Assembly: GCA_003696625.1 (NCBI GenBank)
Contig: RFGR01000132.1
Span: 1,909-65,908, forward strand
Direction: 5' to 3'
DNA from: Planctomycetota bacterium
GTDB taxonomy: Bacteria; Planctomycetota; UBA1135
DNA length: 64,000 bases
The notes under the pieces were generated by a model, which made no database searches, was not told the origin of the DNA, and was given only the letters and a program-made list of their open reading frames with translations. Below are positions 1 to 64,000 of this stretch, piece after piece (positions within the stretch are counted from its first letter, which is position 1; each line of letters begins with the position of its first letter). The translations under genes and the position numbers were made by a program.

Positions 1-797
1 GGCAGCGCCAGCAAGACTGCCGCCCCGCCGGCCAGGAGCCAGCTCCCCCGCCGGGGGCCGCGCAGGACCACCGGCGCCAGCCAGAGGGCGAGCACCAGGC
101 CGGCGAAGCCGCCGGCCAGGGGGTTCAGGGCCAAAGCGGCGGCGGCGGCCGCCGCCACCCGCCAGGGGGTTCCTGCGGCCGCGCCTCCGGCGCGGGCCGG
201 AAGGGCGCCGGACCAGGCCCAGAGCACGAAAGGAAGGGCCGGGGCGAAGGAGGAGACGTTCAGGAACTTGGGCAGGAAGGCCTGCAGACGCTGGTCCCAG
301 GCGATCGGCGTGCCGGCGAAGGTCAGCGGCGCCAGCCGCAGGACCGGCGCCGCGCCCGGCGCCGCCGCCTCGCCGCCGGCCAGCAGGAAGCCGAGCCAGC
401 CGAGGGCGTTGAAGCCGAACACCGCCGCCAGGAAGGTCCAGCGCCGAGCCCGGCCGGACAGCCCGGCGGCGCGGCCGAGGGAGTCGAGCGCCGGCGCGAA
501 GAGCAGCGCGGCCAGAACGTCGAGCAGGGCGAACCCCAGGAGGGGACCGCCGCCGAGGCGGCCGAGGAGCACCCCGAGCATGGGGTAGAGGGTGTAGTAG
601 CGGAGCGGAGCGCCGGCGTGGTACGGGTTCTCCGGCCGCAACCCCTCGCGCAGGACGGCCTCCCCCACCGCGGCGTGCAGGAAGCCGTGGTAGGAAGCGC
701 GGACGACCTCGCCGCCGAGCACGAGGACGGCGAGGACGGCCGCGGCCAGGAGCGCCCCTTCCAGCCAGGCGGCGAGCCGGCGATCGGCGAGGCTCAT
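1..797 (-). CDS. polytopic integral membrane protein, C-terminally truncated by the window edge (GT-C/PMT_2-like glycosyltransferase is only a tentative guess)
   Basis: Not in the ORF track because it runs off the window. My reverse-strand reading from the ATG at 797-795 gives MSLADRRLAAWLEGALLAAAVLAVLVLGGEVVRASYHGFLHAAVGEAVLREGLRPENPYHAGAPLRYYTLYPMLGVLLGRL... The frame stays open to base 1 and shows alternating hydrophobic helices. The ATG overlaps the TGA of the upstream gene (ATGA). Confidence 0.55.
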   Translation of the reverse strand, partial: MSLADRRLAAWLEGALLAAAVLAVLVLGGEVVRASYHGFLHAAVGEAVLREGLRPENPYHAGAPLRYYTLYPMLGVLLGRLGGGPLLGFALLDVLAALLFAPALDSLGRAAGLSGRARRWTFLAAVFGFNALGWLGFLLAGGEAAAPGAAPVLRLAPLTFAGTPIAWDQRLQAFLPKFLNVSSFAPALPFVLWAWSGALPARAGGAAAGTPWRVAAAAAAALALNPLAGGFAGLVLALWLAPVVLRGPRRGSWLLAGGAAVLLAL

Positions 798-2167
798 CCC
801 TCCTCCGGCGTCGGCGGCCGGCAACCGTCGAGGGCGAACCACTCCGGATGGACCAGCGCGTCGAGGGCCGCGGCGTTGCCCGGGGTCCGGGCGAAGGGAC
901 GGACCTCGACCAGGTCGAGGCCCTCGAACCAGGCAGCGAGCCCCCGCAGCAGCCGCCGCACCACGTCCGGGTGGTCGCCGGAGACGTCCTGCTGCTCGAG
1001 CGGGTCGGCGAGACGGTCATAGAGCGCGAGCCGCGGGTAGGGATAGATCCCGCCCTGGGCGGGATAGGGCGGCTCGTGCGGACCGTCCGGCAGGTGGCCG
1101 CAGGGAGCGGCGACCAGGGTCCAGCGACGATCCCGGATGCTCCAGAACTCGCGCTGCCAGGTGGCGACGAAAAACGGCCGCGGCGGCGGCTCCTCGCCCA
1201 AGGCCAGGGGCAGGACGTCGGCCAGGGCGACCGGCTCCCGGCGCCGCTCCCCCGCCGGCCAGCCCCGGCCGGCGATCACCAGCGGCACGCGGATCACGCC
1301 CGAGTAGAGGCTCTTGCCGTGCAGGAAGTAGCCGTGGCGGTCGCCGAGTTCCTCCCCGTGGTCGGCGGTGAAGACCACGACCGCGTTGTCGAGCAGGCCG
1401 CCCCGCCCGGCGGCGCGGTAGAGCCGGTCGAGACCGGCCAGAAAGTCCCGGACGAGGGAGGAGGCGTAGCGGACCTCGCCGTCGTAGAGCGCCCGCATCT
1501 GGGCCAAGGCGGCGGCGTCCAACCGGCCGGGGTCGAGGTGGAAGCCGTAGAGGGTCCGATTGTCGCCGCGCGGCCCGGCGGGATCGGACCAGAGGTCGTG
1601 CTCCGGCGGCGGCGCGTACGGCTGGTGCGGCGCCATGAAGTGGGCCCAGAGCAGCAGCGGCCGCCCGGCCCGGACCTCGGGGTCGGCGAGCGCGAGCAGC
1701 TCGGAACCGACCCGCGGCTCGGCCTCCCGCGGGCGCAGCGCGTAGTCGAGGAAGCCGCGGGCGAGGCCGTATTCGGGCACGACCGAGGCGTTGGCGCAGC
1801 GGGCGAAGGTCCGGTAGCCGCGGTCGCGCAGATCCTCGGCCCGGCTCCGCCCCTGCATCACCGTCATGTGGGTGACGGCGCCGTGCTCGAGCGGCTCGCG
1901 CCCGGTCCAGAAGCTGGCCAGGGAGGGGACGGTCTTCCCGGCCGGCGCCCAGCAGGTCTCGAACACCGTGCCTCGTTCGCCGAGCCAGCGCGGCGAGAAG
2001 GCCTCGTCGGCTCCGAGATCGGTGGCCCGCTCGGCGCCGTAGAGGGACAGACGGTCGGCCCGCAGGGTGTCCACCGTGACCACGATCAGGTCCGGCGGCG
2101 CCGACCGGGCGCCGTGCTGACAGGTGGCGAGGAGGAGCAGGGCCGCCCACGGTCCGGCCGCGCGCAT
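794..2167 (-). CDS. sulfatase-fold (alkaline phosphatase superfamily) hydrolase/transferase, probable lipoprotein, Thr at the nucleophile position
   Basis: 457-aa ORF with ATG start. Signal peptide carries a lipobox-like LLLATC. Family motifs: VVTVDTLRADRL, GKTVPSLASFWTG (Thr where formylglycine sulfatases carry Cys/Ser) and FTADHGEELGDRHGYFLHGKSLY. Confidence 0.75.
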   Translation of the reverse strand: MRAAGPWAALLLLATCQHGARSAPPDLIVVTVDTLRADRLSLYGAERATDLGADEAFSPRWLGERGTVFETCWAPAGKTVPSLASFWTGREPLEHGAVTHMTVMQGRSRAEDLRDRGYRTFARCANASVVPEYGLARGFLDYALRPREAEPRVGSELLALADPEVRAGRPLLLWAHFMAPHQPYAPPPEHDLWSDPAGPRGDNRTLYGFHLDPGRLDAAALAQMRALYDGEVRYASSLVRDFLAGLDRLYRAAGRGGLLDNAVVVFTADHGEELGDRHGYFLHGKSLYSGVIRVPLVIAGRGWPAGERRREPVALADVLPLALGEEPPPRPFFVATWQREFWSIRDRRWTLVAAPCGHLPDGPHEPPYPAQGGIYPYPRLALYDRLADPLEQQDVSGDHPDVVRRLLRGLAAWFEGLDLVEVRPFARTPGNAAALDALVHPEWFALDGCRPPTPEEG

Positions 2168-2185
2168 ATCGGAAGAATAGCAGCC

Positions 2186-3700
2186 TCAGCGGGCCCAGGC
2201 CGGGAACACCGCCAGGTCGATCCCCCAGCGCGGCGCGATCCAGAGGAAGGTGAAGAGGGTGACGACGACCGCCGTCAGCAGGTTCAGGACGAAACCGGCC
2301 CGCGCCATCTGGGCGATGGCGAGACGGCCGCTGCCGAACAGGATCGCGTTCGGCGGCGTCGCCACCGGCAGCATGAAGGCGCAGCTCACGGCCAGGGTGG
2401 CCGGCAGGGCGAGCAGCAGCGGATGGACGCCGGCGGCGGCGCTGGCGGTGAAGATCAGCGGCAGCAGCAGGTTGATGGTCGCCGTGTTCGAGGTGATCTC
2501 GGTCAGGAAGGTGACCGCCAGGGAGACGAGCAGGACGGTCCGAACCGGGCCGGCGGCGCCGACGCCGCCGGCGAGAGCGTCGCCGATCGCCTGCGACAGG
2601 CCGGTCCGGTCGCAGGCCCGGGCCAGAGCGAAGCCGCCGCCGAGCAAGAGCAGGACCCCCCAGGGCAGGGAGCGGCAGTCCTCCCACTCGAGCAGGGTCC
2701 GCCGGCCGTCCTCGCCGGGCAGGATGAAGAGGAGGAAGACCCCGAACAGGGCGACGGTCGCGTCGCTGATGCTGCCGGCGGCGGCCGCGGGCAGCAGGGC
2801 CTGCCAGCCGGGCAGCGCCACCGGCCCGAGGTCGGCGCCCTGCCGGGTGATCCAGAGGACCGCGGTCAGGGCGAAGACCGCCAGCACCCGGGTCTGGGCC
2901 GGTCGGCGCCGGCCGAGACCGCCCTCGCGCCGGAGGGCCTCCAGCCCCGGTACCGGCTCCACCGGCAGCCGATGGATCAGACGGGTCAGGACCAGCCAGG
3001 TCAGGAGCAGGAAGACCGCCGCGAAGGGCACGACGCCGACCACCCAGGTCCCGAAGGCGATCTCCGGCGCCCGCGGGAAGCGCTCGGCCAGGAGCCCGAG
3101 CAGGACCCCGTTCGGCGCGGTGCCGATCGGGGTTGCGGTGCCGCCGATCGAACAGGAGTAGGCGATCGCCAGCAGCAGCGGCGGGCCGAGACGGGCGGCG
3201 TCCTCCTCGGCGCAGGCGTCGAGCACGGCCAGCGCCACCGGCAGCATGAGCAGGGCGGTGCTCGTGTTGCTGATGAACATGCTCAAAGCGGCGCCGACCA
3301 GCATGAAGCCGAGGACCACCCGGCGGGGCCGACAGCCGAACAGGCGCAGAGCGCGGAGGGCGAAGCGCCGGTGCAGCTCGTAGCGCTCGAGGGCCAGGGC
3401 GAGGACGAAGCCGCCGAGAAAGAGCAGGAGGATGTCGTGGAAGTAGAACGGCGCCACCACCCGGGCCGGCAGCGCGCCGGTGAGCGGTAAGAGCAGCGCC
3501 GGCAGCAGCGAGGCGACCGGCAGCGGCAGCGATCCGGTCAGCCAGCACCAGGCGGTGAAGAAGGCGACGCCGGCGGTGGCGCGGGCCGGCCCGGCCAGCT
3601 CGGCGACGCCGGGCAGGAAGGGCAGCGCCAGGGCCAGGGCGCCGCCGACCACCAGGCGCGGTCGCGGACCGGCGAACGAAGCGGGAGAGAAAGAGGCCAT
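2186..3700 (-). CDS. DASS/SLC13-type divalent anion:sodium symporter (sulfate/dicarboxylate type permease)
   Basis: 504-aa hydrophobic ORF with many predicted TM helices. It has duplicated hairpin-tip motifs, MFISNTSTALLMLP and EITSNTATINLLLP, typical of DASS carriers. It lies 18 nt upstream of the sulfatase-fold gene. Confidence 0.75.
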   Translation of the reverse strand: MASFSPASFAGPRPRLVVGGALALALPFLPGVAELAGPARATAGVAFFTAWCWLTGSLPLPVASLLPALLLPLTGALPARVVAPFYFHDILLLFLGGFVLALALERYELHRRFALRALRLFGCRPRRVVLGFMLVGAALSMFISNTSTALLMLPVALAVLDACAEEDAARLGPPLLLAIAYSCSIGGTATPIGTAPNGVLLGLLAERFPRAPEIAFGTWVVGVVPFAAVFLLLTWLVLTRLIHRLPVEPVPGLEALRREGGLGRRRPAQTRVLAVFALTAVLWITRQGADLGPVALPGWQALLPAAAAGSISDATVALFGVFLLFILPGEDGRRTLLEWEDCRSLPWGVLLLLGGGFALARACDRTGLSQAIGDALAGGVGAAGPVRTVLLVSLAVTFLTEITSNTATINLLLPLIFTASAAAGVHPLLLALPATLAVSCAFMLPVATPPNAILFGSGRLAIAQMARAGFVLNLLTAVVVTLFTFLWIAPRWGIDLAVFPAWAR

Positions 3701-3764
3701 CGACCCTGGCGGCGGGACCGGAGCGGGTTCATCCTATGGCATCGCTCGCCCCGGCGACGACCGC

Positions 3765-4688
3765 ATGTCCTGGTTCGACCGGCTCCTCGTCCTCGGCCTG
3801 CCTCTGGTCCCCCGGCCCGTGATGAAGCGGCTCGGCCGCCGCTACGTCGCCGGTGAGGAGCGGACCGCCGCCCTCGAGCTGGGGGCCCGCCTGGAAGCCG
3901 CCGGGTATCGGGCAACCTACGACGTCCTCGGCGAGGCGGTCGCCCGCCCCGACCAAGTCACGGCCGCCCTGAGCGAGTACCGGGCCCTGTTCGCCGACCT
4001 CCGGCGCCGCGGCCTGGAGCTGAACCTGTCCTGCAAGCCGACCCAGATGGGCCTCCTGATCGACCAGGAACTCTGTTTCCGGTCGGTGGACGAATTGGTC
4101 CGGCTCGCCGGCGCCGGCGGCGGCTTCGTCCGCTTCGAGATGGAGGACTCCCCCACCGTGGACGGCACCCTGGGCGTCTTCGCACGGCTGCGGCGGGAGC
4201 ACGGCGACCGGGTCGGCTGCGTTCTCCAGGCGATGCTCCGGCGCAGCGAGGCCGACGCCCGCGCCCTGCTCGCGGCCGGTGGTCCGCTCAGCGTCCGGCT
4301 GGTCAAGGGCATCTACGTCGAGCCGGAGGAGGTCGCCTTCCAGGACCGGCAGGAGATCCGGAACTCCTTCCTGGCGCTGCTCGAGCGGCTCCTCGCCGGC
4401 GGCGCCCGGGTCGGGGTGGCCACCCACGACGACTTCCTCTACGAGGGCTATCTCCGGCTGCTCACGGCTCACCCGGAATGGCGCGAGCGGAGCGAGCTGC
4501 AGATGCTGCTCGGGATCCGGGACGACCTGAGGAAGCGGGCTCGGGCCGAGGGAGTGCCGGTCCGGGTCTACGTGCCGTACGGCAGCCACTGGGTGCCCTA
4601 CGTGAAGCGACGCCTGGCCCACAACCCGCGTCTGGCCCGGCTGGCCCTGGTCGGCCTGTTCCGACGCCGCGAACGGCTGGGCGACTAG
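3765..4688 (+). CDS. putA: proline dehydrogenase (monofunctional PRODH)
   Basis: Internal ATG (residue 96 of ORF 3480..4688) gives 307 aa starting MSWFDRLL. PRODH motifs: SVRLVKGIYVEP, VGVATHDD, LQMLLGIR and VRVYVPYGSHWVPYVKRRLAHNP. Confidence 0.8.
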   Translation: MSWFDRLLVLGLPLVPRPVMKRLGRRYVAGEERTAALELGARLEAAGYRATYDVLGEAVARPDQVTAALSEYRALFADLRRRGLELNLSCKPTQMGLLIDQELCFRSVDELVRLAGAGGGFVRFEMEDSPTVDGTLGVFARLRREHGDRVGCVLQAMLRRSEADARALLAAGGPLSVRLVKGIYVEPEEVAFQDRQEIRNSFLALLERLLAGGARVGVATHDDFLYEGYLRLLTAHPEWRERSELQMLLGIRDDLRKRARAEGVPVRVYVPYGSHWVPYVKRRLAHNPRLARLALVGLFRRRERLGD

Positions 4689-5695
4689 GGGTTCCCGCCA
4701 CCGCCGCCGACGGCGGCCAGGGCGGTTTCCAGGCGATCGGCCAGGGCCGCGGCGGCCGCGGCCGGATCGGTTCCCGGCGGCCAGGTCAGGCCGGCGGCGT
4801 TGCGGTGGCCGCCGCCGCCGAAGGACCGGGCGACCTCGTTCACGTCCACCGGCCCGCGGCTGCGCAGGCTGGCCCGCACCCGGCCGGCGCGCGCGTGGAC
4901 CACCGCCACCACCTCGACCCCGGCGACCGAACGCAACAGGTCGAGGACCTCGTCGGCGTCGGCCAGCTCGGCGCCGGCCGCCGCCAGCCGTTCCGGCCCG
5001 ACTGCGGCCAGCGCCAGCCGGCCGCCGGCGCGGAGCTCGAAACCGGCCGCGGCCAGCCCGACCCCGCGCACCGCCGCCGCCGGCAGCCGCTGCCAAACCC
5101 GGCGGTAGAGCGCGGCGCTGTCCACCCCGCGCCCGACCAGCTCGGCGGCCAGGGCCCAGACCTCGGGAGAAGTGTTGGCGTGGCGGAACCAACCGGTGTC
5201 GGCGGCAAGGGCGAGGAAGGCCGCCTCGCAGGCGGCGGCGTCCGGCTCGAGACCGAGGGTCGCGGCCAGCCGCCAGGCGAGCAGGCCGGTGGCCGGCGCG
5301 GCGGGATCGTGACAGAGCAGGTCCCAGTCGCCCCGGTCGGCGGCCGCGAGCGGGTGGTGGTCGATGCAGGCGCGCGGCCGGCCGGAAGCTCGCACCGGCT
5401 CGGCCAGGGCCCCCAACCGGGCCAGAGAGGAGGTGTCGCAGACCAGGAGCAGATCGTGCTCGGGCAGGGCCTCGCCCGGCCGGTAGCGGGCCGCCAGCCG
5501 CCCCGGCGGCCAGTCCCGCAAGCGGGGGTCGGGCTCGTCCGGAAGCAGGATCCGCGTCCTCCGGCCGTCCACCGCCAAGGACCGGGCGAGGAGGACGAGC
5601 GAGCCGAGGCAGTCCCCGTCCGCCCGTTGGTGGCCGCTGAGGAGGATCCGCCGGGCGGCGCGGATCCGGGCCGACAGGTCGGACGGACCGGTCAC
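4685..5695 (-). CDS. nrnA: DHH/DHHA1 phosphoesterase (NrnA-like nanoRNase / pAp phosphatase)
   Basis: GTG at 5695 overlaps the TGA of the upstream gene (GTGA) and is in frame with ORF 4685..6520. Product is 336 aa. Motifs: LLSGHQRADGDCLGS, LLLVCDTS, ACIDHHP, ADTGWFRH and SFGGGGHRNAAG. Confidence 0.8.
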   Translation of the reverse strand: MTGPSDLSARIRAARRILLSGHQRADGDCLGSLVLLARSLAVDGRRTRILLPDEPDPRLRDWPPGRLAARYRPGEALPEHDLLLVCDTSSLARLGALAEPVRASGRPRACIDHHPLAAADRGDWDLLCHDPAAPATGLLAWRLAATLGLEPDAAACEAAFLALAADTGWFRHANTSPEVWALAAELVGRGVDSAALYRRVWQRLPAAAVRGVGLAAAGFELRAGGRLALAAVGPERLAAAGAELADADEVLDLLRSVAGVEVVAVVHARAGRVRASLRSRGPVDVNEVARSFGGGGHRNAAGLTWPPGTDPAAAAAALADRLETALAAVGGGGGNP

Positions 5696-6855
5696 GCCGC
5701 CGCCTCCACCCCGCCGATCGGCCGGACCTCTTCCCCCGCCAGCCAGACGCAGGCCGCGGCGGCGTCGGCCGGCGACCGGGGCGCTCGAAACCGAAGCCAA
5801 CGGGCGGCGGCCCCGGGCCGCAGGTGGCCGAGGTCGGCCCGGCCGACCGCCTCGGCGCCGCCCTCGGTCGCCGCCCGCCACCAAGCCGCCGGCGGGAAGT
5901 CGGGCAGCAGCCTTCCTGCCAGCCGGAACTCCCGCAGCGGATCGAGGGCGTCGTTCGAGGCCCGGGAATCGCAGCCCAGGGCCGGTGCCGGCAGGCCGGC
6001 GGCGGCGAAGGCCGGCGCCGGCCGGCGGAAGAAGCGATGGGTGCCGGGGCACCAGACGACCCGGACCCCGGCCCGATCCAAACGCCGCAGTTCCTCCGGC
6101 CGGAGGTCGGCGCCGTGGACCGCGAGCACGCCGGGGCGCAGGCCGCCGGCGTCGGCCAACCAGTCCACCGGGGAGGGCCAGCGTCCGGCCGGCAACGGCC
6201 GCCCCCGGGCGCGGAGCAGCTCGGCCAGCGGGCCGTCCCCGGCCGCGAGGAGGCGGCGCTCCTCGGCGTGCTCGCCGAGGTGGATCGAGACCGGCCCCGG
6301 CGCCGCGAAGGCCGCCCGCGCCAGCTCGAGACTGACCCCGAACGGAGAGTGCAGCGCCCGGCCGGGGGCCCCGGCGCAGGTCCGCAGAGCCTCGCCGGCC
6401 CGCTCCGGTTCCGGAGCGAACAACTCGGGAAGATCGAGGAGTTCCGGCAACTCCCGCGCCCGCCGGTGGGCCTCGGAGGTCGCGCCCGCCTCGGCTCGGT
6501 GGGCCAGGACGAAGCCGCAACCAGCGCGCCGCAGCTCGGCCAGGGAGGCGGCGGCGGCCTGGTCCGGCGGCAGGCGGTCGCGGCGCTCCCGCCAGGCGAG
6601 CAGCTCCGCCGCCCAGGCCGCGAAGCCGGCGCGGCTCCAGGTCGCGGCCGGGGCGTCGTGGCTCTCGAGATGGGCGTGAACCAGGACCGGCGCCGCTGAC
6701 CAGAACTCGCCCGGGTGGACCTCGTCCTCGGCGCTCGGGCCGTCGTGACCGAGGACCCGGCCGTCCCGGACGACCAGGGCGCGGTCCGACAACAGGGTCT
6801 GCGAATCGACCAGGATCGCGTCCGGGCGGAGGCGGCGAACCGCGCCGCCGCTCAC
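5692..6855 (-). CDS. metal-dependent amidohydrolase family protein (deaminase/chlorohydrolase-like)
   Basis: 387 aa. Amidohydrolase metal ligands appear in the usual order: VHAHLESH, SIHLGEH, LAVHG and ALGCDS. The GTG start overlaps the TGA of lipoprotein D (GTGA). Confidence 0.7.
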   Translation of the reverse strand: MSGGAVRRLRPDAILVDSQTLLSDRALVVRDGRVLGHDGPSAEDEVHPGEFWSAAPVLVHAHLESHDAPAATWSRAGFAAWAAELLAWRERRDRLPPDQAAAASLAELRRAGCGFVLAHRAEAGATSEAHRRARELPELLDLPELFAPEPERAGEALRTCAGAPGRALHSPFGVSLELARAAFAAPGPVSIHLGEHAEERRLLAAGDGPLAELLRARGRPLPAGRWPSPVDWLADAGGLRPGVLAVHGADLRPEELRRLDRAGVRVVWCPGTHRFFRRPAPAFAAAGLPAPALGCDSRASNDALDPLREFRLAGRLLPDFPPAAWWRAATEGGAEAVGRADLGHLRPGAAARWLRFRAPRSPADAAAACVWLAGEEVRPIGGVEAAA

Positions 6856-9800
6856 TCGCCGACCCAGTCCAGCGAGACCTCCTCGACGCGGAAGAAGGCG
6901 CCGGGGGAGGAGCCGATCAGAGCGGCGATCTGGTCATGGTCGAAGACGATCTGGAATCGGACCATGCGAGCCAGGTTGCTGCGCAGCTCGGGCATCCCGC
7001 CCAGCGTGGTGCCGTATCCGGGCACCACCCAGTCGCCGATGGTCTCGGCAATCGGCTCACTGGCTCCCGGCGGCCCCCAGCCGACCTGAAAGGCGACCCA
7101 GATCGGGGTGGTGCCGGGTGTGGTCGAGGGTTCCGGGCTGAGGTCGTCGCCGTCATAGGTGATCGTCTGGGGCCCGGTGCCGTTGTCGTACCGGACCTGA
7201 ATCCGGTAGCCGGTGAAGTCGAGCAGGAGGATGTCGTTGGTCGGGGCGAACCAAGAGCTGACCACGCCGCTGGCGTTGCCGTTGAAGACTCCGACGTCGC
7301 CGGTGGGGCCGGGCATCGAGGCCTGGAGGACGGCCACGTTCGGCTGGCCGGGGCTGCCGATCGGCGCCAGATCGACCGAGACGTCAGGCGAGACCATGCC
7401 CTGCAAGGTGGCCAGGGACTCGCTGCCGGTCGGCGTCTCGAAGCGCATGACGCCGGCGCCGCCGGCGCCGCCGTGGTTGCCGGCGGAGCCCTTGCCGCCG
7501 CGTCCGCCGTCGAGCCGGAAAGCGTCCGGAGCGACCGTCAAGGTGCCACTGGTCTGGAGCAGGATGGCGCCGCCGGAGCCGCCGCCGCCGCCGGCGTCGC
7601 CGGGCGGGCCGAGCAGGATCGCGGCCGGGTCGGTGTAGGGCAGCTGGAGCATGAACTCGCTGTCGCCGCCGGCGCCACCCTCGACCGTGACCAGGCCGGA
7701 GAGGGAGAAGCGGCCGCCGGCCTGAATCTGCAGCGCGCCGCCGCCGGCGCCGCCGCCGGCGCCGTCGCAGTCGCGGAAGGTGTCGATCAGGCCGTCCGGA
7801 CGGAAACCGCCGTCGTGGTACGAGCCGTGCCGGCTGCACCCGGCGCCGCCGCCGCCGGCGCCGCCGAGGAGGAGGCCCTGGTCGGGGTCGAGGGTCTCGA
7901 TTCCAGGCGGCAGGGTGTAGGCGCCGCCGGCCGCGTCCGGGGTGCCGCCGCCGCCGTGGGCGTCGAGGTCGAGGAAGTCGTTGAATTCCCAGATGCCGTT
8001 GGCCGGGTCGTTCACCGGCGCCGGCAGCAGGTTCAGGAGCGGATCGACCGAGCCGGCGACGAAGGCGTTGCCCTGCTCGCCCTCGGTCCAGTAGCCGCCG
8101 CCGCCGCCGCCGCGGGCGCGGTGGCGGGCGTAGTGCTCCCAGGTTCCCGAGACCGAATCGAAGTGGCTCTTGATCGGGGTCAGGGTGGTGAACCCCGCGT
8201 CCGGGATCGCGTCAGTGAGCGGCGGCCAGGCCCAGGAGCCCATGCCGGCCCCGAGCGCCCGTTCGCCGGCGAGCTGGGCGTAGTTCAGCTCGGGGTCGCC
8301 GCCGGTCGGGGCGGCGCCGACTCCCTGCCCGGGCCGCCCGTGGACACTGATCCAGCGGCCGGTGGTCGGCAGGGCGGCGGCCAGGAAACGGTTCGGGTCC
8401 GGCGGGTTGTTGACCGGATCGACCTGGCCCTCGACCCAGCTGGTCAGGTTCTCGTCGTAGTAGTCCGGCTCGCCCGGCGGTTCGCCCGGATCGCGGACGC
8501 CGTCGAGGACGTACCAGGCCTTGCCGCCCCGGCCGCCGGCGCCGCCGGAGCAGTTGCCGGCCCCCGGTTCGCCGCCTTGGGCCTCGAACTCGAACACGCC
8601 GCCGGTCGACTCGCTGGTGCCGGTGACCGGATCGTCGAGCCGCTCGTCGAAGCGCGGGAAATACTTGCCGAAGTTGGCCGGCGCGGCGGCGCCGGACAGG
8701 TCGAGCACGCCCTCGATCACGCAGGCGCCGCGGCTGTAGAGCCGAAGCGGCTTGCTGCCGGTGGCGCTGACGGTGACCCCGGCCGGAATGTGGATCCGCT
8801 CGAACATGAACACGCCGTCGGTGATCGTCACGGTCTCGCCGGTGATCGTCACCATGTCCTGCGAGTCGGTCGAGAAGACGAAGTCCTCGCTCGGCTCGAA
8901 GACGCCGAGGATGCCGCTGCCGCCGCCCTTGTGGACGCCGGCGACCGGGTCGTAGCCGCTGTCGACCGCACCGGCGACCCCGTTCCAGAGGCCGGCGGTG
9001 CTGCCGTCCGGATCCTCCATCAGGCCGTCGTCGAAGCTCTCGACGAAGCTGCCGTTCTGGGAGGTTCGGTCCGGCAACGGCACCAGATTGGCCCCGGGGT
9101 TGGCCAGGAAGTTGTTGGCGATGTCGGCGATCTGGGAGGAGAAGTCGACCCGCAGGTTGCGCAAACCGCCCATGCCGCCGGGGAAGGGTGCCAGCGGGTG
9201 GAAGCGGAGGGTGGTGAGGAGGGCGTTCTGGTCGAACTCGACCGAGAAGGTGCCGGGCACCTTGACCACCACCGTGCCGGACGGCTGGCTGTCGTCCACG
9301 ACCGAGACGCTGACCGAGGGGCTGTCGCCGGTCACCGGATCGACCAGCTGGTCCTTCTGCATCAGGTCGTTGAAGACCATGACGATGTCGAACTCGCTGG
9401 TGGTCGGCGGGTCGTCGCCGTTCGGCGTGATTTCGACCCGCGGCCGGCCTGGGACCAGGTCGATGATCCCGGAGGTGGAGACCACGCAGGAGATCGGAGT
9501 CAGGTTCGGCCGGCCGATCACCGAGCGGACCACCGAGGACTCCGGCGAGGCCAGGAGCGTCACCCGGTAGTTGGCCCCCTCGTCGAAGCCGAACTGGATC
9601 CCGGCCTCGTTCTCGATCAACTGGGGCCGGAAGATGACCTTGCGGCCGCTGACCAGGAACTCGCCGGGAGGGGTCGAGCCGTTGGCGACCTCGACCACCG
9701 AAATCGTGGAGAAGGAGACGGTTGCAGGATCGACGTCGTCGTTGAAGGTGAAGACGATGTCCTGGTTGGTGGCGATCTGGTTGACGGCGCAGGTGCCGCC

Positions 9801-9935
9801 CCCGCAGCCCAAGGAGCAGAGGGCGAGGCGGAAATTCCCCGCGCGGGTGACGACCCCGGCCGAAGTGCTGCCGCCGCAAGCGGGGAGCATGCCGAGCAGA
9901 CCGAGGGCGAGGAGCAGTCCGGAGGTGCGGCGCAT
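6852..9935 (-). CDS. giant lipoprotein D (1027 aa): Ig-like N-terminus, Gly-rich beta-helix-like core, unassigned family; paralog of C
   Basis: Internal ATG (residue 116 of ORF 6852..10280) gives MRRTSGLLLALGLLGMLPAC-GG, a signal peptide with a lipobox. SbsA/Big_5-like motif: NQDIVFTFNDDVDPATVSF. Gly-rich blocks include GGAGGGGAGC, DGAGGGAGGGALQIQAGG, GDAGGGGGSGGAILLQTSG and GGRGGKGSAGNHGGAGGAG. C-terminal motif: ARMVRFQIVFD...VSLDW. An alternative start at 10007 is possible. Confidence 0.8.
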   Translation of the reverse strand: MRRTSGLLLALGLLGMLPACGGSTSAGVVTRAGNFRLALCSLGCGGGTCAVNQIATNQDIVFTFNDDVDPATVSFSTISVVEVANGSTPPGEFLVSGRKVIFRPQLIENEAGIQFGFDEGANYRVTLLASPESSVVRSVIGRPNLTPISCVVSTSGIIDLVPGRPRVEITPNGDDPPTTSEFDIVMVFNDLMQKDQLVDPVTGDSPSVSVSVVDDSQPSGTVVVKVPGTFSVEFDQNALLTTLRFHPLAPFPGGMGGLRNLRVDFSSQIADIANNFLANPGANLVPLPDRTSQNGSFVESFDDGLMEDPDGSTAGLWNGVAGAVDSGYDPVAGVHKGGGSGILGVFEPSEDFVFSTDSQDMVTITGETVTITDGVFMFERIHIPAGVTVSATGSKPLRLYSRGACVIEGVLDLSGAAAPANFGKYFPRFDERLDDPVTGTSESTGGVFEFEAQGGEPGAGNCSGGAGGRGGKAWYVLDGVRDPGEPPGEPDYYDENLTSWVEGQVDPVNNPPDPNRFLAAALPTTGRWISVHGRPGQGVGAAPTGGDPELNYAQLAGERALGAGMGSWAWPPLTDAIPDAGFTTLTPIKSHFDSVSGTWEHYARHRARGGGGGGYWTEGEQGNAFVAGSVDPLLNLLPAPVNDPANGIWEFNDFLDLDAHGGGGTPDAAGGAYTLPPGIETLDPDQGLLLGGAGGGGAGCSRHGSYHDGGFRPDGLIDTFRDCDGAGGGAGGGALQIQAGGRFSLSGLVTVEGGAGGDSEFMLQLPYTDPAAILLGPPGDAGGGGGSGGAILLQTSGTLTVAPDAFRLDGGRGGKGSAGNHGGAGGAGVMRFETPTGSESLATLQGMVSPDVSVDLAPIGSPGQPNVAVLQASMPGPTGDVGVFNGNASGVVSSWFAPTNDILLLDFTGYRIQVRYDNGTGPQTITYDGDDLSPEPSTTPGTTPIWVAFQVGWGPPGASEPIAETIGDWVVPGYGTTLGGMPELRSNLARMVRFQIVFDHDQIAALIGSSPGAFFRVEEVSLDWVGE

Positions 9936-10068
9936 CGTGGTCGACAGCCGGGGCGGCGCCCGGAAACGGCGCCGCAAGCTGACGGAAGGGCGGGAGAAGT
10001 CTACCATAACGGGCTCCACGCCTTTCGGTAACGCCCCTTGGGGCAACGGCCTAGGCTCCGCCGCCGGA

Positions 10069-10962
10069 ATGTCCCGAACCCTCCTGCCGCCGCTCCTCCT
10101 GCTCGCCGCCGCCGCCGCCGCGGCCGCCCTGCCGCCGCCGGCGACGGCGCCCCGGCCGGCCTTCCCGGTCGGGCCGCCGGCCGGGGCGGCGGTGGCCTGG
10201 GAGGCCCGGCTCGGGGCCGACGCCCCGACCCCGCTCACTCCGGCGCTGGAACTCGGCCGCCGCCTGGACGGCGTTCTCAAGGACGAAGACCGGCACCGCT
10301 TCCGCTTCCAGCTCGAGGCCTACCTGGCCGGTCTCGGCCGGCGGCCGGACGCCGCCCGCCTTCCCTGGGCGGCCTGGCTCGAGCGCTGCCGCCTCGCCCA
10401 CCGTCGGGTCGCCCCCGGCCTGATGCGGGCCGCCGGTCAGGCGCTCGGGCCGGCGGCGATGGACCTGGCCTGGAGCGTCGACCGGCGGTCCTCTCCGGTC
10501 GAGCTGCGGGTGGCGGCGATGCAGGTCCTCTGGCGCCTCAAGCCGGTCGAAGGAGCGAACGCCGCCCAGAAGGCCCTGCGCGAGCGTCCCCGGCTCGACC
10601 TCCACGAGCGGGTGGTGGCCGAGGTCCTGGCGCCGGCGCCGGGGCCGCTGGCCGACGAACTCCTGATCGACGCCGCCGGCGCCGGCGACCGCGTGGCCGA
10701 ACGGGCCCGGCGGCTGGCCGTCCAGGCCCTCGGGCGCCGCCGGGTCGAGGCCGCCACCGGCGTCCTCGGGCAGATCCTCGCCTCAAGCCGGGGCGACGTC
10801 CTCCTGCGCAAGGCGGCCGGCGAGGCGCTGTATGCGATCGGCAGCCCGGCGGCGCTGCGCGCTATCCTGGCCGTGGACGACGTCGATCCCGGCGCCCAAC
10901 CGGTCTTCCACGCCTACCTCGACCAGCTTCGACAGCGGCTCGGCTATCCGCCGCTCGGATGA
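10069..10962 (+). CDS. secreted HEAT/PBS-lyase-type repeat protein, function unknown
   Basis: ATG at 10069, in frame with ORF 9571..10962; 297 aa. N-terminus MSRTLLPPLLLLAAAAAAAAL looks like a signal peptide. Repeated helical units: RRLAVQALGRRRVEAATGVLGQIL and RKAAGEALYAIGSPAALRAILAV. Divergent from lipoprotein D. Confidence 0.55.
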   Translation: MSRTLLPPLLLLAAAAAAAALPPPATAPRPAFPVGPPAGAAVAWEARLGADAPTPLTPALELGRRLDGVLKDEDRHRFRFQLEAYLAGLGRRPDAARLPWAAWLERCRLAHRRVAPGLMRAAGQALGPAAMDLAWSVDRRSSPVELRVAAMQVLWRLKPVEGANAAQKALRERPRLDLHERVVAEVLAPAPGPLADELLIDAAGAGDRVAERARRLAVQALGRRRVEAATGVLGQILASSRGDVLLRKAAGEALYAIGSPAALRAILAVDDVDPGAQPVFHAYLDQLRQRLGYPPLG

Positions 10963-11792
10963 CCCCGGCCCTCTTCGACAGTCACTGCCACCTGAGCTGG
11001 GAGGAGGCCGAGCACCCGGTCGCCGACACCCTGGAGCGCGCCCGGGCCGCCGGCGTGCTCGACCTCCTCTGCGTCGGCGTCGACCTGGCCAGCTCGCGGC
11101 GGGCGGCCGAGATCGCCGCCGCCGAGCCCGGGGTGCGGGCCAGCGCCGGCATCCATCCCAACGACCTGCCGCTCGCGCCCGGCGCTCTCGGCCGCGAGCT
11201 GGCCGGACTCGAGCGGCTGCTCGCCGGCGGCGGCTTCGCGGCGGTCGGCGAGACCGGCCTCGATCGGCACTGGGATCGGGTTCCGGCCGCGATTCAGGAG
11301 GAGGGCTTCCAGGCCCAGCTCGAGCTGGCGGCCGCGCACGGCCTGCCGGTGGTGATCCACTGCCGCGAGGCCATCGACCGAGTCCGCGACGTGCTCCGCT
11401 CCCTGGGCCGACCGGCGGCCGGAGTCATGCACTGCTGGTCCGGTCGGGCCGAGGAGGTGGACGACTTCCTCGACCTCGGGCTGCACGTCTCCTTCGCCGG
11501 CAACTTGAGCTACAAGCGGAACGAGGAGCTGCGGGAGGCCGCGCGCCGGGTGCCGCGGGACCGCCTGTTGCTCGAAACCGACGCCCCCTTCCTGGCCCCG
11601 CAGCCCCGCCGCGGCCGCCGCAACGAGCCGGCCTTCCTGCCGCACACCCTGGCCGCCCTGGCCGCCGCGCGCGGCGAAGACCCGGAGGCGCTCGCCGCCG
11701 CCACCCGCGCCAACGCCTACCGGTTGTTCGGACCGGCGCCGGCCGGCGGCGGCTCGGCGGCGGGAATGGTGACGATCTCGCCGGAGGCGTAG
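10959..11792 (+). CDS. tatD: TatD-family metal-dependent hydrolase/DNase
   Basis: ATG at 10959 overlaps the upstream TGA (ATGA); 277 aa. Motifs: FDSHCHL, VGETGLDRHW, VVIHCREA, MHCWSG and LLETDAPFL. Confidence 0.85.
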   Translation: MTPALFDSHCHLSWEEAEHPVADTLERARAAGVLDLLCVGVDLASSRRAAEIAAAEPGVRASAGIHPNDLPLAPGALGRELAGLERLLAGGGFAAVGETGLDRHWDRVPAAIQEEGFQAQLELAAAHGLPVVIHCREAIDRVRDVLRSLGRPAAGVMHCWSGRAEEVDDFLDLGLHVSFAGNLSYKRNEELREAARRVPRDRLLLETDAPFLAPQPRRGRRNEPAFLPHTLAALAAARGEDPEALAAATRANAYRLFGPAPAGGGSAAGMVTISPEA

Positions 11793-12220
11793 TCGAGCCA
11801 GTAGGTCTCGGCGCCGGAGTAGCCGGGCAGCTTCGGCCAGGCCCAGCAGCCGAGCGGTTCGCCGGCGGCCGAATGCTCCTCCCGGAAGCGGTAGCCGCCG
11901 CGGAGGACGACGCCGTCGCCGCGGAGGGCGAAGGCGCGCGGCATCAGACCACGCGGCAGACCGGCCCGGTCGTTCGCGAACAGGTAGCCGGCCAGCAAGG
12001 CCAGGGGCGGCCGGCGCCCGGAGGTGCGGGCGGCCCACACCTGGCCGCTCGAGTGGAGCATGCGCAGGGTCTCGCGCGCGGTCTCCTCGTTCAGCCGCCG
12101 CCGCGGCGTCAGCGCCCGGGGCAGCCCCCAGACCGAGGCGGCGGTGACCAGCGCGATCAGGATCAGGAGCTCGGCGAGGGAGAAGCCCCGCTCACTCCTC
12201 CTCGCGCGCCAGCTCGGCAA
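11717..12220 (-). CDS. type IV pilin-like / T2SS pseudopilin (prepilin-type N-terminal cleavage/methylation domain)
   Basis: N-terminus ...RARRSERG|FSLAELLILIALVTAASV fits the prepilin signature: Gly at -1, Phe at +1, Glu at +5, then a hydrophobic helix. The only in-frame start before the cleavage site is TTG at 12220, which overlaps the EF-G II gene by 29 nt, so the start is uncertain. Confidence 0.7.
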   Translation of the reverse strand: MPSWRARRSERGFSLAELLILIALVTAASVWGLPRALTPRRRLNEETARETLRMLHSSGQVWAARTSGRRPPLALLAGYLFANDRAGLPRGLMPRAFALRGDGVVLRGGYRFREEHSAAGEPLGCWAWPKLPGYSGAETYWLDYASGEIVTIPAAEPPPAGAGPNNR

Positions 12221-14159
12221 CGATCTTCTCCTGCAGATGCGCCGGGACCTGGTCGTAGTGGTCGAACTTCATGGTGAAGCTGCCCTCGCCGTGGGTCATC
12301 GAGCGCAACGGCGTGCTGTAGGTTTGCATCTCCGCCAGCGGCACCATCGCCCGGATGATCTGCATGTCGCCGACCGAGTCCATGCCGAGGATCTGGCCGC
12401 GCCGGGTGTTCAGGTCGCCGCTGACGTCGCCGAAGTACCGGCTCGGCACGGTGATCGCGACCTCCATCACCGGCTCGAGCAGGATCGGCCGGGCCTTGAG
12501 GAAGGCGTCGCGCAGGGCGCGGGCGCCGGCGATCTTGAAGCTGACCTCGTCGGAGTCGACGTCGTGAGCCTTGCCGTCGTAGAGCTCGACCACGATGTCG
12601 ACCACCTTGGAACCGGCGATGATGCCCTGTTCCATCTGCTCGAGGATGCCCTTCTCGACCGCCGGGATGAACTGGCGCGGGATGGCGCCGCCGACGATCG
12701 CGTCGATGAACTCGAAGCCGGCGCCGCGCTCGTTCGGGGCCAGCCGGATGAAGCACTCGCCGAACTGACCGGAGCCGCCGGTCTGCTTCTTGTGGCGGTG
12801 GTGGCCCTCGGCCCTGGCAGTGACCGTCTCTTGGTAGGCGATCCGCGGCACCGAGGTCTCGACGCCGACGCCGCGCGCCTCCAGCCGGTGGAGGCAGGTG
12901 CTGAGGTGGAGGTCGCTCAGGCCGCTGACCACCAGCTCGCGGGTGTCCGGATTCCGGAAGGTGACGAAGGTCGGATCCTCCTTGGCGATCTTGGCCAGCT
13001 CGGCGCCGATCTTCTGCTCGTCGTTGCGGCTCTTCGGCCGCACCGCCAGGCTGGTGAAGGGCTCGGGCAGGCCGAAGTCGAAGGGCTCGGCCTCGCCTTC
13101 GGAGACGATCGTGTCCCCCACCGCCAGCTCCTCGACCCGGGTGACGGCGACGATCGCGCCCGGGCCGGCGCTGTCGATCGGCTTCAGCTCCTTGCCGAGC
13201 AGGGTGGAGAGACCGGAGAGCTTGAGGTTCTTGCCGCCGCGCGGGCTGGGCACGCTCATGTCCACCCGGAGGGTGCCCTGCAAGACCCGCAGGTAGCTGA
13301 TCTGGCCGAGGTGCTTGTCGGACAGCACCTTCCAGACCCGGGCGACCAACCGCTCGTCGGCGCCGCCGCCGGCCACCGCCGCCCCCTTGACGACCTCGAG
13401 CTGCTGGGCCGCGGTCGGCATCTGCTCGGCCAGGAATCGCGCCAGTTCGGACACGCCGATCCCCCGGACCGGATCGACGAAGAAGAGCGGCGCCAAGGTG
13501 CCGACCGCCATCGCCGAGGGCAGGGCGGCGGCGAGGTCGTCTTCGCCGACCTCGCCCTCCTCCAGGTAGCGCTCCATCAGCGCGTCGTCCGATTCGACGA
13601 TGGCGTCGACGAGCTGCGAACGGTACTCGCTGTCCGGGTCGGAAACGACCTCGCCGACCGCGGAGAAGCCGGGGCCGACCTGATCGGGCAGCGTGAACGG
13701 CACCACCGACGGGCCGAACCGCTGGCGCAGGTTGGCGAGGACGGCGCCGAGGTCGAGGTTCTCGTGGTCGGCCTTGGTCACCACCACCGCCCGCGCCAGT
13801 TTGTGCTCCCCGGCGGCCTGCCAGAGCCGCTGGGCGTGGAACGGCATCCCCTCGTTGCGGGCCGAGACGCAGACGACCGCGCAGCCGGCCGCGCCCATCG
13901 AAGTGAGGGCGTCGGCCAAGAAGTCCGGATAGCCGGGCGTGTCGATCAGATTCAGCCCCGCCTTCGGGACGTGGACGACGGCGGCGCCGAGGCTGTGCTT
14001 CTTCTCCTGTTCCTCGGGCGTGAAGTCGCACAGGGTGGTGCCGTCGTCCACCGAGCCTTGCCGGCTGGTGAGACCGAAGTGATGGGCCAGGGCCTCGACC
14101 AGGGTGGTCTTGCCGGCGTCGGAGTGGCCCAGGAAGGTGGCGTTGCGGTAGTCGGTCAT
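12192..14159 (-). CDS. elongation factor G paralog (EF-G II-like translational GTPase)
   Basis: 655 aa. Divergent G1 NATFLGHSDAGKTTL, G3 LIDTPGYPDF and G4 VVVTKADH, followed by EF-G domains II-V (for example VSGLSDLHL and EPVMEVAITVP). This is the second EF-G-type gene in the window, besides the fusA in the str operon. Confidence 0.85.
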   Translation of the reverse strand: MTDYRNATFLGHSDAGKTTLVEALAHHFGLTSRQGSVDDGTTLCDFTPEEQEKKHSLGAAVVHVPKAGLNLIDTPGYPDFLADALTSMGAAGCAVVCVSARNEGMPFHAQRLWQAAGEHKLARAVVVTKADHENLDLGAVLANLRQRFGPSVVPFTLPDQVGPGFSAVGEVVSDPDSEYRSQLVDAIVESDDALMERYLEEGEVGEDDLAAALPSAMAVGTLAPLFFVDPVRGIGVSELARFLAEQMPTAAQQLEVVKGAAVAGGGADERLVARVWKVLSDKHLGQISYLRVLQGTLRVDMSVPSPRGGKNLKLSGLSTLLGKELKPIDSAGPGAIVAVTRVEELAVGDTIVSEGEAEPFDFGLPEPFTSLAVRPKSRNDEQKIGAELAKIAKEDPTFVTFRNPDTRELVVSGLSDLHLSTCLHRLEARGVGVETSVPRIAYQETVTARAEGHHRHKKQTGGSGQFGECFIRLAPNERGAGFEFIDAIVGGAIPRQFIPAVEKGILEQMEQGIIAGSKVVDIVVELYDGKAHDVDSDEVSFKIAGARALRDAFLKARPILLEPVMEVAITVPSRYFGDVSGDLNTRRGQILGMDSVGDMQIIRAMVPLAEMQTYSTPLRSMTHGEGSFTMKFDHYDQVPAHLQEKIVAELAREEE

Positions 14160-14221
14160 CGGGGACAGGGGAGGATGGGACCGCCGGCCCGGCGCGGGTC
14201 CCGGCGGCCAAGCGGAGCGGC

Positions 14222-14250
14222 GGGGCCGCGCAGGATACCCGCGCGGCCCC
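14222..14250 (-). terminator. GC-rich stem-loop (10-bp perfect stem GGGGCCGCGC/GCGCGGCCCC, 9-nt loop) downstream of the OmpA-like gene
   Basis: Read directly in the 127-nt gap between the OmpA-like stop (14287) and the EF-G II start (14159). No U-tract follows on the minus strand, so terminator function is uncertain. Confidence 0.35.
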
Positions 14251-14286
14251 GCCCCGTGCCCGGGGAGGATCCGGTTTCCCGCCCGC

Positions 14287-14982
14287 TCAGTCCAGGACGA
14301 GGATCTCGACCCGGCGGTTGGCAGCCTTGTTCTCGGCGGAGTCGTTCGGAACCTTCGGCGCCCACTCGCCGTAGCCGGCGACCCGCAGGGCCGAGGGATC
14401 GATGCCCAGGTCCTTGCCGAGGAAGTCCGCCACCGCCATCGCCCGCTCGATCGACAGGCGCAGATTGGACCCCCATTTCGACTTCTTGATCGGATCGTTG
14501 TCGGTGTGGCCCTCGATCCAGAAGGTCTTGCCGGCGTAGTCGCTGGCCAGGATCCCGGCCACCTGCTTCAGGCTCTTCCGGCCCTGATCGTTCAGGGTGG
14601 CCGAACCGGAGGGGAAGGTGATCGCCGACGGCAGCTCGAGAACGATCACCTCGCCGCGACGGGAGACGTTGACGCCGCTGCCCTCGAGGCGGGCGCGGAG
14701 GTCCTCGACCTCGGCGTCGGCGGCGCGTTGGGCGGCCTCCATCGCCGACAGCCGCTGGCTCAGTTCGCGGTTGGCCGCCTCGGCCTGGGCGAGCTGGTCG
14801 CGCAGTTCGGCGGTCTGGGCGCGGACCCGGTTGCGCTCGGCCTCGAGCCGACTCCGCTCCTGGCGGGCGATCTCGAGTTGGCGGTCCTGGTCGGCGATGG
14901 TCTCCTCCATCTCGGCGGTCTGGCAGGCCGCCGGCAACAGGAGGAGCGGGAGGAGGAGGGTGAGGAGTCGGTTGCGCTTCAT
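14287..14982 (-). CDS. OmpA/MotB-domain lipoprotein with a long N-terminal coiled coil
   Basis: Internal ATG (in frame with ORF 14287..15954) gives 231 aa starting MKRNRLLTLLLPLLLLPAAC-QTAE. About 90 aa are heptad-like and Q/E/R/A-rich (DRQLEIARQERSRLEAERNRVRAQTAELRDQLAQAEAANRELSQRLSAMEAAQRAADAEVEDLRARLE). An OmpA_C domain follows: FPSGSATL, GHTDNDPI, NLRLSIERAMAVADFL and NRRVEILV. Confidence 0.85.
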   Translation of the reverse strand: MKRNRLLTLLLPLLLLPAACQTAEMEETIADQDRQLEIARQERSRLEAERNRVRAQTAELRDQLAQAEAANRELSQRLSAMEAAQRAADAEVEDLRARLEGSGVNVSRRGEVIVLELPSAITFPSGSATLNDQGRKSLKQVAGILASDYAGKTFWIEGHTDNDPIKKSKWGSNLRLSIERAMAVADFLGKDLGIDPSALRVAGYGEWAPKVPNDSAENKAANRRVEILVLD

Positions 14983-15002
14983 GGGTCGGTTCGCGGAGCC
15001 GG

Positions 15003-15986
15003 TCAGCGGATCCAGGACTGGATCCACTCCGGCCAGGTCTGGAGGTAGAAGTGGTGGGTCGCCCCCGGGGCGAGCAGGACGAAGGCGGTGCCGAGCACCA
15101 ACGGGGGGCCGAAGGGGATCTGCCGGCCGAGCAGCCAGCCGAGATGGACGGTGCTCCGCAGGCTCCGGGCCCGACCGCGCCGGAGGCGGCGACGATGGAC
15201 GACGAGGATCATGCGGAGAATGTTCAGCAGGCCGAGTACGGCGCCGACGACGACGCCGGTCATCAGAGTCCAGGCCGCGCCTTCCAGGCCGACCAGACAG
15301 CCGACGGCGGCGAGGAGCTTGACGTCCCCGAAGCCGAGGGCTTCCTGTCCGAGAAGATAGGAAAACAAGGCCCTGATTCCAAATAGCAAAAGGAAGGCCC
15401 CGCCCCCGCCGACCGCGGCGGAGGCCAACGCCAGCAGGCGGGGCGGATCCTCCGGGCCGAGGCCGAGCAGCGCCGCCCCCCAGGGCACGGCCCCGGGCTG
15501 CCAGAGGTGGAAGGCCGGGACCAGGGCCGCCGCCAGCAGCCCGAACGGAACGCCGCCGAGGGTGATCTGGTCCGGCAGCTCCAGGTGGCCGAAATCCACC
15601 CCGGCGGCGATCCAGAGGGCGGTCAGGGCGACGAGGAGCAGCACCAGCGCCGCCGGCCCCTCGGCCGCGGCCCAGGTCTGGCCGGCGAGCGGAAAGAGAA
15701 GGGCCAGCCCGACCTCGTTCAGCAGGTAGAGGGCCCCGATCCGGGTCCCGCAGCTCCGGCAGCGCCCGCGCAGGAGCAGATAGCTGAGGAGCGGCAAATT
15801 GTCGGACCAGCGCAGCCGGTAGCCGCAGGAGGGACAGAAGGACCGGACCGGGCGGGTCAGCGACAAACCCTCCCGCGGCAGCCGGTAGATCGCCGCCGAG
15901 GCGAAGGAACCGGCCACGGCCCCGAACAGGGCCAGAAAACCGTTCCACAGCCAAGGCGTCCGGCGCAGCTCCTCCCAGACCTCCAT
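15003..15986 (-). CDS. pilD: prepilin peptidase / N-methyltransferase (peptidase A24, PilD/GspO family)
   Basis: 327 aa with ATG start. N-terminal Cys cluster FCPSCGYRLRWSDNLPLLSYLLLRGRCRSCG, multiple TM helices, and catalytic-Asp context ALGFGDVKLLAAVG. Confidence 0.9.
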   Translation of the reverse strand: MEVWEELRRTPWLWNGFLALFGAVAGSFASAAIYRLPREGLSLTRPVRSFCPSCGYRLRWSDNLPLLSYLLLRGRCRSCGTRIGALYLLNEVGLALLFPLAGQTWAAAEGPAALVLLLVALTALWIAAGVDFGHLELPDQITLGGVPFGLLAAALVPAFHLWQPGAVPWGAALLGLGPEDPPRLLALASAAVGGGGAFLLLFGIRALFSYLLGQEALGFGDVKLLAAVGCLVGLEGAAWTLMTGVVVGAVLGLLNILRMILVVHRRRLRRGRARSLRSTVHLGWLLGRQIPFGPPLVLGTAFVLLAPGATHHFYLQTWPEWIQSWIR

Positions 15987-16026
15987 GGGCCGATTGTGCG
16001 GGATCCCGGACGGGAATCCAAGCCGC

Positions 16027-16788
16027 TCACCCGGCGCCGCGCAGTCCGAGTCGGCGATCGGCGGGGCGAAGCGGCCGGCCGCCGATTCCCTCCAACCGAT
16101 CGGGCAGCTCCAGCCGCCGCCAGCCGCTCCAGAGGCCGACGCGGAGCCGGAGCCGGGACCCGTCGCGGCGGTTCTCGATCAGTTCGAGAGGGACCTGGCG
16201 CGAGGGTCCGGAGCCGGCCGGCGGCGTCAGCTCGGCCGGGGCCAGGGTCCGGGGATCGACCGGGCCGCTCAGGTCCAAGACGACGGTGCCGTCGGCCCGG
16301 ACCTCGAGGTTGCGACCGGCCGCCCCGAGCGAGAGCAGGCGGAGTTCCTCCGGCCCGGCGGCGCTGCCGGCCAGGGCGGCCGGGTCGTCGGCCGCGGCGG
16401 TTCGGAAGACCAACCGGACGGTTCGCTCGAGGATCGATCCGTCGGCGGCGCCCACCGCCGCCAACCGCGGCAGGCCGACCAGCTCGAGCCGCCAGGCCCG
16501 GCCCGGCGCCAGGCCGGCGTCCTCCAGGTCGGGGCGGCAGGGCAGGGCGGGATGGAGGACCAGGAAACGCCCGGCCACCTCGGCCCGCACCCGGGCCTCC
16601 CGACCATCCTCCGCCGACAGCGACCACGCCCCCCGCCGAAGCCCGGAGGCCAGCGGCCGGTCGAACTCCAGCCGAAGGGGCGCATCCAGGGCCACCGGCC
16701 GGCCGTCCCGGCCCGGCCAGTCCAGGAGGCGCAACGAGCCCGGCTCGCTCGCGCCGGAACAGGCCGGCAGGAGCGAGAGCAGCAGCAA
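16027..16788 (-). CDS. small lipoprotein with Ig-like (SbsA/Big_5-type) modules, function unknown
   Basis: 253 aa with lipobox LLSLLPAC-SG. It carries the same motif type as the N-termini of A-D (ALDAPLRLEFDRPLASGL; TVVLDLSGPVDPRTLAP). The only upstream in-frame start is TTG at 16788, which leaves an unusually short signal peptide, so the start is uncertain. Confidence 0.6.
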   Translation of the reverse strand: MLLLSLLPACSGASEPGSLRLLDWPGRDGRPVALDAPLRLEFDRPLASGLRRGAWSLSAEDGREARVRAEVAGRFLVLHPALPCRPDLEDAGLAPGRAWRLELVGLPRLAAVGAADGSILERTVRLVFRTAAADDPAALAGSAAGPEELRLLSLGAAGRNLEVRADGTVVLDLSGPVDPRTLAPAELTPPAGSGPSRQVPLELIENRRDGSRLRLRVGLWSGWRRLELPDRLEGIGGRPLRPADRRLGLRGAG

Positions 16789-16871
16789 CGCCGCCCGCGT
16801 CGGACCGGCGAGAACGGCGGAGGGGGCCGGACCGGGGGACCGGTCCCCTCCAGGCGGGGGCGAAGGGCGCC

Positions 16872-19800
16872 CTACCAGACCAGCGGCACCTTGATCAGGT
16901 GCAGGCTGGGACGCTCGCTGTTCACGGTCACGCCGCCGCCGCCGGCATTGATGTCGAAGGTGACCCGGTAGCGGAGGAAGCGCTTGCCGACCAGATCAGC
17001 CAGGTCGCTGGTCCAGGCGGTCGGAGTGCCGGGCAGGCCCGAGCCGGCGACCGCCTCGTCCGCTCCCTGGAACTCGAACACCACCGAGGCCGAGTCGGGC
17101 AGGCGGGCCTTCTGACCGGAGGTCTCGATCCGGAAGAACTTGGGCCGCAGCTCCCAGACCGGATTGCCGGGATTCACGGCCAGCAGCATGCTGCCGTCGG
17201 CCTCGAGGGTGGTCAGGGTGAGTCGGTCGGCGGCCCGGTTGTAGCTGGCCGAGACGACCTCGAAGGTGGCGCTGCCCGTACTGTCGGGCAGGAAGTCGTA
17301 GCCGACCAGCAGCGCCGGGTTGCGCTCGAACATCCGGGCCGTGGTGATCGACCCGAAGGCGGCGGAGACGTTCGGCAACACGACCTGGTGGGCGCTGTAA
17401 GAGGCGCCGTTGACCCCGACGTTGCTGCCGCTCGCGATCGCCGCCAGCGGCACCACCATCGAGTTGGCTCGGTTGACCGAGCCGTCGGTGGTCGAGATGC
17501 CCTGGAAGGCGAGCAGCGAGTGGGCGTAGTCCGGGTAGTCGTTGGCCGGGATCGGATCGCGCAGACCGGCCAGGCCGGTGTCGATCCACTTGGACTGGAA
17601 CTGCGACTTGGGCGCGAAGTCCGGAATCAGCGCGTAGGGCCGCGGCTCGAAGTAGAGGTCGAGCATCTCCTCGAGCCGATCGGTGTCGATCGGCCCGTCG
17701 ACCACCCCGTGGCGCAGGTAGTCGAGGATCGCGGCCTCGGCGTCGGGGTGCCAGCCGATGTCGGTGGCCGGTTCCGGCACGTGAACCTGGATGACGCCGT
17801 TGGCGCCGGCGCCGCCGCGGCCGATCATGAAGTCGGAGTTGCCGTCGGGGGTGCCGCCGCTGAGGGTGATCTCCTCCGAGTAGGCCCAGCCGCGCCGGCC
17901 GCCGAGGGCCTGGCAGACCTCGGGGGCGACCGCCGGCGGCGAGTTGACCGGGTCGGTGCCGACGTCGATGCCGGACAGGTCCAGGCCGGTGGCCGACTGC
18001 AGGATGATGTGGCCGCCGGCGCCGCCGCCGGAGCCGGAGACTTGGCGGGTCAGATTGGTCGACCCCTCGCCGAGCGACTCACCGCCGTTGCCGGAGCCGC
18101 CGTTGGCGAGCAGCTGGCAGTTCGGACCGAGGATGATCGGGCCGACGGCGAGGATCTGGACCTGGCCGCCGCCGCCGCCGCCGGGCGCGCCCTTCCAGTA
18201 CCGGAAGGTCCAACCGTAGGGGAAGTTGGCGTCCGGGAAGAAGGTGGCGAGCGGATCGAGGAAGTTGTCGCCGTCCAGGTCGAGCCGCCAGACCAGCGAG
18301 GCGTCGCCGCTGGCGCCGCCGCCGGCGCCGGCCCAGGGGGCGGTCAGCTCGCCCTCGGTCCGGGTGCCGGTGTAGGGATTCCAGCGGCTGCCGAGGAAGT
18401 CGTCGTCGACCAGGCCGGAGAAGATCGGGTTCTGGGCGAAGCCCGGATCCGGGCCGTTGGTCGGGTGGCCGAACTTGAACGGCGGGGTGGCCTGGGTGGT
18501 CCAGGCCGGATCGAAGCCGTCGACGCGGTCGTTGGCGTCCTCGTCGTAGGCCTGCTCCTCCATGCCGAGGCCGCCGTAGTCGTCGTCGTTGTTGGCCAGC
18601 GGCGGCGGCGGCGACAGGGGCGAGTCCTGGTAGCTGTTGCCGCGCTTGCCGTCCTCGGCGCCGGTGAAGTAGGCCTCGATGTCGGCCTGGGTCGCGAAGT
18701 GGGTGTGGCGGTCGGAGCGGACGTCCGGACCGGCGTCGTCGTGCGAGTCGGGGTTGGCCACCCCGCTCCAGCGGTCCCAGGTCACGGCCCGGTTCGGCCC
18801 GGCGGCGAACTGGCCGCCGGCACCGCCGCCGGCGATCAGGGAATAGCCCTGGTTCTTCACCACCCCGGTCGAGGTCCAGTTCACGCAGCCCTCGCCCCCG
18901 CCGCCGCCGAGGCCGAGGCCGAAGGCGCCGGTGCCGGAGCCGCCGCGCAGGGTCTCGGTGGCGGTCTCGTAGGAGGCGTCGCCGCCGGCGCCCCCACCCG
19001 GGCCGCCGGCGCCGCCGGGTTCGGGAACGGTCGGCTGGGACAGGGCCTGCGGCGTGAGCGCGTCCTCGCCGCTGGCGTCGAGAACCCCGAGGATCGACAC
19101 CGTGCCGGTGGCGTAGATGATCAGCGGGTTGTCGCCGTGGGCGGTGACGACCGCGTTCTCCTCGATCGTGAAGTCGTCCACCTCGAGGACGCCGTCGACC
19201 ATGGTGAAGTTGCGCCCGTTCGAATCCTGGAAGGAGATCGTGCCGGAGGTGTCGAGATCGAGGGTGGCGAAACCGGCCAGCACGAAGTCATGGTCGGCCG
19301 GCGGCGGCTGGCCCGGGAAGTCGAAGCTGGCCGTCATGCTGCCGGTCGAGAAGTCGGCCGGCGGGAAGGCCAGGGCCGCGGTCGGGTCGACGAAGGTGCT
19401 CGAGGAGAAGTCCTCGACGATCTCGTCGACCGTCTCGTCGGCCTCGTTCCAGTTCGGATCGTTGTAGTAGGCGGTGAGGGTCGGGGTGGCGTGCGACGCG
19501 GAGGCGAGTTCCTGCGAATTCGTCTCCCCGGCCAGGTCCTGGAAGTCGGAAGAGACCCGCACCTGGAGGTTCCGGTTCGGCGGCAGGATACCGGCGATCT
19601 GGAACTGGATCAGGGCCCCCGTCGGCGTGCAGTTGTCGATCAGGACCAGGCGCCCCGGCACCTTGTTGGTGGGACTGAAACTGTTCTCGTTGCCGGAGCC
19701 GATCTCGCCGTCGGAATAGAGCACGAACAGACGGTCGGTGTTCAGATTGTCCGGCGAGGCGTCGATCGACTGGTTGAAGCGGATCTCGATCGCGCTCTCG

Positions 19801-20408
19801 CCGCCGGCCGAGAACAGGTTCAGTCCGTCCGGGAAGACCACCGGATCGACGGCGGCGAAGCGCGGCGGCCCGACCGTGGTATCGATGAACAGCGGCTCGA
19901 CCGGGTCGATCGGGGTGCGGAAAGAGCGGGTCAGGCCGATCTTCAGCCCGTGCCCGGCCTGGTCGCGAACGACCGCGTGGCCGAAGCTGTTCACCGTCGG
20001 CAGGGCGATCTCGTAGTGGTAGCCGCCCGGAACGAAGGCGCCGTTCGCGTTCTGCAGGTCGGTCGGGCAAGCCGGCTGGAAGACGACCACCCGGCCTTCG
20101 GAGCCGGCCCGCAGGTAGAAGCTGCCGGTCACCGGCTGGCCCTGCACCTCGGGATCGACCGGGCGGATCAGGATCGAGCTGAAGCCGAGCGAGTCCGGAT
20201 CGACCGGGTGGTTGAAGGTGATGACGATCGGCCGGTTCAGGGCCCAGACGTCGCCGTCGTTCATGTTGATCGACTCGACCTGGAAGGTGCCGGCGTTGGC
20301 CGCCTGGTTGCGGCTGATCGACGAGCCGCCGCCGCAGGAGGCGAGCAGGAGACCGGCGCAGGCGAGAAGACCGAGAAGCGGGGAAGGGGCGTGGGGGGGC
20401 CTGGTCAT
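16872..20408 (-). CDS. giant lipoprotein C (1178 aa): Ig-like N-terminus, Gly-rich beta-helix-like core, unassigned family
   Basis: ATG at 20408 is in frame with ORF 16872..21824 and lies 5 nt after the stop of B. N-terminus MTRPPHAPSPLLGLLACAGLLLASC-GGG. Motifs NRPIVITFNHPVDPDSL and AIEIRFNQSIDASPDNL. Gly-rich blocks include EPGGAGGPGGGAGGDASY, GLGGGGGEG, GAPGGGGGGQVQILAVG, SGSGGGAGGHIILQSATG and GRGGAGANGVIQVHV. C-terminus KRFLRYRVTFD...LIKVPLVW. Confidence 0.85.
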   Translation of the reverse strand: MTRPPHAPSPLLGLLACAGLLLASCGGGSSISRNQAANAGTFQVESINMNDGDVWALNRPIVITFNHPVDPDSLGFSSILIRPVDPEVQGQPVTGSFYLRAGSEGRVVVFQPACPTDLQNANGAFVPGGYHYEIALPTVNSFGHAVVRDQAGHGLKIGLTRSFRTPIDPVEPLFIDTTVGPPRFAAVDPVVFPDGLNLFSAGGESAIEIRFNQSIDASPDNLNTDRLFVLYSDGEIGSGNENSFSPTNKVPGRLVLIDNCTPTGALIQFQIAGILPPNRNLQVRVSSDFQDLAGETNSQELASASHATPTLTAYYNDPNWNEADETVDEIVEDFSSSTFVDPTAALAFPPADFSTGSMTASFDFPGQPPPADHDFVLAGFATLDLDTSGTISFQDSNGRNFTMVDGVLEVDDFTIEENAVVTAHGDNPLIIYATGTVSILGVLDASGEDALTPQALSQPTVPEPGGAGGPGGGAGGDASYETATETLRGGSGTGAFGLGLGGGGGEGCVNWTSTGVVKNQGYSLIAGGGAGGQFAAGPNRAVTWDRWSGVANPDSHDDAGPDVRSDRHTHFATQADIEAYFTGAEDGKRGNSYQDSPLSPPPPLANNDDDYGGLGMEEQAYDEDANDRVDGFDPAWTTQATPPFKFGHPTNGPDPGFAQNPIFSGLVDDDFLGSRWNPYTGTRTEGELTAPWAGAGGGASGDASLVWRLDLDGDNFLDPLATFFPDANFPYGWTFRYWKGAPGGGGGGQVQILAVGPIILGPNCQLLANGGSGNGGESLGEGSTNLTRQVSGSGGGAGGHIILQSATGLDLSGIDVGTDPVNSPPAVAPEVCQALGGRRGWAYSEEITLSGGTPDGNSDFMIGRGGAGANGVIQVHVPEPATDIGWHPDAEAAILDYLRHGVVDGPIDTDRLEEMLDLYFEPRPYALIPDFAPKSQFQSKWIDTGLAGLRDPIPANDYPDYAHSLLAFQGISTTDGSVNRANSMVVPLAAIASGSNVGVNGASYSAHQVVLPNVSAAFGSITTARMFERNPALLVGYDFLPDSTGSATFEVVSASYNRAADRLTLTTLEADGSMLLAVNPGNPVWELRPKFFRIETSGQKARLPDSASVVFEFQGADEAVAGSGLPGTPTAWTSDLADLVGKRFLRYRVTFDINAGGGGVTVNSERPSLHLIKVPLVW

Positions 20409-20413
20409 TTCTG

Positions 20414-23400
20414 TTACTGCACGCTCCAGGACATGCCGAGAGCGTCCAGTTCCGGCGAGAGGTTCTGTTCGATGTTCGACACGAAGGTGAGGCGGAACTG
20501 GAAGAACTTGTAGTCCCGTCCGCCGGGGTCGTTCAGCAGGCTCTGGATGTTCGAGCGCCAACCGGTGGTGTCGCTCATGGCGCCGCAGCCCGTGTCCGGG
20601 TATTCGCCGTAAAAGTCGAGCTGGCCGGCGTCGTCGAGCGGCGACGGGGCGCCGCCGCAGTTGTTGGCCACTTCGACGCCGCGAACGTGGATCTGGACCT
20701 CGGTGTTGGGCGGCTGGAACTCCGGAGCCGGTTCCTGGATCAGCGGGGTGATCGCGGTCGGCACGCCGCCGAACGAGAACCAGTGGGTGTAGACCCGCGA
20801 GATCCGCAGCACGAAGTCCACCTGATGCCAGTAGAGCTCGGGGCCGTAGCCCTTGGTCCGGGCTCCGGTCGTGGTGTTGTAGCCGCCCTGGGGGTTCATG
20901 CCGCCGGACTGGCGGTCGTCCGGCAGCACCTGGTGCCAGTTGCCGCCGGCGTCGCGGCCGCCGGCCGAGAAGACCCGGAAAGCAGGCAGCGCCGACGAAC
21001 CGCACATGATCTGGACCTGGAAGCCGTTGGCGCCGTAGAAGTTGCCGCGCGGCCAGGCCCGGAAGCGGGCCAGCAACGGCAGCCCGATCGAGGGGATCTC
21101 GTTGGCGGCGAAGACTTTGTTGCCGAGCTGGACCGTGTCCGGCGGCACGCCGGGGCCGGCCTTGCCGCCCAGATAGGCCGGGCCGTCGAGATTGGCCTTC
21201 GAGCGGATGCCGGTGTCGCGGTAGGTGTAGGTGGTGGTGAAGTCGCCCCAGGGCATGTACTTGTTGCCGCTGACGGCGGTGAACACCTTGGTCGCGGTCA
21301 GCTGGTAGGAGCCGCTCCAGGTCACGACCTCGTCCAGGTCCGGAAAGCCGAGGATGCTGTCGTCGAAGTCGTTGTTCCGGCGCAGACCGGAGTTCGGCCA
21401 GCTCGGATAGCCGGAGGACGGACTGATGTAGTCGTCTGGCGACCGGACGGCGTGGGACAGGGCCAGCGAGAAGGCGTGGAAGTTGTCCTCGAGCACGTTG
21501 CCGCCGAACGGGGCCCAGTTCAAGCCTTCGACGTCCAGGTTGAACTCGGCCACCGAGAGCAGGCCGAGGCCCAGGATGTGGTACGGCCAGCAGGTCATCA
21601 GCACCGCCCCGGTCGGGGTCAGCGGCGTCATGATGCCCTGCGAGAACTGGATCCGCTGGGCGACGAACGGGTTCATCGGGTCCGCCACCCGCGAGAACCG
21701 GACCAGGTCCCGGCCGCGCAGGACGCCCGGCTCGAAGACGAACTGGCCGGCGTACTCGGACCTGCTGTCGCCGTTCTCGTCCAGGCTGTTGAAGCGCAGG
21801 GCGAAGTAGCGGTCGGTCGGCCACGGGGTGTAGGAGCCCGGCGTGATCAGCTCCTGCTGCCCTTCGTTGCCGGCCACGAAGCCGGTGAACGCCAGTTTGT
21901 TGCCGGCCAGGTCCTTGATGCCGTCGTCGCCGTCGCGCAGGGCGATGGCGAAGCGGAGGCCGTTGCCCTCGTCGTGGGCGTCGGTGAAGCCGGCGCTCGG
22001 AGCCAGGGTGAAGGTGCGGCCGTCGGGCGAGATGCCGAGCGGGCCGGACAGGATGCGGCCGCTGCCGGAGCTGGTGCCGGAGACCGAACCGCCGGCGACG
22101 GCGACCGTGTAGCCGAGCTGACGGTCGATGTACTCGCCGACCGTCTCCGGATCGGGATAGCCGAACTGGCGGGCGGCGTAGATCTCGGCCAGGTAGGTGT
22201 CGTCCGGGTCGGCCGGCGGCGACGGATTGACGACGTAGGAGCAGATGATGAACGACTCCAGCGCCTTGACCGTGGACGGGTCGACCGGTTCGCTGAAGGT
22301 GACCGTGACCGAGGAGTAGGGATCGATGCCGCGGGCCGGCAGGCCGTATTCGGGTTCCGGGGTGAAGCGGAGGTAGCAGAGCTGGAGGTCGGCGTCGGCC
22401 GAAGTGTAGCCGGTGGTGATCCGCCCGGTCAGGGGCGATCCGGCGTAGTTGCCGACCGGGATGCTGTCCTCGCCCTCCAGGACCACGCCGGCGACGACGT
22501 AGGCGTTCGGGTCGCCGGCGTCGACGATCCGGGTCACCGTCAGCAGGCCCTGACCGATCTCGAACACGTCCCCCACCTTGGGCGTCAGCGGCCGGCAGCT
22601 GGCCGCGTCGATGGCGTAGGTCAGGGTGCGCGAGCTGCCGGAACCGGCGACGTTGCTGATCGAGACGGCCAGTTCGGCGACCACCGTCGGCCGGATCCGG
22701 TCCTGCATGAAGCCGTTGTAGAGGTCGTTCTCGTTGCCGGTCCGGAAAGCGCGGAGGACGACCTTGTCCAGACCCGGGGTCAGCTCGACCGGGTCGGAGT
22801 CGGTCGGCTGCAGGGTGTGGGTGTGCCCCAGGTTCATCAGCACCTGGAACTGGCCGTTGTCGAAGTCGACCTTGGTCGGGATGCGGATGACCGCGTTCGG
22901 CGTCTCGCTGTCGAGCGAGGCCGGGAAGCCGATCCCGTTCTGGGGAATGCCGAGGGCGGCCTCGTCGAACCTCGAGATGGTCGGGTCGATGATCACCACG
23001 CCCTTCGGCTTGCCGTCCCGGCCGATCACCGAGTTGTCGACGATGTACCGCACTTCCTGGTTGACCACCGGCGGGTCCCCGACCTGGACCTTGATCGTCT
23101 CCGAGTTGACCAGGTTCGGATCGACCATCTCCGAGAACTGGAGCCGGATCGCTCCGTTGCGCGCCACCATGGTGAAGGGCGGCGAGGCGTTCAGGCCCTT
23201 GGTGGAGACGGCCGGCAGGCCCGAGGTGGCCGCGGCCAGCAACTGGTCGAAGGCGGCAGTCCCGGCCGGCTGGTGGATGGTCAGGGTCTGGGACTGGGTG
23301 AGCGGGTTGACGCCGATCGTGTAGGTGCCGGCTTGGTCTTGCAGGCTCTCTCGAATCAGGACGTCGCGGGCGACCAGGGCGCCGTTGACGTCGAGGACGT

Positions 23401-23569
23401 CGACCAGCCGGCCCCAGGTCACCTCCTCGAGGAAGAACTTCGCCCGGCCGCTGCCCGCAATGTTGCTGGCGTCACGCGAGCTGGCGTTGAAGCAGCCGGG
23501 CAGGACGAGGACCAGCAGGGCGCCGGCCAGGCCGACGCGGCGGCAAGCGGAGCGGAGTTCGAAGTTCAT
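20414..23569 (-). CDS. giant lipoprotein B (1051 aa), tandem paralog of A, unassigned family
   Basis: ATG at 23569 is in frame with ORF 20414..25789 and lies 23 nt after the stop of A. N-terminus MNFELRSACRRVGLAGALLVLVLPGC-FNAS. It is collinear with A over its whole length, for example GRLVDVLDVNG, NPLTQSQTL, NGAIRLQFSEMVDPNLV, VTFSEPVDPSTV, LPLLARFRAWPRG, PAFRVFSAGGRDAGGNWHQVLPD, YWHQVDFVLRISRVYTHWF and YKFFQFRLTFV. Confidence 0.85.
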   Translation of the reverse strand: MNFELRSACRRVGLAGALLVLVLPGCFNASSRDASNIAGSGRAKFFLEEVTWGRLVDVLDVNGALVARDVLIRESLQDQAGTYTIGVNPLTQSQTLTIHQPAGTAAFDQLLAAATSGLPAVSTKGLNASPPFTMVARNGAIRLQFSEMVDPNLVNSETIKVQVGDPPVVNQEVRYIVDNSVIGRDGKPKGVVIIDPTISRFDEAALGIPQNGIGFPASLDSETPNAVIRIPTKVDFDNGQFQVLMNLGHTHTLQPTDSDPVELTPGLDKVVLRAFRTGNENDLYNGFMQDRIRPTVVAELAVSISNVAGSGSSRTLTYAIDAASCRPLTPKVGDVFEIGQGLLTVTRIVDAGDPNAYVVAGVVLEGEDSIPVGNYAGSPLTGRITTGYTSADADLQLCYLRFTPEPEYGLPARGIDPYSSVTVTFSEPVDPSTVKALESFIICSYVVNPSPPADPDDTYLAEIYAARQFGYPDPETVGEYIDRQLGYTVAVAGGSVSGTSSGSGRILSGPLGISPDGRTFTLAPSAGFTDAHDEGNGLRFAIALRDGDDGIKDLAGNKLAFTGFVAGNEGQQELITPGSYTPWPTDRYFALRFNSLDENGDSRSEYAGQFVFEPGVLRGRDLVRFSRVADPMNPFVAQRIQFSQGIMTPLTPTGAVLMTCWPYHILGLGLLSVAEFNLDVEGLNWAPFGGNVLEDNFHAFSLALSHAVRSPDDYISPSSGYPSWPNSGLRRNNDFDDSILGFPDLDEVVTWSGSYQLTATKVFTAVSGNKYMPWGDFTTTYTYRDTGIRSKANLDGPAYLGGKAGPGVPPDTVQLGNKVFAANEIPSIGLPLLARFRAWPRGNFYGANGFQVQIMCGSSALPAFRVFSAGGRDAGGNWHQVLPDDRQSGGMNPQGGYNTTTGARTKGYGPELYWHQVDFVLRISRVYTHWFSFGGVPTAITPLIQEPAPEFQPPNTEVQIHVRGVEVANNCGGAPSPLDDAGQLDFYGEYPDTGCGAMSDTTGWRSNIQSLLNDPGGRDYKFFQFRLTFVSNIEQNLSPELDALGMSWSVQ

Positions 23570-23592
23570 GGCGGAGCGGTGCGGCGTGTGCG

Positions 23593-26500
23593 TCAGCCGA
23601 GCCGCCAGGCCAGCCCGAGGCCGTCGAGAACGGCCTGGTTGCCCCGGTCGACGTCGTTGACGAAGGTGATCCGGATCTGCAGGAAGCGGTAGTTGTGCCC
23701 CTCCAGGTCGGTGAAGTCCGAGGTCCAGTCCCCGGGGGTCGAGACCTGGCCGCTGGCGTTGTCGTAGTCGCCGTAGAAACCGAAGCCGGTCGCGGCGCTG
23801 AGCAGCGGCGACGGATCGGTGGTCGGGTTGTTCGGGTGGTCGACCTGGACGGCGCCGCGATACTCGATCTGCACCGAGGTGCCGACCGGTTGATTGCCGA
23901 TCTCCGGCTCGAGCTGGACGCCGACCACCTGGCCCGGGCCGAGGGTGCCGCCCATGTCGAACCAGTGGGTGTAGACCCGCGAAACCTTGAGCACGAAGTC
24001 CACCTCGGTCCAGTAGAACAGCGGGTCGGTCGGGTCGGTCGGCTGGCCGGTGCCGACCACGTAGCCGCCGACCGGTTGGGTACCGCCCTTGGCAGCGTTG
24101 TCCGGAATGACCTGGTGCCACTGGCCGGAGGCGTCCTGGCCGCCTTCGGAGTAGATCCGGAAGGCCGGCACCGAAGTCTGGACGTTCTGGGTCAGCAGGG
24201 CGGTGGTCTGGAACTTGTTCGTACCCAGGCGCTCGCCGCGCGGGTAGCAGCGGAAACGGGCCAGCAGCGGCAGGGCGATCGACGGCGCCTTCCCGGCGCC
24301 GTAGAGGCCGGCGTCGGGGTGGGTCGAGGTGGCGGCGCCGATCGACAGCGGCGATTCGGCGGTGCCGGTGTAGCTCGGCGGGATGGTCGTGTCCCGCCAG
24401 GTGTAGGTGTCCTGGAAGTCCGGCAGCGGCAGCATCGTGTTGCCGGAGTCGGAGGTGAACAGGTTCAGGCTCGAGATCGAGTAGCTGGAGTCGAAGACGA
24501 TCTTCTCGTCGAAGTCCGGGTAGCCGAGGATGTTGGCGTCGAAGCTCTCGGTCACCAGGCCGGAGAAGGGCCAGATGATCACGCCGTTGATGACCTGCTC
24601 GTCCGGCATGTATTTGGCGTGGGCCAGGGCGAGCGAGAAGCGCGGGTAGAGGTCGTCGAAGACCACGCCGCCGAGCGGCACCCAGCTCATGCCGGCGACG
24701 TCGAGGTTGAATTCGCCCAGGTTGCGGTAGCCGAAGCCGAGGTCGTGCGGCCGGATGGTGGTCATGACCACCGCCCCGGCCGGCGACAGCGGCGCGTAGG
24801 GCGGGTTCCAGACCGGAACCGTGCTGGCGTTGACCGAGATGCCGGCGCCGACGTACTGGTTGGTGTTGTCGGCGTCCCGGGAGAAGCCCTCGGCCGCCCG
24901 ACCGGTCAGCTTGCCGGTCTGGTAGCCGACCTGGCCGGTGTATTCGGGCTGGCCGTCGTCGTCCTCGTCGAGGCCGTTGGCGCGCAGGGAGAAGGCCTTG
25001 GTCCGGTTGGCGGCGGTCAAGCCGCCGCCGCCGACCACGGTGAGCTGGTTCTCGACCGCCACCGAGGGCAGCGGGGTGCCGGCGACGAAACCGCTCAGGT
25101 CGACCGGGTTGCCGGCCATGTCCGTGATCCCGTCCGGACCGCCGCGCAGGGCGACCGCGAACTGGAGGAAGGGGTCGCTGTTGGGTTCGGCCATCCCGGT
25201 CAGCGGCGTCAGGGCGAAGCTGCGCGAGTCGATGTCGGCCTCGAGCGGACCGAACAGCACCCGGCCGCCGAACTCCGAACTCGCCAGGGTGCCGGTGGGG
25301 CCGACCTTGAGGTGGTAGCCCCGCTGGCGGTCGATGTAGTCGGCGACGGACTCGGTCGGGAACAGGGTCGGATGGCGGTAGTAGGCGGCCTCGGCGCCGA
25401 AGGCGTCGTCCATCTCGAAGGCCGTCACGACGAAGGAATGCATCGAGGTGACGGTGCGGGGATCGATCGGCTCGCTGAAGGTGGCCCGGATCTGGGTGTT
25501 GAACGGATCCAGCGCCAGCGGCTGGCCGGGGGTATAGACCGGATCGGGGGTGATCCCGAGGTAGCAGACCTGCAGGTTGGCGTCGGCGATCGTGTAGGCG
25601 GTGTTGAGGCGGGCGGCGAGGGACAGGCCGGTCCCGGGCGGCAGGCCGCTGGCCGGGTCGGCCGGCTCCAGCATTCGGCCGCGGACGACGTACGCGGCCG
25701 GGTTGCCCGAGCTGAGGACGGCGGTGACCAGGAGCAAGGCGTCGGAGAAGTCGAAGACGTCCCCCGGCTTGGGCGTCATGTCCCGGCAATAGGCGGTGTC
25801 GATCGAATAGGTCAGCTCCCGGATCGGCGAGCTGGTGCCGTTCGGGGCCGCGACCTCGGCGACGGTGACGTCCTGGATGCCGATCAGCTTCGGCGGGATG
25901 AGATCCTCGAGGAAGCCGCGGAACTCGTCCTGGTCGTTGCCGGCCCGGAAGACCTGGACCAGCACCGGGAAGCCGCCGCCGCTGGTCTCGATCGGGTCGG
26001 AGAAGCGGTTCTTGATCGTCCGGTTGCCCTTGAGGTTGGTCAGCACCACCGGCTGGCCGTAGAGCAGATCCTTCTCGGTCGGGATCCGGATCTTGATGTT
26101 GTCGTTGACGCCGTCGAGCGAGGCCGGCCAGCCGGTCGGGTTGGCCGGCAGGCCGAGGGTCGCGGACTCGCGGGCACTGATCGTCGGGTCGAGGATCACG
26201 ATGCCGGTCCGGGTCCGGCGGTCGTTCTTGACCACCATCCGCACGGTCAGCTCCTCCAGATTGGATCCGGCACCGTTGAAGACCTGGATCGAGGACGGCG
26301 TCACCGTGGCCGGGTCGAGCTGGTCGGAGAAGCGAAGCTGGATGGCGGCGTTCCGCGGCACCATCGTGTAGGGCGGCGGATCGAAGGCGCCCTTCCGGTC
26401 GAGGGGCTCGAGCCCCGTCTTGGCCGCGTTCAGGAGGATCGTGAAGCCGCCGGCGGACCGGGGCTGGAGGATCTTGAGGGTCTCCTCCTGAGTCAGCGGA

Positions 26501-26820
26501 TTGGTCGACAGCTCGTAGCTGATCCCGTCGATGACCAGATCCGGCCGGATCAAGACGTCCTGCTCGACCAGGACGTCGTCGACGTCGACCACGTCGACCA
26601 GCCGGCCGTAGAGGACGCTCTGCAGGTAGAGCTGGCTGTTGGCGCCGAAGGTGGAGGCCGGCGGCTGATCGCGGTTGAAGCAGCCGGCGAGCAGGACCAG
26701 GCCGGCGACGGCCAGAGACCGGACGAAGCGAAGCGACGAAGGGGACTTCACGGGAGGATTCTTGCTGTGAGTCGACACGGCGGCTGGTCCGGGCGGTCTC
26801 CCGGGGCCGGATTCCCCCAT
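23593..26820 (-). CDS. giant lipoprotein A (1075 aa), tandem paralog of B, unassigned family
   Basis: ATG at 26820 (residue 40 of ORF 23593..26937) lies downstream of the sigma-54 promoter. N-terminus ...SLRFVRSLAVAGLVLLAGC-FNRD carries a lipobox. Motifs NAAIQLRFSDQLDPATV and IRATFSEPIDPRTV. C-terminal motifs LPLLARFRCYPRG, PAFRIYSEGGQDASGQWHQVIPD, YWTEVDFVLKVSRVYTHWF and YRFLQIRITFV. An alternative GTG start at 26751 is possible. Confidence 0.8.
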   Translation of the reverse strand: MGESGPGRPPGPAAVSTHSKNPPVKSPSSLRFVRSLAVAGLVLLAGCFNRDQPPASTFGANSQLYLQSVLYGRLVDVVDVDDVLVEQDVLIRPDLVIDGISYELSTNPLTQEETLKILQPRSAGGFTILLNAAKTGLEPLDRKGAFDPPPYTMVPRNAAIQLRFSDQLDPATVTPSSIQVFNGAGSNLEELTVRMVVKNDRRTRTGIVILDPTISARESATLGLPANPTGWPASLDGVNDNIKIRIPTEKDLLYGQPVVLTNLKGNRTIKNRFSDPIETSGGGFPVLVQVFRAGNDQDEFRGFLEDLIPPKLIGIQDVTVAEVAAPNGTSSPIRELTYSIDTAYCRDMTPKPGDVFDFSDALLLVTAVLSSGNPAAYVVRGRMLEPADPASGLPPGTGLSLAARLNTAYTIADANLQVCYLGITPDPVYTPGQPLALDPFNTQIRATFSEPIDPRTVTSMHSFVVTAFEMDDAFGAEAAYYRHPTLFPTESVADYIDRQRGYHLKVGPTGTLASSEFGGRVLFGPLEADIDSRSFALTPLTGMAEPNSDPFLQFAVALRGGPDGITDMAGNPVDLSGFVAGTPLPSVAVENQLTVVGGGGLTAANRTKAFSLRANGLDEDDDGQPEYTGQVGYQTGKLTGRAAEGFSRDADNTNQYVGAGISVNASTVPVWNPPYAPLSPAGAVVMTTIRPHDLGFGYRNLGEFNLDVAGMSWVPLGGVVFDDLYPRFSLALAHAKYMPDEQVINGVIIWPFSGLVTESFDANILGYPDFDEKIVFDSSYSISSLNLFTSDSGNTMLPLPDFQDTYTWRDTTIPPSYTGTAESPLSIGAATSTHPDAGLYGAGKAPSIALPLLARFRCYPRGERLGTNKFQTTALLTQNVQTSVPAFRIYSEGGQDASGQWHQVIPDNAAKGGTQPVGGYVVGTGQPTDPTDPLFYWTEVDFVLKVSRVYTHWFDMGGTLGPGQVVGVQLEPEIGNQPVGTSVQIEYRGAVQVDHPNNPTTDPSPLLSAATGFGFYGDYDNASGQVSTPGDWTSDFTDLEGHNYRFLQIRITFVNDVDRGNQAVLDGLGLAWRLG

Positions 26821-26857
26821 CCTAGGGAGTCCGGGTACGGGGATCAGGTCCCATTTC

Positions 26858-26872
26858 GCAACAACCGTGCCA
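26858..26872 (-). promoter_or_regulatory. sigma-54 (RpoN) -24/-12 promoter upstream of lipoprotein A
   Basis: The minus strand reads TGGCACG-GTTG-TTGC-G. This matches the consensus TGGCACG-N4-TTGCW at every specified base except the final W. The -12 GC lies about 38 nt upstream of the ATG at 26820, inside the 156-nt gap after pyrB-I. Confidence 0.65.
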
Positions 26873-26976
26873 GCACCGGGGGGACGGGAACCGAGCGGGA
26901 TTCCGGGCGGCAGCGCCCAGCCTGTTCGGATCCGCACATCAGGAGGCCGGGATGGGCCCGGCGGAGCGGACCGGAA

Positions 26977-28296
26977 TCAGCCTCCGCCCCAAACATATCC
27001 GTCCGCCAGGGCCTCGTCACGCGACCGGTAGGGTCGTAGATTCTCGGGCCGGATCTGGAGAACGGCGGGGGAATGGAGCGGATGGACCCGGCGCGAGGAC
27101 CGGCAGCCCACATATTCGACCGGAATCCGGGTGTCGCAGTAGGCGCAGAGGAAGACCCGATGGCGCCTTCCGGCCACCCGCCAGGGCGCGCGGATCCCCT
27201 CGGACCGGGTGATGCAGCCGGGATTCGGGCAGGGACCGAGGTCGGGCTCGGGGCTGCCGGCCGGCAGCGAGACGAGCGGCGGCAGCTGCCAGGAGTCCGG
27301 GCGCAGCAGGGCGAGGAAGAGCGCCGCCCGGACCACCGGCCCGTTTCGGGCCTGTTCGAAGTACCGGGCCCGGCGGTCCTCGTCCACGCTCTCCGGCAGT
27401 TCGCCGCGGCGGGGCAGAGGGTGGAGGAACAGGCAGTCCGCGAGCAGAGGATCCTCGAGCTGCCAGGGGCGCAAGCCCGGATAGACGCCGCGTTCCGCCA
27501 CCGCGCCTCGTTCTTCCTGGAGGCGGGTCAGATAGAGGGCGTCCAGGCGCTCGAGCCGCGGCGGGCCGTCCCCGAACAAGGTCCCCTGCCGGACGCCGCG
27601 GGGCTCGAGCAGGCGGGCCTCCTCGGAGCCGGTCCAGGACCGGAACATCGGGTGGGAAACCCGCACCGTGCGGTAGCCGGCCCGTTCGGCGACCCGGTCC
27701 TCGAAGCCCGCCTCCCAGTCCAGGCCCGGCGCCGGCAGCGCGACGACCCGGGCGCCGAGCAGGGTGAGCCCCCAGAGCAGAGACCGGGCGGTGCGGCCGA
27801 AGGCCAGGTCGCCGAGGATTCCGACCGTGCGGCCCTCGAAACCGCCCCAGGCCTGGTTCAGGGTGTAGAGGTCGACGAGGGTCTGGGTCGGGTGCCCGAG
27901 GCGTCCGTCTCCCGCGTTCACGACCGGAACCGCGGCGGCCTGGGCGGCGAGGCGCGAGGCCCCATCGCAGGGATGCCGCCAGACGATCAGGTCGGCGTAG
28001 CCGCCGATGATCCGAGCGCTGTCCCGCAAGGACTCGCCCTTGGCCCGACTGCTCGTCTTCGGGTCGGCGACGGTGATCACCCCCGCGCCGAGGCGATGGG
28101 CGGCGGCCTCGAAGGAGAGCCGGGTTCGGGTCGAGGGCTCCTCGAACACGGTGGCGACGATCCGACCGCGGAGGGAGTCGCGGAAGCCGTCGGGGTCGAC
28201 CTCGAGCCGACGCACCCGGTCGAGGAAGGCCTGAAGGAAGGCGGGATCGAAGGCTTCGGCCGAATGGAGGCCCTCCAGGACGGGGAGCAGCGGCAT
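26977..28296 (-). CDS. pyrB: aspartate carbamoyltransferase catalytic chain fused to a PyrI-type zinc domain
   Basis: ATG at 28296 (residue 133 of ORF 26977..28692); 439 aa. ATCase motifs: EPSTRTRLSFE, WRHP, LGHPTQTL and FLHPLPR. After about residue 330 comes GPCPNPGCITRSEG...RVFLCAYCDTRI, a C-x4-C ... C-x2-C spacing as in the PyrI zinc domain, followed by a tail of about 45 aa. Confidence 0.8.
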   Translation of the reverse strand: MPLLPVLEGLHSAEAFDPAFLQAFLDRVRRLEVDPDGFRDSLRGRIVATVFEEPSTRTRLSFEAAAHRLGAGVITVADPKTSSRAKGESLRDSARIIGGYADLIVWRHPCDGASRLAAQAAAVPVVNAGDGRLGHPTQTLVDLYTLNQAWGGFEGRTVGILGDLAFGRTARSLLWGLTLLGARVVALPAPGLDWEAGFEDRVAERAGYRTVRVSHPMFRSWTGSEEARLLEPRGVRQGTLFGDGPPRLERLDALYLTRLQEERGAVAERGVYPGLRPWQLEDPLLADCLFLHPLPRRGELPESVDEDRRARYFEQARNGPVVRAALFLALLRPDSWQLPPLVSLPAGSPEPDLGPCPNPGCITRSEGIRAPWRVAGRRHRVFLCAYCDTRIPVEYVGCRSSRRVHPLHSPAVLQIRPENLRPYRSRDEALADGYVWGGG

Positions 28297-28310
28297 CGCA
28301 GCCGGAGATT

Positions 28311-29363
28311 CTAGTCCCCCTCCCCCGCCCCACCGAGCAGTCGGCGCAGGCGGGCGCGCCGTTCGGGTCCGAACGGCAACCGGGCGCCCGGCGGCGGCGG
28401 CGGTCCGGCCGCGGCGGCCACGGCCGCGGCCAGCCGGGCGATCAGGCCGGAGCCGTCGCGGTGGATCGAACCGCTGATCCAGCCCGGCCGGGGCGGCGGC
28501 CGCCAGCCGGCCGCCAGGTCGGCACGATGGAGGAGAACCGGATCGGCGGCCGGCCGCGCCTCGAGGCGGGCGAGCAGATCGGCCGGCGGCGCCGCGGCGG
28601 CGTCCAGGACCCAGATCCGGAGCCAGGCCCGCTCGGCCCGGGCGCGCGCCATCGCCACCGCCTCGGCATCGACGCCGGCCGCCTCCGGCCACCAGCCGGC
28701 GGTGTCGACCAGCCGGACCTCGAAGGCGTCGGCACCGCTTCCGACCAGAACCCCGGCTTCGACCGCGTCCCGGGTCGTGCCGGGGTGGGGCGAGACCGTG
28801 ACCCGCTCCTCCTCCAGCCAGGCGTTGAAGAGGGTCGACTTGCCGGCGTTCGGCGGACCGACCAGGACCACCTCCGGCGGCTCCTCGAGCAGGCGGGCCC
28901 AGCCCTCCCCCGCCAGGAGGTCGGCGGCGCGCTCCCGGGCCTCGGCCGGCGGCAGCGCCGCCAGGTCCTCGATCATCCGATCGAGGACGCCGCCGCGGGC
29001 CGAAGCCAGGAGGCGGGCGGCCAGCGGCGAGCGCGCCGCCAGGAAGCGGGCCTCATCCGAATCCTCGGGGGCCGGCGCCTCGATCCAGCCCCGAGCCGCG
29101 AGCAGCGACCGGAGGGCGCGGGCGACCCCGGCGCCGCCGTGCAAATGGAGTTCGGCCCGGACCGGCGGCCCGAGGTCGCGCAACCAGAGCACGCCCTCGT
29201 CGAGCGGGCCGTCCCGGCCGCCCAGGACCAGCCGCACCGGCCGATCCGGAGGCGGCAGCGACCGGCCGGCCAGGTCGGCCAGATCCGCCGGATCCGCCTC
29301 GAGCCGCCAGATCGAGAGCGCCGAGGCACCCGGGGCGCTGAGACGACGGAAGCGGCCGTTCAC
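28311..29363 (-). CDS. MnmE/TrmE-like GTPase, short form lacking the C-terminal CxGK segment
   Basis: 350 aa. The GTG start overlaps the coaX TGA (GTGA). MnmE-like N-domain (AELHLHGGAGVARALRSLL). G-domain motifs [22 protein letters not shown] and LVDTAGW. G4 is degenerate (LLHRADL). No C-terminal helical part or CIGK motif. Confidence 0.6.
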   Translation of the reverse strand: MNGRFRRLSAPGASALSIWRLEADPADLADLAGRSLPPPDRPVRLVLGGRDGPLDEGVLWLRDLGPPVRAELHLHGGAGVARALRSLLAARGWIEAPAPEDSDEARFLAARSPLAARLLASARGGVLDRMIEDLAALPPAEARERAADLLAGEGWARLLEEPPEVVLVGPPNAGKSTLFNAWLEEERVTVSPHPGTTRDAVEAGVLVGSGADAFEVRLVDTAGWWPEAAGVDAEAVAMARARAERAWLRIWVLDAAAAPPADLLARLEARPAADPVLLHRADLAAGWRPPPRPGWISGSIHRDGSGLIARLAAAVAAAAGPPPPPGARLPFGPERRARLRRLLGGAGEGD

Positions 29364-30100
29364 GTCCCTTCGTCGGGATTCCAGGCGGCGAGGCCGGCCA
29401 GGACCAGGTCCTCGGCCGGAGTCCAGGTCGGACCGAGCAGCGGGGCCAGCCGGGCGGCGTCGCCGCCGGTCAGGAAGCCCGGCAGCTCCGCCTCACCAAG
29501 CCGGGCGGCCATCTCGGACCGCAGGCCCGAGAGCGCCGCGGCCAACGCCCGGCGGGTGCCGGCGGCGACCGCGGCGGCGCTGTCGGCCGGGATCCCCTCC
29601 GGCGGTTCGGCGGCTGGCGCCGGCAAATGAGGGCAGGCGGCGGCGAGGGCGCTCTCCTGGAGGCCGAGTCCGGGCCCGATCGCGCCGCCCCGGAAGACCC
29701 CCCGGCCGTCGACCACGTCCAGGGTCCAGGCGGTGCCGAGGTCGACGACGACCAGCGCCCGACGGCACCGCCGCCAGGCGGCCCAGGCGGCCAGGACCCG
29801 ATCGGCCCCGGTGCCGCGGCTCCGGACCGGCATCGGCCAGCCGTCCTCGCCGGCCAGCCGCAACGAGGCGGCTCCGGCCAGGGCCGGCCGAAGCCGTTCC
29901 CACGCGCGGGGCCGGACCACTGAGGCGCGCACCGCGCGGCCGGCGGCGCGCTCGGCCACTTCCCCCCGGAGCCGCGACCAGCCCGCCTCGTCGGCCTCCT
30001 CCGGAAGCGGCCGGGCCGCGATCGCCGCCGGACACCCGGCCGCCGCCTCGGCCAGCTTCAGGCGCCGATTGCCCAGGTCGAGGAGCAGGGGCGCGGCCAC
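29360..30100 (-). CDS. coaX: type III pantothenate kinase
   Basis: GTG at 30100 is in frame with ORF 29360..32878 and lies 11 nt after the upstream stop; 246 aa. Motifs: LLLDLGNRRLK, GTGADRVLAAWAA, VVVDLGTAWTLD and FLTGGDA. Confidence 0.8.
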   Translation of the reverse strand: MAAPLLLDLGNRRLKLAEAAAGCPAAIAARPLPEEADEAGWSRLRGEVAERAAGRAVRASVVRPRAWERLRPALAGAASLRLAGEDGWPMPVRSRGTGADRVLAAWAAWRRCRRALVVVDLGTAWTLDVVDGRGVFRGGAIGPGLGLQESALAAACPHLPAPAAEPPEGIPADSAAAVAAGTRRALAAALSGLRSEMAARLGEAELPGFLTGGDAARLAPLLGPTWTPAEDLVLAGLAAWNPDEGT

Positions 30101-30111
30101 CGGGACGGGGC

Positions 30112-31080
30112 TCAGCGGCCGGGAGGGATCCGGTAGGTGTAGGTCCGGACCGAGCCGAGCCGCTCGACCCGCACCGTCACCTCCTCCACCCCCTTCATCG
30201 CCTTCAGGCGCCGGAGCAGGGCCGCCCGGTCGCCGGCCGGGATGCCGTTCACGTCCAACACGACGTCGTTCTCGCGCAGGCCGAAGCGCCGGAACGGGGA
30301 ATCCTCCTTCAGCCGGGTGACCCGCTGACCGATCGGCTTGCCGTCGGCCCCGTACTTGGGCTTGGTCGAGACGCTGGCCAGGAGCTGGTCCTCCGACATC
30401 TGCTGCAGCTCGGCCAGGTCGTCGGTGCCGACCTCGTAGGTGTTCCCGCCGACTGCCGTGGTGCGAGCGGGGAACTGGCGCCGGACGACGGCGGTGTCGG
30501 CGTCGGCCCGGATCCGGTCCAGGTCGGCGGTGGCGACCTCCCGGCGGAGGAGGAAGTTGCCGTCCTCCTGGCCGACGATGCCGATCTCGACCTCGTCGTC
30601 GCGGATCGCGACCAGCTCGAGTTCCACGCCCTTCTTGGCCGGCAGTTCGAAGCGGTCCCCGACCGTGTAAAGGCCGCCCTGCACCGGGGCGGCCCCGGGC
30701 TGAGCCGGAGCCGGGCCGGGATCGGTCGGCGAGAGGTAGGCCATCGGCACCTGGCCGAGCGACAGGAAGACCAGCCGGAGGTCGCCGGGGCCGACCAGCG
30801 GCGGCGGCGGCGGCGGCGGTTCGTTGCCGGGACCGGTCTCGACCGGCAGGATGCCGGTGACGTTCAACGCCGCGAGCAGGCGATACTCCTCGAAGGGCTT
30901 CAGGTGGATCCGCTGGCCCTCGGCCGAGTCCACCGGGATGCTGGCCCGGAAGCCGGCCAGGTCGAAGCGCCCAAGCAGTTCGGCCCGGTGCTGGACGAAG
31001 TCGTAGAAGCGCCAGCCGAAGCCGCCGAGGGCAGCCAGCCCGACCAGGACGATCAGGGTGCGGAGGAGGCGGAAGCTCAC
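30112..31080 (-). CDS. membrane-anchored PDZ-domain protein (GspC/PilP-like?)
   Basis: 322 aa. N-terminal TM helix LLRTLIVLVGLAALGGFGW, a poly-Pro linker EPPPPPPPL, and a C-terminal PDZ-like segment GQRVTRLKEDSPFRRFGLRENDVVLDVNGIPAGDRAALLRRL...VTVRVERLG. Confidence 0.5.
   Translation of the reverse strand: MSFRLLRTLIVLVGLAALGGFGWRFYDFVQHRAELLGRFDLAGFRASIPVDSAEGQRIHLKPFEEYRLLAALNVTGILPVETGPGNEPPPPPPPLVGPGDLRLVFLSLGQVPMAYLSPTDPGPAPAQPGAAPVQGGLYTVGDRFELPAKKGVELELVAIRDDEVEIGIVGQEDGNFLLRREVATADLDRIRADADTAVVRRQFPARTTAVGGNTYEVGTDDLAELQQMSEDQLLASVSTKPKYGADGKPIGQRVTRLKEDSPFRRFGLRENDVVLDVNGIPAGDRAALLRRLKAMKGVEEVTVRVERLGSVRTYTYRIPPGR
30798..30819 (-). repeat. perfect trinucleotide repeat (CCG)7 encoding the Pro7 linker of the PDZ protein
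   Basis: The plus strand reads gcg x7 + g without interruption. It is in frame and encodes PPPPPPP. Confidence 0.9.
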
Positions 31081-31158
31081 GATGCGGCGAGGCGCGGGGC
31101 CGATGCAGCGCCGGCAGTTTCCCCGGCCGGCGCCCCGATGTCCAGTCCCGGCAGGGTT

Positions 31159-32172
<1,014 letters not shown>

Positions 32173-32271
32173 GCCGTCTCGGCTCGGGGCCGGCCGCAGC
32201 CGGGCCCACGGGAAAGGAAGACGCGGGAGACCGGCCGGCCCCCCGCGCGCCTCCGCCGTCCGGGCGGAGGA

Positions 32272-32517
32272 TCAGTCCTGCGGCAGGACCGCCACCCGCC
32301 GGCGGCTCTGGAACTGGACCACGCCGTCGGCCAGCGCGAACAGGGTGTAGTCCCGGCCGAGGCCGACGTTGCGGCCGGGGTGGAACTTCGTGCCGCACTG
32401 GCGGACGAGGATCTCGCCGGCGCGGACCCGTTGGCCGCCGTAGCGCTTGACGCCCCGGAACTGGGGGTTCGAATCGCGCCCGTTCTTCGACGAGCCGCCG
32501 CCCTTCTTGTGTGCCAT
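32272..32517 (-). CDS. rpmA: 50S ribosomal protein L27
   Basis: 81 aa starting [29 protein letters not shown]; downstream of rplU. Confidence 0.95.
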
Positions 32518-32532
32518 GACTGCCTCGGCGCC

Positions 32533-32850
32533 CTAGGCGCGGATCTCCTTGACGCGGATGCGGGTGTAGGTCTGGCGGTGCCCGCGCACGTCGCGGCTGC
32601 TCTTCCGCCGGCGGAAGTGGAGGACGCGGATCTTCCGGTCCTTCTCCTCGCCGAGGACCTCGGCGACCACGCTGGCGCCGTCCACGTCGGGACTGCCGAC
32701 CAGGACGGTGCCGTCCTCCTTCTTGAGAAGGCTGACCCGGTCGAAGACGTGCTCCGAACCGGCGGCGGCGCCGGGGAGCCGATCCACCCACAACTCCTGT
32801 CCGGGGCTGAGGGTGAGGCATCGGGAACGGTCGCGAACGATGGCGTACAC
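32533..32850 (-). CDS. rplU: 50S ribosomal protein L21
   Basis: GTG at 32850 gives 105 aa starting (M)YAIVRDRSRCLTLSPGQELWVDRL...VLHFRRRKSSRDVRGHRQTYTRIRVKEI. The rest of ORF 32533..34587 overlaps rng in another frame. Confidence 0.9.
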   Translation of the reverse strand: MYAIVRDRSRCLTLSPGQELWVDRLPGAAAGSEHVFDRVSLLKKEDGTVLVGSPDVDGASVVAEVLGEEKDRKIRVLHFRRRKSSRDVRGHRQTYTRIRVKEIRA

Positions 32851-32921
32851 GGGACTTCTCCGCGCAAACGGGCCGCACACTATAGCCGGCCGGCGCGGGA
32901 CCGTAAACCCCTCCTCCGGGC

Positions 32922-34439
32922 CTACTTCAGGACCGGATCCCCGGGCGGCAGGGCCGGATCGGCCTCGAGCGACAGCGCCACCGGCAGGCCGGCGAGGGCG
33001 GCGCCGTGGTGGGCCCGCAGCTCCGCCACCACCCCGGGGTGGGCGCGCAGCCGCCAGGGCCGGCCGGCCTCCAGCGCCCGCAGGCGGCGCAGGGCGCGCA
33101 GCGCGCCGGCCCGGTGCTGGATCCGGGTGCCGCTGCCGCCGCAGTCCGGACACGGGGTCTCGGAGGCGCGGGGCAGGCCGGTGCCGAGTCGGCGGCGGGT
33201 CAGCGCCATCAGCCCGAAGGCGCCGAGCCGGCCGGCCTTGTAGCGGGCCCGGTCGGCCTTCAGGCAGCCCCGGAACCAGGACTCGACCTCCCGGCGATGG
33301 GCCGCCTCGGTCATGTCGATGAAATCGACGACCAGGATCCCACCCAGGTCCCGGAGCCGGATCTGGCGGGCGATCTCGGCCGCGGCCAGCTTGTTCGCCT
33401 CGAGGGCGGTGAGTTCGAGGCTGCCCTTGTCGATCCGACCGCTGTTGACGTCGATCGCGGTCAGCGCCTCGGTTTCGTGGATGACGATCGAGGCCCCGTT
33501 CCCGACCGGCACCCGCGGCCGGAACAGGAGCTGGTAGTCGCGTTCGATGTCGAGCGACTCGAACAGCGGCCGACGCCGATCGTGGACCTCGATCCGGGGG
33601 CAGCCCTCGGGCAGGTAGGCGGAGAGGAAGGAACCGATCCGCTCGGCCGCCGCGGCGGAATCGACCAGGATGCGGTCGTCCGGGCCGGCGCCGAGATCGC
33701 GGACCGCCCGCACCTCGGGCGCCAGCTCGGTCCAGACCGGCCCGGGGGTCGAGGCCTTCGCCACCTCCTCCCCCACCCGACGCCAAGTCTCGAGCAAGTG
33801 ATCGAGGTCGCGCTGGAGATCCCGCCGGCGGGCGCCGGCGGCCGCCGTGCGGGCGATCACTCCCAATCCCTGGGGCGCGCCGGAGGCGGCCACGGAATCC
33901 CGCAGCCGCCGCCGCTCGGCCTCGTCGCCGATCCGGCGGCTGACCCCGACCCGGCCGAGGGAAGGCATCAGGACCAGGAGCCGGCCGGCCAAGGAGACGA
34001 AGGTGGTCAGGGTCGCCCCCTTGCCGCGCACCGGGTCGCGGAGCACCTGGACTAGGAGCCGGCGGCCCGGCTGGAGCAGGGAGGCGATGCCGCTCGGCGG
34101 CGGTTCCTCGGTCCCAGGCTCCTCGCCGGCCAAGACCGCGGCGGCCGCGGCCGGGGAGGAGGCGATCGTGAAGGGGTCGGCCTCCCGGTCGGCGTAGCCG
34201 GGATGGACGTTGCCGAGGTGGAGGAAGCCGGAGCGGCCGCCGCCGTAGTCGACGAAGGCGGCGTCCAGACCGGGCTCGACCTGCCGCACCTCGGCCAGGT
34301 AGAGGTTGCCGACCTGGGTGGCGCGGTCGGCCCGCGCCCAGCGGAGGTCCTGGATCCGGCCCTCGGCGATCCGGGCGACCCGGACCTCCTCCGGGTCGCG
34401 GGCGTTCACCGCCAGCAGGCCGCCGGCCGCGGCGCTCAT
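32922..34439 (-). CDS. rng: ribonuclease G/E family endoribonuclease
   Basis: 505 aa. S1 domain GNLYLAEVRQVEPGLDAAFVDYGGGRSGFLH; catalytic core TEALTAIDVNSG and ILVVDFIDM. The ATG overlaps the upstream TGA. Confidence 0.9.
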   Translation of the reverse strand: MSAAAGGLLAVNARDPEEVRVARIAEGRIQDLRWARADRATQVGNLYLAEVRQVEPGLDAAFVDYGGGRSGFLHLGNVHPGYADREADPFTIASSPAAAAAVLAGEEPGTEEPPPSGIASLLQPGRRLLVQVLRDPVRGKGATLTTFVSLAGRLLVLMPSLGRVGVSRRIGDEAERRRLRDSVAASGAPQGLGVIARTAAAGARRRDLQRDLDHLLETWRRVGEEVAKASTPGPVWTELAPEVRAVRDLGAGPDDRILVDSAAAAERIGSFLSAYLPEGCPRIEVHDRRRPLFESLDIERDYQLLFRPRVPVGNGASIVIHETEALTAIDVNSGRIDKGSLELTALEANKLAAAEIARQIRLRDLGGILVVDFIDMTEAAHRREVESWFRGCLKADRARYKAGRLGAFGLMALTRRRLGTGLPRASETPCPDCGGSGTRIQHRAGALRALRRLRALEAGRPWRLRAHPGVVAELRAHHGAALAGLPVALSLEADPALPPGDPVLK

Positions 34440-35038
34440 CGCCGGTCCTCCTCCACCACCGCCAGGCGGCGGACGCGGGCGGACCCGGCCGCCTCCTCCC
34501 CGACCAGCGCCTCGAGCACCCGGCGCAGGGCGGGCAGGTTGCCGCCTCGACCCGGGCGAAGAGTGACCCGCAGCGCCGCGCCCTCAACCTCGAGTTCGAC
34601 CGGCGGCGGCGCCCCGGCCGCGGGCGGCGGGAAGCGATCGGTGAGGAACGGACCGGCTTCGTCCCCGACCTGAATCCCCTCGACCCGGAAGACCCGCAGC
34701 CGCGCCGGGCGCGGGCGGCCAGGAGCGGGATAGACCCGCAGCAGCTCGAGGCCGGCGGGTAGGACCCGGGCCAGACCGCGGGCGGCGCTGGCCGACGGAT
34801 AGGGCCGGCGCAGCTCCACCCAGAGCCGTTCCCGCTCCGAGCTCCAGCCGAGCGGCAAGGCCTCCTCGAACTGGAGCCGGGGGCGGGGCTGGAAGCCCTC
34901 CGACCAGGCCAGCGGCAGCCGGGCCCGGCGCAGGGCGCGCTCGAAGGCCGCCTGCAGGTCGAGGTGGGACAAGAAGCGGGCGGGGCCGACCTTGGCGAAC
35001 TCGACGCAGTAGCGGAAGCCCGGCCGACCGCTGTTCAT
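34436..35038 (-). CDS. DUF2344 / TIGR03936-type radical-SAM-associated protein
   Basis: 200 aa. FAKVGPARFLSHLDLQAAFERALRRARLPLAWSEGFQPRPRLQF is the typical family N-terminus. The position just upstream of rng is also typical. Confidence 0.7.
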   Translation of the reverse strand: MNSGRPGFRYCVEFAKVGPARFLSHLDLQAAFERALRRARLPLAWSEGFQPRPRLQFEEALPLGWSSERERLWVELRRPYPSASAARGLARVLPAGLELLRVYPAPGRPRPARLRVFRVEGIQVGDEAGPFLTDRFPPPAAGAPPPVELEVEGAALRVTLRPGRGGNLPALRRVLEALVGEEAAGSARVRRLAVVEEDRR

Positions 35039-35310
35039 CCCAGCTCGGCGAAGCCGTCGGCGAACAGGGCGGCGACGGCGGCGGCTGCCGCCGCCGCCTC
35101 CGGGCCGCGGGCGACGATCCGCACCTTGGCCCCCTTGGTGGCGCCGAGGGTCATCACCGACAGGATGCTGGCGGCATCGGCCCGTCGGCCGTCGTGCTCG
35201 AGGAAGACCTGGGCGTCGAAGCCGGCGGCGGTGGCGACCACGGCGTTGCTCGGGCGGGCATGGAGCCCCTGGTCATTGACGACCACCACCTCGCGGACCA
35301 CCTCGTCCAC
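35035..35310 (-). CDS. ptsH: phosphocarrier protein HPr/NPr
   Basis: 91 aa with GTG start. Active-site His in NDQGLHARPS; regulatory Ser context ASILSVMTLG. Confidence 0.85.
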   Translation of the reverse strand: MDEVVREVVVVNDQGLHARPSNAVVATAAGFDAQVFLEHDGRRADAASILSVMTLGATKGAKVRIVARGPEAAAAAAAVAALFADGFAELG

Positions 35311-35327
35311 CCGGCCGTCGTGCAGGT

Positions 35328-35789
35328 TCAGGCGGCCGAGAGCTCGCTCAGGAGCTCGATCACCTGGGCGGCGCTCTCGGCCTGGGTCGCGAAGCGGACG
35401 AAGTGCTCGTGGCTGGCGATTTGGGCGATCCAGCGCAGGACGGCCAGGTGGTCGTCATCGCCCTCGGCCGGCCGGACGACCGAGAAGAACACCTTCACCG
35501 GCTCGCCGTCGAGGGCGCCGAAGTCGAGGCCTTCGCGGTGGATGGCGACGGCGATGCTGACCCGGGAGGCCCCGGGCAGGCGGACGTGCGGAAGGCCGAC
35601 CTCCTGCTGGCCGGTGGAACCGCGCGCCTCCCGCTCGAGGAGGGCGTCCCGGATCTCGGCGGCGCGCCCAGCCAGGGCCGGATCCTGTCGCTCGAGCCGC
35701 TCGGCCAGGGCCTGGAGGGCCTGTTCGCGGCTGTCGGCCTGCAGGTCGAGGATGACCGAGTCTTCGCTCAGGAGGTCGGTGTAGGTCAT
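35328..35789 (-). CDS. ptsN: PTS EIIA type-2 (nitrogen-regulatory EIIA-Ntr)
   Basis: 153 aa starting MTYTDLLSEDSVILDL. Active-site His in VGLPHVRL. Canonical hpf-ptsN neighbourhood. Confidence 0.85.
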   Translation of the reverse strand: MTYTDLLSEDSVILDLQADSREQALQALAERLERQDPALAGRAAEIRDALLEREARGSTGQQEVGLPHVRLPGASRVSIAVAIHREGLDFGALDGEPVKVFFSVVRPAEGDDDHLAVLRWIAQIASHEHFVRFATQAESAAQVIELLSELSAA

Positions 35790-35801
35790 GGTCGTGAGGG
35801 G

Positions 35802-36116
35802 TCAGTCCTGGCCCTTGGGCCGATGGTGGAGCTGGGTCCGCTTCTTCTTGAAGCGGCGGAACTGCTTCTCGAGCTTGGCGGCGACGCCGTCGACCGCGGC
35901 GCGACCCTCGCGGGCCCGCTCCTGGGCGACGAAGGGCTCGCCGCGGTGGCGGTGGAGAATGACCTCGCAGACCAGCTCCTCGCGCTCGGCCGAGAAGATG
36001 ACCTCGCTCTTGTGGAACTCCTCACCGAGGCGCTCGACGCCGGAGAGGCGCTGCACGGCGTACTCGCGCAGTGCCGGGGACAGATCCTGGATCCTGCTCG
36101 TGATCTCGATGTTCAT
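35802..36116 (-). CDS. hpf: ribosome hibernation promoting factor (short HPF/RaiA type)
   Basis: ATG at 36116 (residue 74 of ORF 35802..36335); 104 aa. Sequence MNIEITSRIQDLSPALREYAVQRL...AVDGVAAKLEKQFRRFKKK. The start overlaps the truA stop. Confidence 0.85.
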   Translation of the reverse strand: MNIEITSRIQDLSPALREYAVQRLSGVERLGEEFHKSEVIFSAEREELVCEVILHRHRGEPFVAQERAREGRAAVDGVAAKLEKQFRRFKKKRTQLHHRPKGQD

Positions 36117-36991
36117 CGTTCGGGCGGTGGCGGCCGGCCGGGCCCGGGCGCGGAGGGGAATTCGGCAGGCGGTCCGGGCGGGGCCAACGGGAAAGGATAC
36201 GGTCGCTCCAAGACCGGGGAAAGCCCGGCGAAGGGCGAAACCGGGTAGAGGACCCGCCACAGGCAGAGGCCGGCGGCGGGGGCGGTGGCGCCGGCCCGGC
36301 GGCGGTCCCGCGAGGCCAGCACGGCGCCGGCCCACTCCGGGGCCCGAACCCCCCGCCCGACCTCGAGCAGGGTTCCGACCAGGTTGCGGACCATCCGGTA
36401 GAGGAAGCCGTCGCCCTCGAACAGGAACTGGAGACCACCGCGGACCGGCCGGATGTGGATCCGGCGCAGCTCGCGGACGGTGGTCCTGGCGGCGCCGCCG
36501 GCGGCGGCGAAGGCGGCGAAGTCATGGCGCCCGCGAAGGTGTCCGGCGGCCGCCCGCATCGCCGCCAGGTCGAGAGGCCGCCGCCGCCGCTCCCAGCCGA
36601 CCAGGCCGGCGGTGAGGACCGGCCGGACCGGTCCCACCGCGAGCCGGTAGAGGTAACGCTTGCCGCAGGCGCTGGCGCGGGCGTGGAAGGAGGGATCGAC
36701 CTCGGCCGCGGCCCGGACCGCGGCCTCCTCGGGCAGGTAGGCGTTCAGGGCCGGGCGCACTTTCTCCAGCGGCAGCCGGGACCAGGTGTTCAAATGGGCG
36801 ACCTGGCCCCAGGCGTGGACCCCGGCGTCGGTCCGGCCACTGCCGTGGACGACCACGTTCTCGCCGGTGACGGCGGCCCAGGCTCGTTCCAGCTCCTCCT
36901 GCACGGTCGGGAAGCCCGGCTGGCGCTGGAAGCCGTGGAAGGCGCCGCCGTGGTAGGCGAGCAGCAGGGCGATCCGGCGCGGGCGACTCAC
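36113..36991 (-). CDS. truA: tRNA pseudouridine(38-40) synthase
   Basis: GTG at 36991 overlaps the recR TGA (GTGA); 292 aa. Motifs: RIALLLAYHGGAFHGFQRQ, GSGRTDAGVHA and FLYRMVRNLVG. Confidence 0.85.
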   Translation of the reverse strand: MSRPRRIALLLAYHGGAFHGFQRQPGFPTVQEELERAWAAVTGENVVVHGSGRTDAGVHAWGQVAHLNTWSRLPLEKVRPALNAYLPEEAAVRAAAEVDPSFHARASACGKRYLYRLAVGPVRPVLTAGLVGWERRRRPLDLAAMRAAAGHLRGRHDFAAFAAAGGAARTTVRELRRIHIRPVRGGLQFLFEGDGFLYRMVRNLVGTLLEVGRGVRAPEWAGAVLASRDRRRAGATAPAAGLCLWRVLYPVSPFAGLSPVLERPYPFPLAPPGPPAEFPSAPGPGRPPPPER

Positions 36992-37629
36992 CGGGAGGGA
37001 TCGCCTTCGCCCCCGTCGGGGTCGGAATCGGGATTCCAGGCGCGTCGGCCCCGGAAGGCCTCGGCCAGGATCTCGCCGTGCAGGTACTCGAGCCGGGTAC
37101 CGACCGGCAGGCCGCGGGCCAGACGCGACAGCCGCACCGGCAGCCCGCGCAGCGCCTCGGCCACGAGCAGGGCCGCGCCCTCTCCCTCGCGGTCGGGGGC
37201 GGTGGCCAGGACGACCTCGCGCACCTCCCCTGACTCCACCCGGCGCCGCAGCGCGGCCAGAGCGGCCTCCTCGGGCGCCGCGCCCTCGCGCGGAGCGAAG
37301 CCGGCCATGAGCACGTGGTAGCGGCCGGGGAAGACCTTGGACTCCTCCATCCGGGCCACCTCGCGCGGTCCCTCGACGACGCAGACCAGTCCGGGATCCC
37401 GCTCCGGATCGGCGCAGATCCGGCACGGGGAGCGCAGGGTGACGTTGCCGCAGATCTCGCAGCGAACGGTCTCCATGCGCGCGTCGCGCAGGGCCATGGC
37501 CAGCTCCGCGACCTCCTCGGGCGGCGAGCGCAGAACGTGCAGAGCCATCCGCTCGGCGCTGCGCGGGCCGACGCCCGGGAAGCGCTCCAGGGCCCGGATC
37601 AGCCGTTCGAGAGGCTCGGGAAAGGCCAA
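36988..37629 (-). CDS. recR: recombination protein RecR
   Basis: 213 aa. N-terminus LIRALERFPGVGPRSAERMALHVL, Cys4 finger CEICGNVTLRSPCRIC, and a Toprim segment. Confidence 0.95.
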   Translation of the reverse strand: MAFPEPLERLIRALERFPGVGPRSAERMALHVLRSPPEEVAELAMALRDARMETVRCEICGNVTLRSPCRICADPERDPGLVCVVEGPREVARMEESKVFPGRYHVLMAGFAPREGAAPEEAALAALRRRVESGEVREVVLATAPDREGEGAALLVAEALRGLPVRLSRLARGLPVGTRLEYLHGEILAEAFRGRRAWNPDSDPDGGEGDPSR

Positions 37630-37645
37630 GCCGAATCCGCGCCGC

Positions 37646-37969
37646 TCAGAGCAGGCCGCCGGGCAGCCCGAGGCCGCCGCTGAGCTTGCCGAGTTCCTCG
37701 GCGGCGGTCTCGGCCGCCTGCCGGAGGGCCTCGTTGACCGCGGTCAGGACCGCGTCCTCGAGGGCGGCGACGTCCTCCGGGTCGGCCGCGGCCGGGTCGA
37801 TCCGGAGTTCGAGCAGGCGCCGGTCGCCGCTGACCACGGCCCGGACCGCTCCCCCGGCCGAGGCCTCGAACCGGCGCCGGGCCAGTTCCTCCTGCTTGGC
37901 GGTCATCTGCCGCTGCATCTGCTGGGCCTGCCGGAGCAGGCCGCCGAGGTCGCCGAGCGATCCAGCCAT
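37646..37969 (-). CDS. ybaB: nucleoid-associated protein YbaB/EbfC
   Basis: ATG at 37969 gives 107 aa: MAGSLGDLGGLLRQAQQMQRQMTAKQEELARRRFEASAGGAVRAVVSGDRRLLELRIDP. Canonical dnaX-ybaB-recR order. Confidence 0.9.
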   Translation of the reverse strand: MAGSLGDLGGLLRQAQQMQRQMTAKQEELARRRFEASAGGAVRAVVSGDRRLLELRIDPAAADPEDVAALEDAVLTAVNEALRQAAETAAEELGKLSGGLGLPGGLL

Positions 37970-37973
37970 GGCC

Positions 37974-39512
37974 CTAGGGTAGCTCCTCGCGGGCGCCGAA
38001 CAGGTCCCGCAGCCGCTCCCCGACCGGATCGGGCGGCGCCGGCTCCTCGCGGCGGTAGTCGATCCGCCAGGCCCCGGGCGAGCCCTCGAGGCCGGCCAGG
38101 TAGGCGAGCGAGGGCGGATCCTCGACCACCGCGCGGTCTTCCTCGGCCAGGGGCTTGAGCAGGAGACGGACGTGGTCGCCGGCCACCTCGCCCTCGAGCA
38201 GGTTGCGGCGCAGGATCCGGCCCAGGGTCGGTCGGCCGGCCTCGGCCCGGGCGAGGAGTTCGTCCAGGCGGGAAGCCGCCGCCGGGGCCGGCGCCGGGGC
38301 GGCTCGACCGGCCGGCGCCGGAGACCGGCCGGAGTCGGTCGGCGGCGGGGACGCCCGCCGGCACGTGGGTGACGCCGGCCCCCCTTCGAGCCCGGCCAGG
38401 AGGGCGGCGGTGCCGAGCAGCTCGCCGAGCCGGCAGGCGCGCAGGAAGGTCCACTCGAGCAGGGCCCGGGCCGCCAAAGGCGCCTGGCGAATCCGGGCCT
38501 CGAGGCCGAAGAGCAGGCCGAGCAAGCCCTCAAGGCGGTCGCGGCCGAGGGCGCGGGCCAGCTCGAGGCTGCGGCGGCGCCGCTCCTCGGCCGGGACGAC
38601 GCCGAGGGCGTCCTCGCCGAGCAGGGCGACGTGGAGCAGGTCCCGGGCGGCGTCGACCGCCTGGTCGACCAGCTCGCGTTCGCTGCCGCCGCGGCGGAGG
38701 AAGTCGTCGAGGATCGCCAGCACCGTCGCCGGATCGTCGCGCTCGACCGCCTCGAACAGGTCCAGCCACCGCTCCGGCCGGGCCAGGCCGGCGATCGCCT
38801 CCAGGTCCTCCAGCGTGGGCACGGCGTCGGCGACCGCCAGCAACTGGTCGAGCATCGACTCGGCGTCGCGCAGGCCGCCGCGGCAGCCGCGGGAGATCGC
38901 GGCCAGCACCTCGGCCGGCACCTCGACGCCCTCGGCGGCGCAGACCCGGGCCAGCTTGGCCTCGACGTCCTCCTCGCGCAGGCGGCGGAACTCGAACACC
39001 TGGCAGCGCGAGGTGATCGTCTCCGGGATCTTGTGGGGATCGGTGGTGGCGAAGAGGAAGACGGCGTGGCCGGGCGGCTCCTCGAGCGTCTTGAGCAGGG
39101 CGTCGAAGGCCGGCCCGCTCAGCCGCTGGACTTCGTCGATGATGTAGATCTTGCGCCGGTCGCGTAGCGGCTGGTAGTGGACCCGCTCGCGGATGGAGCG
39201 GACGTCGTCGACTCCGTTGTGCGAGGCGCCGTCGATTTCGACCACGTCGACGTCGGCACCGGCCTCGATCTCGCGGCAGGCGTCGCACTCGAGACAGGGG
39301 GTGACGGTCGGCCCCTGGGCGCAGTTCAGGGACTTGGCCAGGATCCGGGCGGTGCTGGTCTTGCCGACCCCGCGCGGGCCGACGAGCAGGTAGGCCTGGC
39401 CGACCCGATCGCGCTCGATCGCCCGGCTGAGGGCGCGGACGATCGGCTCCTGGCCGATCACCTCGGCGAAGGTGCGCGGGCGGTATTTGCGGGCCAGGAC
39501 GCGATAGCTCAT
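37974..39512 (-). CDS. dnaX: DNA polymerase III subunit gamma/tau
   Basis: ATG at 39512 (residue 72 of ORF 37974..39725); 512 aa. N-terminus MSYRVLARKYRPRTFAEVIGQ; Walker A GPRGVGKTS; Zn module CLECDAC; box IYIIDEVQRLS. Confidence 0.95.
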   Translation of the reverse strand: MSYRVLARKYRPRTFAEVIGQEPIVRALSRAIERDRVGQAYLLVGPRGVGKTSTARILAKSLNCAQGPTVTPCLECDACREIEAGADVDVVEIDGASHNGVDDVRSIRERVHYQPLRDRRKIYIIDEVQRLSGPAFDALLKTLEEPPGHAVFLFATTDPHKIPETITSRCQVFEFRRLREEDVEAKLARVCAAEGVEVPAEVLAAISRGCRGGLRDAESMLDQLLAVADAVPTLEDLEAIAGLARPERWLDLFEAVERDDPATVLAILDDFLRRGGSERELVDQAVDAARDLLHVALLGEDALGVVPAEERRRRSLELARALGRDRLEGLLGLLFGLEARIRQAPLAARALLEWTFLRACRLGELLGTAALLAGLEGGPASPTCRRASPPPTDSGRSPAPAGRAAPAPAPAAASRLDELLARAEAGRPTLGRILRRNLLEGEVAGDHVRLLLKPLAEEDRAVVEDPPSLAYLAGLEGSPGAWRIDYRREEPAPPDPVGERLRDLFGAREELP

Positions 39513-39546
39513 GGCGCCGGGCAGCATAGCAGCGGCGGGAAAGGAG

Positions 39547-39671
39547 CCGGCGGAGCCGGAGGCCCGGACGACCGCGGCACCCGGACCTCGCTCCTTAGGG
39601 CTGCTCCGTTCCCGGCCTGACCCGGTTCGGGGCGCGTCCGCCGCGCGGCGCCGGACCCCCGGCTCCGCCGG
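39547..39671 (-). ncRNA. ffs: signal recognition particle RNA (small 4.5S type)
   Basis: Read by eye on the minus strand. The ends form a 13-bp closing helix (CCGGCGGAGCCGG ... CCGGCUCCGCCGG). The apical region GGUCAGGCCG-GGAA-CGGAGCAGCC matches the conserved domain IV element (E. coli GGUCAGGUCC-GGAA-GGAAGCAGCC), including the GGAA tetraloop. The position just upstream of dnaX matches the known tadA-ffs-dnaX-ybaB-recR synteny. The ends are approximate. Confidence 0.8.
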
Positions 39672-39680
39672 CGGTCCGAA

Positions 39681-39768
<88 letters not shown>

Positions 39769-39811
39769 GTTCGATTTCGGCACAGATCGAACTCCCCGGC
39801 ATGAAGGGAGT

Positions 39812-39901
<90 letters not shown>

Positions 39902-39937
39902 GTTCGGGGCCGGATAGGATAGCGTCGCCGGCTCCGG

Positions 39938-40429
39938 TCAGCCGCGGCGGGCGCGGAAAAAGGCCTGCAACAGCGCCGCCGATTCCTCCGCCCGGACGCC
40001 GCCGCGCCAAGCCACGCGGTGGTTGAGGCCGGGCAGGTCGAGGAGCCGGGCCAGCGATTCGACCCCGCCGAACTTCGGGTCGGCCGCTCCGTAGACGACG
40101 CGGTCGACGCGGGCGTGGATCAGGGCGCCGGCGCACTGCAGGCAGGGCTCGAGGGTGCAGAACAGCTCGGCGCCCGGCAGCCGCTTCTCCCCCGCCGCCG
40201 CGAAGGCCTGGGTGAGGGCGATCATCTCGGCGTGGGCGGTCGGGTCGCCGAGCCGCTCGACCTGGTTCGCCCCGCGGCTGAGCAACCGGTCGCCGCGGAC
40301 GACGACGGCCCCGACCGGCACCTCGTCCCGGGCGGCCGCCTCGCGCGCCAGCCGCAGGGCCAGCGCCATGATGAGGTCGTCGCGTTCCTCCGGCCCGGCC
40401 GGCTGGCGGAGGGGAAAGAGGAGGCTCAA
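39938..40429 (-). CDS. tadA: tRNA-specific adenosine(34) deaminase
   Basis: Deaminase zinc motifs PTAHAEMIAL and LEPCLQCAG; N-terminal EVPVGAVVV. The longest ORF starts at TTG 40429, 9 nt after the tRNA-Arg 3' end. An ATG alternative lies at 40369. Confidence 0.88.
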   Translation of the reverse strand: MSLLFPLRQPAGPEERDDLIMALALRLAREAAARDEVPVGAVVVRGDRLLSRGANQVERLGDPTAHAEMIALTQAFAAAGEKRLPGAELFCTLEPCLQCAGALIHARVDRVVYGAADPKFGGVESLARLLDLPGLNHRVAWRGGVRAEESAALLQAFFRARRG

Positions 40430-40438
40430 GGGAGGGAA

Positions 40439-40515
40439 TGGTGCGCCCAGGAGGATTCGAACCCCCAGCCTCCTGATCCGTAGTCAGGTGCTCTATCCAG
40501 TTGAGCCATGGGCGC
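40439..40515 (-). tRNA. tRNA-Arg (anticodon ACG), CCA encoded
   Basis: The minus strand reads GCGCCCATGGCTCAACTGGATAGAGCACCTGACTACGGATCAGGAGGCTGGGGGTTCGAATCCTCCTGGGCGCACCA. Acceptor stem GCGCCCA/TGGGCGC; anticodon stem CCTGA/TCAGG with loop CTACGGA. Confidence 0.92.
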
Positions 40516-40532
40516 ACACGGGGGCGGAGATT

Positions 40533-41546
40533 TCACCCTCCCCCGCCGCCGGCGTCAAGTCCGGAGGCCGGCGGCAGCAGGCCGGCGGCCCGGTAGCTGC
40601 GGGCGGTGTCGGCGAGGCCGGCGGCGAGCGGGAAGGCGGGCCGCCAACCGGTGCGGGCGGCGAATCGCTCGGCGCGGCAGACCCAGGCGGCGGCGGTCAG
40701 CTCGCGCATCTTGTCCAGGGACAGGAAGGCCGGGCGGCCGCAGAGCCGGTGCAGCGGGGTCACCGCCGCCGCCGCCGTCCAGGCCAGCACGGCCGGCACC
40801 GGCCGCGGCCGGGGCGGGCGGCCGACCGCCTCACCGATCGCCGCCAGCAGCTCGGTCGGGGACGGCCGCTCGGGACCGGCGACGTGGAAGTTCTGGCCGG
40901 CCACCGCCGCCGCCGGCGCGGCCAGGGCGGCGGCGAGGGCGGCGGCGAGGTCGTCGACGTGGATCAGGGACAGCGCCGCCGGCCCCGGCGCCGGCAGCAG
41001 CAGGGGCCGGCCGCGGGCCACCGCCTGGAAGAAGGGCAGGAAGGCCCGGTCGCCGGGGCCGTAGACGGCCGGCGGCCGGAGCACGATCCGCTCCGGGAAG
41101 CCGGCCGCGGCCACCGCCTCCTCGCCGGCCAGCTTGCTGGCGCCGTAGCGACTGACCGGCCGCGGCGGATCCTCGTCCGCGACCGCGGTCCCCGGTCCGG
41201 TGGCGGCCAGGCTGGAGACCTGGAGCCAACGGGCGCCGGCGGCGGCGGCGGCGACCGCTGTCGCCAGCCGCCGGCTGCCCTCGACGTTCACCCGGTCGAA
41301 GTCGCGCGGCCGGCGGGCGTCGACCAGACCGGCCAGGTGGACCACCGCCTCGATTCCCGCGCCGAGGCCGGCCGGCGGCCGTTCGAGCGAGCCGACCACG
41401 ACCTCGACGCCGCCGGCGCCGGCCAGTTCGGCGGGCAGCCGGGCGGGGTCGCGCAGGAGCAGGCGCAGCCGGTGGCCGTCGGCCAGCAGCCGGGCGGCGG
41501 CGCGACGGCCGACGAAGCCGCTGGCGCCGGTCAGGAGCACCCTCAT
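40533..41546 (-). CDS. NAD(P)-dependent epimerase/dehydratase-type extended SDR
   Basis: ATG at 41546 (residue 24 of ORF 40533..41615); 337 aa. N-terminus MRVLLTGASGFVG (Rossmann fold); catalytic YGASK. Divergent from the alpha-oxoamine synthase gene. Confidence 0.8.
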   Translation of the reverse strand: MRVLLTGASGFVGRRAAARLLADGHRLRLLLRDPARLPAELAGAGGVEVVVGSLERPPAGLGAGIEAVVHLAGLVDARRPRDFDRVNVEGSRRLATAVAAAAAGARWLQVSSLAATGPGTAVADEDPPRPVSRYGASKLAGEEAVAAAGFPERIVLRPPAVYGPGDRAFLPFFQAVARGRPLLLPAPGPAALSLIHVDDLAAALAAALAAPAAAVAGQNFHVAGPERPSPTELLAAIGEAVGRPPRPRPVPAVLAWTAAAAVTPLHRLCGRPAFLSLDKMRELTAAAWVCRAERFAARTGWRPAFPLAAGLADTARSYRAAGLLPPASGLDAGGGGG

Positions 41547-41613
41547 GGCGGCGATTCTAGGCCGCCGGGCTCCGGCTGGACGCCGGCGCCGGGGCCGGGG
41601 ACAATGCCGGTAC

Positions 41614-42825
41614 ATGAGTCCGGACCTGTTCGAGAAGTGCCGCCAGCCTCAGGTCTACACCCAGTTCCGGGAGGCCGGCCTCTATCCGTACTTCGTCCCG
41701 ATCGAGTCCTCCGAGGGCACCGAGGTCGAACTCGGCGGCCGCCGGGTGCTCATGTTCGGGTCGAACAACTACCTCGGCCTGACCCACGACCCGCGGGTGA
41801 TGGAAGCGGCGCGGGCGGCGATCGCCGAGTACGGCACCGGCTGCACCGGCTCGCGCTTTTTGAACGGCACCTTGCGCCTCCACCTCGACCTGGAGGAGCG
41901 CCTGGCTCGGATCATGCGCAAGGAAGCGGCCCTGGTCTTCTCGACCGGCTACCAGACCTCCCTCGGTGTGGTCACCGCCCTGGTCCGGCGCGACGAGCTG
42001 ATCCTCTGCGACCGCGAGAACCACGCCTCGATCCTGGACGGCTGCCGGTTGTCCTTCGGCGAGGTGCGCAAGTACCCGCACTGCGACCTCGACGCCCTCC
42101 GCCGCCACCTCGAGGCGACCGAGGACCGCGCCCGTCTGATCGTCACCGACGGTCTCTTCAGCATGATGGGCGACCTGGCGCCGATCCCGGAGATGGTCGA
42201 GCTGGCCCGCGAGCACGGCGCCCGCCTGCTGGTCGACGACGCCCACGGTTTCGGCGTCCTCGGACCGCACGGCACCGGCACCGCCGACCACTTCGGCCTC
42301 AACGGCCAGGTCGATCTGGTCATGGCCACCTTCTCCAAGTCGCTGGCCGGCATCGGCGGCTTCGTCGCCGGGCCGCGCGAGGTGATCGAGTTCATCCAGC
42401 ACAACGCCCGGACGATGATCTTCTCGGCCTCGGTGCCGCCGCCGGTCTGCGCCGCCACCCTCGCCTGCCTGGACATCATCGAGCAGGAACCGGAGCGGCG
42501 CCAGCGCGTCCTCGCCCGCGCCGCCCGCGGCCGCGCCGGTCTGCGCGAACTGGGCTTCAACACCGGTCCGTCCGAGAGTCCGATCGTGCCGGTGATCATC
42601 GGCAACCGCGAGCGGACCTTCCTGTTCTGGAAGTTGCTGCTCGAGGAAGGGGTCTTCGTCAACCCGGTGACCACCCCGGCCGTGCCGCCGGGGCTCGACC
42701 TGCTGCGCTGCTCTTTCATGGCCACCCACAGCGAGGAACAGGTCGACCGCTTTCTGCGCGCCTTCCGCCGCGTCCGCGAGCGGTTGCCGAAGACGCCCTT
42801 GCCCGAGCTCCCGGCCCTGAGCTGA
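41614..42825 (+). CDS. PLP-dependent alpha-oxoamine synthase, serine palmitoyltransferase-like
   Basis: ATG at 41614; 403 aa. Motifs: FGSNNYLGLT, GCTGSRFLNGT, LVFSTGYQTSLG, NHASILDGC, GLFSMMGDLAPI, LLVDDAHGFG, ATFSKS (PLP Lys), MIFSASVPPP and LLRCSFMATHS. The motif string resembles what I recall of Sphingomonas SPT more than BioF or KBL. Confidence 0.75.
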   Translation: MSPDLFEKCRQPQVYTQFREAGLYPYFVPIESSEGTEVELGGRRVLMFGSNNYLGLTHDPRVMEAARAAIAEYGTGCTGSRFLNGTLRLHLDLEERLARIMRKEAALVFSTGYQTSLGVVTALVRRDELILCDRENHASILDGCRLSFGEVRKYPHCDLDALRRHLEATEDRARLIVTDGLFSMMGDLAPIPEMVELAREHGARLLVDDAHGFGVLGPHGTGTADHFGLNGQVDLVMATFSKSLAGIGGFVAGPREVIEFIQHNARTMIFSASVPPPVCAATLACLDIIEQEPERRQRVLARAARGRAGLRELGFNTGPSESPIVPVIIGNRERTFLFWKLLLEEGVFVNPVTTPAVPPGLDLLRCSFMATHSEEQVDRFLRAFRRVRERLPKTPLPELPALS

Positions 42826-42831
42826 GCCGGG

Positions 42832-45800
42832 ATGGAGCCTTTCGTCCACCTCCACGTCCACAGCGAATACTCGCTGCTGGACGGGGCCAACCGCATCTCC
42901 GACCTGGTCCAGGCCGCGGTCGCCGACGGCCACCAGGCCTTGGCCCTGACCGACCACGGCAACCTCTACGGCGCGGTCGAGTTCTACAAGGAGTGCCGCA
43001 AGGCCGGAATCAAGCCGCTGCTGGGCTGCGAGGTCTACGTCGCCCGCGGTTCGATGCACCGCAAGCATCATCGGATCGAAAACCCCTACTGGCACCTCAC
43101 CCTGATCGCCCGGACCGGCGAGGGCTGGAAGAACCTGATGAAGCTGGCCACCGCCGCCCACCTCGAGGGGCAGCATTTCCGGCCGCGGATCGACCTCGAA
43201 CGGCTCGCCGGGCACGCCCGCGGTCTGATCTGTCTCTCCGGCTGCATGTCCGGACCGGTCAACCGCTGTCTGCGGGACGGTGACGAGGAGGGCGCCCTGG
43301 CCATGGCCGGCCGCCTCCAGGAGATGTTCGGCCGCGAACACTTTTTCCTTGAGGTGATGCGCAACGGTCTCGCCGAGCAGGACCGCCTGACCGAGGGCAT
43401 GGTCCGCCTGCAGCCGCGGCTGGGGGCGCCGCTGATCGCGACCAACGACATCCACTACCTGCGCCAGGAGGACTGCGAGGTCCAGGACGCCCTGATCTGC
43501 CTGCACCAGAACACCAAGCTGGACGACCCGGACCGCTGGCGGCTCGACAGCGAGACCCTGTTCTTCCGCTCGCGCGAGCAGATGAACCGGATCTTCGCCG
43601 ACCTGCCCGGCGCTCTGCGCACCACCCTCGACGTGGCCGAGCAGGTCGAGGTCGAGCTCGAGCTGGGCCGCCACCGCCTGCCCCGCTTCGTGCCGGACGA
43701 CGGCGGCGACCCCGACCAGCTCTTTGAACGCCTGTGCGAGGAGGGATTCGCCCGCCGCTATCCGGGGAATCCGCCGGCGGCCCGCGAGCGGCTCGAATAC
43801 GAGAAGCGGGTCATCCGGGAGATGGGCTTCGTCTCCTACTTCCTGATCGTCTGGGACCTGATCCGCTACGCCCGGTCGCAGGGCATTCCGGTCGGTCCCG
43901 GGCGCGGCTCGGCCGCCGGCTCGGTGGTCGCCTACTGCCTCGGCATCACCCGGATCGATCCGCTCCGCTACGACCTGATCTTCGAGCGCTTCCTGAACAG
44001 CTCGCGGATCTCGATGCCGGACATCGACATCGACTTCTGCAAGGACCGGCGCGAGGAGATGCTGGCCTACACCCGCCGCCGCTACGGCGACGAGAACGTC
44101 TGTCAGATCATCACCTTCGGCAAACTCAAGGCCAAGAACGCCCTGCGCGACATGGCCCGGGTCCTCGACCTGCCGCTGGCCGAGGTCAACCAGGCGGCCA
44201 AGAAGGTGCCCGACGGCCCCGGCGTCCGCCTGCGCGAGGTGCTCGACCGGGAGCCCGAGCTGGCCGAGATCGGCCGGACCTCCGACCGCCATCGCAAGTG
44301 GTTCGAGCTGGCGCAGCGGGTCGAGGGTCTGTCGCGGAACGCCGGCGTCCACGCCGCCGGCGTCATCATCGCCGATCAGCCGCTGGCCGAGATCGTGCCG
44401 CTGTCGCGCCTGAACGACGCCACCACCACCCAGTGGGACATGAAGGTGTGCGAGGAGGTCGGGCTTCTGAAGATGGACTTCCTCGGCCTCCGCACCCTGA
44501 CCATCCTCGAGGACGCGGTGCGGATGGTTCGCGAGCGGGGCAGCGGCGAGATCGACCTGGCCGAGCTGCCGCTCGACGACCCCGAGGTCTACGCCCTGCT
44601 CCAGGCCGCCGACACCGAGGGCGTCTTCCAGCTCGAGTCGGCCGGCATGCGACGGCTGCTGGCCGAGCTGCGGCCCGACTGCTTCGAGGACCTGATCGCG
44701 GTCCTGGCCTTGTTCCGGCCGGGACCGCTCGGCTCCGGCCTGCATCAGACCTACGCTCGGCGCAAGCACGGCCAGGAGCAGGTCAGCTACCCCCACCCGC
44801 TGCTCGAGGAGGTCCTGCGCGAGACCTACGGGGTGCTGATCTACCAGGAGCAGATCATGCGCGTGGCCCAAAAGATGGGCGGCTTCAGCCTGAACGAGGC
44901 CGACACCCTGCGCAAGGCGATGGGCAAGAAGAAGCGCGAGCTGATGGAGCCGTTCGAGCGGCCCTTCCTCGCCGGCGCCGCCGAACGCGGAGTGTCCGAG
45001 GAGACCGCGCGCGAGGTCTGGGAGATGATGGTCAAGTTCGCCGAGTACGGCTTCAACAAGAGCCACTCGGCCGCCTACGCCCTGGTCACTTACCAGGCCG
45101 CCTGGCTGAAGGTTCATCACCCGGCCGAGTTCTACGCCAGTTCCTTCACCCACGAAGCCGCCGACTCCGACAAGCTGCGGGTCCTGCTCGAGGACGCCCG
45201 CCGGCACGGAATCGCCCTGCTGCCGCCCTGCGTCCGCGTGTCCGGCCCCGACTTCACCGTCACCGCCGACGGCGCCGTCCGCTTCGGTCTGGCCGCGGTC
45301 AAGGGGGTGGGCCGCGGCGCCGCCGAGGTCCTGGTCGAGCTGCGCGCGGCCCGACCGGACGGTCCCTGGCACGACCTCCAGGACCTCTACGTCGACGCCG
45401 CCTCCCGCGGGCTCAACCGCACCACCCTCGAGAGCCTGATCAAGGCCGGAGCAATGGATTCCTTCGGCCGCCGGCGGCTCGACCTGCTCGAGGACCTGGA
45501 GACCTCCCTGGCCGCCGCCCAGGCCCGGGCCAAGGACCGCGCCACCGGCCAGGACTGGCTGTTCGCCGCCGGCCCCGCCCCCGCCGACCCAACGCCGGCG
45601 GCCGCGGCCGGCGAGGCCAGCAGCGCCCGCCTGCGCCCCCTGAGCGACGAGGAGCGCCGCCGGACCCTGGCCCTGGAAAAGGAGGCCCTCGGCCTCTACC
45701 TGACCCGGCATCCGCTCGACCCCTACCGGGAGGTGCTGCCGGGCGTCTCGCCCTGGAACAGCCGCAACCTCGTCGAAGCCCCGGACCGCGGCCAGCTCAC

Positions 45801-46353
45801 CTTGGCCGGGATCGCCACCATGGTCGAGATCCGCGGCACCCGCAAGGATCCGGCCCGCAAGTACGCCCGGCTGCGGATCGAGGACCTTTACGGCTCGGTC
45901 GCGGCGGTGGCTTGGCCGAGCACCTGGGAGCGGCACCGGGAGCAACTGGTCGAGGACTTCGTCGGCCTCTTCACCGGCGTCGTCGAGCACGGCGGCGACA
46001 GCGTCACCTTCCAGATCGAGAGCATCCAGCCGCTCGGCGAGCGCGACCGGCTCCGCCTCGAGGGCAGCCTCGAGCTGCAGCTCGCCGGCGAGCGGCCGCC
46101 GCTCGAGGAGATCGCCGGGGTCCTCCGCCGCCATCCCGGGCCGTCCCCGGTCCGCTTCCGCTACACCGCTCCGGACGGCCGCGAGCGCCGCCTGCGCTGC
46201 GACGGCTCCTGGGGCGTCACCCTCGACGCCGCCCTCCTCGACCGCCTCGCCGCCCTCCTCGGGCGCGAGGCGGTCCGAGTGCTGCCGCCGCGGCGCCGGG
46301 CGACTCCGGCGCCCGAGCCCCGCTGGCGACGGCAGGAGGCCGCCCGAACCTGA
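42832..46353 (+). CDS. dnaE: DNA polymerase III alpha subunit
   Basis: 1173 aa. PHP domain MEPFVHLHVHSEYSLLDGA. Polymerase core motifs: GSAAGSVVAYCLGIT, DIDIDF, HAAGVIIAD and LKMDFLGLRTLT. Confidence 0.97.
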   Translation: MEPFVHLHVHSEYSLLDGANRISDLVQAAVADGHQALALTDHGNLYGAVEFYKECRKAGIKPLLGCEVYVARGSMHRKHHRIENPYWHLTLIARTGEGWKNLMKLATAAHLEGQHFRPRIDLERLAGHARGLICLSGCMSGPVNRCLRDGDEEGALAMAGRLQEMFGREHFFLEVMRNGLAEQDRLTEGMVRLQPRLGAPLIATNDIHYLRQEDCEVQDALICLHQNTKLDDPDRWRLDSETLFFRSREQMNRIFADLPGALRTTLDVAEQVEVELELGRHRLPRFVPDDGGDPDQLFERLCEEGFARRYPGNPPAARERLEYEKRVIREMGFVSYFLIVWDLIRYARSQGIPVGPGRGSAAGSVVAYCLGITRIDPLRYDLIFERFLNSSRISMPDIDIDFCKDRREEMLAYTRRRYGDENVCQIITFGKLKAKNALRDMARVLDLPLAEVNQAAKKVPDGPGVRLREVLDREPELAEIGRTSDRHRKWFELAQRVEGLSRNAGVHAAGVIIADQPLAEIVPLSRLNDATTTQWDMKVCEEVGLLKMDFLGLRTLTILEDAVRMVRERGSGEIDLAELPLDDPEVYALLQAADTEGVFQLESAGMRRLLAELRPDCFEDLIAVLALFRPGPLGSGLHQTYARRKHGQEQVSYPHPLLEEVLRETYGVLIYQEQIMRVAQKMGGFSLNEADTLRKAMGKKKRELMEPFERPFLAGAAERGVSEETAREVWEMMVKFAEYGFNKSHSAAYALVTYQAAWLKVHHPAEFYASSFTHEAADSDKLRVLLEDARRHGIALLPPCVRVSGPDFTVTADGAVRFGLAAVKGVGRGAAEVLVELRAARPDGPWHDLQDLYVDAASRGLNRTTLESLIKAGAMDSFGRRRLDLLEDLETSLAAAQARAKDRATGQDWLFAAGPAPADPTPAAAAGEASSARLRPLSDEERRRTLALEKEALGLYLTRHPLDPYREVLPGVSPWNSRNLVEAPDRGQLTLAGIATMVEIRGTRKDPARKYARLRIEDLYGSVAAVAWPSTWERHREQLVEDFVGLFTGVVEHGGDSVTFQIESIQPLGERDRLRLEGSLELQLAGERPPLEEIAGVLRRHPGPSPVRFRYTAPDGRERRLRCDGSWGVTLDAALLDRLAALLGREAVRVLPPRRRATPAPEPRWRRQEAART

Positions 46354-46377
46354 GGCCGGCCGCCGGCCCCGGCGGCC

Positions 46378-46426
46378 GGGAAAACGAAACCGGCAGCGGC
46401 CCGGACCGGGTCCGGGCCGCTGCCGG
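46378..46426 (-). terminator. intrinsic terminator of the alpha operon (between convergent rplQ and dnaE)
   Basis: 17-bp perfect stem CCGGCAGCGGCCCGGAC / GTCCGGGCCGCTGCCGG with a 3-nt loop (46390-46426). On the minus strand it is followed by TTTCGTTTTCCC (46378-46389). Confidence 0.6.
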
Positions 46427-46459
46427 CGGCGCTGACGGCCGGCGGCGCCGGCCGTTCGG

Positions 46460-46858
46460 CTAGTCGGCGGCCGGCTCCAGCTCCGGCTCGGCCTCGGACC
46501 GCTCGACGAACTCGAACAGGGCGCGCTCGGCCTTGTCGCCCAGCCGCGGCCGGGCCAGCTTGACGATCCGGGTGTAGCCGCCGGGACGATCCTTGAAACG
46601 GGGACCGAGGACGTGGAAGAGCTTGTGCACCGCGTCCTCGCGGTTGCCGAGCAGGGCCAGGGCCCGCCGGTAGTTGTGCAGGGTGTTGGTCCGGGCCAGG
46701 GAGACCAGCTTCTCGACGAACGGCCGATGGGCCTTGGCCTTGGTCAGGGTGGTCTCGATCCGCTCGTGCTCGATCAGGGCGCAGGCCAGATTGCGGGCCA
46801 GCGCCCGGCGGTGGGCGCCGGTGCGGGAGAGGTTGCGGGTCTTGACGCGGTGTCGCAT
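46460..46858 (-). CDS. rplQ: 50S ribosomal protein L17
   Basis: 132 aa starting MRHRVKTRNLSRTGAHRRALARNLACALIEHERIETT; follows rpoA. Confidence 0.97.
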   Translation of the reverse strand: MRHRVKTRNLSRTGAHRRALARNLACALIEHERIETTLTKAKAHRPFVEKLVSLARTNTLHNYRRALALLGNREDAVHKLFHVLGPRFKDRPGGYTRIVKLARPRLGDKAERALFEFVERSEAEPELEPAAD

Positions 46859-46871
46859 GGCGAAGCTCCGT

Positions 46872-47879
46872 TCAGACCTCGACGCCCTCGTCGAGGCTCA
46901 TGCCGATGCTCAGATCGAGATCGCCCAGCTTGCGCTCGATCTCGGTGAGGACGGTCTGGCCGAGGTTCTTGATCGCCAGCAGCTCGTCCTTGGTCTTGCT
47001 GACCAGGTCGCCGAGGGTGGCGATTCCGGCCGTGTCCAGGCAGTTGCGGGCCCGGGTGGAGAGTTCGAGGCGCTCTATCGGCTCGTTGAGAAGGGTGCTG
47101 AGCCGCTCCCGCCGCCGCTCGGCGGCGGCGTCGATCGCCCGCACCTCGTGAACCACCGGCACGCCGGTGGCCGGCCGGCTGAACTGCACGAAGGGATTGA
47201 GGTGCTTGCGGTAGATCTTGGCCGCCTCGACCAGGGCCATCTGGGGCGAGACGGTGCCGTCGGTCCAGATCTCGAGGACCAAGCGGTCGTAGTTGGTGAA
47301 CTTGCCGACCCGGGTGGCCTCGATGCCGTAGCGGACCCGCTTGACCGGCGAGAAGCCGGCGTCGAGCGGGATCAGGCCGATCTGATCCATCGGCTCGCCG
47401 GTTTCCTCGGCGGCGACGAAGCCGCGGCCGCGGCGGACGGTGGCCTTGATCGACAGCCGGCGCTCGTCGTCGGTGATCGTGCAGATGTGCAGATCCGGAT
47501 TGACGATCGTCACCCCGGCCGGGCACTCGAGGTCGGCGGCGGTGACTTCGCCGGTCCCGGACTTGTCCAGGGTCAGGGTGACCGGGGCCTCGCCCTCGAC
47601 CTGGACCAGCAGGCGCTTGAAGGCCAGGACCAAGTCGGTGACGTCCTCGACCACGCCCGGGATCGACTTGAACTCGTGCTCGACCCCGTCGATCTCGATC
47701 GCGGTGACCGCGGTGCCCTCGATCGAGCTGAGCAGGACCCGGCGCAGGCCGTTGCCGATGGTGTGGCCGAAGCCGCGCTCGAACGGCTCGACAATGAAGC
47801 GCCCGTAGCTCTCGGTGGCGCTCTCTTGGTCCATGACCACCCCGGAGGGCAGTTCGAAATCCCGCCAGCGAATGCGCAT
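46872..47879 (-). CDS. rpoA: DNA-directed RNA polymerase alpha subunit
   Basis: 335 aa. Sequences SYGRFIVEPFERGFGHTIGNGLRRVLLSS and C-terminal domain ELSTRARNCLDTAGI. Confidence 0.97.
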   Translation of the reverse strand: MRIRWRDFELPSGVVMDQESATESYGRFIVEPFERGFGHTIGNGLRRVLLSSIEGTAVTAIEIDGVEHEFKSIPGVVEDVTDLVLAFKRLLVQVEGEAPVTLTLDKSGTGEVTAADLECPAGVTIVNPDLHICTITDDERRLSIKATVRRGRGFVAAEETGEPMDQIGLIPLDAGFSPVKRVRYGIEATRVGKFTNYDRLVLEIWTDGTVSPQMALVEAAKIYRKHLNPFVQFSRPATGVPVVHEVRAIDAAAERRRERLSTLLNEPIERLELSTRARNCLDTAGIATLGDLVSKTKDELLAIKNLGQTVLTEIERKLGDLDLSIGMSLDEGVEV

Positions 47880-47912
47880 CTGTTCCGGTTCCTCTAGGTT
47901 GCTCTGGTTCGC

Positions 47913-48545
47913 CTACTTGGAGCAGAGCTCGACGATGAACTGCTCTTGAATGTCCTGGAAGCGCACGTCCTCGCGCGCCGGCAGATTGAGGATCCTGACC
48001 GTCTTGGCGCCGGCGTCGACCTGGAGCCAGGAGGGCACGGACTTGTCGCTGTTCAGGGTCAGACAGTCTTCGACCATCTTGCGCGACTTCTCCCTCGCCG
48101 CCGGGGCGACGACGTCCCCCGGCCGAACCAGGGCGCTGGCGACGTCGACCTTGCGGCCGTTGACGGTGAAGTGGCCGTGGCTGATCATCTGCCGCGCGTG
48201 CGGCCGCGACAGCGACATGCCGGCGGCGTCGACGACGTTGTCCAGGCGCCGCTCGAGGATCGACATCAGGTTGACGCCGGTGTTCCCCTTCATCCGCTCG
48301 GCGAGCTGGAAGTAGCGCTTGAACTGGCGCTCCATGACGCCGTAGATCCGCTTCACCTTCTGCTTCTCGCGCAGGTGGACGCCGTAGTCCGACAGGCGCC
48401 GGGTGCGGGCTCGGATGTTCATCCCCGGCGGGACGTTGCGCCGGTCGACGGCGCACTTCTCGCTCTCGCAGCGGCGCCCCTTGAGGAACAGCTTGTAGCC
48501 CTCGCGGCGGCAGAGGCGGCAGACGTTTCCGGTGTATCGAGCCAT
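47913..48545 (-). CDS. rpsD: 30S ribosomal protein S4
   Basis: 210 aa starting MARYTGNVCRLCRREGYKLFLKG. Confidence 0.97.
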   Translation of the reverse strand: MARYTGNVCRLCRREGYKLFLKGRRCESEKCAVDRRNVPPGMNIRARTRRLSDYGVHLREKQKVKRIYGVMERQFKRYFQLAERMKGNTGVNLMSILERRLDNVVDAAGMSLSRPHARQMISHGHFTVNGRKVDVASALVRPGDVVAPAAREKSRKMVEDCLTLNSDKSVPSWLQVDAGAKTVRILNLPAREDVRFQDIQEQFIVELCSK

Positions 48546-48547
48546 GG

Positions 48548-48934
48548 TCAGACGCGACGCTTCTTGCGCGGACGGCAGCCGTTATGCGGCAGCGGGGTGA
48601 CGTCCTCGATCGAGAGAACGCGGAGGCCGGCCTGGTGCAGGCCGCGGATGGCGCTCTCGCGGCCGGAGCCGGGCCCCTTGACCCGAACCTCGATCTCGCG
48701 CAGGCCCATCTTGTAGGCGGCCTCGCCGCACTTGCGGGCGGCGGACTGGGCGGCGAAGGGGGTCGACTTGCGCGATCCCTTGTAGCCGACCGTGCCGGAG
48801 GATCCCCAGCCGATCACGTTGCCCTGCTGATCGGTGAGGGTGGTGATCGTGTTGTTGAAGGTGGAGCGGATGTGGGCGATGCCGCGGGCCGCGACCTTCT
48901 TGCCCTTCCGCTTGCTCGACTTGGCTGCACTCAT
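48548..48934 (-). CDS. rpsK: 30S ribosomal protein S11
   Basis: 128 aa containing [30 protein letters not shown]. Confidence 0.97.
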
Positions 48935-48959
48935 GTTCTCGTCGCGACGCTGGCGATGC

Positions 48960-49343
48960 TCACTTCATCGCCTTGACCGACTTCTTGCCGGCCACGGTCT
49001 TCTTCGGGCCCTTGCGGGTGCGGGCGTTGGTCTTGGTGCGCTGGCCGCGGACCGGCAGCCCGCGCCGATGGCGGAGGCCCCGGTAGCAGGCGATGTCGCG
49101 CAGGCGGTGGATGTTCTGGGTGACCTGGCGCCGGAGCGCGCCCTCGACCAGGTAGTTCGATTCGAGGTGGGCGCTGATCGCACCGAGTTCCTCGTCGCTG
49201 AGTTCCTTGGCCCGCCGGTCGGGGTCGAGGCCGAGGGCGGCGCAGGTGGCGGCGGCGGTGGTCGGGCCGACGCCGTAGATGTAGGTCAGGGCGACGACGG
49301 TTCGTTTGTTGTCGGGGATCTCGACACCGATGAGACGGGCCAT
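48960..49343 (-). CDS. rpsM: 30S ribosomal protein S13
   Basis: 127 aa starting [26 protein letters not shown]. Confidence 0.97.
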
Positions 49344-49358
49344 GGGATGGTTCCTCGC

Positions 49359-49475
49359 TCAGCCTTGGCGCTGCTTGTGGCGCGGATCTCGGGAGCAGAT
49401 CACCCGCAGCTTGCCGTGGCGGCGGATGATCTTGCAGTAGTCGCAGATGCGGCGGACGCTGCTTCGGACCTTCAT
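49359..49475 (-). CDS. rpmJ: 50S ribosomal protein L36
   Basis: Below the ORF-track size cutoff. My minus-strand reading gives [38 protein letters not shown] (38 aa). It sits in the canonical slot between infA and rpsM. Confidence 0.9.
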
Positions 49476-49495
49476 GATCGGGATGACTCGCTGGC

Positions 49496-49780
49496 TCAAC
49501 GGCGGCGCGGTCCGCGGCGCCGTTTCCGCGACCCGGTCCGCCTGCCGCCGCCGTCCGTTCGCCGCTCGCCGCGGTAGACGACGCGGCAGCGGGTGAGGTC
49601 GTACGGGGACATTTCGACGGTGACCGTGTCGCCGGGGGTGATGCGGATGTAGTGTTTGCGCATCCGCCCGGAGATGTGGGCCAGGACCTCGTGGCCGTTC
49701 TCGAGCACCACCTTGAACATCGCGTTCGGGAGGGCCTCCCGCACGACGGCCTTGACGGTGATCGGTTCTTCCTTGGCCAT
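49496..49780 (-). CDS. infA: translation initiation factor IF-1 with an Arg-rich C-terminal extension
   Basis: ATG at 49780; 94 aa. Core [70 protein letters not shown], followed by [24 protein letters not shown]. Confidence 0.92.
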
Positions 49781-49784
49781 GGTC

Positions 49785-50354
49785 CTAGGAACGGTGATCC
49801 GCCACGACCGAGTCGAGGATCTCGAGGAACTCGGTCTGGATGACGGGAATGTCCCGGTCGGCGTCGATCCGGCGCAGGAGATCCTGCCGCTGGTAGAAGC
49901 CGACCAGGGGTTCGGTGGTCTCGTGGTAGACCGCGAGACGGTGCCTGACGGTCGCCTCGTCGTCGTCGGCCCGGCCGCGGCCCAGCAAACGACGCACCAG
50001 CACCTCGTCGGGAGCCGTGAAGTATACCGCCAGCCGGACCGCACGGCCAGTGGCCGGTCCGGCCAGGGCCTCGGCCTGGGGCAGCGTGCGCGGGAAGCCG
50101 TCAAGGAGCAGGAGGCCGCCCGGATCCAGGTTCTGGCAGCGGCGGGAAACCATCTCGACCATGATCTCGTCCGGGACCAGGTCGCCCCGTTCCATGTAGC
50201 AGGCGGCGCGGCGGCCGACCTCGCTGCCGGCGGCGACCTCCTCCCGCAGCAGGTCGCCGGTCGAAAGATGGGTCCACCCCGTCCGAGCCGCGGCGGCCGC
50301 GGCGGCCTGAGTGCCCTTGCCGGCGCCGGGAGGACCGAGGAGGACGACGATCAC
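49785..50354 (-). CDS. adk: adenylate kinase (short-LID form)
   Basis: GTG at 50354, 5 nt after the secY stop; 189 aa. P-loop (M)[15 protein letters not shown]; [10 protein letters not shown]. No Cys4 LID. Confidence 0.88.
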
Positions 50355-50359
50355 CGCGA

Positions 50360-51676
50360 TCAGCTCCGGCGCCGGGCCCAACCGGTCCCGCCCCCCTTCA
50401 TGAAACCGTCGTAGTTCCTCATCAGGAGGTGGGCATTGAGTTTGTCGACCACGTCCAGGGCGACGCCGACCACGATCAGGATCGAGGTGCCGCCGAGGAA
50501 GTAGCCGATCGTCGGGTGGACGTTCAGGTTCGAGGTCAGCAGGTCGGGCAGGACGGCGATCGCCGCCAGGAAGGCCGAACCCGCCAGGGTGATCCGGTCG
50601 AGCACGAAGCTCAGGTACTCGGCCGTGGCGCGGCCGGGGCGGATGCCCGGGATGAAGGAGCCGTACTCCTTGAGGTTGTTGGCGATCTCCTCGGGCTGGA
50701 ACATCAGCCGGACCCAGAAGAACGAGAAGAAGAAGATCAGGCCGATCTTCGTCATCAGGAAGACGAAGCCCATCCGCCGCCCGAAGATCTCGTTCAGCCA
50801 GCCCAGGCCGGGGATGTTGCCCAGGACCGAGGGAACGATGAACAGGGCCGAAGCGAAGATGATCGGCATCACTCCGGCCTGGTTGACCCGCAGCGGCAGG
50901 TAGTGACGGGAGCCGCCCATGACCTTGCGGCCGCGGGTGAGCTTGGCCTGCTGGATCGGGATCCGGCGCTGGCCGCGGGTGATGTAGACCACCACCAGGA
51001 CCGTCACCACCCAGATCGCCGACAGCGTGACCGCCATCTGGTGGGCGTTCTCGGCCATCTCCAGGAACTGCTGGACGGCGCTCGGAATGCGGGAAATGAT
51101 CCCGCACATGATGATGACGGAGACGCCGTTGCCGAGGCCGTGCTCGCTGATCTGCTCGCCCAGCCACATGATGAACATGGTGCCGGCGGTGAGCGAGAGG
51201 ATCACGTTCAGGCCGTAGAGCATCGTCACCCCGCCGACGGTGAGGCCGAACTCGGGGTTGAGGATGACGCCCCAGAGGACGAAGAAGGCCTGGAGGATGC
51301 AGATCGGGATGGTCGCCAGCCGGGTGTACTGGTTGATCTTCTTCTGGCCGGCGGCGCCCTCCTTGGAGATCGCCTCCAGCGCCGGCACGACCTTGACCAG
51401 CAGGCTGAAGATGATCGAGGCCGAGATGTAGGGCATCACCCCGAGGGAGAACAGCGTCGCGCTACCGATGCCGGCGCCGGTGAAGGCGTTCATGATGCCG
51501 AACAGACCGGCCAGGCTGCCCCCCACCCGCTGCTCCGCCGCTTCCTTGACCACCTCCAGGTTGATGCCCGGAAGCGGGATCTGGAACCCCAGCCGGTAGA
51601 GGGCCAGCAGCGCGAAGGTGATCAGGATCCGCTTGCGCAGGTCCGGGATCCGGAACAGGGCGAGGAACTGGTCCAT
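50360..51676 (-). CDS. secY: preprotein translocase subunit SecY
   Basis: 438 aa containing RKRILITFALLALYRLGFQIPLPGI, with 10 TM-like segments. Confidence 0.97.
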   Translation of the reverse strand: MDQFLALFRIPDLRKRILITFALLALYRLGFQIPLPGINLEVVKEAAEQRVGGSLAGLFGIMNAFTGAGIGSATLFSLGVMPYISASIIFSLLVKVVPALEAISKEGAAGQKKINQYTRLATIPICILQAFFVLWGVILNPEFGLTVGGVTMLYGLNVILSLTAGTMFIMWLGEQISEHGLGNGVSVIIMCGIISRIPSAVQQFLEMAENAHQMAVTLSAIWVVTVLVVVYITRGQRRIPIQQAKLTRGRKVMGGSRHYLPLRVNQAGVMPIIFASALFIVPSVLGNIPGLGWLNEIFGRRMGFVFLMTKIGLIFFFSFFWVRLMFQPEEIANNLKEYGSFIPGIRPGRATAEYLSFVLDRITLAGSAFLAAIAVLPDLLTSNLNVHPTIGYFLGGTSILIVVGVALDVVDKLNAHLLMRNYDGFMKGGGTGWARRRS

Positions 51677-51683
51677 CCGCGGC

Positions 51684-52130
51684 TCAGGAGAGCAGCTCGG
51701 CGGTGCCGCCGGCGGCCTCGATCTTGGCCTTGGCCGAAGCGGAGAACTTGTGGGCGCGAACGGTCAGGGCGTGGCCGATCTCCCCCTGGCCGAGGACCTT
51801 CAGCAGACCGCCGGTGCGGCGGCTGAGGCCGCGGGCCAGGATCTGCTCGAGCCCGACCTCACTGCCGGCCTCGAAAACGCCGAGCTGCTCGACGTTGACC
51901 AGGGTGTAGTGTTTCTTGAAGCGGGCGTTGGTGAAGCCTCGCTTCGGCACCTTGCGGTAGAGCGGCATCTGCCCGCCCTCGAAGCCGGGGCGGGAGTTGT
52001 CGCCGGAGCGGGAACGCTGGCCCTTGTGGCCGCGGCCGGCCGTCTTGCCCAGGCCGGAGCCGACGCCGCGGCCGACCCGCTTCCTGGCCCGGTTCTTCTT
52101 GCCCTTGGCGGTGACGTCGTGAATCTGCAT
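51684..52130 (-). CDS. rplO: 50S ribosomal protein L15
   Basis: 148 aa containing KRVGRGVGSGLGKTAGRGHKGQRSRSG. The start shares 1 nt with the rpsE stop (TGATG). Confidence 0.96.
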   Translation of the reverse strand: MQIHDVTAKGKKNRARKRVGRGVGSGLGKTAGRGHKGQRSRSGDNSRPGFEGGQMPLYRKVPKRGFTNARFKKHYTLVNVEQLGVFEAGSEVGLEQILARGLSRRTGGLLKVLGQGEIGHALTVRAHKFSASAKAKIEAAGGTAELLS

Positions 52131-52648
52131 CAGAGTTCGATCCCGCGGGCGTCGGAGATCATCTCCTTGGTCCGCAGCTGGGCCAGCCCCTGGATGGTGG
52201 CCTTGACCAGGTTGATGGGATTGGTGGAGCCGTAGGCCTTGGTCAGGACGTCCTTGACCCCGGCCAGCTCGAGCACCGCCCGGACGGTGCCGCCGGCGAT
52301 GATGCCGGTACCCTCGGCGGCGGGAATCAGCCGGACCCGCGAGGAGCAGAAGCTGCCCTCGACCTCGTGCGGAATGGTGGTGCCGACCCGCGGCACCCGG
52401 ATCAGGTGCTTGCGGCCGTCCTTGAACGCCTTCTGCATCGCCGCCGGGATCTCCTTGGCCTTGCCGAAGCCGTAGCCGACGACGCCGTCCTGGTTGCCGA
52501 CCACGGTCAGGGCCGAGAAGGCGAAGCGGCGGCCGCCCTTGACCACCTTGGCGGTCCGGTTGACCTTGAGCCGCTCCTCCTTGAGCTCGCCGAGCTTTTC
52601 GGCCTCGGCGCGGTCCAGGTAGCTGATCTTCTCTCTGCTCTTGCCCAT
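52130..52648 (-). CDS. rpsE: 30S ribosomal protein S5
   Basis: ATG at 52648; 172 aa. Sequences VNRTAKVVKGGRRFAFSALTVVGNQDGVVGYGFGKAKE and GTGIIAGGTVRAVLELAG. Confidence 0.95.
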   Translation of the reverse strand: MGKSREKISYLDRAEAEKLGELKEERLKVNRTAKVVKGGRRFAFSALTVVGNQDGVVGYGFGKAKEIPAAMQKAFKDGRKHLIRVPRVGTTIPHEVEGSFCSSRVRLIPAAEGTGIIAGGTVRAVLELAGVKDVLTKAYGSTNPINLVKATIQGLAQLRTKEMISDARGIEL

Positions 52649-52656
52649 CTCGGCTC

Positions 52657-53031
52657 CTAGAACTTCAGGCCCCCCTCCCGGGCGGCGTCGGCGAGCGCCT
52701 TGACCCGCCCGTGATAGAGATAGCGGCCGCGATCGAAGGCGACCGCGGTGACGCCGGCGGCGGTCGCCCGCTGGGCGATGACGGCGCCGACGGCGGCGGC
52801 CCGTTCGGTCTTCGACTTGCCGGCCAGCTCCTCGCGCAGGCTCGGCTCGAGGTCGGAGGCCGCGGCCAAGGTACAACCCTGGCGGTCGTCGATGACCTGC
52901 ACCGAGATGTGCTTCAGGCTGCGGTTGACCGACAGCCGCGGCCGGTCGGAGACGGCGCGCAGACGACGGCGGACGCTGCGGGCCTTGCGCAGCCGGCGCC
53001 GCCACTTCCTCTTCTGCTGGGTGTGGTCCAT
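52657..53031 (-). CDS. rplR: 50S ribosomal protein L18
   Basis: 124 aa. Sequences [20 protein letters not shown] and [26 protein letters not shown]. Confidence 0.96.
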
Positions 53032-53037
53032 GGTTCA

Positions 53038-53580
53038 TCAAGCGAGGGCCTTGCCGGCCTTGCGCCGGACCTCTTCCCCCTTGTAGCGGATGCCCTTGCC
53101 CTTGTAGGGCTCGGGCGGACGGACGCGACGAATGTTGGCGGCGAACTGGCCGACGGCCTGCTTGTCGGCGCCGCTGACGACGATCTCGGTCGGTGAGACC
53201 AGGCTGACCGTGACTCCCTCCGGCGGCTCGCACTTGACCGGGTGGCAGAAGCCGATCTGCATCTCGATCGCGTTGCCGACCTGCTTGGCGTTCCAGCCGG
53301 TGCCGACGATCTCGAGCGAGCGGCTGAAGCCTTCGCTGACCCCGGTCACCATGTTGGCGATGTGGGCCCGGACCAGGCCGTGGAAAGCGGCGGCGCGCTT
53401 GGCCGAACCGGCGCCGCTGCGTCCGACCCGGACCTCGTTGTCGGCGACCTCGACCGTCACCTCGGGGAAAAGCGGGAAACTCAGCTCCCCCTTCGGCCCC
53501 TTGACGCGGACGGAGTCGGAGCCGACGGTGACCTCGACCCCGGCGGGAATGGGAACGGGCTTCTTGCCGATGCGGGACAT
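53038..53580 (-). CDS. rplF: 50S ribosomal protein L6
   Basis: 180 aa starting MSRIGKKPVPIPAGVEVTV. Confidence 0.97.
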   Translation of the reverse strand: MSRIGKKPVPIPAGVEVTVGSDSVRVKGPKGELSFPLFPEVTVEVADNEVRVGRSGAGSAKRAAAFHGLVRAHIANMVTGVSEGFSRSLEIVGTGWNAKQVGNAIEMQIGFCHPVKCEPPEGVTVSLVSPTEIVVSGADKQAVGQFAANIRRVRPPEPYKGKGIRYKGEEVRRKAGKALA

Positions 53581-53583
53581 GGC

Positions 53584-53985
53584 TCAGAAGACGGTGCAGA
53601 GAACCTCACCGCCGACCCCGAGTTCGCGGGCCTTGCGGTCGGAGAGAATCCCCTTCGAGGTGGACAGGATGGTCACGCCCAGGCCGCGGCGGACGACCGG
53701 GATCCGGTCCGCCTTGGCGTAGATCCGGCAGCCGGGCTTGGAGATCCGCTTGAGTTCGGTGATGGCGTTGCGGCCGTCCTCGTCGTACTTGAGCTCGAGG
53801 CGGAGGGTGGCGAAGCCTCCCTCGCCCTCGACGGCGGCGACGTCGGCCAGGTAGCCCTCTTCCTTGAGAACCAGGGCGAGGGCGCTCTTCAGGCGGGAGG
53901 AGGGAACCTCCACCTGCTTGCGGCGCACCTGGATGCCGTTGCGGATCCGGGTCAGCATGTCGGCGATCGGGTCGGTCATCGTCAT
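53584..53985 (-). CDS. rpsH: 30S ribosomal protein S8
   Basis: ATG at 53985; 133 aa starting MTMTDPIADMLTRIRNG. Confidence 0.95.
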   Translation of the reverse strand: MTMTDPIADMLTRIRNGIQVRRKQVEVPSSRLKSALALVLKEEGYLADVAAVEGEGGFATLRLELKYDEDGRNAITELKRISKPGCRIYAKADRIPVVRRGLGVTILSTSKGILSDRKARELGVGGEVLCTVF

Positions 53986-53998
53986 GGCGGATCCTCGT

Positions 53999-54304
53999 TC
54001 ACCAGGAGGCCTTGCGCACCCCGGGCAGCTCGCCGGCGTGAGCCAGGCGGCGGAAGACGAGGCGCGAGACACCGAACTTGCGGTAGTAGGCCCGCGGCCG
54101 GCCGGTGATGGCGCAGCGGTTGTGCAGCCGGACCGGGCTCGAGTCGCGGGGCAGGGCGTGCAGCTTGCGGTAGGCCTCGGCCTTGTCCTCCAGGGAGGCC
54201 TCCGGGTCCTTGATCACGGCGACCAGGGCGGCCCGCCGTTCGGCGTACTGGGCCACCAGACGGCGGCGCTTCAACTCTCGGTTCTTGGCGCTGGTCTTGG
54301 CCAT
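53999..54304 (-). CDS. rpsN: 30S ribosomal protein S14 (long, non-zinc form)
   Basis: 101 aa. Sequences [20 protein letters not shown] and [41 protein letters not shown]. Confidence 0.96.
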
Positions 54305-54307
54305 GGG

Positions 54308-54856
54308 TCAGTCCTGTTGGCGGCGCCGGAAGGGCATACCGAAGCCCTCGAGCAGGGCGCGGCCCTCGGCGTCGGTCTGGGCGCTGGTGACGAAGGTGAC
54401 GTTCATGCCCTGCTGGTGCTCGACCTTGTCCAGATCGATTTCGGGGAAGAGCGACTGCTCGGTCAGGCCGAGGCTGAAGTTGCCGCGGCCGTCGAAGTTG
54501 TCCTTGACGCCCTGGAAGTCGCGGATCCGGGGCAGCACGACCGAGATCAACCGGTCGAGGAACTCGTACATCCGCTCGCCGCGCAGGGTGGCGACGGCGC
54601 CGACGGGCATGCCCTCGCGGACCTTGAAGCCGGCGACCGACTTCTTGGCCTTGGTGATCAGAGCCTTCTGGCCGGTGATCCGGGACAGGTCCTTGGCCGC
54701 CGCCTCGACCCGCGCCTTGTTCTCGATGGCGCCGCCGACCCCCATGCTGACGACGATCTTGAGCAGGCGGGGAATCTGATGGGGATTGCGGTAGCCGAAG
54801 CGCTCGCTCAGCTCCTTGCTGATCTCGTTCTTGAACTTCTCGGCGAGGCGGGCCAT
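54308..54856 (-). CDS. rplE: 50S ribosomal protein L5
   Basis: 182 aa containing YRNPHQIPRLLKIVVSMGVG. Confidence 0.97.
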   Translation of the reverse strand: MARLAEKFKNEISKELSERFGYRNPHQIPRLLKIVVSMGVGGAIENKARVEAAAKDLSRITGQKALITKAKKSVAGFKVREGMPVGAVATLRGERMYEFLDRLISVVLPRIRDFQGVKDNFDGRGNFSLGLTEQSLFPEIDLDKVEHQQGMNVTFVTSAQTDAEGRALLEGFGMPFRRRQQD

Positions 54857-54861
54857 GGCGA

Positions 54862-55182
54862 TCAGTCGAACTTGGTGCCGCAGGGGATGCCGACGCGGAT
54901 CTTGCGGTCGTCCTGGATCTCGATGCGGGTGCGAACGCCCTTGCCGGCCTTCTCGCTCCAGAGGAGCACGTTGCTGGCCGGGATCGGGACTTCCCGCTCG
55001 ACCGTCCCGCCCTGCGGATTGGCGGTGGTCTTGGGCAGTCGCTTGAGGCGCAGGTTGACGCCCTCGACGACGACCCGGCCTTCGCGCGGATAGGTGTGGA
55101 GGACCCGACCGCGCCGGCCGCGTTCGTTGCCGGCGATGACGACGACTTCGTCGCCCTTCTTGACGTGGAGCTTGGCGGCCAT
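54862..55182 (-). CDS. rplX: 50S ribosomal protein L24
   Basis: 106 aa starting MAAKLHVKKGDEVVVIAGNERGRRGRVL. Confidence 0.96.
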   Translation of the reverse strand: MAAKLHVKKGDEVVVIAGNERGRRGRVLHTYPREGRVVVEGVNLRLKRLPKTTANPQGGTVEREVPIPASNVLLWSEKAGKGVRTRIEIQDDRKIRVGIPCGTKFD

Positions 55183-55183
55183 C

Positions 55184-55552
55184 TCAAACGACCTCCTGGG
55201 CCAGGGAAACGATCTTCATGTAGCTGCGCTCGCGCAGCTCGCGGGCGACGGCGCCGAAGATGCGGGTGCCCTTGGGATTGCCCTCGCCGTCGATCAGGAC
55301 CAGGGCGTTGCTGTCGAAGCGAACGTAGCTGCCGTCCTTCCGCCGGACCCGCTGCTTGGTCCGGACGATGACACCGCGGACCACCTCGCCGGTCTTGACG
55401 TCGCCGCCGGGCACGGCCTTCTTGACCGAGGCGACGATGACGTCGCCGAGGCCGGCGAAGCGGCGCTTGGAACCGCCCAGCACCTTGATGCACGTGACTT
55501 CGCGGGCGCCGCTGTTGTCGGCGACGTCGAGTCGGGTCTGCATCTGGATCAT
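55184..55552 (-). CDS. rplN: 50S ribosomal protein L14
   Basis: 122 aa starting [28 protein letters not shown]. Confidence 0.97.
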
Positions 55553-55574
55553 GGCTCTTCTCCTCGCGAACGGA

Positions 55575-55865
55575 CTAGGCCGAGGCCTCCAGGACCTTGA
55601 CCAGGCGCCAGCGCTTGAGCTTGCTCAGCGGCCGGGTGCCCATGATCTCGACCTTGTCCCCGACTTTGGCCTGTTCGGCCTCGTCGTGGGCGTAGAACTT
55701 GCGCCGCATGCGCAGGGTCTTCTTGTACAGGGGATGCCGGGTGACGTGCTCGACCCGGACGACGATGGTCTTGGCCATCGCGGTGCCGATCACGGTGCCG
55801 CGCAGCACCTTGCGGGTGCCCCGCTCCCGGGCGGCGTCGGCTTGCGTCTCTTGGTGTTCGCTCAT
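55575..55865 (-). CDS. rpsQ: 30S ribosomal protein S17
   Basis: 96 aa containing [31 protein letters not shown]. Confidence 0.96.
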
Positions 55866-55870
55866 GTCGA

Positions 55871-56083
55871 TCAGCGCGGCTCCTGGCCGCGGATGCGCAG
55901 CTCCCGCTCGCGCAGGACGGTCTTCATGCGGGCGATGTCCCGGCGCAGGCGCCGGATCCGAGCCGGGTCGGGGTTGCCCTCGGTGAGGGACCGGAAACGG
56001 AGATCGAACAGTTCCTGCTCGGCCTGGCGGAGGTCGAACTCGATCTCGCTGTCTTCCTTGCCGCGGATTTCGGTGGCGTCCAT
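55871..56083 (-). CDS. rpmC: 50S ribosomal protein L29
   Basis: 70 aa containing LRQAEQELFDLRFR...RRLRRDIARMKTVLRE; canonical slot between rplP and rpsQ. Confidence 0.93.
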   Translation of the reverse strand: MDATEIRGKEDSEIEFDLRQAEQELFDLRFRSLTEGNPDPARIRRLRRDIARMKTVLRERELRIRGQEPR

Positions 56084-56085
56084 GG

Positions 56086-56592
56086 CTAGATGTGCTTCCT
56101 GGCGATCATGCGCACCCGCATCGGCATCTTGTGGGCGACGCGGTTGAAGGCCTTGCGGGCGGTGATCTCGTCGACCCCGCCCAGCTCATAGAGGACGGTG
56201 CCCGGCTTGACGACCGCGACCCAGCGGTCGACGTCGCCCTTGCCGGAGCCCATCCGGACCTCCAGCGGCTTGGCCGTGACCGACTTGTGCGGGAAAACCC
56301 GGATCCAAAGCTTGGCGTCGGCCGCGGCCCGGCCGGCGGCGATCCGGCCGGCCTCGATCGAACGGGCGCTCAGCCACCCCCACTCCAGGGCCTGGAGCCC
56401 GAAATCGCCGAAGGCGACGGTGTTGCCGCGGGTGGCCTTGGCCCGGCACGGCCCCTTGATCGGCTTGCGGCGGGTCTTGAGGTGCTGCTTGCGCGCGGCC
56501 GGCCCGCGCCCGCCGGGCACGGTCGAGGCGTAGGTGCCCTTGATCTTGCCCCGCTGGGTCTTGCGGTACTTGACTCGCTTCGGCATCAACAT
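56086..56592 (-). CDS. rplP: 50S ribosomal protein L16 (with an N-terminal insertion of about 32 aa)
   Basis: 168 aa. Starts MLMPKRVKYRKTQRGKIKG, then an insertion, then KATRGNTVAFGDFGLQA...PLEVRMGSGKGDVDRWVAVVKPG. Confidence 0.95.
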   Translation of the reverse strand: MLMPKRVKYRKTQRGKIKGTYASTVPGGRGPAARKQHLKTRRKPIKGPCRAKATRGNTVAFGDFGLQALEWGWLSARSIEAGRIAAGRAAADAKLWIRVFPHKSVTAKPLEVRMGSGKGDVDRWVAVVKPGTVLYELGGVDEITARKAFNRVAHKMPMRVRMIARKHI

Positions 56593-56614
56593 GGTGCTTC
56601 TCCCCGCTCTCGGC

Positions 56615-57247
56615 CTAGAGGCGGACCGTGTCGCCGGTGTAGATCCAGACCTTGACGCCGAGGACGCCGTAGGTGGTCTTGGCCTCGGCGAAGCCGTAGT
56701 CGGTGCGCGCGGCCAGGGTCTGGAGGGGGATCCGACCCATGCGCTGGGTCAGGGTTCGGCTCATCTCAGCGCCGTCGATGCGGCCGCTGACCTGGATCTT
56801 GGCGCCCTCGGCGCCGGCGTTCATGGTGTTCTCGAGAACGCGCTTCATCTGCCGGCGCGGCGACACCCGGCGCTCGATCGCCGCCGCCAGATTCTCGGCG
56901 ACGGTGATGGCGTCGAGATCCCAGTGCCGGACCTCCTGGATGTCGAGCTTGACCTCGAGGCCGGTCAGCTTCTCGAGGTCGGCGACCAGAGCGTCGCGGG
57001 TGGCGTAGCCGCGGCCGATCACCTCGCCCTTGCGGGTGGCGAGGATCATGATCGTCATCCGGTCGCCGCGCCGCTGGATCTCGATCCGCGAGATGATGCC
57101 CTTGCGGAAGCGGTCCTTGATCAGACGCCGGACCTTGTAGTCCATCTGCAACCGCTCGCCGTACTCGCGGCCGCGCGCGAACCAGCGCGACCGCCACGGC
57201 TCGCTGATGCCGATGCGGAAGCCGATCGGGTGGATCTTCTGTCCCAT
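56615..57247 (-). CDS. rpsC: 30S ribosomal protein S3
   Basis: 210 aa starting MGQKIHPIGFRIGI. Confidence 0.97.
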   Translation of the reverse strand: MGQKIHPIGFRIGISEPWRSRWFARGREYGERLQMDYKVRRLIKDRFRKGIISRIEIQRRGDRMTIMILATRKGEVIGRGYATRDALVADLEKLTGLEVKLDIQEVRHWDLDAITVAENLAAAIERRVSPRRQMKRVLENTMNAGAEGAKIQVSGRIDGAEMSRTLTQRMGRIPLQTLAARTDYGFAEAKTTYGVLGVKVWIYTGDTVRL

Positions 57248-57249
57248 GT

Positions 57250-57600
57250 TCAGCTGGCCTCCCGCTCGGAGAGGACGATCTTGATGTGCGAGGTACGGCG
57301 CCGGATCGGGTTCGACCGGCCCATCGAGCCGGGCCGGTAGCGGATCCGACCGTGGATCAGCGGCCCCTCGTCGACGCGGGCGTCGCGGACGATCAGGGAG
57401 TTGACGTCGACCGCCTCGTTCTGACCGGCGTTGGCCACGGCCGAACGCAGCACCTTGCCGATCAGGGCGGCGCCGCGGGTCTGGGTGACCGCCAGGACGT
57501 CGAGGGCGCGGTTGACGTCGAGGCCGCGGATCAGATCGGCGGCCGGACGGGCCTTCTTGGCCGAGATGTGCGCGTAACGGTGGGAGGCGCGGAAGTCCAT
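57250..57600 (-). CDS. rplV: 50S ribosomal protein L22
   Basis: 116 aa. Sequences ISAKKARPAADLIRG and RRRTSHIKIVL. Confidence 0.96.
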   Translation of the reverse strand: MDFRASHRYAHISAKKARPAADLIRGLDVNRALDVLAVTQTRGAALIGKVLRSAVANAGQNEAVDVNSLIVRDARVDEGPLIHGRIRYRPGSMGRSNPIRRRTSHIKIVLSEREAS

Positions 57601-57607
57601 CTGCTGG

Positions 57608-57868
57608 CTACTTCTTCTCGTGGCCGCGGAAGGTGCGGGTGGGCGAGAACTCGCCCAGACGGTGGCCGACCATGTCCTCGGTGACGAAGACCTTCCAGAA
57701 GGTCTTGCCGTTGTGGACCATGAAGGTCATGCCGACGTACTCGGGCAGAATGGTCGAGGCGCGCGCCCAGGTCTTGATCGGCTTGCGGTCGCCGGCGGCC
57801 TGGGCCTTCTCGACCTTGCGCTGGAGCCTGGGATCGATCCAGGGACCCTTCTTGACGCTGCGGGCCAT
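57608..57868 (-). CDS. rpsS: 30S ribosomal protein S19
   Basis: 86 aa. Sequences [15 protein letters not shown] and [16 protein letters not shown]. Confidence 0.97.
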
Positions 57869-57872
57869 GGGA

Positions 57873-58706
57873 CTACCTCACCCCCTTCTTGCGGCGGCGG
57901 ACGATGAACTTGTTGGTGGTCTTGCGCACGTTGCGGGTCTTCGAGCCCTTGGCCGGCTTGCCCCAGGGCGACACCGGGTGCTTGCCCTTGGTCCGGCCCT
58001 CGCCGCCGCCGTGCGGGTGGGCGGCGGGGTACATGGCGACGCCGCGGACGTGGGGCCGCTTGCCCATGTGGCGCTTGCGGCCGGCCTTGCCCAGCTTGAC
58101 GTTCTGGTGGTCGGCGTTGCCGACCTCGCCGATAGTCGCCCGGCAGCGGACGTGGACCCGGCGCAACTCGCCGCTCGGCAGGGCGATGAGGGCGTAGTCG
58201 CCCTCGCGGGCGGCCAGGCGGGCGCTGGCGCCGGCGGCGCGGACCATTTTGCCCCCCTGGCCGGGACGCAGCTCGATGTTGTGGACGGTCATGCCGAGCG
58301 GCATGTCGCCCAGCTCCATGGCGCAGCCGGTCCGCGGTTCGGCGTCGGGGCCGGAGCTGACGACGTCCCCCTGGGCGAGGCCCTTGGGCCAGAGGATGTA
58401 GCGCTTCTCGCCGTCGGCGTAGTGAAGCAGGGCGATGTAGGCCGACCGGTTGGGGTCGTACTCGATGTGCGCGACCCGGGCCGGCACCCCGTCCTTGTTG
58501 CGCTTGAAGTCGATGATCCGGTAGCGCCGTTTGGCGCCGCCGCCGCGATGGCGGGCGGTCACCCGACCGAGGTTGTTGCGGCCGCCGGTCTTCTTCAGCG
58601 GCGCGAGCAGGCTCTTCTCCGGCTTCTGCCGGGTCAGCTCGGCCCGATCGAGGACCGAGCCGCCGCGTCGGCCGGGTGAGGTCGGCTTGTAGGTCTTGAT
58701 TCCCAT
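57873..58706 (-). CDS. rplB: 50S ribosomal protein L2
   Basis: 277 aa. Sequences [15 protein letters not shown] and [29 protein letters not shown]. Confidence 0.97.
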
Positions 58707-58720
58707 CGGTCAGCCTCCGC

Positions 58721-59011
58721 TCAGAGCAGGTCGATCTTGTGGCCCTCGGCCAGGCGGACCACCGCGATCTTCCGCGGCGGGGTGTGGAAGGCGTTCAAGC
58801 CGCGCCGGCGCGGCTTGCCGGGCCGGATCATGGTCCGGACGCTCTCGACTTTGACCTCGAACAGGGCCTCGACGGCCTGGCGGATCTCGATCTTGTTGGC
58901 GCCGCCGGCGACCTCGAACCGGTAGTCGTTGAGCCGGTGCTGCTCCTCGGTCGACTTCTCGGTCAGAACCGGGCGGAGGAGGATCTGGTAGTGCTGGGAG
59001 CGGGAGGTCAT
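58721..59011 (-). CDS. rplW: 50S ribosomal protein L23
   Basis: 96 aa. Sequences LLRPVLTEKS and FEVAGGANKIEIRQAVEALFEVKVESV. Confidence 0.96.
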   Translation of the reverse strand: MTSRSQHYQILLRPVLTEKSTEEQHRLNDYRFEVAGGANKIEIRQAVEALFEVKVESVRTMIRPGKPRRRGLNAFHTPPRKIAVVRLAEGHKIDLL

Positions 59012-59021
59012 GGCTCTTTCC

Positions 59022-59660
59022 TCAGGCCTCCTTGGCCGCCGGCAGGCGGGCGGCCAGCTCGTCCAGGGCGCCCTCTTGAAGGAGCAGCCACTTGTGCGCC
59101 AGCAGGTCGTAGGCGGTGGCCTCGGCCGCCGGCACGACGCGGACGCGCGGGAAGTTGCGGAACGATTTCCAGACCGCTTCGTCCCGACCGCGGGTGACGA
59201 CCAGGGCGCTGCCGCCCGGGGCGGCGGCGGCGAGGACGGCCCGGGCCGTCTTGGCCGAGGGGGCGGTCAAGTCGAGGCCGGTCAGCTCGCGCACCTCGCC
59301 GTCCTGGAGCTTGCCGAGGAGGGCGCTGCGCAGGGCCACCCGCCGCTGCTTGCGCGGCAGATGCCAGCCCCAGCGGCGGGTGTTGCGGGGCCCGAAGATC
59401 GTGCCGCCGCCGCGCCAGAGCGGGCTCTTGCGGTCGCCGGCCCGGGCCCGGCCGGTCTTCTTCTGCTTCCAGGGCTTGCGGGTGTTGCCGGCCACCTCGC
59501 CCCGGGTCTTGGTGTGGGCGTCGCCCTGGCGGCGGTTGGCCTGGTACTGGACCACCGCGTCCTTGAGCGTGCGGTAGAGCGGCTTGTCGCCGAGGGCGAG
59601 GGCGCACTCCCGCTCGCCGGTGGCGCCGCTGGCGACGTCGTAGGTGGTGAGGGTGGTCAT
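59022..59660 (-). CDS. rplD: 50S ribosomal protein L4
   Basis: 212 aa containing [44 protein letters not shown]. Confidence 0.96.
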
Positions 59661-59663
59661 GGT

Positions 59664-60308
59664 CTACTTCTTGACGCCGGTGCGGGCGGTGCGGACCTGG
59701 AGCAGGCCGTTGGGCGGACCGGGGACGCCGCCGCGGACCAGGAGCAGGCCGCGCTCGGGATCGACGCCCTCGACGGTCAGGTTCTTGACCGTCCGCCGGA
59801 CGGCGCCGTAGTGCTTGGCCATGCGGGTGCCCTTGAAGACCCGCCCCGGATAGGCGCAGGCGCCGATGGCGCCGGGCTGGCGGACGTTCATCGAGCCGTG
59901 GGTCTCGCTGCCGCGCCCGAAGCCGTGGGCCTTGATCGTGCCGGCGAAGCCGCGGCCCTTGGAGCGGCCGGTGACGTCGACCAGGTCACCGGGCTGGAAC
60001 TGCTCGACGGTCAGCTCCTGGCCCGGCTCCCAGCCGTCCACGGAGACGGTGCGGAACTCGCGCAGGACCCGGAAGGCCGGCACGCCGGCCTTCTCGGCCG
60101 CGACCCGTTGCGGCTTGCGGACGTGCTTGGCCCGGGCCGGGATGAAGCCGATCTGGACGGCGCAGTAGCCGTCCCGCTCCGGGGTGCGCAGGCCGGTGAC
60201 CGTGCACGGGCCGGCCTCGAGCACGGTGACCGGGACCACCGTGCCGTCCTCGCGGAAGATCTGGGTCATCCCCTTCTTCCGGGCGAGCAGGAACTTGATG
60301 TCGGACAT
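59664..60308 (-). CDS. rplC: 50S ribosomal protein L3
   Basis: 214 aa. Sequences LLARKKGMTQIF and GRSKGRGFAGTIKAHGF. Confidence 0.97.
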   Translation of the reverse strand: MSDIKFLLARKKGMTQIFREDGTVVPVTVLEAGPCTVTGLRTPERDGYCAVQIGFIPARAKHVRKPQRVAAEKAGVPAFRVLREFRTVSVDGWEPGQELTVEQFQPGDLVDVTGRSKGRGFAGTIKAHGFGRGSETHGSMNVRQPGAIGACAYPGRVFKGTRMAKHYGAVRRTVKNLTVEGVDPERGLLLVRGGVPGPPNGLLQVRTARTGVKK

Positions 60309-60389
60309 GGGTCTTCTCGGGGGCCGGTTTCCAGCCGGCGGCGTCGCAGCGGTTCAGGCGAACTTGCGGGAGGGCGGGAGACGTCGACC

Positions 60390-60695
<306 letters not shown>

Positions 60696-60797
60696 GGGGG
60701 GCGTGTGGGCACACAGCTAGCCTCGGCCTTCCCATCCGCCGCTTGCGCCGGCCGGTCCAGGAACAAAACCGAGGCTGGTCCCGAATTCGGGCCAAGC

Positions 60798-60825
60798 ATC
60801 TTACCAGCAAGGGGATGGAGGTCAA
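60798..60825 (-). promoter_or_regulatory. sigma-70-type promoter of the S10 operon
   Basis: The minus strand reads TTGACC - 16 nt - TAAGAT, with TGG immediately 5' of the -10 (extended -10 TGn). It lies about 100 nt upstream of the rpsJ ATG, in the 195-nt fusA-rpsJ gap. Confidence 0.5.
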
Positions 60826-60872
60826 GGCCCGGAGCACCGAAACCTCCCGGGCCGGGCCCGGAGCGACGGGCC

Positions 60873-60890
60873 GGCCGGCCCGGGCCGGCC
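60873..60890 (-). terminator. 18-nt perfect GC palindrome abutting the fusA stop codon (possible stem-loop/attenuator)
   Basis: GGCCGGCCCGGGCCGGCC is its own reverse complement. It starts 1 nt after the fusA TGA. No U-tract follows. Confidence 0.3.
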
Positions 60891-62954
60891 TCAGGCCCCG
60901 CCGGACAGGATTTCCCGGGCCCGGGCCGCCGGCACCGGGGCGTAGCCGAGAGGGGTGAGGGTGAATTCCCCCCGGCCCTGGGTCAGGCTGCGGAGCCGGG
61001 TCGAGTAGGCGAAGAGGGCCTCGAGCGGGGCGGCGGCCCGGATCCGGCCGAGGCCGTCGGCCAGATCCATCGCCTGGACCTCCGCCCGGCGGGCCTGGAG
61101 GTCGGCGAGGACCCCGCTCAAGAATTCTTCCGGCACCTCCAGGCCCAAGGCCATGAGCGGCTCGAGCAGGACGGTCCGGCCGTTCAGGGCCTCGTCAAGG
61201 GCCCGGCCGGCGGCCCCGAGAACCAGTTCGACCGGAGGCTCCTGGCCGGGCGGGTTCCAGGACACCTCCTCGAGGACGATTCGGAGCCGGGCCAGCGGGT
61301 ACCCGAGGTCGCCGCCGCCGCCGGCCAGGTCGGGGACGGCGAGAGCGAGGTCGTGGCGGAGGGCCGCGGACAGGCCGGACAGCCCCGGCCCCAGGACGAC
61401 CTCCGGCCGGGTGGAGTCGGTCGGCTCCAGCCGGACTCGGGCGGTGACGGCTTGCCGGCCGCCCTCCAGCGGCCGCTCGGCGGTCCCCGCGGCCTCGGCC
61501 GCGGTCCGGATCGTCTCGCGGTAGGCGACGATCGGCCGCCCGGCCCGGGCCCGGACCCGGAACTCCCGCTCCAGGCGGTGGAGGGCGATCTCGAGGTGGA
61601 GCTCCCCCATCCCGGCCAGGACCGCCTGCCCGGTCTCCTCGTCGATCTCCACCTCCAGGGTCGGATCCTCCCGGTCGAGCACGGCCAGGGCGGAAAGAAG
61701 CTTGTCGCGGTCGGCCAGCGAGGCCGGCTCGACGGTCTGGCGGATCACCGGTTCGGGGAAGTCGATCGGCTCGAGGGCGATCTCGTGCCCCTTGGCGAAC
61801 AGGGTGTCGCCGGTCCGGGCCTTCTTCAGACCCGGCACGACCACGATCTCGCCCGGGCCGGCCCGTTCGACCCGCTCGCGGTGGTCGGCGTGCATGCGCC
61901 AGATCTGGGAGATCCGTTCGTTGCCGCGAACCCGGGCGTTGCCGACCGCCATCCCCTCGCGCAGTTCGCCGGAGTAGACCCGCAGATAGCAGAGGTCGCC
62001 GTGGGCCTCGTGGAAGACCTTGAAGACCAGGGCGGTCAGCGGCGCCTCGGGGTCGGCCGGCCGCTCGAGCACGGTGTCCTCGTCGCCGGGCAGGTGGCCC
62101 CGCACCGGCGGCCGGTCGCCGGGGGCGGGCAGCCAGTCCACCACCGCCTCGAGCAGCGGCTGGATCCCCTGGTGATGGAGGGCCGAGCCGGCCAAGACCG
62201 GGACCAGCCGGCGCGAGAGGGTACCGAGACGCAGGCCGCGGCGGAGGAGATCGGCCTCGAGGTCGCCGTCCTCGAGCCAGGCCGCCAGCAGCTCGTCGTC
62301 CAGCTCCGCCACCGCCTCGCAGAGCTCGGCGCGGGCCTGCTCGGCCGCCGGCCGCAGGTCGTCGGGCAGCGGCCGGCGGTGGACCTCGGCCCCCTGGTCC
62401 TCCTCCGACCAGGTCAGCAGCTCCAGCTCGAGCAGGTCGACGACGCCGGCGAACTCGCGCCCGGCGCCGACCGGCAGCTGGACCGGCACCGCGTTGGCCC
62501 CGACCCGGTCGCGCAGGGAGGCGACGGCGGCGGCGAAATCGGCGCCCTGCCGGTCCATCTTGTTAACGAAGGCCAGCCAGGGCACTTCGTAGCGGGCGGC
62601 CTGGCGAAGGACCGTCTCGGTCTGGGCCTGGACCCCGGCGACGGCGCAGAGGACGACGACGGCGCCGTCGAGGACCCGCAGCGAGCGACTGACCTCGGCC
62701 GTGAAGTCGACGTGGCCGGGGGTATCGATCAACTGGATGACGTGGTCGCGCCAGGGGCAGCGGGTGGCGGCGGCGGTGATCGTGATGCCCCGCTCCCGCT
62801 CCTCCTCCATCCAGTCCATCACCGTGTTGCCGAGGTGGACCTCCCCCATCCGATGCTCGACGCCGGTGTAGTAGAGGATCCGCTCGGTGACGGTGGTCTT
62901 GCCGGCGTCGATGTGGGCGACGATGCCGATGTTGCGGATCCGACCGAGGTCCAT
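60891..62954 (-). CDS. fusA: elongation factor G
   Basis: ATG at 62954 (residue 143 of ORF 60891..63380); 687 aa. N-terminus [31 protein letters not shown], then [13 protein letters not shown] and [10 protein letters not shown]. Confidence 0.95.
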
Positions 62955-62965
62955 GGCGGCAGATT

Positions 62966-63430
62966 CTAGGCCGGGAGCCGGTCGGCGTTGCGCTCCAGCC
63001 ACTCCCGGCGCCAGTGGTAGCCGTCGAGCAGAGAGTCGTCCCGGCACCCGAACAGGGCGAGGGCGGCGTGCAGGGCCTCGACGCTGGCGAGACCGTTGCC
63101 CGGGTCGGGATAGTCCCGCGAGCGGCGGGGATAGGCGGTCTCCAGGCCGGAGGGCAGGGCGCGGCGGTGGAGCCGGCCGGACACGCCGCGCAGCACCCGG
63201 GGCAGGTCGCGCCAGGAAGAATCGACCAGGAGCAGCGGCCGGCCGGCGTCGGCCGGCCCGAGCGGCTCCCCCGCGGGATGGAGGAGGGTGACCTCCCCCA
63301 CCTCGATCCGGTCGCCGATCCGGCAGCGGATCCAGCGCAGGGGCAGATCGACCCGCTCGCGCAGCGGCGTCAGGCTGCACTTGCGCGGGTCCTCCTTGGA
63401 CAGCCGGAGGAGAATGATCTCGGGCGGCAC
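62966..63430 (-). CDS. Tsr3/DTW-superfamily protein (putative aminocarboxypropyl transferase) embedded in the str operon
   Basis: 154 aa with GTG start. It ends 11 nt before fusA. Segments are collinear with what I recall of archaeal Tsr3: [11 protein letters not shown] (cf. DPKKCTG), [15 protein letters not shown] (cf. LDCSW / DTW), [28 protein letters not shown] and [15 protein letters not shown]. Confidence 0.65.
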
Positions 63431-63450
63431 CCGGCCAGGATAAGGCCGCC

Positions 63451-63480
63451 GGGGGGCCGATCCGTCCGGATCGGCCCCCC
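63451..63480 (-). promoter_or_regulatory. 30-nt perfect inverted repeat (14-bp arms) between rpsG and the Tsr3-like gene
   Basis: GGGGGGCCGATCCG-TC-CGGATCGGCCCCCC, read directly in the 70-nt gap. It may be an attenuator, processing site or terminator. The tract that follows has few U residues. Confidence 0.35.
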
Positions 63481-63500
63481 GGCGGCGGTGGGACGATGCC

Positions 63501-63977
63501 CTAGAAGTTGGCGAAGTGGCTGTAGGCCTTGTTGGCCTCGGCCATGCGGTGGACGTTCTCCTTCCACTGCACCGAGGCGCCGGTGTTGTTGCAGGCGTCG
63601 ACGAACTCGGAAGCCAAGCGCTGGGCCATCGGCATGCCCTTTTTCTTGCGGGCGTTGTTGACGATCCAGCGGATGGCCAGGGCCTGGGAGCGCTTGGCGC
63701 TGACCTCGCGCGGCACCTGGTAGTTCGAGCCGCCGACCCGCTTGGAGCGGACCTCGACCGAGGGGCGGACGTTCTCGAGGGCGGTGACGAAGACCTGGTC
63801 CGGCGGCACGCCGTCGAGCCGCTGGCTGGCCCGGTCGACCGCCTCGTAGAAGATCCGCATGGCCACGGACTTCTTGCCGCGGCTCATGATCTGGTTGATG
63901 AACTTGCTGGCCAGGATCGACCCGAAGCGCGGGTCCGGCTTGACGTACTTGGCGGTGGACTTGTAGCTGCGGGGCAT
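63501..63977 (-). CDS. rpsG: 30S ribosomal protein S7
   Basis: 158 aa starting MPRSYKSTAKYVKPDPRFGSILASKFINQIMSRGKKS. Confidence 0.97.
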   Translation of the reverse strand: MPRSYKSTAKYVKPDPRFGSILASKFINQIMSRGKKSVAMRIFYEAVDRASQRLDGVPPDQVFVTALENVRPSVEVRSKRVGGSNYQVPREVSAKRSQALAIRWIVNNARKKKGMPMAQRLASEFVDACNNTGASVQWKENVHRMAEANKAYSHFANF

Positions 63978-63979
63978 GG

Positions 63980-64000
63980 CTACTTGCCGCGGCGGGTGCC
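63980..64000 (-). CDS. rpsL: 30S ribosomal protein S12, last 6 codons only (window edge)
   Basis: The minus strand reads ...GTRRGK-TAG, ending 2 nt before rpsG. The identification rests mainly on the rpsL-rpsG synteny. Confidence 0.55.
   Translation of the reverse strand, partial: GTRRGK

Follow-up and report, generated by a model that had tools for sequence, protein, structure and literature searches.

An old type IVa pilus locus, of which the front half remains, with giant lipoprotein genes and a probably sigma-54-driven operon in a UBA1135 Planctomycetota genome

The window analysed in this study, a stretch of 64,000 nucleotides from a MAG that belongs to the UBA1135 ("Saltatorellota") clade of Planctomycetota, preserves that half of an old type IVa pilus locus of this clade which lies nearer to the promoter (the front half). 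This assignment is based on more distant relatives, in which the same gene cluster continues straight into pilT–pilB–pilC–pilin; these four genes have been lost from the site in the lineage of the window. The remaining locus comprises two units. The first extends from the giant lipoprotein gene A to the gene of an OmpA-type lipoprotein (F) and is closed by a GC hairpin, and the second consists of a paralog of elongation factor G (EF-G) together with the pilin-like gene H. As an explanation of the whole we prefer, with about an even chance of being right, a sigma-54-controlled lipoprotein–pilD operon of a type IVa pilus locus, in which the giant proteins work with the pilus.

Eight genes lie in series on the minus strand within 11717-26872 (Table 1), as described by the first-pass annotation, and the gaps listed there are exact: 23 nt for A-B, 5 nt for B-C, 83 nt for C-D, 40 nt for D-PilD, 20 nt for PilD-OmpA and 127 nt for OmpA-EF-G, while the H and EF-G genes overlap by 29 nt. 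The count of three giant lipoproteins holds within this range, and a fourth, X, is encoded just outside it. Window genes that were not covered by the Pfam scan take their identity from synteny with related loci or from their position in the ribosomal-protein operon alone.

Table 1. Features of the locus, with positions in the window
Feature	Position	Strand	Basis
Fourth giant lipoprotein X, ~1027 aa, separate unit beyond the convergent TatD gene	6852..9935	-	signal peptide and lipobox
Type IV pilin-like protein H, 167 aa	11717..12220	-	leader and hydrophobic helix; synteny
Second EF-G, 655 aa, translation GTPase	12192..14159	-	five EF-G domains; NCBIfam PRK12740.1-5
GC-rich hairpin in the ompA–EF-G gap	14219..14253	-	16-bp uninterrupted stem, minimum-free-energy fold
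Coiled-coil OmpA-type peptidoglycan-binding lipoprotein (F), 231 aa	14287..14982	-	OmpA domain; lipobox PAAC
Prepilin peptidase / N-methyltransferase PilD, 327 aa	15003..15986	-	A24_N_bact 7e-25; Peptidase_A24 9e-9
Small Ig-type lipoprotein D, 253 aa, start uncertain	16027..16788	-	Big_5; ortholog lipoboxes
Giant lipoprotein C, 1178 aa, N-terminal Ig-like domains, then a large glycine-rich core	16872..20408	-	lipobox LLASC
Giant lipoprotein B, 1051 aa, paralog of A	20414..23569	-	lipobox LPGC; identity to A
Giant lipoprotein A, all-beta, Big_5 Ig-like domain	23593..26820	-	lipobox LLAGC; Pfam
Conserved TAGGAT leader hexamer	26819..26824	-	overlaps the ATG first read as the start of A
Sigma-54-type -24/-12 promoter element TGGCAC-N5-TTGC	26858..26872	-	exact consensus match, sole one in the window

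Conservation of the neighbourhood in relatives, on which the earlier proposal of a module had been made to depend, was found: about 36 loci share the order (A/)B–C–D–pilD–ompA, with identities down to 27-33% for C and about 39% for PyrB. The distant loci usually have one A/B-type gene at this place, most often nearest to B. Across the related loci, A through F behave as a single conserved unit in which neighbouring genes lie close together or overlap, the approximate median gaps being -4 nt for A–B, 16 nt for B–C, 7 nt for C–D and 19 nt for pilD–ompA, as well as -4 nt between pilD and the long form of D found in distant loci. In contrast, the step from ompA to the EF-G gene is consistently wider than any other in the cluster, with a median of 114 nt and a minimum of 48, and the median distance from pyrB to B is 513 nt. 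A closed contig of 6.57 Mb with independent gene calls displays the complete arrangement: three giant genes (1059, 1144 and 1155 aa) come first and are followed by D, PilD, OmpA, EF-G, PilT, PilB, PilC, the pilin and a convergent TatD gene. The flanking housekeeping genes obg, panK, GTPase, pyrB, EF-G and tatD also keep their order across the loci.

The cluster of the more distant relatives is directly followed by pilT, pilB, pilC and a pilin gene, and a second ATPase of the PilT/PilU family is encoded upstream. Their PilT matches TIGR01420 with 467 bits (cutoff 319), and TIGR02538 finds its best match in PilB (623 bits); PilC is recognised by T2SSF, and the pilin by N_methyl at 7e-9. The gene set of a type IVa pilus locus is present there, and the window keeps only pilD and the pilin-like H from it. 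The adjoining genes of the relatives explain why the machinery is incomplete in the window, where, in agreement with the first reading, no homolog of PilB, PilT or PilC was found. Among the genes recognised near the cluster in the loci examined there was neither a secretin nor pilMNOP; PilMNOPQ are usually encoded away from the other type IVa pilus genes. From pilT, pilB, pilC and the pilin in the relatives, including the retraction ATPases, it follows that the locus belongs to a type IVa pilus and not to a type II secretion system (T2SS), for which the window offers no ATPase or platform gene.

The first-pass annotation had regarded the giant lipoproteins as cargo of a pilus-related, T2SS-like machine after the model of Klebsiella PulA. 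The precedent in the Pul T2SS of Klebsiella oxytoca indeed resembles the present arrangement, since there, too, a lipoprotein of about 1000 aa is encoded beside a prepilin peptidase and genes of a pilus-like machine. A pilin-like gene is close by as well; in relatives, the cluster is also adjoined by an ATPase of the GspE/PilB type and a platform protein of the GspF/PilC type, and the relatives' PilC homolog scores slightly higher with the GspF model than with the PilC models, all of these scores being below the cutoffs. However, a PilT above its NCBIfam cutoff and the second PilT/PilU-family ATPase are marks of a retractile type IVa pilus, and the genes recognised in the loci included no GspC/L/M, no minor pseudopilin set and no secretin. 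Furthermore, PulA is a pullulanase, whereas A, B and C carry no glycosidase or other enzyme domain according to Pfam and NCBIfam, which return only Big_5 for these proteins, and paralogs of C stand alone far from pilus genes. The analogy is therefore reduced to size and lipobox; the giant lipoproteins are probably not T2SS cargo, and we consider the PulA-type explanation improbable.

Known type IVa clusters, such as pilA-pilB-pilC-pilD and pilT/pilU of Pseudomonas aeruginosa or the pil genes of Myxococcus xanthus, share with this locus the PilD and the pilin-like H kept in the window as well as PilT, PilB, PilC and the pilin of the relatives. As here, housekeeping genes are interspersed among the pilus genes of Pseudomonas. 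A difference concerns regulation: in the type IVa model systems, pilA is sigma-54-dependent via PilS/PilR, whereas here the motif heads the lipoprotein–pilD operon, and upstream of the pilin gene the regular expression used for promoters gave no match. We know of no pilus cluster in which three to four genes for lipoproteins of 600-1200 aa are translationally coupled to pilD.

The giant proteins themselves show the sequence marks of lipoproteins, a signal peptide and a lipobox with a conserved cysteine. The lipoboxes of A, B, C, F and X can be read directly from the sequence, and in the two family alignments (A/B; C, residue C25) conservation of the lipobox cysteine reaches at least 90%. The paralogy of A and B, both all-beta proteins, is borne out by 41% identity over the full length. 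For A, the start at ATG 26820 (1075 aa) is less likely than GTG 26751, which gives 1052 aa with a signal peptide of 23 aa, because ATG 26820 lies inside the TAGGAT motif and two orthologs have no start codon there. X starts with the signal peptide and lipobox MRRTSGLLLALGLLGMLPAC, carries a Big_5 domain and shows 24% identity to the N-terminus of C over 449 aa; its position is kept in close relatives.

As expected from the first reading, A, B and C could not be placed in any named family, the Pfam, NCBIfam, profile and Foldseek searches giving only the Big_5 or Ig-like part. They are not orphans as had been stated, but members of families confined to Planctomycetota metagenome genomes. In Pfam, A, B, C and their relatives yielded nothing beyond Big_5 and stray weak matches. 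The AlphaFold2 model of A (pLDDT 79.5, pTM 0.72) reached a best query TM-score of 0.12 against the PDB in Foldseek, most of A being unmatched. The model of C (pLDDT 92.2, pTM 0.83) had no whole-fold match in PDB or BFVD, where only its Ig-like part was recognised with query TM-scores of at most 0.12; the matches are Ig domains of LdtMt2 and LdtMt5 as well as SbsC and cover about 250-400 of the 1178 residues. For the remaining 800 or so residues, Foldseek found no match in PDB or BFVD, and a C profile found nothing among the PDB sequences. Similarity to known pilus components was detected neither in sequence nor in structure by the profile and Foldseek searches.

Large non-pilin proteins of about 1000-1500 aa, often as several paralogs per genome, also occur in pilus loci as PilY1/PilC tip adhesins. 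PilY1 has a C-terminal beta-propeller with a Pfam family of its own and is encoded beside minor pilins. A, B and C differ from these adhesins in giving only Big_5 in Pfam, with no beta-propeller there or among the Foldseek matches listed, and A through D carry lipoboxes. Assignment to the PilY1/PilC adhesins was thus rejected.

Between C and the hairpin, the unit encodes three smaller proteins. The start of D is uncertain because the sole canonical start leaves nine residues before the cysteine; a lipobox is present in every D ortholog examined. The D family was found in 12 of the 15 close loci, and the distant loci have a Big_5 form of about 600-650 aa, which commonly overlaps the pilD start by 4 nt. 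In no locus examined are pilD and D apart. PilD was identified as a prepilin peptidase (peptidase A24, PilD/GspO) by its Pfam matches and by the motifs GFGDVKL, DxxxxxLPD and CxxC...CxxC read from the sequence; NCBIfam gave no match. The OmpA-type lipoprotein, whose gene follows pilD in most related loci, has an OmpA domain (8e-17) at residues 122-223, as is typical of OmpA-like peptidoglycan-binding lipoproteins. Its residues 21-99 match several unrelated Pfam families weakly and fit a coiled coil, since most of these families are helical. Cultured Saltatorellota encode type IV pili and possess peptidoglycan (bioRxiv 10.1101/817700).

The GC hairpin reported in the 127-nt gap was recovered in the fold; the z-score of the whole ompA–EF-G gap (131 nt folded) is -1.96. 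It is likely a terminator or attenuator between two transcription units. The gene behind it encodes an elongation factor G with all five domains, matching PRK12740.1-5 at 722 bits (cutoff 583, NCBIfam), and candidate subfamilies are EFG II or the spd-type (PMC3150367). The window also has the canonical fusA, which belongs to the str operon and occupies 60891-62954 (TIGR00484, 691 versus a cutoff of 659). In at least five related loci the second EF-G is missing and ompA or pilD is directly followed by pilT. Accordingly, the module of the first-pass annotation stands for A through F and falls for EF-G, which is placed behind the hairpin and the larger gap and is an optional housekeeping insert outside the envelope module.

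The protein H has the sequence of a type IV pilin or pseudopilin, with HMM support below threshold (Pfam N_methyl, 15.1 bits, cutoff 21.2). Its leader ends in ...RSERG and is followed by FSLAELLILIALV (i.e. ...RG, then FSLAE) and a hydrophobic helix; the ortholog in locus L003 starts with MRKGFTLLE. H is located just before the convergent TatD gene, in the same position as the N_methyl pilins of 262-280 aa in the distant loci, with which it shares weak colinear matches (E 3e-4). H is the remnant of the pilin gene of the locus.

The operon is probably driven by sigma-54. The element TGGCACGGTTGTTGC, an exact match to the sigma-54 consensus, has GG at -24 and GC at -12 with the fixed spacing on the coding strand. 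In the window alone it is not above chance (1 found, 2.26 expected with at most one mismatch), and its significance derives from the comparative data only. Of 30 syntenic loci, 29 have a -24/-12-like motif on the coding strand in the interval that separates pyrB from the first giant gene (about 0.95 expected), and none has it on the opposite strand, which bears out the earlier proposal of a sigma-54-type promoter before A. The regular expression used for counting, [CT]GG[CAT]A[CT]N5TTG[CAT], was refined after inspection of some of the counted sequences.

That the conserved GG-N10-TTG motif is instead the binding site of another regulator or a promoter of a different type is the least probable of the alternatives weighed here. 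Neither rpoN nor an enhancer-binding protein was found in the window or, by tblastn, in 87 related loci. The -12 block is TTGA or TTGT, not the canonical TTGC, in about half of the distant loci, and several close loci have GGAAC, which resembles the -35 box of ECF sigma factors. In addition, 9 of 11 close relatives, counting the window, have a second conserved element, the hexamer TA[GAC][GC]AT, 31-46 nt downstream of the -12 block. Against this, the motif is strand-specific and keeps the exact sigma-54 spacing, with ten bases between GG and the G of the -12 block, whereas in an ECF promoter a spacer of about 16-17 nt would lead to the -10 box, instead of the 5 nt that precede TTGC here. Planctomycetes are also known to possess sigma-54 and enhancer-binding proteins, reportedly from work of Studholme and Dixon in 2004 on Pirellula sp. 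strain 1. Widespread links of sigma-54 with flagella, lipoproteins and pili have been described (Francke et al. 2011, PMC3162934), and this control of the bacterial exterior is mirrored here by a promoter before envelope lipoprotein and pilus-related genes, with the difference that the regulated proteins belong to undescribed families.

The serious competitor to a function with the pilus is that A/B, C, D and X form a sigma-54-regulated surface coat or adhesin, S-layer-like, and lie beside pilD only by frozen gene order; we regard this as possible but rather unlikely. Adjacency to pilus genes could reflect frozen synteny and not shared function, because the housekeeping genes on both sides and the EF-G gene in the middle are equally syntenic. 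The C family, comprising 1603 clusters at 50% identity (E up to 0.001), is multi-copy, and a -24/-12 motif precedes 7 of 18 stand-alone C paralogs (about 0.5 expected). Occurrence in several copies and alone in unrelated contexts fits a surface-protein family better than a core machine part. Big_5, first described in the S-layer protein SbsA, is the sole recognisable domain of the giant lipoproteins, and SbsC is among the weak fold matches. Other proteins with SbsA-type Ig-like domains include the S-layer proteins SbsA and SbsC and mycobacterial L,D-transpeptidases, which carry such domains at their N-termini, but the fold matches of C to this group leave most of the protein uncovered. Evidence against a purely frozen order comes from the common 4-nt overlap of D and pilD, from the constant company of these two genes in the loci examined and from the tightness of A through F under one promoter across deep divergence, whereas the housekeeping junctions are loose.

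In the preferred explanation, a lipoprotein–pilD operon of a pilus locus, some enhancer-binding protein would activate sigma-54, so that the giant lipoproteins and PilD would be made together. The former would be lipid-anchored envelope or surface proteins and presumably not substrates of PilD, an enzyme whose targets are prepilins rather than lipoproteins. The OmpA-type protein would anchor the lipoprotein module to peptidoglycan. Working at the outer envelope together with the type IV pilus, the giant proteins may constitute a lineage-specific outer-membrane or surface module or an adhesion partner. The adjacency of pilus genes in the relatives suggests, without proving it, that these giant proteins act with the pilus at the cell surface.

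The giant lipoproteins of the window belong to a conserved and tightly packed gene series which lies behind a sigma-54-type promoter, encodes lipoproteins and opens an old type IVa pilus locus. Genes were read by six-frame translation and third-position G+C in this G+C-rich window (~72%), which confirmed eight minus-strand genes with the positions and gaps reported in the first-pass annotation. They encode the giant lipoproteins A, B and C, the small Ig-type lipoprotein D, the prepilin peptidase PilD, a coiled-coil OmpA-type lipoprotein (gene ompA), a paralog of EF-G and the type IV pilin-like protein H. From A through EF-G the intergenic gaps are 23, 5, 83, 40, 20 and 127 nt, the last containing a GC hairpin, and the H and EF-G genes overlap by 29 nt. 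A and B align end to end at 41% identity. For A, the ATG at 26820 was rejected in favor of the likelier start GTG 26751, which gives 1052 aa and a normal 23-residue signal peptide; the NCBI record of the identical protein (hypothetical, Planctomycetota MAG, locus tags D6702_) also has 1052 aa. The start of D in the window is uncertain, as its sole canonical start codon leaves just nine residues ahead of the lipobox cysteine; a lipobox is found in every D ortholog examined.

Features of the giant-lipoprotein locus and its chromosomal surroundings
Feature	Position (nt)	Strand	Evidence or remark
Giant lipoprotein X	6852-9935	minus	~1027 aa, lipobox MLPAC, Big_5 domain
TatD	10959-11792	plus	
Pilin-like protein H	11717-12220	minus	six-frame reading
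EF-G paralog	12192-14159	minus	all five EF-G domains by Pfam
GC hairpin	14219-14253		16 bp
OmpA-type lipoprotein	14287-14982	minus	Pfam OmpA domain 8e-17, behind helical stretch
PilD prepilin peptidase	15003-15986	minus	Pfam A24_N_bact 7e-25, Peptidase_A24 9e-9
Lipoprotein D	16027-16788	minus	six-frame reading
Lipoprotein C	16872-20408	minus	six-frame reading
Lipoprotein B	20414-23569	minus	six-frame reading
Lipoprotein A	23593-26820	minus	six-frame reading
SRP RNA and three tRNA genes	39558-39657, 39684-39901, 40442-40515	minus	upstream of dnaX
Ribosomal-protein operon	46460-60695		with secY
Canonical fusA	60891-62954	minus	str operon; TIGR00484, 691 bits

Just beyond the range of the first-pass annotation is a fourth giant lipoprotein, X; its N-terminus is 24% identical to C, and in close relatives it is kept past the convergent tatD gene. 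The 3′-ends of the H and tatD genes overlap convergently by 76 nt (11717-11792). The SRP RNA and tRNA genes and the ribosomal-protein operon place the locus within a strongly housekeeping stretch of the chromosome.

For comparison, 79 loci were fetched around C homologs of species-representative genomes, among them “Planctomycetes bacterium UBA1135”, and ten more via protein look-ups; all were labelled by tblastn using the window proteins. About 15 close loci (C 40-74% identical) show the order panK, GTPase, pyrB, A, B, C, D, pilD, ompA, EF-G, H, convergent tatD and X. Some 21 distant loci (identity to the window 27-33% for C, ~39% for PyrB and ~44% for EF-G) start with pyrB, usually a single A/B-type gene, C and a longer D form of ~600-650 aa with Big_5, followed by pilD, ompA, usually the second EF-G, and then pilT, pilB, pilC, a pilin and convergent tatD. 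Gene calls made independently for a closed contig of 6.57 Mb, ERZ25072999 ctg322081, agree with this layout. The approximate median gaps are -4 nt for A–B, 16 nt for B–C, 7 nt for C–D, -4 nt for long D–pilD and 19 nt for pilD–ompA, compared with 114 nt (never below 48) for ompA–EF-G and 513 nt for pyrB–B, which sets a tight unit from A to ompA apart from its surroundings.

Since the canonical fusA lies in the str operon, the gene of the locus is a second EF-G. It had been counted as a member of the module, but at least five distant loci lack it, with pilT directly adjoining ompA or pilD; it is an optional insert with a wide gap in front of it. As to domain content, the canonical fusA passed as full-length TIGR00484 but has no Pfam EFG_IV match at E ≤0.01, and the second EF-G has a strong one (1.5e-40).

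The pilus genes of the distant loci are well defined: PilT scores 467 bits against TIGR01420 (cutoff 319), TIGR02538 finds its best match in PilB (623 bits), PilC matches T2SSF (3.5e-63) and the pilin of 262-280 aa matches N_methyl (7e-9). Distant relatives carry an additional, third PilT/PilU-family ATPase upstream, between obg and a PDZ gene (~529 aa with an N-terminal extension; L006 1992-3581, also L031, L032, L064 and L069), which is not at the corresponding position in the window. H resembles the distant-locus pilins in its N-terminal helix and matches them over short colinear stretches, and from the conserved layout it occupies the place of the locus pilin. The genes pilT, pilB and pilC, present at the site only in distant relatives, have been lost from it in the lineage of the window, which accounts for the incomplete machinery that had been noticed there. 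Three points count against the earlier proposal of PulA-like cargo exported by a type II secretion system: PilT ATPases are present, no secretin was seen nearby and no enzyme domain was found. We consider this proposal quite improbable.

The sigma-54-type promoter proposed in front of A is supported by its conservation and not by the match in the window itself. There, TGGCACGGTTGTTGC at 26858-26872 matches the sigma-54 consensus exactly, but a search of the window alone with up to one mismatch found one match where 2.26 are expected and is thus not above chance. In the interval from pyrB to the first giant gene, the coding strand agrees with TGGCAC-N5-TTGCW at an average of 9.3 of the 11 positions in its best match, vs 7.5 for the other strand. 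The pattern [CT]GG[CAT]A[CT]N5TTG[CAT], refined after some of the scored sequences had been seen, occurs on the coding strand in 29 of 30 syntenic loci and never on the reverse strand, with ~0.95 expected at the background rate of 0.046 matches per kb and strand, counted across 2.87 Mb. At -12, roughly one in two distant loci reads TTGA or TTGT. The motif also precedes seven of 18 stand-alone C paralogs (~0.5 expected) and three of six X orthologs. Sigma-54 occurs in Planctomycetes. More broadly, it has been tied to pili and lipoproteins (PMC3162934). Neither rpoN nor a gene for an enhancer-binding protein was found in the window, and tblastn probes gave no match to either in 87 related loci. 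The sigma-54 reading of these sequences is well supported but not proven. An ECF reading of GGAAC was rejected, as the second block lies 5 nt away instead of 16-17 nt, and a consensus scan of the locus for sigma-70 promoters and terminators gave nothing exceeding shuffled controls.

The -12 element and the start codon are 180-516 nt apart in distant loci (e.g. L046, L050, L053, L056) vs 35-135 nt in close ones. Rfam gave no riboswitch match in the leader of the window or of six distant loci, and no known RNA family in the long leaders of the distant loci. A TAGGAT-like hexamer (26819-26824, minus strand, in the window) is located 31-46 nt past the -12 element in nine of 11 close relatives (the window, L001, L002, L003, L012, L013, L019, L022 and L024) and overlaps the ATG from which A was first read. 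Its sequence is similar to a sigma-70 -10 box, for which no consistent -35 partner was found. Sigma-70/ECF-type regulator genes, one fused to a CarboxypepD_reg domain, were observed upstream of two stand-alone paralogs, one A-like and one C-like (L005 6910-9660 and L087 7965-9014). There are hints that family members outside the main locus have other regulatory inputs.

A, B and C had been described as orphans, which did not hold: word-indexed relatives number 24 for A/B and more than 129 for C, with several C paralogs per genome, and the long D form has at least 229. An exhaustive profile search with C gave 1603 clusters at 50% identity (E ≤0.001), 427 of them at E ≤1e-30. The names of these relatives are never more specific than generic domain labels such as “Ig-like domain-containing”. 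The proteins do stand outside named families, as proposed: Pfam and NCBIfam searches of all eight proteins and 39 family members found the Ig-like Big_5 alone in the giant proteins, and the A/B and C family profiles had no match to PDB sequences at E ≤1. A C-terminal motif common to A/B and C (WTSD...RFLxYRxTF, BLASTP E 8e-5) was dropped as a common sorting domain, as profile-profile comparison aligned only Big_5, the only domain that they have in common. Simple scans for catalytic-type and similar motifs (HExxH, CxxC, RGD and the like) gave nothing consistent.

The structure model of C (pLDDT 92.2, pTM 0.83), whose parts were taken from the DSSP string and not from coordinates, predicts Ig-like domains to about residue 350, short regular strands suggestive of a solenoid at ~375-445, and a beta-sandwich in the C-terminal region. 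Its core comprises ~450 glycine-rich residues with many invariant glycines and conserved polar residues. In Foldseek searches against PDB and BFVD the Ig-like part alone matched (query TM-score ≤0.12), its partners being the N-terminal domains of LdtMt2 and LdtMt5 as well as SbsC. The all-beta model of A (pLDDT 79.5, pTM 0.72) had only Ig-like matches in the PDB, none convincing (query TM-score ≤0.12).

We favor, in an evenly balanced judgement, a role of the giant lipoproteins with the pilus, where they would act at the outer envelope, because D commonly overlaps pilD, pilD is never apart from D in any locus examined, and the junctions to the housekeeping neighbors are loose. The main rival, that they coat the surface or act as adhesins and owe their position to frozen synteny, gains from the stand-alone C paralogs. 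These include Pla133_20970 from the cultured Engelhardtia mirabilis, a C-family member rejected as a syntenic locus. Against the linkage of D and pilD we regard this rival as possible but doubtful. Within the favored pilus role, A/B, C and D might, with the OmpA-type lipoprotein as their tether to peptidoglycan, form a previously unknown, sigma-54-switched outer-envelope module of the Saltatorellota type IVa pilus with a C fold lacking a solved relative, a full picture that we hold to be unlikely. Such a module could, specifically in this lineage, replace or supplement the secretin/pilotin/alignment complex, or else act as an adhesion platform coupled to the pilus.

Shape-shifting, cell fusion and surface motility are known traits of the clade, which has the cultured relatives Saltatorellus, Engelhardtia and Rohdeia. 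Wiegand et al. placed UBA1135 in the proposed phylum Saltatorellota, whose cultured members change shape, possess peptidoglycan and encode type IV pili (bioRxiv 10.1101/817700). As at least one cultured relative has a C-family gene, the question is open to testing. There is nothing unusual about the pilus genes, PilD, the OmpA-type protein, EF-G or the promoter type; what stands out is that, throughout a deep, largely uncultured clade, they are coupled to three or four giant lipoproteins whose families are undescribed. Few bacterial machines have been studied as thoroughly as type IV pili, and their components in the outer envelope are generally considered well catalogued. Even if they have no role with the pilus, the giant lipoproteins make up a large, conserved and co-regulated surface protein set, and the fold of its main member, predicted with confidence, lacks a solved relative. 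If they do work with the pilus, they would represent a new class of pilus-associated envelope component, which could bear on the shape-shifting, cell fusion and surface motility of these bacteria.

Follow-up and report, generated by a model that had tools for sequence, protein, structure and literature searches.

A pc1599-family Tsr3-like gene in the str operon of a Planctomycetota bacterium: probable aminocarboxypropyl transfer to a translation RNA, and a guanosine at 16S position 966 in the relatives checked

What does a Tsr3-like gene do between rpsG and fusA in a bacterium, and on which molecule would its product act? The gene lies near one end of the window, that is, the whole stretch of 64,000 nt of Planctomycetota DNA that was analysed. 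A sequence-only reading had aligned its product with archaeal and eukaryotic Tsr3 and suggested that it places an aminocarboxypropyl (acp) group on the 966 equivalent of the organism's own 16S rRNA. In archaea and eukaryotes the ribosomal P site carries modifications of the acp3U type, which also occur in tRNA loops, and archaeal small-subunit rRNA has a U at position 966.

Coordinates and open reading frames agree with the earlier description of a Tsr3-like gene located between rpsG and fusA in a str operon, with its stop codon 11 nt from the ATG of fusA (Table 1). In the window, the genes follow one another in the order rpsG, tsr3-like gene, fusA, rpsJ, rplC; tuf is absent from the interval between fusA and rpsJ. 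The gene clipped at the window edge ends 2 nt ahead of the rpsG start and, judging from str-operon order, is probably rpsL. The rpsG stop is at 63501, and the tsr3-like gene starts 70 nt further downstream. The hairpin in this spacer is strong (dG -60.5 kcal/mol, z -5.2), and none of 200 shuffled sequences folded equally well. It has no clear U-run in the window; most related loci have an equivalent GC hairpin in the same spacer, often then followed by a U-run, and it is possible that the element acts as an attenuator, a terminator or an mRNA-stability element. Given that the hairpin separates the two genes, the tsr3-like gene seems to be coupled more tightly to fusA than to rpsG. The 11-nt distance to fusA, together with the strong hairpin that follows rpsL-rpsG, suggests that the protein is made along with the translation machinery.

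Table 1. Features at the str-operon end of the window, with positions counted from the first nucleotide of the window
Feature	Position	Strand	Basis
tsr3-like gene (pc1599-family TDD domain)	62966..63430	-	ORF, GTG start, 154 aa
TAG stop of the tsr3-like gene	62966-62968	-	Read from the sequence
Perfect 19-bp GC-rich hairpin in the rpsG/tsr3-like spacer	63445..63486	-	RNA fold
rpsG (ribosomal protein S7), 158 aa	63501..63977	-	ORF; name from sequence and conserved gene order
3' end of probable rpsL (S12), clipped at the window edge	63980..64000	-	Reads ...GTRRGK*
fusA (elongation factor G), 687 aa	60891..62954	-	ORF and N-terminus; ATG at 62954
rpsJ (S10), at the head of the S10 operon	60390..60695	-	ORF; 69-98% identical matches in related loci
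rplC (L3)	59664..60308	-	ORF; matches in related loci
Promoter-like site in the fusA-rpsJ spacer	60825-60798	-	Promoter-like sequence
Terminator-like site in the fusA-rpsJ spacer	60784-60769	-	Terminator-like sequence

The open reading frame is confirmed as a real, conserved gene. Homologues fell into 422 clusters at 90% identity with the window protein as query (5.8 billion proteins) and into 2,255 such clusters with a more distant relative as query, and, with one genome scanned per species, the gene turned up in 349 species. Among 1.84 billion cluster representatives searched with a profile, 462 clusters (50% identity) reached E ≤ 0.001, a total which suggests that the canonical Tsr3 families may lie largely outside the profile. 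Most family members are 145-190 aa long. All the motifs listed in the sequence-only reading were found: EDPRKCS (13-19), DSSW (70-73), HRRALP...TAYPR (88-102) and the segments at 116-128 and 138-148. Across 79 relatives the residues of these motifs vary little or not at all, with E13, C18, D61, D70, W73, R90, P101-R102, S104, D109-P110, G113-L114 and E118-A119-L120 unchanged in all of them. The 80 genome loci collected around the gene (L001-L080) belong to Planctomycetota and Opitutales, and a Chlamydiae member is represented by protein P0159. Searches seeded with a Planctomycetaceae-MAG protein gave uncultured matches only, and an Opitutales seed led to cultured carriers.

In 2014, Burroughs and Aravind divided the TDD superfamily into five families, one of which, pc1599, comprises proteins from Planctomycetes, Verrucomicrobia and Chlamydiae (PMC4275035). 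The pc1599 members listed there are proteins of 148-235 aa with a stand-alone domain, Caka_1800, pc1599 and Plabr_2251 among them (PMC4275035). A 150-aa protein of Coraliomargarita akajimensis (P0434) shares 49% identity with the window protein (E 7e-36) and is taken here to be Caka_1800, on the match in species and length. The window protein is also 35% identical to P0158, a fusion protein in the sequence cluster of the Chlamydiae MAG member, and one HMMER profile collects members from Planctomycetota, Opitutales and Chlamydiae, with E < 1e-25 for the 150 matches listed. On sequence grounds, the window gene belongs to pc1599, and the family is not new. The earlier statement that the known bacterial TDD proteins are all of the TapT type had overlooked this family (PMC4275035). 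Burroughs and Aravind had suggested that TDD domains act as nucleases, and they gave gene neighbourhoods for TSR3 and DTWD2 only (PMC4275035); in later work, Tsr3, TapT, DTWD1 and DTWD2 were all identified as acp transferases. Our literature search found no paper characterising any pc1599 member, and databases name these proteins, through automatic pipelines, '16S/18S rRNA aminocarboxypropyltransferase' or 'pre-rRNA-processing protein TSR3'.

Which characterised TDD enzyme is closest? The window protein matched the C-terminal domain of Tsr3 in Pfam (PF04034) at E 8e-6 with 26.0 bits, under the curated cut-off of 29.9, and DUF367 in NCBIfam at E 8e-9; scores for NF002621 (35.4 bits, cut-off 152) and NF053630 (27, cut-off 300) also stayed under the curated thresholds. 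Among PDB sequences it matched Tsr3 (5apg, E 1.8e-4) over residues 2-144, and it had no match to the DTW domain of Pfam (PF03942) at E ≤ 10. A profile built from the 79 relatives retrieved only Tsr3 from the PDB (5apg, E 8e-11; 5ap8, E 2e-4), and TapT was not matched at E ≤ 1, though the set includes TapT structures. The AlphaFold2 model of the window protein (pLDDT 90.9, pTM 0.87) gave Tsr3 5apg as its best Foldseek match (TM 0.73, E 9e-8, 28% identity), with 5ap8 also found and the next class at E > 0.07; the Tsr3-type fold is judged by this Foldseek similarity of the model. TapT reached a TM of 0.55 (E 0.15). Weak fold matches included TrmD and Trm10, with Sfm1 at rank 16. By profile and predicted fold, the nearest characterised relative is archaeal Tsr3 and not the tRNA-specific TapT. 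The proposed placement nearer to Tsr3 than to DTW proteins held for the family as well, since 76 of the 79 relatives matched PF04034 at E < 0.01 and only two matched DTW (E ≥ 0.0015), in line with the TM values of 0.73 and 0.55.

The N-terminus differs from that of TapT, which carries a basic zinc-binding extension with a CxxCxxxxxxCxC motif (PMC7026641). The window protein begins four residues before the first core strand, and its only cysteines are C18, C36 and C129, with no CxxC. Its catalytic residues can be read from the archaeal enzyme VdTsr3, in which D70 is the proposed catalytic base, T19 contacts SAM, and W73 forms the pocket in which the methyl group of SAM lies buried, so that acp is the part transferred (PMC4872110). 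VdTsr3 T19, D70 and W73 align with S19, D70 and W73 of the window protein, which also has S72; among relatives, D70 and W73 never vary, and conservation of S19 reaches at least 90%. K17, K22 and R91 of VdTsr3 are the equivalents of the residues changed in a yeast RNA-binding triple mutant (PMC4872110). Two of them are kept in the window protein as K17 and R90, and the equivalent of K22 is lost.

Given this conserved catalytic apparatus, transfer of acp from SAM to an RNA uridine is the best-supported chemistry, and we consider it the probable one. As in Tsr3 and TapT, SAM would be bound with its methyl group buried against Trp73 and Leu76, leaving the 3-amino-3-carboxypropyl arm exposed. Asp70 would take the N3 proton of a flipped-out uridine, which could then attack the gamma-carbon of acp, and the expected products are acp3U in the RNA and 5'-methylthioadenosine. 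The RNA would be held by the basic residues R9, K17, R74, R90 and R102, and the substrate would be a stable RNA of the translation apparatus. Our preferred explanation, which has a somewhat better than even chance of being right, is that the gene encodes a stand-alone SPOUT-like TDD (Tsr3/DTWD1/DTWD2) protein of about 150 aa, from the PVC-centred pc1599 branch, that acts as an acp transferase on a stable translation RNA.

The genomic contexts of relatives bear on which RNA this is. As had been suggested for checking, the order S7, tsr3-like gene, EF-G is conserved: S7 lies less than 300 nt upstream and EF-G less than 400 nt downstream in 55 of the 80 genome loci, over a range of protein identity from 79% down to 47%, and an EF-G match within 400 nt downstream is found in 62 of the 80. 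The S7 matches directly upstream of the gene in related loci are 58-88% identical to the window rpsG (tblastn). Most of the other loci break off at the end of a contig or contain an additional gene between these neighbours; in one of them (L037), S7 is kept and rpsJ directly follows the tsr3-like gene, with no fusA beside it. The operon position had been taken to argue for a ribosome-directed role, but position cannot separate rRNA from tRNA enzymes: trmD encodes a SPOUT tRNA enzyme inside a ribosomal-protein operon.

Other members of the family are found in different surroundings. Four Opitutales loci (L055, L043, L071 and L213, the last from the cultured Puniceicoccales strain CK1056) have a 16S gene on the same strand 0.5-2 kb downstream of the tsr3-like gene, and upstream neighbours that vary. 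Contigs of the C. akajimensis type end about 0.3-0.4 kb past the tsr3-like gene, as would be expected of an assembly that stops ahead of an rRNA repeat, and their upstream neighbour is an enzyme of Cys/Met metabolism instead of cmk. Three 50%-identity clusters (P0158, P0169 and P0254) consist of fusions of RnpA, the RNase P protein, to the TDD domain, in which the RnpA domain (PF00825) matched at E 4e-24 to 7e-13. For two of these three clusters, the fusion gene directly follows rpmH (L081 and L217), and it thus stands where the cell would have its rnpA. One subgroup with archaeal genomic surroundings (L088), 37% identical to the window protein, adjoins Rpr2, an archaeal RNase P subunit. Neighbours with no evident relation to these functions were also seen, namely an LPS heptosyltransferase (L080, P0125), ispG (L087) and thymidine kinase (L084). 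The three translation-linked contexts (str operon, next to rrn, fused to RnpA) are independent of one another, seem not to have been reported before, and add to the 2014 description. They conflict on the substrate, as S7 and the rrn-adjacent loci fit rRNA and the RnpA fusion fits tRNA.

The canonical Tsr3 site can be examined more directly. No rRNA gene is present within the 64-kb window, and 16S sequences were sought in relatives. In L055 and L213, where the 16S gene lies 0.5-0.7 kb downstream of the family member, helix 31 reads UUCGAUGCAACGCGAA, identical to E. coli and with G at 966. A metagenome scan with a 32-nt Planctomycetes 16S signature, which the window's own lineage may not carry, yielded 120 sequences. 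Ninety-four of these are DNA-assembled contigs, 90 of which cover position 966, and 89 of the 90 have G there. The remaining 26 are OBAT01 or OBEP01 records, with 11 G, 9 T and 6 A at the same position, a difference from the DNA contigs that is highly significant (Fisher p = 4e-11). OBEP01 is documented as the set of Karst et al., obtained by reverse transcription of rRNA, and we infer from its identical behaviour that OBAT01 is a sister set. The 15 T and A calls could be taken for a genomic U966; this was rejected, since all of them come from OBAT01 or OBEP01, DNA contigs show G in 89 of 90 cases, and cDNA pairs that are 99.2% identical disagree at this base. They are a reverse-transcription signature of a modified G, so that Planctomycetes-type 16S carries a modified G at 966, as in other bacteria. 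An unusual G modification was also considered as the source of the signal, which is probably ordinary given that plain m2G at 966 already produces the strongest misincorporation in chloroplast 16S.

When cDNA and DNA were compared over all positions, 966 was the top outlier and 1498 the second. At 1498, the signature was present in 6 of 25 cDNA reads and in 1 of 67 DNA reads with a base there, all Planctomycetes-type. No further reverse-transcription signature was seen at a conserved U in this small sample, which is not tied to carriers of the gene. U965 was tried as a shifted target and rejected, for the position is U in Opitutales and E. coli and A or G in Planctomycetes-type 16S; with G966 beside a non-conserved 965, helix 31 is left with no conserved uridine. 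Searches of the 120 16S loci with the S7, EF-G, S10, L3 and Tsr3-like proteins (tblastn) found nothing that would link a Planctomycetota carrier to its own 16S, and contigs from the same samples (Ga01941xx metagenomes) could be assigned to no MAG. The earlier proposal of acp3U at the 966 equivalent is therefore contradicted in the relatives checked: with G966 in L055, in L213 and in 89 of the 90 Planctomycetes-type sequences derived from DNA, the canonical Tsr3 site would not be the substrate.

For these reasons, we consider it very improbable that the window protein is a true Tsr3 orthologue making acp3U, or a derivative, at the 966 equivalent in helix 31 of its own 16S rRNA. Some observations do fit such an activity. 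Tsr3 is the closest characterised relative by sequence and fold, the archaeal-context subgroup L088 exists and archaea have U966, the window lineage may fall outside the signature of the 16S survey, and the gene follows rpsG. This last point is of interest as RsmD, which makes m2G966, needs S7-bound particles, which means that helix 31 is modified on them. Both 16S genes physically linked to family members nevertheless have G966, several U966 would be expected among the 90 DNA-derived sequences if carriers had U, and the T and A calls are confined to reverse-transcription records. With the canonical site set aside, we lean slightly towards a tRNA or pre-tRNA over another nucleotide of 16S. The tRNA reading, in which acp3U is made in the variable loop or D-loop as by TapT, DTWD1 and DTWD2, has by our estimate a little less than an even chance. 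The RnpA-TDD fusions, which in the rpmH-rnpA operon stand in for an unfused RNase P protein, provide the one physical coupling observed and count for tRNA, and the archaeal-type member beside Rpr2, the trmD precedent and the loss of the canonical rRNA target are consistent with it. Every bacterial TDD enzyme characterised so far has tRNA as its substrate (PMC7026641, PMC6895100), on the DTW profile the Chlamydia-type members score equally well or better, and the TapT orthologues reported for five phyla leave out PVC. A tRNA substrate sits less easily with a protein that lacks the TapT-like zinc-binding N-terminal domain, is closer to Tsr3 than to TapT, and conserves Tsr3-type RNA-binding residues absent from TapT. 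A 16S nucleotide other than U966, for example U1498, is possible but rather doubtful as the target. It would suit the relationship to Tsr3, which has the same minimal single-domain architecture, the conservation of K17 and R90, the str-operon position, the location just upstream of 16S in at least four Opitutales genomes, and the reverse-transcription signature at U1498. That signature, however, is the one expected of ordinary m3U, no conserved U besides it is conspicuous, the fusion to RnpA is difficult to account for, and to our knowledge no acp-nucleotide has been reported in bacterial rRNA.

Two further alternatives depart from acp transfer to RNA altogether. The protein could be a SPOUT methyltransferase of the m3U or m1G type, a nuclease or a non-catalytic assembly factor, which we regard as improbable. 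Methyl transfer is the usual activity of the SPOUT fold, with TrmD and Trm10 among the weak fold matches, and an RNase role was predicted by Burroughs and Aravind (PMC4275035); the D-x-S/T-W motif is invariant, though, with a Trp that forces the SAM pose exposing acp, and Tsr3, TapT, DTWD1 and DTWD2 are all acp transferases. Even less is to be expected of an action on a protein of the operon (EF-G, S7 or S12), in spite of the 11-nt distance to fusA and the presence of Sfm1, a SPOUT protein methyltransferase, among the weak fold matches. Archaeal and eukaryotic EF-2 does carry an acp-derived modification, diphthamide, which gives the idea some chemical appeal. The gene persists without an adjacent fusA in L037, and it also occurs next to rrn genes and fused to RnpA; its conserved basic residues match those with which Tsr3 binds RNA, and we know of no TDD enzyme that acts on a protein.

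The window gene is thus an additional member of an already catalogued family. Among bacterial enzymes for such modifications, TapT, which acts on tRNA, is the only one characterised, and pc1599 is a large bacterial branch that lies nearest to the rRNA enzyme, with more than 2,000 sequence clusters (90% identity). Its hosts number hundreds of PVC species, and several are in culture, such as Coraliomargarita akajimensis DSM 45221, strain CK1056, Rubinisphaera brasiliensis, Gimesia maris and Parachlamydia. The database label '16S/18S rRNA aminocarboxypropyltransferase' or TSR3 is probably wrong for these bacteria, at least as to the site. It is unlikely that the enzyme is ribosome-directed and places acp elsewhere on 16S, for example as acp3U1498 replacing m3U, or as an adduct on N1 of G966, a position chemically analogous to N3 of U; were it to do so at such a non-canonical site, no earlier report of an acp-modified nucleotide in the ribosome of a bacterium would precede it, and the nucleoside itself might be new. 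With three contexts and cultured carriers at hand, the question of the substrate is directly testable.

Compared with known systems, the window protein agrees with the pc1599 family in phyla, size, stand-alone domain and relation to TSR3, and we found no family-level difference. With Tsr3 it shares the D-x-S-W motif, Ser/Thr at position 19, an association with ribosomal gene clusters and, in the case of archaeal Tsr3, the minimal single-domain size. The two are only 19-28% identical (Foldseek alignments), and where Tsr3 has AANP..YG...LS(S/T).EA, the window protein has its own signature, TAYPR and DP..GLAS.EAL; moreover, the substrate nucleotide of Tsr3 is missing in the hosts of the window family where checked, 16S 966 being G and not U. 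TapT/YfiP, the DTWD2-type tRNA acp3U47 transferase (PDB 9kyt), belongs to the same superfamily, is likewise bacterial and has the chemistry predicted for the window protein, but the identity is 12-14% and the TM 0.51-0.55. TapT also has an N-terminal CxxC...CxC zinc domain of about 70 aa that the window protein lacks, and it is without the Tsr3-type basic residues that the window protein keeps. RsmD and RsmE act in the ribosomal neighbourhood that Tsr3 modifies, the P site of 16S, and RsmE, which makes the m3U at U1498 in E. coli, is itself a SPOUT enzyme working on N3 of a uridine. Both are methyltransferases from outside the TDD superfamily, and there is no sign here of their replacement by the tsr3-like gene.

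The spacer between rpsG and the tsr3-like gene in the window contains a hairpin (Table), and most relatives have a counterpart in their rpsG–tsr3-like spacers (Planctomycetota and Opitutales loci L001–L070), frequently with a U-run behind it. This suggests a terminator or attenuator that splits rpsL–rpsG from tsr3-like–fusA within the str operon. Further along, rpsJ directly follows fusA, with no tuf gene between them, and the spacer separating the two holds a sigma-70-like promoter match and a terminator-like hairpin. In a Planctomycetota MAG (L037 5511-6456), the tsr3-like gene is still beside rpsG and rpsJ begins less than 190 nt past it; no EF-G match was found between the tsr3-like gene and rpsJ at this locus, so fusA must be elsewhere. 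In another locus (L005), the gap between the tsr3-like gene and rpsJ is also short (~690 nt), yet an EF-G match occurs less than 400 nt downstream. Elsewhere in the window, three tRNA genes and a small SRP RNA (Rfam RF00169, 58 bits) are clustered at 39558-40515 (-).

A different position was observed in Opitutales, including the cultured strain CK1056 (L213), where the tsr3-like gene is the final protein gene ahead of a co-directional rRNA operon (L055, L213, L043 and L071). In L055 and L213, TTGAC-type promoter-like boxes recur within the 0.5–0.7 kb spacers between the tsr3-like gene and 16S, and in L071 the gap to the rRNA operon is about 2 kb.

Three loci, probably from chlamydia-like, low-GC bacteria, encode RnpA (the RNase P protein) fused to a pc1599-type TDD domain, and rpmH immediately precedes the fusion gene in two of them (L081 and L217). 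The acp-transferase-like domain is therefore carried on the RNase P protein in these hosts. In a Brocadiaceae-labelled MAG (L080 1829-3342), the tsr3-like gene lies directly behind a family-9 glycosyltransferase (heptosyltransferase) gene; the protein P0125, called as a single 522-aa GT9-TDD protein, could reflect either a genuine fusion or read-through during gene calling. One subgroup of members has an archaeal gene context (GC 36%), with Rpr2, PAC2 and a PIN-KH ATPase as neighbours, the tsr3-like member and the RNase P subunit gene Rpr2 being transcribed divergently. As the family is otherwise bacterial, this subgroup suggests gene transfer between archaea and PVC bacteria.

Table. Coordinates of tsr3-like family members and associated features
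Feature	Locus	Position	Strand	Details
tsr3-like gene	L055	5995-6432		16S at 7095-8629
tsr3-like gene	L213	10001-10486		16S from about 10975
Perfect 19-bp GC hairpin	window	63445-63486	(-)	dG -60.5 kcal/mol, z -5.2
fusA-rpsJ spacer	window	60696-60890		195 nt
Sigma-70-like promoter match	window	60825-60798		in fusA-rpsJ spacer
Terminator-like hairpin	window	60784-60769		in fusA-rpsJ spacer
RnpA-TDD fusion	L081	6301-7092		
RnpA-TDD fusion	L083	6001-6927		
RnpA-TDD fusion	L217	472-1314		
tsr3-like member, archaeal gene context	L088	678-1157		L089, L090 likewise

Planctomycetes-type 16S sequences (L091–L210) were compared at positions 966 and 1498 (E. coli numbering). Position 966 was G in 89 of 90 DNA contigs, and T or A, not G, in 15 of the 26 reverse-transcribed sequences (Karst et al. 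records); position 1498 was U in 66 of the 67 DNA contigs having a base there and non-U in 6/25 reverse-transcribed sequences. The deviations in cDNA-derived 16S are modification footprints, now present in public 16S reference sets as seeming base differences. Within Planctomycetes-type 16S, the one group compared, these footprints are probably the ordinary m2G966 and m3U1498, the latter at the m3U site of E. coli.
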